From the IMG/VR virus record IMGVR_UViG_3300034629_000093: a DNA stretch of 27,502 bases. One strand, written 5' to 3'. Of this stretch, positions 1 through 27,502 are shown piece by piece. Every line of letters begins with the position of its first letter. Position 1 is the first letter of the stretch. The notes beneath the pieces are model-generated. The model saw only the letters and a program-made list of their open reading frames with translations. It was not told the DNA's origin and ran no database searches. A program made the translations under genes and the position numbers. This DNA comes from an uncultured virus (IMG/VR IMGVR_UViG_3300034629_000093). Its lineage: Duplodnaviria > Heunggongvirae > Uroviricota > Caudoviricetes.

Positions 1-3000
1 TTCTCACGCTCCTCAATCAAAGCAAGGTTCAAATCCTCTGAACTATAAAAAGACTGGTTGATTGTCTCATTCCGTAAACGCAATAACCGCTCACGGCCAC
101 CCGTAAGTAAAGCCTGTAATTCAGCAAACTGCGTTTTAACTTCCGGTTTATTATCAAGCTGCTCAAAAAATTCAGCATAAAAAGTAGGGGCGTTCTTTTG
201 CAATGTACCGGGGCTAACCAATAAAGCACTCAATGCATCCGCGTACAGCTCCGCACTACTACGGCGATACATTAAGAAATCCGCGCTAACCTCAGCTTCC
301 TCAAACGGTCTCCACGCTTTAGAATGGGCATACAATTCATCAAACAGCGCTTTGTTATCCAGCAACCCACGATTCTCTATCTCCCGCTTTACATACTCCT
401 GGTATCGCTCCTTAATACCATCGCTTAAACTAGCCTTCAAGTCCTTATCATTAATATACTCCTGAAGCGTAATACCCGATTCATCGATCACCGCTTTCTC
501 AGCCATACGTCTCAATTTCGCACGGTCCTTCGTACTCAGTGCCTCGCCACGGCTCGCACTACCTTCAGCCGTCGTCTTTAAATACTTACGCAACGTCAAT
601 AAACGACCAAGAATATTGCCACGGCTCATCGTTTGTTCAGGTAGATAATCGATCAAATGGCCGATCTCATGCGCCAACACTTGCGAAGCCAGTTTGGTAT
701 CCTTAAAAATAGAAGCCTTCAACGCAATTTTACCATCACCAACCGGGTAAAAAACACCACGCGTACTCGTAAATCGAGTACTTATCGAAGGAGCACTCCC
801 TGTAAGTTCCCGCGTAAAAGTAACCAGTTCCGGCAACTCAAGACCGGTAATATTCTCCAGTTCACCCAATGTAACCTCACGTTGCCGGCCATACTCATCC
901 ACCACTTCGATCTGCTTCGCCTCCGCCAACTTCCTATCCACATTCAACGGATTCGAACCACCCTCAAACTCCCCACCAAAACCCTCAGTAGTTCCATCCG
1001 CAAAACCCGATCTTTTTGGTGAGGCTTGTTTTTTAACCGGTACATTATTATCTCTAAAGTTCTTTAATTCCTCGATCTCCTTATTAATTTCAGCTTCGCG
1101 ATTTTTTAATTTATCTGAATAGTATTTGATATTCCATTCATCATTTTTTTCTTGAGCATCTGTAAGATTCTTTTTATCAAAATTCCAGCTCCAATCATTT
1201 TCAAAGTTTTCTAACTGGGATATTTTAGAATCTATACTAGCTCCATTCATTTTAACGTTAGTTAATAATGGTGTATAAATGCTTGCATTAGGCTTACTTG
1301 CTGGCATTACTACAGCAAAGCGGCGGTTATCATCCTTATCCAAAATAATAACTCCTTTTTTCGGAGCATCAAGACGTATCTCTAAATTTTTAGATCCAAG
1401 CTCCTTTAAAGACCTAACAGCGCGACCTAGATTCTCCGCAGCTAAATATACCTCCATCCCCGGCTCGGTAGTTATTTTGTGGAACAGGTTATCTTTTTGT
1501 TTATAGTTTTTGAAAAAACGATTAAAACGTTCGTTTGCATAAATTTGTTCTATAACATCATTACTTAAATCTGCCGTAAATATATATGTATCAGAATCCG
1601 GTACTACAGCTTTCCAATTCGGGAATTTTTCATTAATCATATCCCCAGTCTTAGGATTAACAACTTTAGATTTTTTTATTCTACTATCTGGAGTTACAAC
1701 CATTTTATATCCATCTGTAGCTACTTTAACTCCTTCATCGGTATCATAATAAACCCCTTGTAATGCGGGCCTTAAATCGTCTTTAGAAACAACAATACTA
1801 ATCGGATTATCTTTTTCCCACTTTTTTAATGCTGGTATTTTAGAGGTTAGAGGAGGTGTAAACTCAATCTCATCTGTAATATCGAGGTCAATCTTATCCT
1901 TAACGAGTGGTATTTTATCTATACTCTTTGAGTACGGTGCTAAAAACTCCGGTATTGTTTTCTGATTCACTTCTTCAGATTTAGTACTCTTTAAATACTT
2001 TTCATAAATATTAGTAAGCTTGCTGTTAAGTTCTCTTTTATCTTTAGCAACAATTGTATCGCTTAATTGGTTAAACCCTTCAATCCCTCCCGCATCCGTA
2101 GTCTCTTTACCAACAATCAAGTCAAAACTACCATCCTTGTATTTAGTAGCAGACACCTCCAAACCATTACTAAACTTTAACAAAAACCCATTGCTCTTAG
2201 AAACGAATGTCGGCTTTTTAACCTTAATTACATCAGGAAAATTATATTCAATTCCTTTTCTTGCGGTACTTTTAGAGGCTTTATTACCTTGATCTTCTAG
2301 ATTATTATACACTTCTTCTAAAGCCCTTAATGAAGCAAACCCCACTTTTTTCTTAGTTGATTTTTCTAGGGTAGGGGCATATTGCTTATATAGCTCGTCG
2401 TATTCATAACCCACTACTTTTTTTAATACGTCCGGATTTTCCTTCTTACTTAAACTCGTGTTAATTTTAGAAACTAATTCATTAGTTTTTTCATAAAAAT
2501 TCCTGTCAAAATCATCTAAAGCACCCAGCTCTTTCATCCGGTCAGCTTGGGAGGTTGGTTTGCCGTCCAGTTGGTTTTTTACATACCAGTCACTAAGCCC
2601 TAATTTATTGGACATAACCTCATACTCTATCGCCTCAGCAAAAACGGAAATAGGTAAAGGTTTATTCGAAGGGTATTCCTTAGCAATATTAGAAGCAACT
2701 CTAAACACATTTTCAATGTTAATATCAGAATCAACAACTTTAGTTCTCTTCTTAAGAAAATCCAAAGCACCAGCAGTAGGTTCTATACTATACTTCTTCT
2801 TGTAGGTATTTAATAATTTCTGATCATCCCAAACTCCTTTCGTTTCTGGCGCAACCGTGCCCGATTCACTACCAGAACCTTCCTCCACTTTGTCACTTCC
2901 TTTCTCACTACTTGCATTCTTATCAATCAAATACTCAGCATAATCAATGCCCGTCTTAGTCAAGTCGCTAGTATCTAAAAAACTATTAGTTTCAGGATCT

Positions 3001-5015
3001 TCAAGAACAGGCTTGTTCTTAAACTCTGAGATAACCCAGCCGTCCTGTACTTTACTTTCTATCAACTCCTTTCTAGTAATGAGTGAGCCATCACGCTCTA
3101 CATTTTTACTAAGTACATTTATAACTCGTTGCTTATTCTTTGGGTCCAAAGTTTCTTCAAAACCGCTAAGATCCACCAAAGGCTCACTTTCATTAGTAGG
3201 AGAGCTATTCGATTGTCGAGCATCACGCTGTCTGTTCAGTTTTACTTCTTCAATAGCATCCTCTAAAGTATCATGTATAGAATCACCAAAACCCTGCCCA
3301 GTTTTTCGAGAACGATTAGGAACTAAAAACTGCTCCTTTCCATTAATTACTTGTGTATAAATTTGATAATCCCCATCCTCCGAAACAGGGATCTCCGCTC
3401 CCTCATCATTCCTTATTCCTTGTTCAATATTCGATATTCTTTCTCCCTCCTCAACTTGTTCATTGGCCGTTGGCTGTTCAATGTTGGCTGTTGAATTCTG
3501 TACTCCTTTATTCTCAACTCCTACATTCTCCGCCCTCCCCAACTCAGATTCAATCCTCGTAATATCATCAAGCGCAAGGTCAATATCCTTCACAACGGAT
3601 TCATTATCCAAAAACTGATCCTTAATACCCATCAGCCGTGAAAACTCCGCATTCAACTGCGCCTTCTGCGTCTCAACATCCGCCTCCGGATCAAACGAAA
3701 ACCCAATCTCCGGCACAACCTCGCCCTCAATATATCCACGCTTTGCATTTTGAATTCTTAATTCTTCATTCTTAATTCTTAATTCCTCACCCTTCTCATC
3801 CAAAAAATCCTGAATCTTTTGCAACTCCGCTTCCTGCTCCGGGGATAGTTGCAAATCAGAATTAGCCCGCATATTAGCAACTCCCAAACCCAGCGCATTC
3901 AAAGTCAAACCAACAGCAAACCCGGTAGTCCCGCCCTCAACCAAGCCCTCATACAAGCTCTTAGTCTCATCATACGTCTGGCCGGCAACAATATTACTAG
4001 GTAGCTGCTGAAGAATAGTCTCCTGAAAAGCCTCCTCAACACCACCCGCAAGTGCTTCCGCACCCATCTTCGCATACTTATTAGTCAGTTTTCGGCTCAA
4101 TATCCCTGTAAACTTACCGCCGCTAACCTTATCCAGTCTACGCATCATTTTACCCAAAGGTATAGCCTCCGTAGCACCCAAAGGTAAATTCAGAAGAAAG
4201 GCATTAAAAGCCTCATCATCCGAAGCGCCAGCGTCCTTAGCATTAACAAACTCATTAGCCGCAATAGTGCTACTACCAAAAATAGTACTACTCGCTATTG
4301 CCGGAACTTTAACAGCCTTACTTGCAACACCACCAACGCCAAAACTAGCCGCGCTTCCAAGTCCTTCCGGGAACTTTCGTGCCAAAAACTCATCCTGGTA
4401 CTTCTTATTCTGTGGAAACAGCACATCAATATCTTTACTCAGATCCTCCGCAAATCTATACACCGGAGAATTCTCCACAGCCATCTCATCCGTCAATCCA
4501 AGTGCATTACTAACCTTAGTACCGCCAACCGCAAAACTACGAAGAATATCCACGCTCAACGGGCGTACAAAACCCTCACTAAAACGATTGGCCGCCTCCA
4601 TAACCCGTCCCTGATTACTCTCACCTCCGGCAGCCTTCAAAGCATCCAAACCCTTACTAAACTTCCCGGCAATACTCATATCACCATCCTTCCCCTCCGC
4701 GGGCGGGGACAAAGGGGAGGGGGCTCCTGAATTCTGAACTTCTAAACTTCTATCTCCTAAACTTCTATCTCCTACATTCTCACCGCCACCATCCCCAAAC
4801 AACCCACTAAACCTCTCAAAATCAGGCAAACCCTTAACAGCACCATTATCAGCAAGTCTATCATAAAAAGCCCGCCGTTTTGCAGAATCAGCCATAGCAG
4901 ACTCAAACACATCAAAGCTATCCGGTAAACCCTTAACAGTACCGGCAGAATACAGTCGATCATAAAGCTTCTTAGAACGCTTAACAGTAGGGGTACTATT
5001 TGGATTATTAATCAT
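1..5015 (-). CDS. Giant polyvalent / DNA-ejection (internal virion) protein, 3' end outside window, >=1671 aa; contains a beta-clamp-like domain (1302-1799) and a HExxH metallopeptidase (~170-780)
   Basis: Manual translation from ATG at 5015 (MINNPNSTPTVKRSKKLYDRL...) is stop-free to the window edge (...DLNLALIEERE). Gly/Ala-rich helical N-region with GGVEEAFQE; motifs DDLRPALQGV, VATDGYKM, KFPNWKAVVP, VVMP; VLAHEIGHLID at 657-671. Follows the nozzle and two small ejection-type genes. Confidence 0.88.
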   Translation of the reverse strand, partial: MINNPNSTPTVKRSKKLYDRLYSAGTVKGLPDSFDVFESAMADSAKRRAFYDRLADNGAVKGLPDFERFSGLFGDGGGENVGDRSLGDRSLEVQNSGAPSPLSPPAEGKDGDMSIAGKFSKGLDALKAAGGESNQGRVMEAANRFSEGFVRPLSVDILRSFAVGGTKVSNALGLTDEMAVENSPVYRFAEDLSKDIDVLFPQNKKYQDEFLARKFPEGLGSAASFGVGGVASKAVKVPAIASSTIFGSSTIAANEFVNAKDAGASDDEAFNAFLLNLPLGATEAIPLGKMMRRLDKVSGGKFTGILSRKLTNKYAKMGAEALAGGVEEAFQETILQQLPSNIVAGQTYDETKSLYEGLVEGGTTGFAVGLTLNALGLGVANMRANSDLQLSPEQEAELQKIQDFLDEKGEELRIKNEELRIQNAKRGYIEGEVVPEIGFSFDPEADVETQKAQLNAEFSRLMGIKDQFLDNESVVKDIDLALDDITRIESELGRAENVGVENKGVQNSTANIEQPTANEQVEEGERISNIEQGIRNDEGAEIPVSEDGDYQIYTQVINGKEQFLVPNRSRKTGQGFGDSIHDTLEDAIEEVKLNRQRDARQSNSSPTNESEPLVDLSGFEETLDPKNKQRVINVLSKNVERDGSLITRKELIESKVQDGWVISEFKNKPVLEDPETNSFLDTSDLTKTGIDYAEYLIDKNASSEKGSDKVEEGSGSESGTVAPETKGVWDDQKLLNTYKKKYSIEPTAGALDFLKKRTKVVDSDINIENVFRVASNIAKEYPSNKPLPISVFAEAIEYEVMSNKLGLSDWYVKNQLDGKPTSQADRMKELGALDDFDRNFYEKTNELVSKINTSLSKKENPDVLKKVVGYEYDELYKQYAPTLEKSTKKKVGFASLRALEEVYNNLEDQGNKASKSTARKGIEYNFPDVIKVKKPTFVSKSNGFLLKFSNGLEVSATKYKDGSFDLIVGKETTDAGGIEGFNQLSDTIVAKDKRELNSKLTNIYEKYLKSTKSEEVNQKTIPEFLAPYSKSIDKIPLVKDKIDLDITDEIEFTPPLTSKIPALKKWEKDNPISIVVSKDDLRPALQGVYYDTDEGVKVATDGYKMVVTPDSRIKKSKVVNPKTGDMINEKFPNWKAVVPDSDTYIFTADLSNDVIEQIYANERFNRFFKNYKQKDNLFHKITTEPGMEVYLAAENLGRAVRSLKELGSKNLEIRLDAPKKGVIILDKDDNRRFAVVMPASKPNASIYTPLLTNVKMNGASIDSKISQLENFENDWSWNFDKKNLTDAQEKNDEWNIKYYSDKLKNREAEINKEIEELKNFRDNNVPVKKQASPKRSGFADGTTEGFGGEFEGGSNPLNVDRKLAEAKQIEVVDEYGRQREVTLGELENITGLELPELVTFTRELTGSAPSISTRFTSTRGVFYPVGDGKIALKASIFKDTKLASQVLAHEIGHLIDYLPEQTMSRGNILGRLLTLRKYLKTTAEGSASRGEALSTKDRAKLRRMAEKAVIDESGITLQEYINDKDLKASLSDGIKERYQEYVKREIENRGLLDNKALFDELYAHSKAWRPFEEAEVSADFLMYRRSSAELYADALSALLVSPGTLQKNAPTFYAEFFEQLDNKPEVKTQFAELQALLTGGRERLLRLRNETINQSFYSSEDLNLALIEERE
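4688..4782 (+). repeat. GC-rich hairpin element type A plus 7-mer tail, in frame within the giant gene
   Basis: CCTTCCCCTCCGCGGGCGGGGACAAAGGGGAGGGGG followed by CTGAATT/CTAAACTT/CTATCTC/CTACATT units; encodes ENVGDRSLGDRSLEVQNSGAPSPLSPPAEGK. Confidence 0.9.
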
Positions 5016-5019
5016 CTTA

Positions 5020-5164
5020 TTTCTTAAATCTTACGTCTTATGTCTCAATACTCATTTAAAAACTCGGTTCCTTCCCTCCACGGGAGGGCTTAAAGGGGAG
5101 GGGCATTCTAAACTCCTACCTTCTACATTCTTACTACTAACTACTACCTTCTAACTACTAAAAC
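5020..5164 (+). repeat. Intergenic 7-mer array with type A hairpin (5070-5103)
   Basis: CTACCTT, CTACATT and CTAACTA units flanking CCTTCCCTCCACGGGAGGGCTTAAAGGGGAGGGG. Confidence 0.85.
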
Positions 5165-6130
5165 CTACTCCTCAAAAATATCACCAACATCTACTTGCCC
5201 CGCCCCCGGATCACTCACATTTCCGATTCTAATAATCATATCGGCCTTATCTCTATTCAATTTCTTATAATAATTCTGCGTTTCATTGATATATTCATCC
5301 AAAGTATAAGAGCCGCCGTTCGGTTTCTCAGGGGCATTATTTTCCCATTGGCTACGTAAAGCCACATTACTTTTTAGATCATACAAGTAATCCAGCTTCT
5401 TCTCTACAAGTGGAATTTCCGCATTAGCCGATTGCACATAATCCCGCATCAACTGTACACTCGGCCCACCACCACCCGAAGGTGATTCATTCCTTAATTC
5501 CTGTAACTTACGTTGGTTCTCCCCTCGTAAATTCTCCAGTTTTATATCCGCATCATTATTCCACTTCGCAATATTCTCACGGCTCGTTCTGTCCTCATTA
5601 TATCTGTCCGCCGTTGCTGTTCTATCCGCCGCATCATTCGCCAGATCAGCATCCTTCTTAAGTAGATCAGGGTAATGCTCCTCATAAAAAGCTTGTTTCT
5701 TAGCAGCATTCGTATCCGCCGTAATCTTCTTATCAGCCAATACATTTCTTCTGTCACTATATCCGCCTCTTCGTTTTTCCCGTACTTTATTTACAATACC
5801 TGTGATCGCATTTCTCACGCTGGTCGCTGCGCCTCGGGTATCCAAAGAATAAGGGTTCCCCGCAATCCGGGCACTACCCAAGCTATAAGGAGCTGCATCT
5901 TCGATTGGTGCCAATCGGTTATCCCTGTTTAAATAACCGCTCAATTCCTCCATTTCAGCGTCATTCAGGTTATTAACCGGAAATCGTTCATCCACAAAAT
6001 TAAGAAGTTGATCACTCAACTGCGGGATAGGGTCAGGATCCGGCTCCATCTGTTCAGCCACAAGCTGTTGCCGCAACCCCGGAACCGAGTTAATCAGCTC
6101 ATCAATATTTTCACTCGTAATTAAACTCAT
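5165..6130 (-). CDS. Hypothetical helical protein, probable internal virion/ejection protein (321 aa)
   Basis: Long ORF, charged coiled-coil character, positioned between the nozzle and giant protein as for podovirus ejection proteins; function from position only. Confidence 0.6.
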   Translation of the reverse strand: MSLITSENIDELINSVPGLRQQLVAEQMEPDPDPIPQLSDQLLNFVDERFPVNNLNDAEMEELSGYLNRDNRLAPIEDAAPYSLGSARIAGNPYSLDTRGAATSVRNAITGIVNKVREKRRGGYSDRRNVLADKKITADTNAAKKQAFYEEHYPDLLKKDADLANDAADRTATADRYNEDRTSRENIAKWNNDADIKLENLRGENQRKLQELRNESPSGGGGPSVQLMRDYVQSANAEIPLVEKKLDYLYDLKSNVALRSQWENNAPEKPNGGSYTLDEYINETQNYYKKLNRDKADMIIRIGNVSDPGAGQVDVGDIFEE

Positions 6131-6135
6131 AATTA

Positions 6136-6334
6136 TAACTCCTAAATTCTAAACTCCCAACTACTAAATACTAAATACTAAATACTACCTTCTAACTTCT
6201 AACTTCTAACTCCTACATTCTCAACTCCTACATTCTAACTACTAACTACTAACTCCTACATTCTCAACTCCTACATTCTAACTACTAACTACTAACTCCT
6301 ACATTCTCAACTCCTACATTCTAACTACTAACAC
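6136..6334 (+). repeat. Intergenic 7-mer array with 43-bp higher-order repeat
   Basis: CTAAATA, CTAACTT, CTACATT, CTAACTA units; exact 43-bp unit starting at 6208, 6251 and 6294 (third copy slightly truncated). Confidence 0.95.
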
Positions 6335-6928
6335 CTATCCCGCCGCAGCCCCCGCACCACCAGTTGCCGCCGTTGTTGCTGCTTTTATACCCGCAGTTAT
6401 AAAATCCATCCCAAGTTGTTTATTAGCTTGTTTACGTTGCAAGTCACGGCTAATCTCATTCTGATAATTAGCGTTAGCAAAATTAAGCAAGTTACTATTA
6501 GCACCCAGCAACACATTCATCAAGCGGTCACCACGCGAACGGCTCTGTTCATTATCCGTTTTTGCGCGGTCCTCATAAAACCGTTCTATCTTACCAATAC
6601 CCTCATTCGCGTTTTGGTCCACACGATCAAAAGCAACCCCACGCGATCCCGTAACATCGCCACCCGTAGCAGCCGCCCCGCGGGACAGTGCGCTCTTAGT
6701 ATTATTCGCATTCGCGCGAATGTTGTCAGTATTACGAGTAATACTTTCACCATACAGATCCGTAGCAGAAAGTTGAGCACGGTTACGCGCATCATCCACG
6801 CCGCCCTTAAGGCTACCCATAATTTCGTTAAGGGCGGTCATAGCATTCTCACGCTCAGCGCCAAACTTCTTCTTCCGCGCCTTACTACGAGCCGCTTCCC
6901 GTCCAATACCTAAAAATCTAACTCCCAT
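6335..6928 (-). CDS. Probable small ejection/pilot protein (~197 aa)
   Basis: Ala/Gly/Asn/Arg-rich helical protein ending AGIKAATTAATGGAGAAAG, typical of podovirus DNA-transfer proteins; ATG at 6928 preferred over the track start at 6940. Confidence 0.65.
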   Translation of the reverse strand: MGVRFLGIGREAARSKARKKKFGAERENAMTALNEIMGSLKGGVDDARNRAQLSATDLYGESITRNTDNIRANANNTKSALSRGAAATGGDVTGSRGVAFDRVDQNANEGIGKIERFYEDRAKTDNEQSRSRGDRLMNVLLGANSNLLNFANANYQNEISRDLQRKQANKQLGMDFITAGIKAATTAATGGAGAAAG

Positions 6929-6940
6929 AACAATCACCAA

Positions 6941-7095
6941 TTATTAATCTTAAAACTAACACCTAACTACTAACTCCTACCTTCTAACTTCTAACTTCTA
7001 ACTCCTACATTCTACCTACTAACTCCTACCTTCTAACTCCTACATTCTACCTACTAACTCCTACATTCTACCTACTAACTCCTACCTTCTACCTA
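6941..7095 (+). repeat. Intergenic 7-mer array
   Basis: Tandem CTAACTC, CTACATT, CTACCTT, CTACCTA units. Confidence 0.95.
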
Positions 7096-9963
7096 CTAAA
7101 ACCTACTCGCCCCCTCATGCTCAATCGGTCTATAAAACAACCGGGCGGCACTAAGACGGTTACCCGTATTCGGCACAACCTTAAGTCTGATCCTTGGTTG
7201 CAGCCCACGGCGGTACAACTCCACAAACAAACCCTTCATACTCAAAGTAACCTCATCAGTAGTCATGTCGGCGGTAAAAGCCGCACTCCATGCGCCACCA
7301 TCATCAAAACGCGAATCCTGAAGATCTAGGTAAACAGTAACATCCACGCCCTCGCCAATAAGTTCTATAACCTCCATATACAATTGAACAGCCGTGGAGC
7401 TCAGGTAATCCGTAGTAAGCAATCCGGAAACCTCCGCGGTAGCATCACAAACATCATCATCATTATAAGTGCCGGCAATATCCAGTGTAGCAATACGGTG
7501 ATCAAAACCCCCATACAACTGGTTACCCAAATGCGAGATAGAATTAAAACTCCACATATCAGCAGCGTCATACTTCATAAGGTAGCTCAGTAAACCCTCC
7601 TCACGGCTGGTAGAAAGAGAATCACTCAATACCAGCACTTCGTTATTAGCCCCAAGCAACCACAGTTCATGTTCACGGGCATGGTAAGCAGCATCCTTAA
7701 AAGGAGAATCAAAAAACGAATATCTCGTACTATCAATAATACGCTCAACATCCTTACCCCGCCAAACATACAAACCATCATGGCTTTGAAACACCACGCG
7801 ATCTCCCCACAAAGCACAAGAGAAAGGAGAGAGTAAAGGCAAGCTCTCCGCAACCGGCTCCTCATTCACATCAAACGCTCCGGAACTCAAGTCAGCGCCC
7901 AAATAAACAATAACAGGCTCCTTATTAGTCAATAAATAGATAAGGTATCGTAATCGGTCGCCACGCTGGTTATCTATCATGTCAGCAAAAAGCCGCTCAA
8001 TACGCTCAACATTACTAATAGGCTTTTGGGAAGTAATATCTATCATCTGTCCGGGCGTCGCCAAAGCAACATAATTAGCAAGATCCAATACCTCTTCGTC
8101 CGTATTAGTATCCGGTAAAGCATCCAATGTATAATCAGCGGGGACCGTAGAAATAACAATTTCCTTCCCGAAAAACTCCGGGTCCTTCGGGGTAATTTTC
8201 TTAATCAGATAATAATCAGTACCCGAAGAAGTATCCTTTAAATACAGATACACAGCCAAAATCAAACTACTTAAAGCCGTTTGCTTATAAATATTTTCAG
8301 TTGATTTCAACTCCAGTTCATAATCAGTATCACTAAAAGTATTATCGCTGTACTCATACACAATACTTAAATGCTTATCCGCGTCTACGGTGCCCGAAGT
8401 TTCAATTCTGTAATTTACGTTAGGATCAGGGACAGGTTTATTCAGTTCATAACCACCAAACAAAATACTTCCCTTCACGCCACTAACATGATGGGGTTTA
8501 ATACTACTAGCCGGTAATATAGTAGGTCGTCCGGCAGTATGTGGTACAAAAGCAGAAATATGATCGATCAGTTCCTCATCAGGGGTATAATCATCAATAG
8601 TAAAATCCGTAACAGAAAAATCCCGAGCAAAATAAAAACTACCGTTAGGGTAATCAGGGCGGGTGCCATAACAATCATTACTTTTCAATTGCCATCGGGT
8701 ACTAAATAAATAACCCTTAACAGCATTATCCGGCACAAGGTTATTAGGTGCAGTATTGTATATATGCCGTAGCTGAACGCCCTTTCTATACGTTCTTATA
8801 TCTTGAATTGGATCAACACCAACATCTTCAAAAATACTGGAAGCAGGGGTGCTGATTTCAATAGGTACACTAGGATGTGTAAAACTGCCATCGTTAAGCT
8901 CATAAACCACACAATAAGCACGGTATAAGGTTGGTTCGTTAAAATCAGAATTCACGGTAATATCTGCCGTTCCAACCGAATACTTACCGCTGCTCTCAAG
9001 AAAAGCATTTATATCAACACCAGAAGGCACTACACTATAATAATATTCAATATTCACGTCGCTGCTCATGGGTGGCCATGGGCTTTGAAACTTTAATTTA
9101 CCATCCGTATCTAAGGTGGTAATTTTTGCGATCTGCGGTTGAAAATTAATCACTCCATTCACCAATGGGGTCAATGGGGAAGGGGTTGACAAAACAGGAT
9201 CGTCACCGGTGCCATCTATAGTATAAGGGAGTTCACTCTCTAAGATTAATATCTGATCATTTTTATACTCAACACCGCCAATAGTTAAATACTTCTGTCC
9301 TCCATACTCATATTTATAGATCCCTTTCGCTAACGTGTCAGAGCTTGCAAAAATAAAAGTACCCCAACTAAAATCCGATAAATACACCAGTACACTTTTA
9401 TTCTCTCCAAAACCCCAAATATTCTTATCCGTAAAATCATTCTCCGTAATAAAGTCCACATCATAAAGGGGTTTAGCGGAAGCACTATACCACTCAAAAA
9501 TATCCTTCGTCTTCAGGTCAATATACCAGGCTTGCCCGGCACCGGTATCAAACAAATACAAAAACCGTCCAATAACCACATGCTGCAACTTAGTATCATT
9601 CTTAAAAGCAACATCAACACCATAAGTAGTGGTAGTCAGGGTCGTTAAATTATCTAAATACAAGCGGGTATCAGTATGGCGGATCATGTAATTATAAGTA
9701 ACCCCCTCATAACTACTGCTAAAAGCCGCTAATGTAATAATATCACCCTGCGCCTCAGATCCAAGAATTCCGGTAGTACCGCCACGTACTTGAATATCCT
9801 GTCGTATTCCATCACCCTTATAGCGTACATTCTCCAAATCCTTCCAAAGCCGAATTGTACGCTGGCCTTCAGGATTCGCATCCCCCAAACCAAACTCCAT
9901 AACCTTAGAAGGCCGTTCCGCAACAGCTCCAATCCTACCAGCTATGTCACCAATTCTACTCAC
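7096..9963 (-). CDS. Probable tail nozzle / packaged-DNA stabilization protein (P22 gp10/T7 gp12-like role), 955 aa
   Basis: Beta-rich; N-terminal DLENVR motif, propeller-like C-terminal blades (VVFQSHDGLYVWRG, AAYHAREHELWL); sits after capsid and adaptor. Confidence 0.7.
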   Translation of the reverse strand: MSRIGDIAGRIGAVAERPSKVMEFGLGDANPEGQRTIRLWKDLENVRYKGDGIRQDIQVRGGTTGILGSEAQGDIITLAAFSSSYEGVTYNYMIRHTDTRLYLDNLTTLTTTTYGVDVAFKNDTKLQHVVIGRFLYLFDTGAGQAWYIDLKTKDIFEWYSASAKPLYDVDFITENDFTDKNIWGFGENKSVLVYLSDFSWGTFIFASSDTLAKGIYKYEYGGQKYLTIGGVEYKNDQILILESELPYTIDGTGDDPVLSTPSPLTPLVNGVINFQPQIAKITTLDTDGKLKFQSPWPPMSSDVNIEYYYSVVPSGVDINAFLESSGKYSVGTADITVNSDFNEPTLYRAYCVVYELNDGSFTHPSVPIEISTPASSIFEDVGVDPIQDIRTYRKGVQLRHIYNTAPNNLVPDNAVKGYLFSTRWQLKSNDCYGTRPDYPNGSFYFARDFSVTDFTIDDYTPDEELIDHISAFVPHTAGRPTILPASSIKPHHVSGVKGSILFGGYELNKPVPDPNVNYRIETSGTVDADKHLSIVYEYSDNTFSDTDYELELKSTENIYKQTALSSLILAVYLYLKDTSSGTDYYLIKKITPKDPEFFGKEIVISTVPADYTLDALPDTNTDEEVLDLANYVALATPGQMIDITSQKPISNVERIERLFADMIDNQRGDRLRYLIYLLTNKEPVIVYLGADLSSGAFDVNEEPVAESLPLLSPFSCALWGDRVVFQSHDGLYVWRGKDVERIIDSTRYSFFDSPFKDAAYHAREHELWLLGANNEVLVLSDSLSTSREEGLLSYLMKYDAADMWSFNSISHLGNQLYGGFDHRIATLDIAGTYNDDDVCDATAEVSGLLTTDYLSSTAVQLYMEVIELIGEGVDVTVYLDLQDSRFDDGGAWSAAFTADMTTDEVTLSMKGLFVELYRRGLQPRIRLKVVPNTGNRLSAARLFYRPIEHEGASRF

Positions 9964-9967
9964 AAAT

Positions 9968-10060
9968 TTCTAACTCCTACATTCTACATTCTACCTTCTA
10001 CATTCTAACTCCTACATTCTAACTCCTACATTCTAACTCCTACCTTCTACCTTCTCACAT
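9968..10060 (+). repeat. Intergenic 7-mer array
   Basis: Tandem CTAACTC, CTACATT, CTACCTT units. Confidence 0.95.
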
Positions 10061-10864
10061 CTAATCCAAAACATTCCAAACCACTGCACCATTACCATTC
10101 TCCAATCCCTCCATACCATTCAGTAAATCCTGCGGGGAGGGCGGTTGAATTTTCGTAGGTAACAAATACGCCAGTGCAGTTTTCAGTAACAACTCCTCCA
10201 TAATCAGCGGGGTATCCAAAGTATGCTCAGCAAGCTCAGTAGTCTCAGCATCACTACGCTTACCCACGTTATACTCATTCACATCGATCACACCCGGAAC
10301 AGTACTAGCCTCAAAAACCAAAAAAGAATCCGAAGCCACAGCCTTACCCAAATGCAGAATAAAATTACTCGCATCAAACCAATAGGTTTCCTCCGCGGTT
10401 TGGGCGCTAAACCCTGTTTGAGTAGTTTCCTTATAACAATTCGGAGTTATATCCTCCGTTTTATTCTCTGTAAACAATGCGGTAGAATACACATATATCT
10501 TCCCGTTAATACCGGTCACATTATGCCAAGGCTCCTTATACAAAAAAGCCTCAATACCGGAAGGGTGCACACTCGCAAGTGTCGAAGCCAGTACAGAATC
10601 AACCGGTTCGGCAGCATAAACATCATGCAATCTTAAAGGTAATATCCGTAAACCGGCAGGCACAAAAATAGAAACCGTTTTCAGTTTTTTACGAAAAGAA
10701 GATAGATGCCTGTCAGCCTTATTAACAGCTCTCAATAAATGCTTATAAGCCTTTCGGCGTTGGTAAAGCGGGCCACTGATCTCATTTTCTTCAAACAAAA
10801 TCTCCAAACGATCCTCAAGCTCCTCAACCGCGTCCAGCAACATTATATCTAAAGAATAATCCAT
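10061..10864 (-). CDS. Putative head-tail adaptor/ring protein (267 aa)
   Basis: Helical N-terminus, beta middle and C-terminal P..MEELLLKTALAYL helix as in podovirus adaptors; lies between capsid and nozzle. Confidence 0.5.
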   Translation of the reverse strand: MDYSLDIMLLDAVEELEDRLEILFEENEISGPLYQRRKAYKHLLRAVNKADRHLSSFRKKLKTVSIFVPAGLRILPLRLHDVYAAEPVDSVLASTLASVHPSGIEAFLYKEPWHNVTGINGKIYVYSTALFTENKTEDITPNCYKETTQTGFSAQTAEETYWFDASNFILHLGKAVASDSFLVFEASTVPGVIDVNEYNVGKRSDAETTELAEHTLDTPLIMEELLLKTALAYLLPTKIQPPSPQDLLNGMEGLENGNGAVVWNVLD

Positions 10865-10894
10865 CTACAAAATCCTAAATCTTAATTCTCATGG

Positions 10895-10980
10895 CTAAAA
10901 CTAACTCCTACATTCTACCTTCTAACTTCTAACTTCTACCTTCTACATTCTACCTACTAACTACTAACTACTACCTCCTA
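10895..10980 (+). repeat. Intergenic 7-mer array
   Basis: Tandem CTAACTC, CTACATT, CTACCTT, CTAACTT, CTAACTA units. Confidence 0.93.
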
Positions 10981-11019
10981 AAAAAACAGGCCGGGCACAT
11001 TATAAGCGCCCAACCTGCT
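10980..11019 (-). terminator. Intrinsic terminator after major capsid gene
   Basis: Minus strand AGCAGGTTGGGCGC-TTATAAT-GTGCCCGGCCTGTT followed by a T run; 14-bp stem with G-U pairs that works only on the minus strand. Confidence 0.85.
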
Positions 11020-11045
11020 TAGAGGTAACCACAACCACGAGGTCA

Positions 11046-12620
11046 CTATACCTGTTCACCAAGAACAAATACTTCAAAACTTTGAGGTACCGAATCCAGC
11101 GTACCATCAATGTTATACTTTTGAACGCGGCTCTGCCCAAACAAGCAAGTTTTACTTACACCTGCCTCATTACCGTAATCATCTTCCTTCTTATACTTAA
11201 GGTCTTGATGTTTACCGGTAGCACGTACAAGAGCACCCGCTCCAAACACAAACACACGCTTCAACACTTGTGTATTTGCAACGCCGCTAAAAGCAGTTGC
11301 TGCGGCAGAAGCTGCCGTAAACTGGCGTACCCCTGGGGTAATACTCAGTTTTTCAACTCCATTCACGGTAGCCACATTGTAAGTCATTACAGTGGTATCC
11401 GTATTTGCGGTAGCAATAGCATTAAAGCTATTTTTCACGGTAAAGTAATCCTCTTCCGCTTCATCAAGCTTAATACTGTCACGTATGATCAGGTTCTTAT
11501 AAACCACATCATCCGCATGTAATAATGGGTTATCTTTAAATGCACCTTGGTAAGCGCCATTCATTAGGTCTTTATAATCCTGATCATCTTCCAACAGATC
11601 CTTCACACCACCCGGTACATACACAAGAAACATCTTTCTAAGCTTATCCTTGTTATCCCTAATCAGGCAAGGAATCATAGAACTGTTCAAGCACTGGCGG
11701 TTGATTTGTCTCAACAGAGACAAGGTAGGCTTATCGTCCGCTTGTACCGCGCTAATAGCCGTCGTAATAGAACTTTCATACGTCTTTTGGGTAGCATTAT
11801 AGGTAACCTTATTCATTTTACCGTCGCTCCAAACATACAAACGTGGATGCTCTTCAGGGCCTTTACGCACACCACCCGCAACATCAGCAATCGGCACATC
11901 GCCATTACTGGCACCGGCTCTCTTGCTGGCATTAATAAAGTGATGGATATCATAACCCGCGCAAGCTGCAAACCATAATCCGGTATCTTTACGCTGTGCT
12001 TCAGCATCCGTAAGGTTATCAACAAAACCCTTCATTAATTTACCGGCGGTCATGTTAGCAGTATATTGCTCACCCTCAATCACATCAGATTCACCAACAA
12101 CCAAGCTATACTTATCAATAGGTACTCTGTATGTATGGCGCTTCATTTCTTCCTCAGCACCAACATGCTTTTGGCCTTCATATCTACCCGTATTAAGTAT
12201 ATTAGAAGTACCGGTAATCAGTGGGTTCTTAATAACCACATCCATATACTTACCACCCGCGCTCAAGTCACTAGAGAACTTAATAGGTGCAGCAGCTACA
12301 CGTTGCGATTCTTGAGGTCCATCATCACCCCAGCTCATACCAATTTCACTCTCAGTAAACTCGGTCTTTTGCTCACCCTGTTTAATAGCCATCTGGCTCC
12401 ACTTATGGAATGTTTCCGGGTCAGAGGCAATCTTTGCCAACCAACTCGCCATAGCCATAGAAGATCCGAGCGTACCACCGCCCACAAGGTAAATCATTGT
12501 GCCCTCGCCAACGGCATTCGCCATTAAGCTGTAAAAATCAGGCATACTCTGTGCGGCCGTAGCCACACCAAACAAAAACAGCGCTAAAAGCTGTAAAAAA
12601 GGAATATATAATCGTTTCAT
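11046..12620 (-). CDS. Major capsid protein, N4-gp56/DUF4043 family, with hydrophobic N-terminal extension (524 aa)
   Basis: Motifs DLSAGGKYMDVVIKNPL..EGQKHVGAEEEM...VPIDKY and RVFVFGAGALVRATG...KEDDYGNEAGVS fit the family pattern; own leader and terminator. Confidence 0.85.
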   Translation of the reverse strand: MKRLYIPFLQLLALFLFGVATAAQSMPDFYSLMANAVGEGTMIYLVGGGTLGSSMAMASWLAKIASDPETFHKWSQMAIKQGEQKTEFTESEIGMSWGDDGPQESQRVAAAPIKFSSDLSAGGKYMDVVIKNPLITGTSNILNTGRYEGQKHVGAEEEMKRHTYRVPIDKYSLVVGESDVIEGEQYTANMTAGKLMKGFVDNLTDAEAQRKDTGLWFAACAGYDIHHFINASKRAGASNGDVPIADVAGGVRKGPEEHPRLYVWSDGKMNKVTYNATQKTYESSITTAISAVQADDKPTLSLLRQINRQCLNSSMIPCLIRDNKDKLRKMFLVYVPGGVKDLLEDDQDYKDLMNGAYQGAFKDNPLLHADDVVYKNLIIRDSIKLDEAEEDYFTVKNSFNAIATANTDTTVMTYNVATVNGVEKLSITPGVRQFTAASAAATAFSGVANTQVLKRVFVFGAGALVRATGKHQDLKYKKEDDYGNEAGVSKTCLFGQSRVQKYNIDGTLDSVPQSFEVFVLGEQV

Positions 12621-12644
12621 TTTCCTGTGTATTTAAAATTGTTA

Positions 12645-12768
12645 TTGAATTCTTGAGCATCCGGTAGGTCATACCATCGCCTATCGACATTGAATTCAGT
12701 CACAAGTGGGTCACACACAGGCAGGGTCACTGCCCTGTAACTGGTAAGCATCAAACGTCACTTTGATT
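12645..12768 (-). ncRNA. Candidate structured 5' leader RNA of the capsid gene with repeated UGACC-loop hairpins
   Basis: GGCAG-UGACC-CUGCC (12720-12734), GUG-UGACC-CAC (12706-12716), GGUA-UGACC-UACC (12663-12675), AUCAAA-GUGACG-UUUGAU (12750-12767); closing stem CAGUUACAG/UUGUGACUG. Confidence 0.65.
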
Positions 12769-12769
12769 A

Positions 12770-12804
12770 ATTGCAATTTGTATAATAAAATTACAAAATG
12801 CAAT
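12770..12804. promoter_or_regulatory. AT-rich inverted repeat, candidate promoter/operator for the capsid gene
   Basis: ATTGCAATTTGTA-N9-TACAAAATGCAAT (13-bp arms, 1 mismatch) between an upstream terminator and the structured leader. Confidence 0.5.
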
Positions 12805-12825
12805 ACTCACCCAAAAAAACATTCC

Positions 12826-13041
12826 CTCCTAAACTACTACCTTCTACCTCCTACATTCTAACCTTCTACCTCCTCAACTCCTACATTCTCACCTTCTACA
12901 TTCTACATTCTCACCCAATAAAAAAAAAGCCCCACATATAAATGCAAGGCTCATATCCTTTCCCCCTTCGGAGGGGGTGCCCGAAGGGCGGGGGAGGTCC
13001 TAACAGCTAAATACTAAATACTCTGTACTAAATACTAACTA
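12826..13041 (+). repeat. 7-mer arrays plus type B hairpin (12957-12997), surrounding a terminator
   Basis: CCTTTCCCCCTTCGGAGGGGGTGCCCGAAGGGCGGGGGAGG; CTACATT/CTACCTT units to the left and CTAAATA units to the right. Confidence 0.9.
12920..12951 (-). terminator. Intrinsic terminator after the 13042-13821 gene
   Basis: Minus strand AGCCTTGCAT-TTAT-ATGTGGGGCT followed by a T run. Confidence 0.8.
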
Positions 13042-13821
13042 CTAAAATCTAGTCGCAATCCCAAACTTATCAGTAAGCTCGGCACCAAGCGCTTCAGCGC
13101 CATCCTTACCCTTCGGTTTCTTCTCAACCTCAAAATCAGCAAGCACCGATTCCTCAGTATCCGGATCAATCAAGTCATAATAAGCACCACCACGCTTCCA
13201 CTTAAAAACCTTCTCATTATCCTTCCCCTCCGCGGGAGGGGACAAAGGGGAGGGTTCTTCCACCTTCTGAACTTCTGGCTCCTGAACTTCTGAATCCTCT
13301 TCACTCTGCACTTCGTCACTCTGCAACTCTGTACTCTGTTCCTCCTCAAGTTCATCATCCGGTATTCCTTGTTCAATATTCGATATTCCTTCCTCCTCCT
13401 GAACTCCTGAACTCCTACATTCTACATTCTCATCTTCTACATTCTCATCTTCTACATCCTCACCTTCTACATTCTCAACTCCTACATTCTCCTCTTCTCC
13501 GCCATAAACCTTCGCTCTTCCGCTCTCGCTCAAAGCCAGGTTCGTAAGCTTCTCGGCAGGGTTCGCGTCCTCATCCACAAACTCCACATCCTCCGGTTCC
13601 AAACGCGGGCAGCTCTTAATCGAGCCATGCGTTCTAAAAACCTCCACATGCACATAACGCGTTTCCACTTCGCCCGCCCGTCCGGGGATAGGGGTGGTGA
13701 AAGTTTTCAATCCCGTTTCAGGATCAACAACAGGGTTCACCGGCGTAATGCCATTCTTAAGTAAACGGCCAAGGCCGTCAATTAAAATATTCTTATTTCC
13801 GTCAACTTGTTCGTAATTCAT
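13042..13821 (-). CDS. Hypothetical protein (259 aa) with a repeat-derived acidic linker
   Basis: ORF with globular-looking N- and C-terminal parts separated by ~90 aa encoded by the repeat families (13221-13495). Confidence 0.75.
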   Translation of the reverse strand: MNYEQVDGNKNILIDGLGRLLKNGITPVNPVVDPETGLKTFTTPIPGRAGEVETRYVHVEVFRTHGSIKSCPRLEPEDVEFVDEDANPAEKLTNLALSESGRAKVYGGEEENVGVENVEGEDVEDENVEDENVECRSSGVQEEEGISNIEQGIPDDELEEEQSTELQSDEVQSEEDSEVQEPEVQKVEEPSPLSPPAEGKDNEKVFKWKRGGAYYDLIDPDTEESVLADFEVEKKPKGKDGAEALGAELTDKFGIATRF

Positions 13822-13880
13822 AATTCAATGGTTTTATTCTGATTGTTGGTTAAAATTCTTACCCTCCCCGGTAGGGTTTT

Positions 13881-13985
13881 CCTATCCCCCTTCGGAGGGG
13901 GTGCCCATCGGGCGGGGGAGGTCTCCTAAACTCCTACATTCTACCTTCTACATTCTACCTTCTACATTCTAGCTACTAACTACTA
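13881..13985 (+). repeat. Type B hairpin (13881-13921) plus 7-mer array
   Basis: CCTATCCCCCTTCGGAGGGGGTGCCCATCGGGCGGGGGAGG then CTACATT/CTACCTT units. Confidence 0.9.
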
Positions 13986-15626
13986 ACTAATCTTCGAATC
14001 CGTCTCAGCGGCAAGCCTATCCAATTCACTGCCAAGTCGTTCATGTTTACTCATATTTTTAGACGTTTTAAGCTCCTCCTGTTCGCCATAATTAGCGGGT
14101 GGTGTTTTCTTCGCGTCCTGTTCATTAGCGCTCTCAACCTGTTTCTTACGCGCCTCAGCACGTAGCGAATCAATATGAGCGTCATACGCTTTCAAGGCCA
14201 TGTACGCATCATGTGTAGTATTCAATCCATTAAACTCATCCGTGCGTTGGTAAGCAAAATTAAAAAACTGCTGAAGGCCACGTTGGTCAGTAGTTTTAAA
14301 CAAAACATGATCAGGATACTCCTTACTCAATTCATTCAAAACATTAGTAACCCGCTTCACCTTCTGTTGCTCCGTTTCCTTCGGGTCCGCCGGTTTCACC
14401 TCCTTCAATTTCTCCGCAAAAGAATTAATCTTATCCACAATACCCAGCTTCTCGCTGAAGGTAGTATCCAGTTCAGATCGTTTCTCTTCGATTGCATCTT
14501 TGGCAGCTAGTAATTTAACGGCATAATCATCCTCATACTTAGCATCCTTATCATTCTTCAGATCCTCAAGAGCATCCACCAAAGGCTTCAATTCCTTAGC
14601 AATCAAATCATTCTTAGCGGAATTCAACATAGAAACCAATGCTTCCGTAGGGTTATCCGATTTCACATCCAGTTCAATATCACCCGTAATACCAAACTCA
14701 TTCAATACGGCATCCAGGTTCGTAGCCAATTCGTTCTGTTCCTGTTGCAAAGCAGCAATCCGTTCCTGGCTAACAGTAGTATCCTGTACTGCCTTATTCC
14801 GATTCTGCAAATGAGTGATCAGTTTATCACTCTCCTCAATACGGGTACGGAGAGCCTCATTATTCAAAGCCACAGCCGTTTCAATGCTACCCGCCTCCAA
14901 TAAACTATCCGGGTTTTGCGGATCCTTAAACCAATCAGGTAGATCTACAGGCCCAACACCCTTACCACTCTCATTCAGTTTCTCCGTCAAATCCTTAATA
15001 CGCTCCACTTTAGCAGCAAGGCCCAGTTCGGCAGTATCGCGATTCTTATACGTAGTACCCTGGCCGGTATCCTTACCATGCGTTTCCGGGTGAAAGAAAT
15101 ACCGCTCCCCATCCACCTCCACAAGATCCTCCTCAAAACCCTCAACCACTTCCTCCGAAGTAGTATCTGCCTTTTCATCCCCATCCACAGTAGGGGAGGT
15201 TTCCTCCTTAACTTCTGAACTCCTACCTTCTACATTCTCTGAAGCATCAGCTTCAGCTCCCCCAAACTTCTCATTCGTCTCATTAATCAAATCATCCATC
15301 TCCGATATCTTCCCATCCACAGTAGGGGATTGAGGGGAGGATTCTCCTAAACTCCTACCTTCTACATTCTCAGTACTACCTTCTGAATCCTTCCCATCAC
15401 CACCCGAACTCGCTCCGCCATCCCCATCCGGGGCAAACAAAATCCGAGGCACTCCAAACATCCCCATAAACGAAGCCGTCGCCATGCCGATATCAGCATC
15501 ATTACAACTCAGAAAAAATACGATTGCAAACACAAAAGCAATCACATACAACTGCCACCCAAGGCTAACAGTCGTTTTTGAGTTTTGTGATCTGGTAATT
15601 TTATCTACTTCAAATAAATACTTCAT
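13983..15626 (-). CDS. Probable capsid scaffolding protein (~547 aa) with hydrophobic N-terminal segment
   Basis: Acidic, coiled-coil-rich, between portal and capsid; ILFAPDGDGG motif of the type seen near scaffold N-termini. ATG at 15626 preferred because the extra 18 codons in the track come from a repeat element. Confidence 0.7.
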   Translation of the reverse strand: MKYLFEVDKITRSQNSKTTVSLGWQLYVIAFVFAIVFFLSCNDADIGMATASFMGMFGVPRILFAPDGDGGASSGGDGKDSEGSTENVEGRSLGESSPQSPTVDGKISEMDDLINETNEKFGGAEADASENVEGRSSEVKEETSPTVDGDEKADTTSEEVVEGFEEDLVEVDGERYFFHPETHGKDTGQGTTYKNRDTAELGLAAKVERIKDLTEKLNESGKGVGPVDLPDWFKDPQNPDSLLEAGSIETAVALNNEALRTRIEESDKLITHLQNRNKAVQDTTVSQERIAALQQEQNELATNLDAVLNEFGITGDIELDVKSDNPTEALVSMLNSAKNDLIAKELKPLVDALEDLKNDKDAKYEDDYAVKLLAAKDAIEEKRSELDTTFSEKLGIVDKINSFAEKLKEVKPADPKETEQQKVKRVTNVLNELSKEYPDHVLFKTTDQRGLQQFFNFAYQRTDEFNGLNTTHDAYMALKAYDAHIDSLRAEARKKQVESANEQDAKKTPPANYGEQEELKTSKNMSKHERLGSELDRLAAETDSKIS

Positions 15627-15639
15627 AATAATAAATCCA

Positions 15640-15786
15640 CGTTGGTTAATTGGTTGTTGGTTAAAACCCTTCCCCTCCACAGGAGGGGATAAAGGGGAGG
15701 GTAACCCCTAATTACTGGTTGTTGGTTTTTGGTTTTTCTCACATCTTAAATCTAACTACTAACTACTACCTTCTAACTACTAAATT
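15640..15786 (+). repeat. Type A hairpin (15668-15701) flanked by TTGTTGG-type and CTAACTA-type 7-mers
   Basis: CCTTCCCCTCCACAGGAGGGGATAAAGGGGAGGG with GTTGGTT units on both sides. Confidence 0.88.
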
Positions 15787-16320
15787 CTACCCCACCAAAA
15801 CCCAATCCTCCGCAAGCATATCCGTTTGGGAAGCAAGCCATCCGGTAAGAACTTTTTTATCCGCCGTCCACATTCGGATAGAGCCATAAGCATCAAAAGT
15901 ATCCTTCCCAGTTTCCGTTTCAATCACTGTGCGCAAAGCGGGGTCATTTATTACCTTGGTAGGTATTCCATCATCAGCAGGAAGCAGGAATAAGAACATC
16001 CCTTTTCCATTCCATCCTTCCCGAGCAACACGCTTACCCATCTTCAACGCCTCAATCGCCTGCCCAAAAGTCAATCCGTTCACTTCACGGTAAGCCCTTT
16101 CAAAAACATCCTTAGGGCTCCAGCTAATGTAATGTTCGTGGGCGGGGTGCAACTGGTGGGAAGGGCTATCCAAATACTCCACTAAATATCCATCATCATT
16201 AGGGTTTTCGTCAGCCGGTATCGTCCATCCTCTATAATCATTGTATTCACCCCTTGTCATGGGAGTGGCTTTTATTTCTTTCGTACCTAAATAATTCTTC
16301 ATAATATTGGTTTCCTTCAT
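15787..16320 (-). CDS. DUF2829 (Tad2-like) domain protein fused to an N-terminal YxGTK...SWSPKxVFE domain (177 aa)
   Basis: C-terminal LTFGQAIEALKMGKRVAREGWNGKGMFL...GWLASQTDMLAEDW is the DUF2829 signature; start may be the second Met (MKNYLGTK). Confidence 0.85.
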   Translation of the reverse strand: MKETNIMKNYLGTKEIKATPMTRGEYNDYRGWTIPADENPNDDGYLVEYLDSPSHQLHPAHEHYISWSPKDVFERAYREVNGLTFGQAIEALKMGKRVAREGWNGKGMFLFLLPADDGIPTKVINDPALRTVIETETGKDTFDAYGSIRMWTADKKVLTGWLASQTDMLAEDWVLVG

Positions 16321-16400
16321 TGGTTGTTGGTTATTCCTAATTCAAATATTCCTAATTCCTACATCTTAAATCTCATATCTAAATACTAAAATCTAACTAC
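16321..16400 (+). repeat. Intergenic mixed 7-mer array
   Basis: TTGTTGG, CTAATTC, TAAATCT and CTAAATA units. Confidence 0.75.
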
Positions 16401-16407
16401 TCCATCA

Positions 16408-16668
16408 CTACCCAATCAGCTTATCTTGCCCAGGAATTTCTTTGAAGTTACTCTCAAAATACTCCTTCGCAACCAACCATTGATCGTTATGGTTATTTGG
16501 ATTCCGAGCAATCATATCCCCAATCTTAGGAGATCCGGTTTCTAAATCAGCTTGTGATATAGACACTCCTTCATTTAGTAATGCATCCCCATTATCTAAA
16601 ATTTCATTGTTCGTAACAGGTCGCATTTCTGCAATATTCGTTCTTTTATACTTTTTAAATTGACTCAT
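16408..16668 (-). CDS. Small conserved-looking phage protein (86 aa)
   Basis: Motif-rich FKKYKR..AEMRP...GSPKIGDMIARNPNNHNDQWLVAKEYFESNF; co-oriented and bounded by repeat arrays. Confidence 0.75.
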   Translation of the reverse strand: MSQFKKYKRTNIAEMRPVTNNEILDNGDALLNEGVSISQADLETGSPKIGDMIARNPNNHNDQWLVAKEYFESNFKEIPGQDKLIG

Positions 16669-16685
16669 TGGTCTATTCCTTATCT

Positions 16686-16778
16686 GATTGTTGGTTACTG
16701 GATATTGGTTGTTGGTTATTCCTAATTCACTCTGTACTAAATACTACCTTCTACATTCTAAACTCCTACCTCCTAAAT
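16686..16778 (+). repeat. Intergenic mixed 7-mer array
   Basis: TTGTTGG/TTACTGG/ATATTGG units then CTAAATA/CTACCTT/CTACATT. Confidence 0.8.
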
Positions 16779-16783
16779 CCGCC

Positions 16784-18946
16784 CTACGGGCGCAGAACCC
16801 CATCAAGCGCATTCGCATCGCCATTCATAAACTGCACCATAGCATTCATCATCGCCGCCGTCGCCTTATCCTGATCACTCTCCGCCTTCTGCTGTAAACG
16901 GAACGCATTCTGTTCCAGCTCCTTCAGCTTCAAGCCATACTCACGATCCTTCTCCTCCTGCAGCAATTGCAGATTAGCCCGCTCATTCTGCTGAGCCGCC
17001 TGCATCATCTGTTCATCAATAGCCTGCATTTGATCGATCCACTCACGGAACATACCGCCATACACCGTTTGGTCCATCATGCGGAGCATAACCACGCCCT
17101 TCGGCGATTGCGTATAAGGGAACAACGAAGCCATAGTTTCCTGAATCCAGAAACGCTGTTCCGTAGGGTTCACCGGTATGATCGAAGTCGTAGAAATTTG
17201 GGTATCAAACTGTAGGTTCTTCAAACCATTTTTCACAGCATAGGTATACAAACTGCGTTCCCGTGTAATCGGGTCCATTTGCTCATACTGCCCCAAAGGC
17301 TCATTAAAAGCAACTTGGCTATACTCCTTAGTAATAGGATCCTGCACAGTAACCTGAAACGGTTTATCCCCTATAAACGAAACCAAGTTACTATAAAACT
17401 TCTCGCCCAGCCATTTAACAGCAGCCTCCAGGTTACCCACAATAGGGCTCATCGTAGTCTCGTTGCCGTAATTCTGCAAAGCCTCTTGGCGTCCGCTATA
17501 CGCTTGGCGGTTACTCACCATTTCGCCCTGTCGGTCAACATGGTAGATCATATCCTGTTCCAGATTGTCATACATACTAGGGAACTGCCCAACCGGAGCC
17601 TCATAGATCAAGTTCGCCATCGGTAAATTCTTTAAGTTACTCGGCAAAGCCTTCGGGTCAATTTCAATAACCGTGCCCTCCTTCTTTGTTTCCCTAACCT
17701 GATCCTCCGTAAGCACCCCTTTATAAGTAAACTTCGTATTCTTAAACGTACTCTTGAAATACTTAAACTTGCCATTAAACGCCAAGTTAAACGCCCACTC
17801 CGGGCTATGCATATCCTTAAAAGCACCGATTCCATACGCATGCAATTTACTCGGTCGTCGGAACCACATTGTAAGCGGGCACATACCATGGTCATACTCA
17901 TCAATAGCAGCCTCCACAATACCGACATGTTCCAGCCTAACCACATGCACCCAAGCGCGGCGTTCAATAACCTGTTCACGCTCAGCCATCACGCCGCCAC
18001 CAACATCCACTTGGTATCGTTCCACATAACGGACAGGCATCGGTATCCAAGTATGTTTAATCGTCGTCATGTTATGATCATTTCTGATCTGATTCAAAGT
18101 AGGGTTACTCCGTAACTGTGTATCCGATATGCCCGGTTTAATTTTATCCTTAAACTTAGGATATCTCATCATAGCATCCGTAACACTAATACTCTTCATC
18201 CATGTGATAATAGTATGGCTGTCATGCTCAAAATCCATACTCTCCTCGCCCCGCGCTCGGCGGTCGCGGATCAATTCAAACGTCGGGATATACTCTATCT
18301 TTTGGCGGATCAACGTATGATCAAACCGTTCATACTCCTCCCAGGTAAGCGGTTGGTTTTGGCGGGCACGGTCACGCAAAAAACGGTGGTTTCTAACCTT
18401 AGGAGAACGCTCCTTACCAACAAACAAAATACCCGAACCAAAATCATGGCCGTCACTAATAAAATTCTTACGGTTGATCTCATAATTAAGATCATTCAAA
18501 ATACTATTCCGGCTCACGTTAAGCGCTTTAACCGTTTCAGCATCCTGTTCCGGATTCCGGGCAACCGCCTCAAAATTCAACGGCACTTTAAACAAATATC
18601 CCTTACTCTTTTCGGCGTTATTACGCGCCAAACCGATATACGCACGGCTGTCAGAACGCTTCACCTTCGTATCCGAATAATAATTTCTCCCGCTATCCGC
18701 AGTATTATAACCATCATTCTCGCGCATACTAATAGCCTCCAATGCCCGATCCTTATACATCCACAAGCTCTCCATCACGGCAAGGTTCTGGTTATCCTCC
18801 TCCATTAAAAACTGCTCAATCGTTTCAGCAGTAGCCTGCACGGTATTCTCATAATCCGGAACCATATAACGCACATCAATCCCACTCATGTCATACAACA
18901 TCCGCACCCAAAACCGAAGATCATTATGCACAAAACCCTTACTCAT
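16784..18946 (-). CDS. Portal protein, P22/N4-like, with C-terminal Gln-rich barrel helix (720 aa)
   Basis: Size, DGHDFGSGILFV, YDHGMCPLTMW, AYGIGAFKDMHSPEWAFN, YSGRQEAL and C-terminal coiled coil fit P22-type portals; location upstream of scaffold and capsid. Confidence 0.85.
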   Translation of the reverse strand: MSKGFVHNDLRFWVRMLYDMSGIDVRYMVPDYENTVQATAETIEQFLMEEDNQNLAVMESLWMYKDRALEAISMRENDGYNTADSGRNYYSDTKVKRSDSRAYIGLARNNAEKSKGYLFKVPLNFEAVARNPEQDAETVKALNVSRNSILNDLNYEINRKNFISDGHDFGSGILFVGKERSPKVRNHRFLRDRARQNQPLTWEEYERFDHTLIRQKIEYIPTFELIRDRRARGEESMDFEHDSHTIITWMKSISVTDAMMRYPKFKDKIKPGISDTQLRSNPTLNQIRNDHNMTTIKHTWIPMPVRYVERYQVDVGGGVMAEREQVIERRAWVHVVRLEHVGIVEAAIDEYDHGMCPLTMWFRRPSKLHAYGIGAFKDMHSPEWAFNLAFNGKFKYFKSTFKNTKFTYKGVLTEDQVRETKKEGTVIEIDPKALPSNLKNLPMANLIYEAPVGQFPSMYDNLEQDMIYHVDRQGEMVSNRQAYSGRQEALQNYGNETTMSPIVGNLEAAVKWLGEKFYSNLVSFIGDKPFQVTVQDPITKEYSQVAFNEPLGQYEQMDPITRERSLYTYAVKNGLKNLQFDTQISTTSIIPVNPTEQRFWIQETMASLFPYTQSPKGVVMLRMMDQTVYGGMFREWIDQMQAIDEQMMQAAQQNERANLQLLQEEKDREYGLKLKELEQNAFRLQQKAESDQDKATAAMMNAMVQFMNGDANALDGVLRP

Positions 18947-18948
18947 AA

Positions 18949-19734
18949 TTATGATATAATGTGTTCTATTGTTATTCCGTTATCTGAAAAATGGGTGATT
19001 AGATTCTCGCCTTCTTTCCATTCGGTCCCAGTAAGCGCTTCTCGAATTTTATCATCCACTTCTTTGCGTTCCTTCACCAAAGCCGCCCATTCCCTTTGTA
19101 AAGGGGAATTGGGCTCCGCCATTTTTTCTATAAAACCCTTACTTTCTCCGTAAATAATTTTCCTTAACTCTTCCTCTCTTTCAATGGCCTTTTTTTCAGC
19201 ATCTCTCACAACTAACCTACTCATAAACGAACCAATTTCCGGGTCTGGGGTTGTTAGCCTAAGATCACTAAACAAAGCCCATTCCTTTTCAGTAATATTT
19301 GCACTCTCTTCTATAAATATCTCGGCACCCTTCCCCTCCACAGGAGGGGACAAAGGGGAGGGTCCTCCTAAACTCATAACTCCTACATTCTCACCTTCTG
19401 CCTTCTCAACTCCTGAACTCCTACCTTCTACATTCTGTCCTTCATAAAACTCCTCACTCTCCTTCCACTCAGTAATATGTGGGTACCAAATCCCTGGGAA
19501 ATCACAATTATAGTATGGAAATACATTCAAATCGGAATCGTATTTATTACAAAACCACCCCATAAAACCGTTATAAGCAAAGATAACACGATCCTTTGGT
19601 ATATCTGATAATTCAGTATTCAACCTCAGTCGGTTCTCGGCCCTACCTTCTGAACTTCTAAACTCCTGAACTCCTGAATCCTCAGAACTAAAGATCCACC
19701 CAAAAAAATTCGCTATGTGCCTAAAAATCTTCAC
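18949..19734 (-). CDS. Hypothetical protein (261 aa) with two in-frame repeat insertions
   Basis: ORF abuts the portal start; contains SGVQEFRSSEG and ENVGVMSLGGPSPLSPPVEGKG repeat peptides. Confidence 0.7.
   Translation of the reverse strand: MKIFRHIANFFGWIFSSEDSGVQEFRSSEGRAENRLRLNTELSDIPKDRVIFAYNGFMGWFCNKYDSDLNVFPYYNCDFPGIWYPHITEWKESEEFYEGQNVEGRSSGVEKAEGENVGVMSLGGPSPLSPPVEGKGAEIFIEESANITEKEWALFSDLRLTTPDPEIGSFMSRLVVRDAEKKAIEREEELRKIIYGESKGFIEKMAEPNSPLQREWAALVKERKEVDDKIREALTGTEWKEGENLITHFSDNGITIEHIIS
19329..19436 (+). repeat. Type A hairpin plus 7/15-mer tail, in frame within the 18949-19734 gene
   Basis: CCTTCCCCTCCACAGGAGGGGACAAAGGGGAGGG followed by AACTCCTACATTCTC-type units. Confidence 0.9.
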
Positions 19735-19925
19735 TAATTCTACATTCTTAATTGAAACATTCTTAATTCTTAAATACTCAATACTACCATCTAACTACTA
19801 ACTACTACCTTCTAACTACTACCTTCTAACTACTACCTTCTAACTACTACCTTCTAACTACTAACTACTAACTACTAACTACTACATTCTAACTTCTAAC
19901 CTTCTACCTCCTCAACTCCTACCTT
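19735..19925 (+). repeat. Intergenic 7-mer array running into the 3' end of the adaptor gene
   Basis: (CTAACTA CTACCTT) 14-mer tandem copies then (CTAACTA)n; last codons EKVGVEEVEG-stop are repeat-like. Confidence 0.95.
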
Positions 19926-20576
19926 CTCACTACTATAAAGCTCCGCAATCAACCCACTAATCTGGCTCTTACCCGTATTCCCGGTCAGCACAGCCTCAAC
20001 ATGCATCATAGCCAAAGCCACCACTTCCTCCTCAAAAGGAGAGGGGAGAGGGAAATCCAAAGTCGAATACAGATCCGCACCCGCGCCCGTAGCCACCGGC
20101 TTCGTAGGCAAAGGGATATAATTCAGCTCCAGTTTAGAAGCGCCATGCAATAAAAAATTCTTAATCGAAAAATCCGTAGCCACCAACCGGTTACCATACT
20201 GATTCTTCTTAGCAATCATTCTAAAAAACGAACTCACGCTACTAAGTTCACGATCCGTAACAATAGTCTCATCATCCAGCAACAGATAAACAATACCCAT
20301 ATCCGGGCGAGAGCGGAACAAGTCAGCCGGCAACGCCGCTGAATAATGGGTGATATCAGAACCCGTTGCACCCGTAGGTTTAGCAACGAGAGTAAGAGAG
20401 CTCGTCTTATAAATAGAATCCAAAACCGAAGCCTTAGCATCCCGCGCAACCTTAATAGTAGCAGCGTAAATAAACTGAAGTTGCTCCGCCAGCTTCGTAG
20501 ACGAACCCGCATCCGGCCAAGATCGCTGTTCGCGAATGCGCTCAAATAAAAGGGTATGTATATCAGAATATTTCAT
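19896..20576 (-). CDS. Putative head-tail adaptor/ring protein (226 aa)
   Basis: N-terminal helices, YSAALPADL, LELNYIPLPTKP and DFPLPSPFEEEVVALA resemble podovirus adaptor/ring proteins. Confidence 0.6.
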   Translation of the reverse strand: MKYSDIHTLLFERIREQRSWPDAGSSTKLAEQLQFIYAATIKVARDAKASVLDSIYKTSSLTLVAKPTGATGSDITHYSAALPADLFRSRPDMGIVYLLLDDETIVTDRELSSVSSFFRMIAKKNQYGNRLVATDFSIKNFLLHGASKLELNYIPLPTKPVATGAGADLYSTLDFPLPSPFEEEVVALAMMHVEAVLTGNTGKSQISGLIAELYSSEKVGVEEVEG

Positions 20577-23464
20577 AAAGACCGTACAAACCCCTGAATT
20601 CTAATTTCAGCACCCGTATTATTAGTAACTTTAATTTTAGCATATTGCCCGTGGATAGCTACTCTTCCAATACAATTTCCTGCGGTTACTGTTAATTGAT
20701 CCGTTACATCCTGTGCTTGCTCTGCTCCTAGTTTTAAAGGATAAATAACAGATACAGAAATTCCTGAGCCGGTATCTAAATCACCAAATGAATTGTTTCT
20801 CTGGAAACGGATATCTAGAAATAATCCTTGGCACTTTATATAATAAGTCTCATAATTTGCAGTAGCTGCTATTGATGTATACCTCTCAAATACATGTAGA
20901 TCTAAACCTTTTAACCTTTCCGCTACTTCAAGGAAGTTTGGCGGTACAAATTCAGCTATATAGTTATAACCAATTGTATTAGAGTCTGAGGGTTGTACAC
21001 ACCCTTGTATTAATAATCTTCCGGTATGTGTTTTAATAAAGTGAGGTTGTACTGGATAAAGCAGGCTATTAAACTCCGTTTCACTCCAGTTTAAACCATC
21101 AATCGAATAAGCAAAAAAGCCAGAGCTATCCGAAGCGCTGTCTTGGGCATTTCTGCCAACAATACAAAAATACCCGCCTATATCTTGAACGTAATGCCCG
21201 CCAGCAACATGTATGTTTGCTGAATGTACAGTATAACCAGTATCAAACCAAGGATGTTCTCCGGTAATTATCTGAGCGTCCTTACTTTCAGGCTCTGGTC
21301 TGCAAATCATAAAGTGTTGAGCACTATCGTCCGCTTGATTATGTTTCCAGTAGTAAGCAGATTCGTTACAAACAAGATCAGGGAATGTATTACCGACAGC
21401 CCAATTCTCCCCGTTATCCTGTGAATAAAGTATTGCAGGATGATTGTCCGAATCTCCTGTATCTCCACCCCAATAAGTCATAATCAAATTATCCTTACCT
21501 CTGCGGTATATAAACATCCCAACATTACGTTCTGTAAATGGTTTTGGTATTGCGCTCGAAGTATTATAATTAGATATATCCATTGGGTCTTTTTGACCAT
21601 CACAGTATCTAACTGTAACATTTGAAGTTGAATAATCCGCATTTTGAATGCTGTACATCATGAAGTATCTGTCAGAAGCAAAATCATAGCTAAAGAAAAT
21701 CGCCCTGTAATCGTAATCAACGGCAGCGTCCACCATTAAAACAGGCACGCCCCACGATCTGCCAAAGTCTTCTGATTTAACCATGTACAACTGAGCACCT
21801 GAAGCTGTTCCATGTGTGTCTCCACTCCTATAAAGCAGATATATGTTACCATCAGGGCCCATTTCTGCGCAACTAAAACCAATCATAGATTTATTTCCGC
21901 TGTAATCATAGAACCCACCAGTCTTCGATATATTTACAATCTTACCTAAACCTCCGGGAGCCGGGTTTGCACCTTCAAACTTCTTGTCAAGCGTCACCGC
22001 TTGTGAACGCTCTGGATCTTGCTTTCCTGCTCTAAACCCAAACTCAGGACGTAGATCTCCATACATTGCAAATAGTTTAGATGCACCAGTATTATTTGTA
22101 ATATTAACCTGAAAATAGCCATGTTCTAAATCTACATCCGCTTTTATCACTCTACCATTTAGAGAAAATAAATGTGTTATATCAACGGTGTCTTCAAGTG
22201 AAGTTGTATAACCATATTTTAATTCAATTTTAATATTTTCTAATCCCGAAGGGGTACTATTTCCTTGTAAGAACAACCTAATACTAGGTCTGTCTGTGCG
22301 GATAGACCTAGATTCAAAGGTTTCAGTGTCCGCTATTGTAGTATTTCTTGGTGCAATTTCAATTTGTGGTGATATATCATTCTTTACCTCTTCTTTGTCT
22401 GGTAGAATAATTTCTTGCAAGCCAATTTGATCACCAAATGAAGATTTTTGTGACCAAATATTATAAGCACAAAAAACAGCTCCCGATTTACTAACTGATA
22501 GTTTCCGAAAACTATCAATAGCGCCACCAATAGTTTCTGCCGGGGTGAAATCGTACCCATTTATGGTTTGAAAAACATATTCGTTCCAACCAAGCGAGGA
22601 TCGGTCTTGTGTAAAAAAAGTTTTAACCCCACCGTGGTCCACATAATCGCAAGAGTTCTTGAGAACAAACGGTAAATTGTAAGCGATCCAATCTGTTTGG
22701 TTTACGCTTGCATGCAATACCCCCTTTGCGTCACTTGTATCAGATTCAACCATTACAAAAATGGTTGAACGAGCGGTGTCTATTCGGGCATTGTCATGGC
22801 AAGCATATACATTACGTGCCTTTCCAGTCCCAGAAAGCTCTACGTGAATTGTCCAGCTATCACCGGCATCTTGGGATCTTAAATATCCAGGGGTGTTATC
22901 ACCACCTGTGCTTTCGTAACCATATACAGGAATAAACAGATACCTGCTCACTTTCTTAATCCCCCCGCCTGTAACATTTTTTAATGTATAAGGTTGTGTA
23001 ACTGTTGAAAGGTTTGGGCTTGTTTCAAACATATCCGCGCTTTTAGCTATAACGATGTCTGAATCTTCAGAATCAATATCACTAACCTTTGTACAAGATA
23101 GAATAAAATTTTGAGCTTCATAGTTATAGTACAAATATGGGTCCTTATATGCATAGTCAACTTCTTCAAATACAACTACTGGGTCGCTCCATGTTTTTCC
23201 ATAGTCATAAGAGTGCATAGCGTAAACCTTAGCGCTTGTATAAGAAGAATCACTAGCAGCAGAAAACACATACAGCAAAACATCCCCCGGTCCAAAAGCA
23301 ATATCGCCTCTGCCTATATAGTCTGAATTTGTCATGCTCAATGCTGCTGCTATTCCAGCTGATTCTGATACATTTTGTACACCCGTTGTTCTAAGTGCCG
23401 AACCTCTTTTTGGTTGTTGCGATTCAAAATTATCTACTCTTCTGCCTTTTCCTTGAATAGTCAT
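20573..23464 (-). CDS. BNR/Asp-box (sialidase-like) tailspike or receptor-binding protein, internally duplicated (963 aa)
   Basis: Asp-boxes SYDYGKTW, SQDAGDSW, SEDFGRSW, SQDNGENW, SIDGLNW; two halves each ending in a (I/V)TNNTGA beta module. Confidence 0.75.
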   Translation of the reverse strand: MTIQGKGRRVDNFESQQPKRGSALRTTGVQNVSESAGIAAALSMTNSDYIGRGDIAFGPGDVLLYVFSAASDSSYTSAKVYAMHSYDYGKTWSDPVVVFEEVDYAYKDPYLYYNYEAQNFILSCTKVSDIDSEDSDIVIAKSADMFETSPNLSTVTQPYTLKNVTGGGIKKVSRYLFIPVYGYESTGGDNTPGYLRSQDAGDSWTIHVELSGTGKARNVYACHDNARIDTARSTIFVMVESDTSDAKGVLHASVNQTDWIAYNLPFVLKNSCDYVDHGGVKTFFTQDRSSLGWNEYVFQTINGYDFTPAETIGGAIDSFRKLSVSKSGAVFCAYNIWSQKSSFGDQIGLQEIILPDKEEVKNDISPQIEIAPRNTTIADTETFESRSIRTDRPSIRLFLQGNSTPSGLENIKIELKYGYTTSLEDTVDITHLFSLNGRVIKADVDLEHGYFQVNITNNTGASKLFAMYGDLRPEFGFRAGKQDPERSQAVTLDKKFEGANPAPGGLGKIVNISKTGGFYDYSGNKSMIGFSCAEMGPDGNIYLLYRSGDTHGTASGAQLYMVKSEDFGRSWGVPVLMVDAAVDYDYRAIFFSYDFASDRYFMMYSIQNADYSTSNVTVRYCDGQKDPMDISNYNTSSAIPKPFTERNVGMFIYRRGKDNLIMTYWGGDTGDSDNHPAILYSQDNGENWAVGNTFPDLVCNESAYYWKHNQADDSAQHFMICRPEPESKDAQIITGEHPWFDTGYTVHSANIHVAGGHYVQDIGGYFCIVGRNAQDSASDSSGFFAYSIDGLNWSETEFNSLLYPVQPHFIKTHTGRLLIQGCVQPSDSNTIGYNYIAEFVPPNFLEVAERLKGLDLHVFERYTSIAATANYETYYIKCQGLFLDIRFQRNNSFGDLDTGSGISVSVIYPLKLGAEQAQDVTDQLTVTAGNCIGRVAIHGQYAKIKVTNNTGAEIRIQGFVRSL

Positions 23465-23466
23465 GA

Positions 23467-24240
23467 TTAAAATCCTGTTAGTGTTACATTAATAGCTTCA
23501 ACATCACCAAACGCATCTCTTGTTATAGTTACTGTGGCATATTTAGATGAGTTTGTATATGTGATCCGAGCTGAAGTCCAGCCATAAAATCCGGCAGTAA
23601 CATTACTTATTACTCCGGTAACTCCATTAGGCCATTCAATATCAGCGGAAGTAACGTTTCCATACTGATCTTTAACTAAATTATCCGTGATAAAATAACC
23701 TTCAGTTTTTGCCCACAGTTTTACATTATCCTGAAGATCTACAGCATCTGCTTTTTTAATCCACGAAGAGCCATTCCAAGCATAATCTCCATTATTACTC
23801 GCTGTTGAATCATTATCAACTCTGGCCAACTCCCGGTTGTCACCCCCATCTCCGGGCGTAAAGGCATCCATCAAAGCTTTGGTTTGGAATGGTTTGATCC
23901 CAAGAGAAGCCGCAGCAATTGAAGCCTCTAATTCATCTTCCTTGGCAATAGCTCTGTTTTTTTCTATTAAAACCTCATCATCAACATAAGTCTTATTAGG
24001 GAACGGGTCTCCTAGGTTATCCCAAACTTCAGTTTCATCGTTCCAAACTAACCGCTGGATAAGATCATCACTTGTAGTTTTTTGCCCATACGGCACACCG
24101 GTTCCTTCCACATAATCAATAGGATCAGTATCTACAACGTTACTTACATACGCAGGATTAATACCTTCGCCCTTAACAGCATCTTTGGCAGCTTTCTCAG
24201 CTCTCGCGCGGTTTGCAATTATATTACTATCTAAAGCCAT
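23467..24240 (-). CDS. Putative tail fibre/spike adaptor protein (257 aa)
   Basis: FQTKALMDA...ARVDNDSTASNNGDYAWNGSSWIK resembles linker modules of phage tailspikes; translationally coupled to neighbours. Confidence 0.6.
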   Translation of the reverse strand: MALDSNIIANRARAEKAAKDAVKGEGINPAYVSNVVDTDPIDYVEGTGVPYGQKTTSDDLIQRLVWNDETEVWDNLGDPFPNKTYVDDEVLIEKNRAIAKEDELEASIAAASLGIKPFQTKALMDAFTPGDGGDNRELARVDNDSTASNNGDYAWNGSSWIKKADAVDLQDNVKLWAKTEGYFITDNLVKDQYGNVTSADIEWPNGVTGVISNVTAGFYGWTSARITYTNSSKYATVTITRDAFGDVEAINVTLTGF

Positions 24241-24680
24241 TATCTCGTTACATCAAAGTTAAGTTTGATAGACCCTGAACCAAACGTGGTTACATCCAAA
24301 CCTTCAATTCCTTGTACATCCAGTAATAATTTCTTCACCTTCACATCAACCAAAAGCGCACTTTGGAAATGACAATGCAATTCATCAAAAATAGAACCCG
24401 CCGGTAAACTTTCAGCAACCTCATAATCAAGAGCCTCTTGGCTTTGCCCCAAAATAAAATCCCCGGCATCCAATTCAGCAAGTATATTCTTATTCAAAGC
24501 ACTGCCAATACGCAACTGGCACTTAAAACTATCAAACACTCCCAGGTTAAAAGGCGTCTCACCATCATTCTCATACGCCAAAAAAGAAAAGCTATGCTTA
24601 TCACCGCGGGTAAACTCCTCCCTAATGTCAACAGGCCGGGCACCCGGTTTAAAAGTATATGAATAGATAGACGAGCTCAT
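24240..24680 (-). CDS. Small Ig-like tail protein (BppU N-terminal-like), 146 aa
   Basis: TRGDKHSFSF...PFNL...CQLR...LLDVQ...GSIKL..DVTR pattern typical of fibre-attachment Ig-like domains. Confidence 0.55.
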   Translation of the reverse strand: MSSSIYSYTFKPGARPVDIREEFTRGDKHSFSFLAYENDGETPFNLGVFDSFKCQLRIGSALNKNILAELDAGDFILGQSQEALDYEVAESLPAGSIFDELHCHFQSALLVDVKVKKLLLDVQGIEGLDVTTFGSGSIKLNFDVTR

Positions 24681-24737
24681 AAAAGAATATTGCTAAATAA
24701 AAATTATTATGCAATATGTAATTTAATTAACAAACAA

Positions 24738-24864
24738 ACTCCTGAATTCTGAATCCTTCCCCTTCGGAGGGGGTGCCCAACGGGCGGGGGAGGCCTACTA
24801 ACTACTAACTACTAAATACTAAATACTAAATACTACCTTCTACATTCTCAACTCCTACCTTCTA
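24738..24864 (+). repeat. Type B hairpin (24755-24793) plus 7-mer array downstream of terL
   Basis: CCTTCCCCTTCGGAGGGGGTGCCCAACGGGCGGGGGAGG then CTAACTA, CTAAATA, CTACCTT, CTACATT units. Confidence 0.92.
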
Positions 24865-26589
24865 AATACTAACCTCCCCATCCCCAAAACTACTAATATC
24901 CTCAAAATCAGCATCCTCAATATGATCACCAAAATAACCACGGGAATCCTTCACCTCGCCATATCCATCATGCGGATTATCCTTCGGTGGTTTTTTCTCC
25001 ACAAGAAACGGAGTATCCATTCCCATTAAATAGATCTTCGTTTTATCAAACGCATGGTCCTCCACGCTGGCGTCATGCTTGATATCCTCAGGGCGCTTCG
25101 GGTCAGCTTCTAAAGCAACGATCTCATCAATCGTATTCACACAAATACGATTATAAATAGTATATCCCTCATTATCCTTCTCACCTGAATCCGTTTTTGC
25201 AAAATAAAGAAGAGGCTCAGTAACCACATTGCCATCCTCATTCATTTCATAATGCAAAGCAGCACCAACAGCCATGGCTGCAGTAACGCGATCGCTGGTA
25301 ATTTGAATACAATACAATCCATATTCCTCCTCCAGTATTTTTTGCCAAGTAAGCTCATTCGCTTGCAAAGAATACTGTTCCCGCTTCGCAAACATAAAAC
25401 GATCACCAAATACAACCTCCGGCATACGTCCACGAACCCAAGAGCATCGTTTCCAGTCAGCAACAATCTCTCGAATGTGCTGGCGCATGTCACCCTTTTG
25501 GTAATAATCCGTCAACTGAAACGATTTCCCCTCCGGAGTTTTCGCATACAAACTAGCCGCACATGTCACTCCACTATCAATACTAGCATACAATTCCCAT
25601 TCCATCGGTATAAAAGGACCATGCTTATCAACATATCCCCTCAAATTCAAGTACTCATTAAGATCAATTTCATGGATACCGGGGTGTATTTCATATTTCA
25701 ATCCCTGGAACGCAGTAGGGTCGCCCTTTAAGTAAGCGGTACGGTATGGTTCCTCATATCCACGAAGCATCTGCACATACTCAGGGTCATTATCCATCCC
25801 AATCTTATTATCCTCCATACTCGCAAACAAGTACGTATAATCATCAGGGTTTTCATCCCATTCACCAGTCTTTTCATCCTTTAAATATTTATCCCGTCGC
25901 TGGATCGGGTCATGCTCATGGGAACAACCATCCCAAAACCACCGCTTCAAAATACCGTGGCCTTTCTCACCCCAGTTAAAGCAATACATTAATTTAGGAG
26001 AGTAATACGTATCTCGCCATAATTGCTGAATCTCATTTATTCGATCAATATCCTCTGCTTCTTCAGCCTTCTTCTTCTCGATACCCAAACGGGTAGCCCA
26101 GTTACTACTAATTCGGCTAAAACCACAAATCCCGCGCAAGGTTCTCAGAGTAAACGGCGTAAATTTTTGAGCCTCATCAATCAGCACGATATCCCAACGC
26201 TGTCCGTTAAGCATCATCGCATCACTATCACTCTTAACCTGTTGGAATTTTATAATCGATCCCCACTTCGGAACCGTAAATTGCTTATCCGTGGCATTCC
26301 ATTTAACAATACCCGCATCAAGGTAATCTTTCAAAAGCTGTTTTAACGGGTCAATATGCAAAGACTTCATATCCTTGTAGCTGTGACCAATAATCATAAT
26401 AGCTACAGGGCGTTCTAAGGCATGCAAACTCGCAACATAATCAATCGTCCAACTCTTGCCATTAAACTTACTACCACCATAACCCACCATCTTTTTTTTA
26501 GCGAGGGGGTGCATAGCCATTGCAGCTTTCGCCTGGGCGGGCTGTGGCTCAAAAGGAAATACTATTTCACCGCCCTGTTGTTGCATCAA
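24862..26589 (-). CDS. terL: Terminase large subunit (575 aa)
   Basis: Q motif PQPAQ, Walker A GGSKFNGKS, Walker B IVLIDEA, motif III CFN, RNase H nuclease motifs SIDSG, VFGD and EDHAFD. Confidence 0.93.
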   Translation of the reverse strand: MMQQQGGEIVFPFEPQPAQAKAAMAMHPLAKKKMVGYGGSKFNGKSWTIDYVASLHALERPVAIMIIGHSYKDMKSLHIDPLKQLLKDYLDAGIVKWNATDKQFTVPKWGSIIKFQQVKSDSDAMMLNGQRWDIVLIDEAQKFTPFTLRTLRGICGFSRISSNWATRLGIEKKKAEEAEDIDRINEIQQLWRDTYYSPKLMYCFNWGEKGHGILKRWFWDGCSHEHDPIQRRDKYLKDEKTGEWDENPDDYTYLFASMEDNKIGMDNDPEYVQMLRGYEEPYRTAYLKGDPTAFQGLKYEIHPGIHEIDLNEYLNLRGYVDKHGPFIPMEWELYASIDSGVTCAASLYAKTPEGKSFQLTDYYQKGDMRQHIREIVADWKRCSWVRGRMPEVVFGDRFMFAKREQYSLQANELTWQKILEEEYGLYCIQITSDRVTAAMAVGAALHYEMNEDGNVVTEPLLYFAKTDSGEKDNEGYTIYNRICVNTIDEIVALEADPKRPEDIKHDASVEDHAFDKTKIYLMGMDTPFLVEKKPPKDNPHDGYGEVKDSRGYFGDHIEDADFEDISSFGDGEVSI

Positions 26590-26789
26590 TCAATCCAATC
26601 TGTCCATACCCATTTTACGGGGTGATATTTTTTAGGTCGCTGCAATCGCTGTTTCTTCTCGCAAGTCTCACAACTCCGGGCAAAACCATGCTTTTTAGTA
26701 GGTCTGCCTCTTTTATCAGAACATACAAATCGGTAAATCTCATAATTATGAATTCCGAGTTGGCAAAAAATCAGGTAAATAAATCTCAT
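26586..26789 (-). CDS. Small putative Zn-binding phage protein (DUF1660-like C..GxH...CxxC), 67 aa
   Basis: FCQLGIHNY...RSCETCE; ATGA overlaps with both neighbours. Confidence 0.6.
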   Translation of the reverse strand: MRFIYLIFCQLGIHNYEIYRFVCSDKRGRPTKKHGFARSCETCEKKQRLQRPKKYHPVKWVWTDWID

Positions 26790-27502
26790 AGCTCCGGTAG
26801 TTCGTTTTCATTTAACTCATAAAAAACCTTAATCACACGGTTAAAAGTGCTGGTTCCAAGGTTGCTCTGTTCCCGTAGTTTTTCAGGGCTTAAACCTTGG
26901 TTCATTGTTCTAAAAATGGTACGTATCCCATAAAACGTAGCGCTGCTAATCCCCGCTTTTTTTTGTATTTGCCAAGGCAGAAGAGCATCCGTTTCATCCT
27001 TATAGCCTCGCATTAAAAATTTAATCGTAGTTCTAATACTTGCATCATCAACTCCGGGGCGTCCAAGTTTAACACCTTTTTTGCGGGCGGTTTTCACCCC
27101 TTTAATAGTTCGTGCCCTATGCTCCAAATCCCGAACTTTGAACAAACTCTTAAAAGTATCCCAAATAAAATTCTGAGCGGTTTTACTCGTATCAATACCC
27201 TCATGCAAGCAAATAAGATTTATATCTCGTCTCATTAAAACTTCAAGCACTCGTTCAAAATCATTAAAAGAAAGCGCAATTTGGTCCAACGAATAAACAA
27301 TCAATCCATCAACCGGTTTAGAATCTAAAAACTCCAACAATGCATTAAACTCCGGGCGGGGGTTAGGGATTTTATAATTCAGATCCACAAAAGTTTTAAT
27401 TAGCAATCCGTCACGGTAATGAACCTCACGTTCCAGCTCTTTAATAAAATCCGTAGCCGTTCCATCGAAAGAGCAATCATAAATGGTAAACTTTTTTTTC
27501 AC
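26786..27502 (-). CDS. Serine resolvase/invertase-family protein with degenerate catalytic motifs and tandem C-terminal HTHs (238 aa; start at window edge)
   Basis: RPEFNALL, LIVYSLD, EGIDTS, RTIKGVKTARKKGVKLGRP are resolvase motifs; YxRVS appears as YDCS and DRLxR as DQIAL. Confidence 0.8.
   Translation of the reverse strand: MKKKFTIYDCSFDGTATDFIKELEREVHYRDGLLIKTFVDLNYKIPNPRPEFNALLEFLDSKPVDGLIVYSLDQIALSFNDFERVLEVLMRRDINLICLHEGIDTSKTAQNFIWDTFKSLFKVRDLEHRARTIKGVKTARKKGVKLGRPGVDDASIRTTIKFLMRGYKDETDALLPWQIQKKAGISSATFYGIRTIFRTMNQGLSPEKLREQSNLGTSTFNRVIKVFYELNENELPEL

Follow-up and report, generated by a model that had tools for sequence, protein, structure and literature searches.

Short one-strand repeats, likely arms of host cassettes, are carried in frame by late genes of a Balneola-type prophage

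How do the same short DNA repeats come to lie in frame inside the genes of several unrelated predicted proteins of one phage, and do the copies serve any purpose there? The window, which is the whole 27,502-nt stretch that was analyzed (IMG/VR record IMGVR_UViG_3300034629_000093), corresponds to the late operon of a marine prophage of the Balneola type. The prophage holds dozens of short repeats, all on the same strand, and arrays are present in each of the 15 late-operon spacers. Our overall verdict is that the repeats are real and mostly tolerated passengers, and that service as recombination joints for module exchange is a testable role for them. In-frame repeats are already known from Rickettsia palindromic elements (RPEs); those described here are one-strand, prophage-borne, and likely host-cassette arms. 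The features discussed below are as follows, with the strand given where one was assigned.

1–5015, minus strand: giant late gene, 5′ two thirds; 2529 aa; polyvalent-protein family; runs past the window start
987–3401, minus strand: giant gene middle region; the sister has unrelated modules here, with repeat peptides at their bounds (2H phosphoesterase, ParB-like, unknown)
3403–3456, minus strand: 54-nt block common to the giant and 13042 genes, in frame; sister homology stops just beyond
3501–3530, minus strand: array, 15-nt period, giant gene, in frame; sister copy longer
3742–3795, minus strand: array, 7/21-nt period, giant gene, in frame
4688–4780, minus strand: hairpin A and array, in frame close to the giant protein N-terminus
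5069–5162: hairpin A and heptamer array, intergenic
6136–6332: heptamer array, intergenic
6954–7108: heptamer array, intergenic
9965–10056: heptamer array, intergenic
10900–10982: heptamer array, intergenic
12825–13047: arrays and hairpin B (12963–12997), intergenic
13042–13821, minus strand: 13042 gene, 259 aa, with HNH_3-like N-domain, acidic repeat-filled linker, and small C-domain
13221–13495, minus strand: 13042 linker, holding in frame hairpin A, the shared block, and an array of 15-nt units; sister lacks one 15-nt unit
13887–13989: hairpin B and array, intergenic
15166–15384, minus strand: putative scaffold gene (13983–15626), two in-frame units of array and hairpin, one of them partial
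15668–15793: hairpin A and array, intergenic
16319–16778: arrays and direct repeat around an 86-aa gene (16408–16668) that is missing in the sister
19329–19436, minus strand: hairpin A and arrays in the 18949 gene, in frame
19642–19685, minus strand: array, 8-nt period, 18949 gene, in frame; the sister gene departs here into an 86-aa ORF
19737–19928: long array overlapping the last adaptor codons; 22-nt exact match to a host PF05635 downstream arm (L148)
24755–24877: hairpin B and array, intergenic, after the terminase gene

Repeats within reading frames

The repeat peptides named in an earlier, sequence-only reading of this DNA are all present and translate on the minus strand within the ORFs to which they had been assigned. 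Hairpin A lies in a coding frame at 4688–4721, 13221–13254, and 19329–19362, with a degenerate copy at 15308–15341. Array peptides are encoded at 3501–3530, 13410–13495, 15218–15239, 15351–15368, 19378–19434, and 19914–19928; they occur in every gene for which they had been listed, except that 4735–4780 encodes a variant instead of the exact five-residue peptide. The heptamer array reported near 3748–3786 was recovered at 3742–3795, and the block said to be shared by the giant and 13042 genes pairs 3403–3456 with 13352–13405 (87% identity over 54 nt, family D16). Intergenic copies exist, and because genic and spacer copies share third codon positions, conservation is at the DNA level, as the proposed common DNA origin of the peptides had it.

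The same reading held that coding copies keep frame by combining units of different length and survive only in stop-free phases, and both points stand. Genic arrays contain 26 seven-nucleotide and 22 eight-nucleotide steps, against 153 and 11 in intergenic arrays (Fisher p = 2.5 × 10−9). All 15 intragenic late-arm segments are free of stops in the frame of their gene, and both other frames contain stops in 10 of them; intergenic arrays longer than 40 nt have stops in all three frames (17 of 17). Heptamer repeats of Beggiatoaceae, Cyanobacteria, and Bacteroidetes, described in a paper whose main text does not contain the word “phage” (PMC4679880), are similar in their 7-nt period, mainly intergenic location, stops in all frames of one orientation, and occasional copies in ORFs or at stop codons. 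The phage arrays differ in that they mix units and have in-frame copies in the stop-bearing orientation, rescued by 7 + 8 combinations.

Assembly artefact does not account for the repeats in genes: two of four runs contain single 8,629-nt contigs that span the giant gene whole (both runs may be the source sample), and repeats of these types recur in the sister prophage. Contigs do break at repeats, but the idea that the shared peptides are such artefacts or convergent low-complexity protein motifs is barely credible given those contigs, the independence of the sister, the stop-bearing intergenic copies, and the agreement among copies at third codon positions.

Turnover and the linkers that carry the repeats

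The sister prophage is 95% identical and shows in-frame gains and losses of repeats. Recent turnover had been predicted, and in-frame length changes relative to the sister are indeed seen in three genes, those of the 13042 protein, the giant protein, and a CHAP lysin. Two repeat classes that lack an explanation can here be followed as they turn over between 95%-identical genomes. Nonsynonymous and synonymous changes number 35 and 12 in 300 repeat codons, compared with 70 and 235 in 4342 other codons; this comparison comes from one genome pair, and its alignments are least reliable within the repeats. A comparison of copies at the DNA and protein levels had been suggested as a check; copies share third positions, and between the two genomes there is an excess of amino-acid change. 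Repeat codons likely evolve as near-neutral passengers.

RPEs (Ogata 2000, as summarized in PMC2229807) are 105–146 bp elements with terminal inverted repeats that occur in chromosomal genes. By that summary, they resemble the phage repeats in being short, intergenic as well as in frame within unrelated proteins, and apparently near-neutral. The phage repeats differ in consisting of 34–35-nt hairpins and 7/8-nt tandem arrays, confined to one strand of a prophage, and none of them matched an RPE-type long inverted repeat.

The sequence-only reading had gone further and proposed that the repeats create new acidic linkers in virion proteins, a view that can be framed as selection at the protein level. 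The proteins that turned out to carry repeats are the polyvalent giant, one that is HNH_3-like, the putative scaffold, the product of a gene that has been replaced in the sister, and, in its final residues, the adaptor; the capsid, portal, terminase, and tail-region genes have no internal repeat. The scaffold is so named from gene order and a weak feature score (0.87), and this protein had no homologue beyond its own cluster. Neither the capsid nor the portal had relatives in viral contigs or in 216 Balneolaceae genomes, and no solved structure matched the 13042 family.

Lineage-specific insertion at disordered positions, also foreseen, is supported: the hairpin peptide is missing from 50 of 50 more distant giant-protein homologues, and the site has a pLDDT below 50 between well-folded helices in the predicted structure. 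Generation of the linkers themselves is another matter. Across 23 homologues, the corresponding part of the giant protein is hypervariable, a loop of 26–91 residues. In the 13042 family, an acidic, variable linker is already found in the 15 more distant homologues, of which 13 have no recognizable repeat peptides in it, and homologues of 70% and 44% identity carry different repeat peptides there. Because homologues already have acidic linkers, we conclude that linkers were colonized by repeats rather than made de novo.

Some observations do fit linker creation. The six full coding hairpins are all read in a single one of the three frames open to them, perhaps because the peptide is under selection; the 13042 protein has a strongly acidic segment; and there are expansions relative to a 51%-identical outgroup (P0043). 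Against these stand the pre-existing linkers, the lack of any suppression of amino-acid change, and the loss of one repeat unit from the CHAP lysin of the sister. The segments are also mostly near neutral rather than acidic, with net charges of 0 to −3 in 13 of 15 and lower values in only two (−5 and −13). Taken together, we consider linker creation very improbable.

Host cassettes and strand polarity

A link of the repeats to host PF05635 and DUF559 cassettes had been overlooked. In sequence and layout, the phage arrays are akin to the inverted arms that flank four-helix-bundle (PF05635) genes of the host, with exact matches of 22, 17, and 16 nt to host arms and common unit types, and the phage hairpins resemble the flanks of host DUF559 (PF04480) genes, with a 17-nt exact match. 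Among 20 PF05635 genes, 16 have inverted arms (p ≤ 0.01), as do 4 of 11 DUF559 genes, several of these loci being mutually orthologous. A crude hairpin pattern matched 3 of 11 DUF559 loci; further ones are visible by eye, and only measured ones are counted. Relatives of hairpin A occur in 67 of 216 Balneolaceae genomes (1–17 copies each), and full DUF559 genes adjoin them in 3 of 20 inspected loci. The array pattern was found in only 11 of the 216 host genomes, no more than with a reversed control, and the sister was the sole IMG/VR record matching the exact array patterns.

PF05635 cassettes (host loci L144–L163) thus share unit types and the 22-nt exact match with the phage, and DUF559 cassettes share a pyrimidine tract and a C/G hairpin related to the host flanks. 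The host form consists of a gene with inverted arms, whereas the prophage has single arms only; no complete cassette and no inverted arm pair was seen in it. Likewise, the PF04480 gene is carried by the host and not by the phage. G000 and G217 gave no PF05635 match, against 11–12 in each of three host genomes, and no PF04480 match, against 4–7 in host genomes. The repeats are probably arms, without their genes, that derive from a pair of small host cassettes, and the host is the presumed source. We found no report in the open-access literature of PF05635 or DUF559 arms inserted in phage proteins. Compared by description, the BoxC/TM-ECO triplex motif (PMC4666352) is similar in its pyrimidine tract and C/G hairpin, and variability is raised near it, as here. 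That account places it exclusively between genes, with no preference for either strand and no association with phages, whereas the phage repeats are coding, polar, and prophage-borne.

Strict strand polarity had also escaped the earlier reading. All 33 periodic segments are C-rich on the plus strand, in the early arm as in the late arm, which are oriented in opposite directions. These 33 segments lie in 51.8 kb of phage; sampled host loci totalling 1.40 Mb have 17, which makes the segments about 50 times denser in the phage, where the host figure comes from loci centered on one gene and not whole genomes.

We consider it fairly probable that arms of the two host cassettes, one a four-helix-bundle gene with inverted 7/8-nt arrays and the other a DUF559 nuclease with C/G-rich hairpins, multiplied on one prophage strand and persist in frame, likely near-neutrally, where late proteins have variable linkers or predicted loops. 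The arms would have come from the host cassettes and would then have spread inside the phage via slippage and short-homology recombination; such spread would also explain why orientation is kept. Copies with stops or in folded cores would be purged, and the remaining copies may incidentally supply portable homology at module-exchange sites. None of the 33 early-arm and lysis proteins scanned matched a reverse transcriptase, transposase, or annealing-recombinase family, so a phage-encoded repeat writer is unsupported.

Full spacer occupancy (15/15) and the perfect polarity could instead indicate function rather than passenger status. The arrays and hairpins would then serve as polar signals in DNA or RNA that a protein of the phage or its host recognizes, for replication, packaging, transcription, or translation control, and the coding copies would be tolerated spill-over. 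Heptamer repeats upstream of bacterial start codons, for which PMC4679880 proposes a regulatory role, point the same way. However, repeat orientation is independent of gene direction, the sisters differ freely in array length and unit, and multiple unrelated unit types are present. An Rfam search returned no matches, and the hairpins fold weakly (z between +1.1 and −2.3 over 11 folds), not clearly better than shuffles. We regard this explanation as improbable.

Repeats at the ends of exchanged modules

Homologues of the giant gene carry LPD38 (found on P0046), SNF2, methylase, RadC, and ParB domains, and an HExxH motif is nearly invariant among them; the window’s own giant protein (P0035) had no Pfam match. 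By its family’s sequences, the gene appears to encode a polyvalent protein, i.e. a large, multidomain, late protein with variable enzymatic modules. In the sister giant protein, a 2H phosphoesterase, a ParB-like module, and a third module are each bounded by repeat peptides, and the repeats possibly mark points of module swapping, for example of a predicted anti-defence enzyme. Polyvalent proteins as described in PMC5512222 share with this case the giant late gene and, in the sister, the 2H and ParB modules; unlike what is seen in the sister phage, the text of that source available to us mentions no DNA repeats at module junctions.

Same-strand repeats might be retained as recombination joints, at which related phages could trade modules of polyvalent proteins, anti-defence domains among them, as well as accessory genes, with the frame unbroken. 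Besides the sister modules, 11 of 24 ends of 12 swaps (at least 100 nt) lie within 30 nt of a repeat (background 13.5–25%, p from 1 × 10−4 to 0.02), where the 30-nt limit was set after the data had been seen and two array-only gaps were excluded before the count. The association is also present for intragenic late-arm ends (6 of 9; background 9.2–20%, p from 4 × 10−5 to 3 × 10−3), and exact direct repeats flank the 86-aa gene that is missing in the sister. Several observations run counter to this role. Outside the window, repeats are near only 3 of 14 ends; the giant-swap end at 987 has a repeat in the sister only; the window’s own 800-aa middle region and the divergence point at 20579 have none; and variable repeats are where alignments tend to end. 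A fused protein (P0094) occurs on one contig, and may come from a misjoin via a 38-nt exact repeat or from an actual 18-kb deletion between hairpins; its joint was absent from four of four runs. A role as retained joints is thus unlikely in our judgment.

The fullest form of this idea is that a temperate phage domesticated the arms of two selfish host cassettes as one-strand, frame-keeping joints that bring anti-defence and other modules into an injected polyvalent protein and allow accessory-gene swaps; we offer it tentatively and would bet against it. If the junction association holds, it would give polyvalent proteins a concrete route to gain and lose counter-defence modules, a question left unanswered in the available text of PMC5512222. 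If it fails, the locus would be a clear example of insertion-tolerant linkers filled by repeat DNA, and a warning that repeats can yield chimeric predicted proteins in assemblies.

Boundary sequences described for phage mosaicism (PMC3029335) are the nearest parallel to the junctions themselves, with short direct repeats at gene gains and losses. The candidates here differ in being degenerate arrays and hairpins, likely host-cassette-derived, and many of them are intragenic.

Gene setting and the distribution of the repeats

The window forms the final 27.5 kb of G000, a provirus record 89.5 kb long. Besides ~7 kb of host-type genes, this record contains a second prophage, which encodes integrase, DnaB, methylases, and SSB on the + strand and has its late genes on the − strand. 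A host-type response regulator in G000 shares 100% identity with Balneola records, and, judging from gene layout and ORF sequences, we read one region as probably Mu-like. PHROG matches in the window include terminase, portal, and major capsid, and an adaptor-like protein resembles crAss ring proteins by features (score 0.98). The product of the giant gene (2529 aa) had 53 matches, with LPD38, SNF2, methylase, RadC, and ParB among their domains; we therefore group it with phage polyvalent proteins (PMC5512222). The head operon also carries a Tad2-like anti-Thoeris gene (15787-16320; PF11195, E 1.6e-23), flanked by arrays and kept in the sister prophage, and a PF00239 serine resolvase/invertase-like gene (26786-27502) lies upstream of the terminase in the orientation of the late genes.

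All the repeat peptides listed by the sequence-only reading were located in the conceptual translations of the ORFs, one as a variant form. Hairpin A, a C/G-rich repeat, has 10 copies in this prophage (6 in genes and 4 intergenic), and the copies in genes and between genes have third codon positions in common. Arrays of tandem 7/8-nt units occur in 15/15 late-arm spacers longer than 20 nt; the k-mer part of the repeat mask was trained on 13 window arrays, most of which an untrained periodicity scan recovers. Steps of 7 and 8 nt stand at 26:22 in genes vs 153:11 between them. The expectation that stop-free phases are kept was borne out, as all 15 intragenic segments are open in the gene frame; the longer intergenic arrays are closed in every frame (17/17). 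Just beyond the window, the genes for a CHAP lysin and a 274-aa protein carry the repeat unit of the window genes in the identical frame. No internal repeats were found in the capsid, portal, and terminase genes.

Within this prophage the untrained scan returned 33 periodic segments, or 6.4 per 10 kb; the Mu-like region has 3 and the host gap 0. By comparison, 1.40 Mb of Balneolaceae sequence, taken as loci centred on one gene, yielded 17 (0.12 per 10 kb). The + strand is C-rich in 33/33 prophage segments even though early and late genes are oppositely oriented, so orientation tracks the DNA and not transcription. In the Mu-like region, ~10 perfect copies of a single heptamer (L004:13171-13258; G000 24170-24257) are oriented as the second-prophage arrays are.

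Turnover and exchange against the sister prophage

The sister prophage is represented by three sequences (L089, L091, and G217, the first and last identical across a 1,804-nt overlap) and is ~95% identical to G000. In the 13042 gene (259-aa, HNH_3-like) the two differ by a single 15-nt unit; in the scaffold repeats the substitutions between them are clustered; near giant residue 1780 the sister's repeat stretch is 23 residues longer; and its lysin has lost most of one array-plus-hairpin unit. Across 11 genes or gene parts, nonsynonymous and synonymous changes number 35:12 in repeat codons and 70:235 in other codons. An 86-aa gene (16408-16668) lies between exact ~25-nt direct repeats; here the sister carries a single copy of the repeat and lacks the gene. 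Only the first ~30 codons of the 261-aa gene that separates adaptor from portal (18949-19734) are shared with an 86-aa sister ORF. The window's BNR-repeat tail-fibre-like region (20573-24240), whose short gene junctions lack arrays, gives way to other genes in L089.

In the sister, repeat peptides border each of the three domains that take the place of window positions 987-3401, namely a 2H phosphoesterase (PF13563, with a weak Acb1 match), a ParB-like domain, and a third, unknown one:

L089:18961-21048, sister giant protein modules replacing the window's middle region

Module and gene exchange at the repeats is plausible as a by-product. With two array length changes dropped from the 14 gaps of at least 100 nt, 11 of the 24 ends fall within 30 nt of a repeat (8/10 in the window and 3/14 outside). 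However, alignment ends tend to fall in repeats, and at one of the two ends of the giant swap the repeat is present in the sister alone. No repeat occurs in the middle region of the window's own giant gene, where a PHROG 6615/3007 match lies, or at the divergence point at 20579, which was left out of the count. In a database protein, P0094, the N-terminal part of the 13042 protein is fused at hairpin A with the 274-aa gene, which lies 18 kb away:

window 13218-13255 and G000 56934-56971, 38-nt exact repeat at the P0094 joint

P0094 depends on a single contig and on this repeat, and its joint was absent from 4/4 runs examined; it may reflect either a real deletion or a misassembly.

Protein sites and pre-existing linkers

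Of 23 homologues, 17 have 26-27 residues at the giant-protein repeat site, and others have as many as 91; the site is modeled at pLDDT <50 between confident helices (mean 73.5). Among 52 giant-protein sequences screened, only the window's and the sister's contain the hairpin peptide. The 13042 family (17 matches) combines an HNH_3-like N-domain (8/18 members) with a small C-domain, and the linker between them is acidic and variable. Thirteen more distant members have the linker without recognisable repeat peptides, which runs counter to the proposed de novo creation of linkers, and the same linker holds differing repeat-type peptides, assigned by their form, in a 70% homologue (P0096) and a 44% homologue (P0097). 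On these observations, the repeats colonise tolerant regions, apparently in more than one event. The description of the segments as acidic fits the 13042 linker; most repeat segments are no more than weakly acidic.

Host cassettes and a proposed route

Relatives of hairpin A occur at low copy number in 67/216 Balneolaceae genomes, and a full DUF559 gene adjoins 3 of 20 inspected hairpin loci. Over the same family the array pattern gave no more genome matches than its control; in 5 of the 6 array loci inspected (11 matches in all), the array is located at the end of the same orthologous PF05635 gene. Surveyed from the genes, inverted arms flank 16/20 PF05635 and 4/11 DUF559 genes. Host arm units include the phage unit types, with exact matches of 22, 17, 17, 16, and 16 nt. 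Neither G000 nor G217 encodes a PF05635 or DUF559 gene. At one host locus (L117:1018-2010) a PF05635 cassette is directly followed by a DUF559 cassette; we speculate that interior loss from such a tandem would give the phage-like array-then-hairpin unit.

The most probable course is that host-cassette arms entered this prophage lineage and spread as direct copies through slippage and short-homology recombination, a route suggested by the polarity and the unit-sized indels. Selection would then remove any copy that closes a frame or disrupts a fold, and the remaining copies would be left to drift. No dedicated repeat-spreading enzyme was found among the phage proteins scanned. The window repeats work like Rickettsia palindromic elements (RPEs), yet are not RPEs (PMC2229807), belong with bacterial heptamer repeats (PMC4679880), and are similar to BoxC but differ in location and polarity (PMC4666352). 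The open-access literature searched held no description of host-cassette arms inside phage proteins.

Two further loci bear similar patterns. In the Mu-like region, an inverted 7-nt array pair surrounds a 77-aa ORF with four cysteines (L004:1679-1974; G000 12678-12973), a layout of the cassette type with non-PF05635 cargo. An unrelated GC-rich phage record (L096 and L098:3001-3020) has one exact hairpin-A pattern match between tail genes.

Follow-up and report, generated by a model that had tools for sequence, protein, structure and literature searches.

In the operators of the RNA-phage coat protein, T4 gene 32, gene 43 and RegA, and the P22 scaffold, a protein reads a hairpin or pseudoknot at the start site, and its binding covers the start and thereby represses the gene. 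In the Com-mom system of phage Mu, a leader helix reportedly hides the start of a late gene, and a protein bound to a neighboring hairpin is said to refold the RNA and open the start. No other late product of a tailed phage is made in such quantity as the major capsid protein, yet dedicated post-transcriptional control of the capsid gene has rarely been described. PMC10690425 presents cis-regulatory candidate RNAs within 25 nt upstream of phage genes, with five candidates upstream of the major capsid family PHA00201.

Here we describe a leader in front of the major head gene of an uncultured marine phage, in which two mutually exclusive folds are predicted. Judging from the comparison of two divergent leaders, the element is real and conserved, and the structure drawn for it in an initial annotation is right but incomplete.

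The capsid locus and its leader

The window, which is the whole stretch of 27,502 nt analyzed here, has a G+C content of 42% and carries, on its minus strand, the late genes of a tailed phage or prophage. Runs in which its sequence occurs bear marine or seawater metagenome labels. The gene of the major head protein (11046–12620, minus strand; 524 aa; phrog_334, E 1e-10) starts at an ATG at 12620, as read from the sequence. A profile built from this ORF and its homologues (n = 10) matched 7eel_A, a solved major capsid protein, with an E value of 0.0011, and a search of 5.8 billion proteins found nine capsid homologues with identities of 44–56%, eight of which are encoded on contigs of 1.9–43.7 kb. 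The minus strand also carries the genes of the large terminase (24862–26589; PF03237, phrog_979) and the portal (16784–18946; phrog_156), and the ORF of a very acidic 259-aa protein (13042–13821), which occupies the place expected of a scaffold gene and has no family match. A look-up of the terminase in the Atlas returned viral clusters only, and no tRNA genes were found in the window. Among the head genes, a 177-aa protein (15787–16320) contains a Tad2-like (Thoeris anti-defence 2) domain (PF11195, E 1.6e-23; phrog_872). A 963-aa protein (20573–23464) shows weak matches to BNR/Asp-box repeats, and a serine recombinase or DNA invertase-like ORF (26786–27502; phrog_125, E 2e-17) runs off the end of the window. 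The N-terminus of the capsid protein (residues 1–40, 12501–12620) consists of MK and a following hydrophobic, signal-peptide-like segment; the same kind of N-terminus, which is unusual among capsid proteins, is found in the capsid homologue of the relative described below.

The intergenic regions that precede the late genes contain, almost without exception, heptamer arrays (CTACATT, CTAACTA, and CTACCTT on the plus strand). With periods of 7, 14, and 21, these arrays lie at 6131–6332, 6955–7106, 9977–10064, 10901–10980, 12825–12911, 13007–13046, 13934–13971, 15751–15791, 19791–19935, and 24795–24873. On the coding strand, the arrays are purine- and T-rich, nearly C-free, and reach the start codons, and their copy number varies among the window, the contigs L001–L003 described below, and variant strains. 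The same repeat family, with a period of 15, occurs at 13415–13498 inside the ORF of the acidic protein, where it encodes ENVE/DVED repeats; its indels differ between strains. The initial annotation had described the capsid leader as the longest non-coding stretch free of heptamers; according to Tandem Repeats Finder, another heptamer-free stretch lies at 4775–5013.

An intrinsic terminator was called after the preceding gene (12927–12952, minus strand; terminator scan). In this context, the leader either opens a new transcription unit or sits behind a terminator. Just 3' of the terminators of the preceding gene lies a promoter-like block, TTG-N18-TACAAATT (12775–12803, minus strand). A scan with the sigma-70 consensus did not call this block in the window or in the relative, and within the window TACAAATT does not recur as a promoter word (30 matches with at most one mismatch vs 48 expected). 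TACATATTGCATAATAAT (24681–24720), 40 nt 5' of the ATG at 24680, looks like the promoter-like sequence of the capsid gene, TACAAATTGCAATTAAT, and from this likeness another promoter of that type may be present there. Within the first 15 capsid codons (12578–12594), a weak hairpin with a T-run resembles a terminator and is probably a by-product of Phe/Leu codons.

The leader element spans 12767–12647 on the minus strand, as do all the parts listed here, and 26 nt separate its end from the capsid ATG. The first hairpin, hp0 (12767–12750; ATCAAA-GTGACG-TTTGAT), has a 6-bp stem and a GTGACG loop. It is followed by a three-way junction of 47 nt (12743–12697), in which a closing stem of nine pairs, two of them G-U, is formed by 12743–12735 (CAGTTACAG) and 12705–12697 (TTGTGACTG) and encloses hp1 (12734–12720; GGCAG-TGACC-CTGCC, loop 12729–12725), the linker TGT, and hp2 (12716–12706; GTG-TGACC-CAC, loop 12713–12709). 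Between the junction and the third pentaloop hairpin, hp3 (12675–12663; GGTA-TGACC-TACC, loop 12671–12667), is a conserved unpaired block, AATGTCGATAGGC (12679–12691). An extra T-G pair extends hp3 to 12662–12676. Two GAATTC sites are located at 12697–12692 and 12652–12647, and the MFE structure includes a helix of TGAATTC (12698–12692) with GAATTCA (12652–12646) that encloses hp3. In the window, all three pentaloops are UGACC. Every element named in the initial annotation is thus present on the minus strand; that annotation had also proposed that the two GAAUUC sites pair with each other and that the element ends about 25 nt before the ATG of a capsid gene.

Within the window alone, the cluster of TGACC hairpins is a marginal case, barely beyond chance. 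TGACC as such is not enriched (29 matches vs 36.4 ± 6.3 expected). When a cluster was defined as three hairpins with stems of at least three pairs and identical 5-nt loops within 70 nt, 18 clusters were found on the minus strand, 17 of which fall in the heptamer tandem arrays, the TGACC cluster being the sole other; dinucleotide shuffling of the whole strand gave at least one such cluster in 19 of 300 trials (p about 0.06). Folding energies of the window leader are similarly unexceptional: its MFE structure, which lacks the junction, has a z-score of −1.50 and was equaled by 18 of 200 shuffles, and the antisense strand folds as well as the sense strand (−41.5 vs −39.1 kcal/mol). The junction segment alone is not unusually stable either in the window (z = −1.32) or in the relative (z = −1.55). 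The TGACC cluster is set apart from chance by the homologous leader, in which it recurs.

Conservation and covariation in a divergent relative

A single metagenome scan yielded three leaders identical to that of the window (contigs L001–L003), which differ from it only in the heptamer copy number and further upstream, and one divergent leader, L004, on a 2386-nt metagenome contig that encodes a capsid protein with 47% identity. L004 is the one independent relative compared. No relatives were found with the capsid protein and the capsid alignment among viral contigs, with the capsid alignment among genome contigs, or with the portal protein among viral contigs, and tblastn and blastn searches gave no match in the phage record collection. 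As for the hairpins, a pattern of hp2 and hp3 had no matches in viral contigs or genome contigs, and a pattern of hp1 and hp2 had none in viral contigs. A hairpin pattern, GGGCAGT...CCTGCCTG, matched at least 119 stretches of viral contigs, but 0 of 119 encode a capsid relative (tblastn), and these were set aside as chance matches.

The MAFFT alignment placed the 47-nt junction of the window on positions 404–450 of L004, also 47 nt, and hp3 on positions 474–486, both without gaps. The L004 hairpins are ACAG-AGAUC-CUGU (hp1), GUG-AGAUC-CAC (hp2), and GGUA-CGAUC-UACC (hp3). The UGACC loops, which the initial annotation had expected in homologous leaders, are thus not kept; the loops of L004 are AGAUC, AGAUC, and CGAUC, and the consensus across both leaders is NGAYC, position 4 being C in each of the three loops of the window and U in each of those of L004. 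Successive loops are 16 and 42 nt apart in the window, and 16 and 44 nt apart in L004.

On this alignment, 87% of the cells pair, compared with 35–44% when the partners are slid. Twenty of the 27 pairs are kept in L004, and six pairs are changed on both sides, compared with 0–2 for slid partners. Four of the six double changes are in the closing stem, all among its five outer pairs (C-G to A-U, A-U to G-C, U-A to C-G, and U-G to A-U), and one pair of hp1 is changed on both sides. All four pairs of hp3 are identical in both leaders; being invariant, the stems of hp2 and hp3 are uninformative on covariation either way. RNAalifold, with the two leaders as its sole input, recovered the closing stem, hp1, hp2, and hp3. 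Together with the four compensatory pairs of the closing stem, this result supports a conserved and folded element ahead of the capsid gene, with the architecture drawn in the initial annotation.

The hp0 hairpin of L004 (369–385; GGCAG/CTGCC with the loop TTGACGC) has a wholly different stem, and a UGACG loop core is common to both leaders. A stringent local alignment pairs hp1 of the window with hp0 of L004 through their common stem GGCAG/CUGCC (score 26 vs 17.4 ± 2.3, reached in 5 of 1000 shuffles), and the homology of individual hairpins is therefore not unique. Hairpins with NGAYC loops number three in each leader, eight elsewhere on the 27.5-kb minus strand, and one elsewhere in L004. 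Three or more of them occurred in 1 of 20,000 shuffles of the window leader and in 4 of 20,000 shuffles of the L004 leader, figures that are optimistic because the motif was generalized after both leaders had been seen.

The unpaired block aligns with positions 458–470 of L004, where AA.GTCGA.A.GC is retained (MAFFT). The UGACG core of the hp0 loop is complementary to UGUCG (12689–12685) in this block, and UUGACG of L004 is likewise complementary to CGUCGA (459–464). The columns of this contact are conserved, with one one-sided change and zero covariation, and this complementarity makes the block a possible partner of the hp0 loop. The sequence of the GAATTC helix is not kept in L004, where GTTGCCTT/GAGGCGAC encloses the same domain. 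The TTG-N18-TACAAATT block recurs at 320–348 of L004, and a terminator is found at 161–183, likewise after the preceding gene; at both loci, a promoter-like block lies 5' of the leader and terminators lie before the block.

Closer variation was compared in contigs of four runs over 11046–13900. In a variant strain (X13/X20), at least 26 substitutions are listed in the 1575-nt capsid gene, 23 of which are at third codon positions, and among the rows listed (33 other rows apart) no substitution falls between 12553 and 12918. A stretch of 170 nt would be expected to show about seven changes at the third-position rate. The same contigs show changes in the copy number of the heptamer array upstream. 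Among the listed substitutions of this strain, the pattern counts in favor of purifying selection on the leader.

A predicted start-proximal helix and the proposed two-state reading

The initial annotation missed a helix, P1, which was found in both leaders: the segment from hp1 to hp2 is complementary to 9–16 nt just 5' of the AUG. In the window, the 5' strand of P1 (CCTGTGTGT, 12713–12721, minus strand) comprises the 3' end of hp1, the linker, the 5' stem of hp2, and one loop base, and the 3' strand (ATACACAGG, 12624–12632, minus strand) stops 3 nt before the capsid ATG. The MFE structure of the window leader pairs CCUGUGUGU (12721–12713) with AUACACAGG (12632–12624). In L004, P1 is a perfect 16-bp helix of 419–434 with 530–545, which is stacked on further helices and stops 5 nt before the AUG. 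Relative to the start codon, P1 is predicted to reach from −4 to −12 in the window and from −6 to −21 in L004. Its 5' strand is the homologous segment in both leaders; the linkers are UGU in the window and UAAU in L004, a difference that is mirrored in the 3' strands. For the 28 nt at the start, the most stable duplex was compared with those of shuffled upstream leaders (1000 each). In the window, its energy is −15.6 kcal/mol vs −9.55 ± 2.15 kcal/mol for the shuffles, 14 of which were as stable; in L004, it is −26.4 kcal/mol vs −14.4 ± 2.4 kcal/mol, and one shuffle was as stable. The MFE of the whole L004 leader has a z-score of −4.19, matched by none of 200 shuffles.

P1 and the junction are mutually exclusive, since nucleotides 12721–12713 are common to both. 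In the predicted ensembles of both leaders, the probability of P1 is 0.99 and that of the junction is about 0, and the energy penalty for enforcing the junction is 7.6 kcal/mol (window) and 15.6 kcal/mol (L004). The three-way junction of the initial annotation is conserved, but it is the less stable of two exclusive folds, and for the full leader the other fold is predicted at equilibrium. When successive 5' fragments were folded as nascent transcripts, the junction was the MFE structure at 80 nt (window) and 110 nt (L004), and it was displaced only once the start-proximal strand of P1 was added. Between −20 and +6, the predicted mean unpaired probability is 0.43 in the window and 0.40 in L004; with the junction enforced, it becomes 0.59 and 0.52, respectively. 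In the P1-containing fold, hereafter fold B, the AUG itself is predicted to be unpaired, and for this reason repression by fold B is an assumption.

These results led us to consider, with a probability of roughly 0.4 and with one independent relative to draw on, that the sequence is a two-state translational leader whose repeated loops dock a putative factor. It would be a cis-acting RNA of about 155 nt, extending from the promoter-like block to the AUG of the major head gene. Fold A, composed of hp0, the 47-nt junction with its two pentaloop hairpins, and the third pentaloop hairpin, would form first during transcription and display three equivalent NGAYC loops. Once the whole leader exists, fold B would take over: P1 would dissolve the junction and bury the ribosome landing site over 9 nt in the window and 16 nt in the relative, ending 3–5 nt before the AUG. 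The balance of folds A and B would then set the translation of the capsid gene. A multivalent factor, most likely a phage or host protein, could lock fold A by occupying the loops and keep the start region open, and when the factor is absent the leader would relax to the closed fold B. The linker (and, in L004, loop bases of hp1), which would be unpaired in fold A and belong to the 5' strand of P1, might serve as toeholds for strand invasion, and a factor bound to the loops would hinder this invasion. The concerted C/U difference of the loops between the two lineages hints at a lineage-specific partner. The computed parts of this model are the sequence elements, their energetics as predicted, and the conservation and covariation seen in a single divergent relative; from them we infer transcription as a 5' UTR, the switch, the direction of the switch, and the loop-binding factor. 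The tuning of capsid translation by a cis-acting RNA, as proposed in the initial annotation, is plausible at the level of prediction, because in both lineages the competing helix lies over the sequence immediately 5' of the AUG.

A well-placed Shine-Dalgarno motif is missing from most genes of the window. In hosts that do not use Shine-Dalgarno sequences, initiation is said, in PMC6847099 and PMC7797042, to be tuned by mRNA secondary structure. If the host of this phage is one of these, an anti-start helix would be effective in it.

A more specific version of the two-state reading seems rather unlikely to us. It holds that the leader would be a multivalent loop-reading switch of a new class in uncultured marine phages, in which the junction and the neighboring hairpins show four GAY-containing loops and sense a putative assembly-state protein (free scaffold or head). 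We would give similarly long odds to its corollary that capsid synthesis is coupled to assembly, the sensor blocking strand invasion by the start-proximal complement. GAY is the aspartate codon in the standard code, and in a more radical variant the loops might dock the anticodon loop of tRNA-Asp, which would likewise act by hindering strand invasion.

Rival readings were weighed in the order of a static structure, sites acting at the DNA level, no function, the 44-codon ORF, and a separate small RNA. A static structured 5' UTR, in which fold B functions as an mRNA stabilizer or an RNase III-type processing site and the small hairpins are incidental or transient, would agree with the dominance of fold B in both ensembles, in which P1 has its probability of 0.99, with the perfect 16-bp, stacked P1 of L004, with the advantage of P1 over shuffles in both leaders, and with the open AUG in fold B. 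It is unlikely on balance, since it leaves unexplained both the three equally spaced NGAYC loops and the conservation of the 47-nt junction, in whose closing stem four pairs are compensatory; all of these features are destroyed in fold B.

The 5-mers might instead act in the DNA, as direct repeats for a regulator or as methyltransferase targets that differ by host (GACC here and GATC in L004). The concerted change of the three loops from C to T at position 4 and the location of the 5-mers directly 3' of the promoter-like block would suit such sites, as would the distribution of GATC in L004, which occurs six times vs 9.2 expected, with four of the six in the leader and one in the 1.5-kb capsid gene. 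The sixth is in a terminator hairpin, and GATC, scarce overall, is concentrated in non-coding DNA. DNA-level sites do not, however, predict the covarying inverted arms, the covarying 9-bp closing stem, or the start-proximal complement; the G-U pairs in the closing stem, P1, and hp1 of L004 would be A-C mismatches on the other strand; and TGACC is not special elsewhere in the window. In addition, zero inversion joints were reported near 12621–12721 in the contigs of the four runs. We therefore find action at the DNA level quite unlikely. A related candidate, an invertible DNA segment with the P1 strands as its repeats, was rejected: the repeats match at 8 of 9 positions at the DNA level in the window, the promoter lies outside, and inversion joints were not reported.

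If the element had no function, shared ancestry and chance hairpins in an AT-rich spacer would have to account for it. The marginal significance of the cluster in the window (19 of 300 shuffles), the weak z-scores of the junction, and the number of independent sequences, which is two only, are compatible with this. Against it, neutral DNA should not align at 47% capsid identity, yet the junction is gap-free with compensatory changes, and in the near-strain comparison 23 third-position changes are listed for the gene and, among the rows listed, none for the leader; this reading is accordingly very unlikely. The 44-codon ORF (12617–12751, minus strand), which is open from the ATG at 12751 to a TGA at 12617 that overlaps the capsid ATG (ATGA), could encode a 44-aa peptide translationally coupled to the capsid. 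No start context supports its ATG, and L004 has no equivalent ORF: over the aligned junction the frames differ and stops are present, and hp3 is kept while the encoded residues would differ (GMTYR vs GTIYH). The ORF is probably not a gene, and a coupled peptide is highly improbable. An independent small RNA acting as a sponge or an assembly cofactor, which the initial annotation had allowed for, is a far-fetched reading, for although repeated loops are typical of multivalent decoys and a three-way junction is reminiscent of the phi29 packaging RNA, no terminator lies between the element and the capsid ATG on the minus strand, which leaves a free-standing RNA unsupported, and the window loops show no complementarity to one another or to the sequence nearby.

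Three further ideas on the function of the loops and helices were dropped. Kissing between loops or pairing of a loop with the start would be feasible with the GAUC of L004 but not with the UGACC of the window, a perfect 16-bp helix is too stable for an RNA thermometer, and pairing of the loops with the 3' tail of 16S rRNA would fit better in L004 than in the window.

The two-state reading would be of consequence in several respects. The leader is compact (about 155 nt) and both folds are supported in two lineages, so that reporters and compensatory mutants could test it directly. Binding of the loops to a structural protein of the phage, if it occurs, would amount to a feedback link between head assembly and capsid synthesis in an uncultured marine phage group. 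If the host ignores Shine-Dalgarno sequences, the leader would offer a clean natural case of initiation controlled by structure only. Large catalogues of candidate phage RNAs exist already, and we regard the element as a useful lead rather than a surprise.

Comparison with known systems

No Rfam 15 family matched anywhere in the window at gathering thresholds. With E values up to 10, positions 12560–12860 of the window and 250–620 of L004 gave snoRNA-type and other hits far below threshold, so that the Rfam check assigned neither leader to a family. Literature searches returned no description of this leader element. The hp1 and hp3 strings of both leaders are absent from six supplementary files of PMC10690425, files 1, 2, and 4, which include the alignments, lying outside the set searched.

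Several known classes differ from the element in their defining features. A hammerhead or other three-way-junction ribozyme, which has a conserved catalytic core left unpaired at its junction, is at odds with a junction linker of just 3 nt (window) or 4 nt (L004), and ribozyme families gave no match in either leader even at E up to 10. A T-box, with its specifier loop and conserved antiterminator sequence, is at odds with the lack of a terminator after the element, and there was no T-box match in Rfam. The phi29 packaging RNA also has a three-way junction, but with two loops that are complementary between molecules; UGACC is not self-complementary, and no Rfam family matched. The boxB of lambda nut is a GNRA-like pentaloop that starts with G and lies upstream of the terminators that are overridden, whereas the first loop base here is U, A, or C and the terminators are upstream of the element. 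CsrA-binding RNAs, which the initial annotation had named as a parallel, likewise have several hairpins presenting the same short loop motif. The CsrA targets are GGA loops; the loops here are NGAYC, and GGA is absent from them in both leaders, which argues against a CsrA-type element.

Compared with the phage operators, the loops of this leader are positioned differently, 45–110 nt upstream, and binding to them would more likely activate than repress. To our knowledge, NGAYC matches the loop motif of none of those operators. Start-sequestering leaders provide a closer parallel. A helix over the ribosome-binding region is predicted in both of our leaders (P1), and an exclusive alternative fold that would free the start is predicted as well (the junction). 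Among them, the Com-mom leader of phage Mu is the most similar in logic to the leader proposed here, in that the occlusion of a start is relieved by a protein bound to a hairpin. The two have no sequence relation, and the single binding site of Mu stands against the three repeated pentaloops that the capsid leader would present on and beside a three-way junction.
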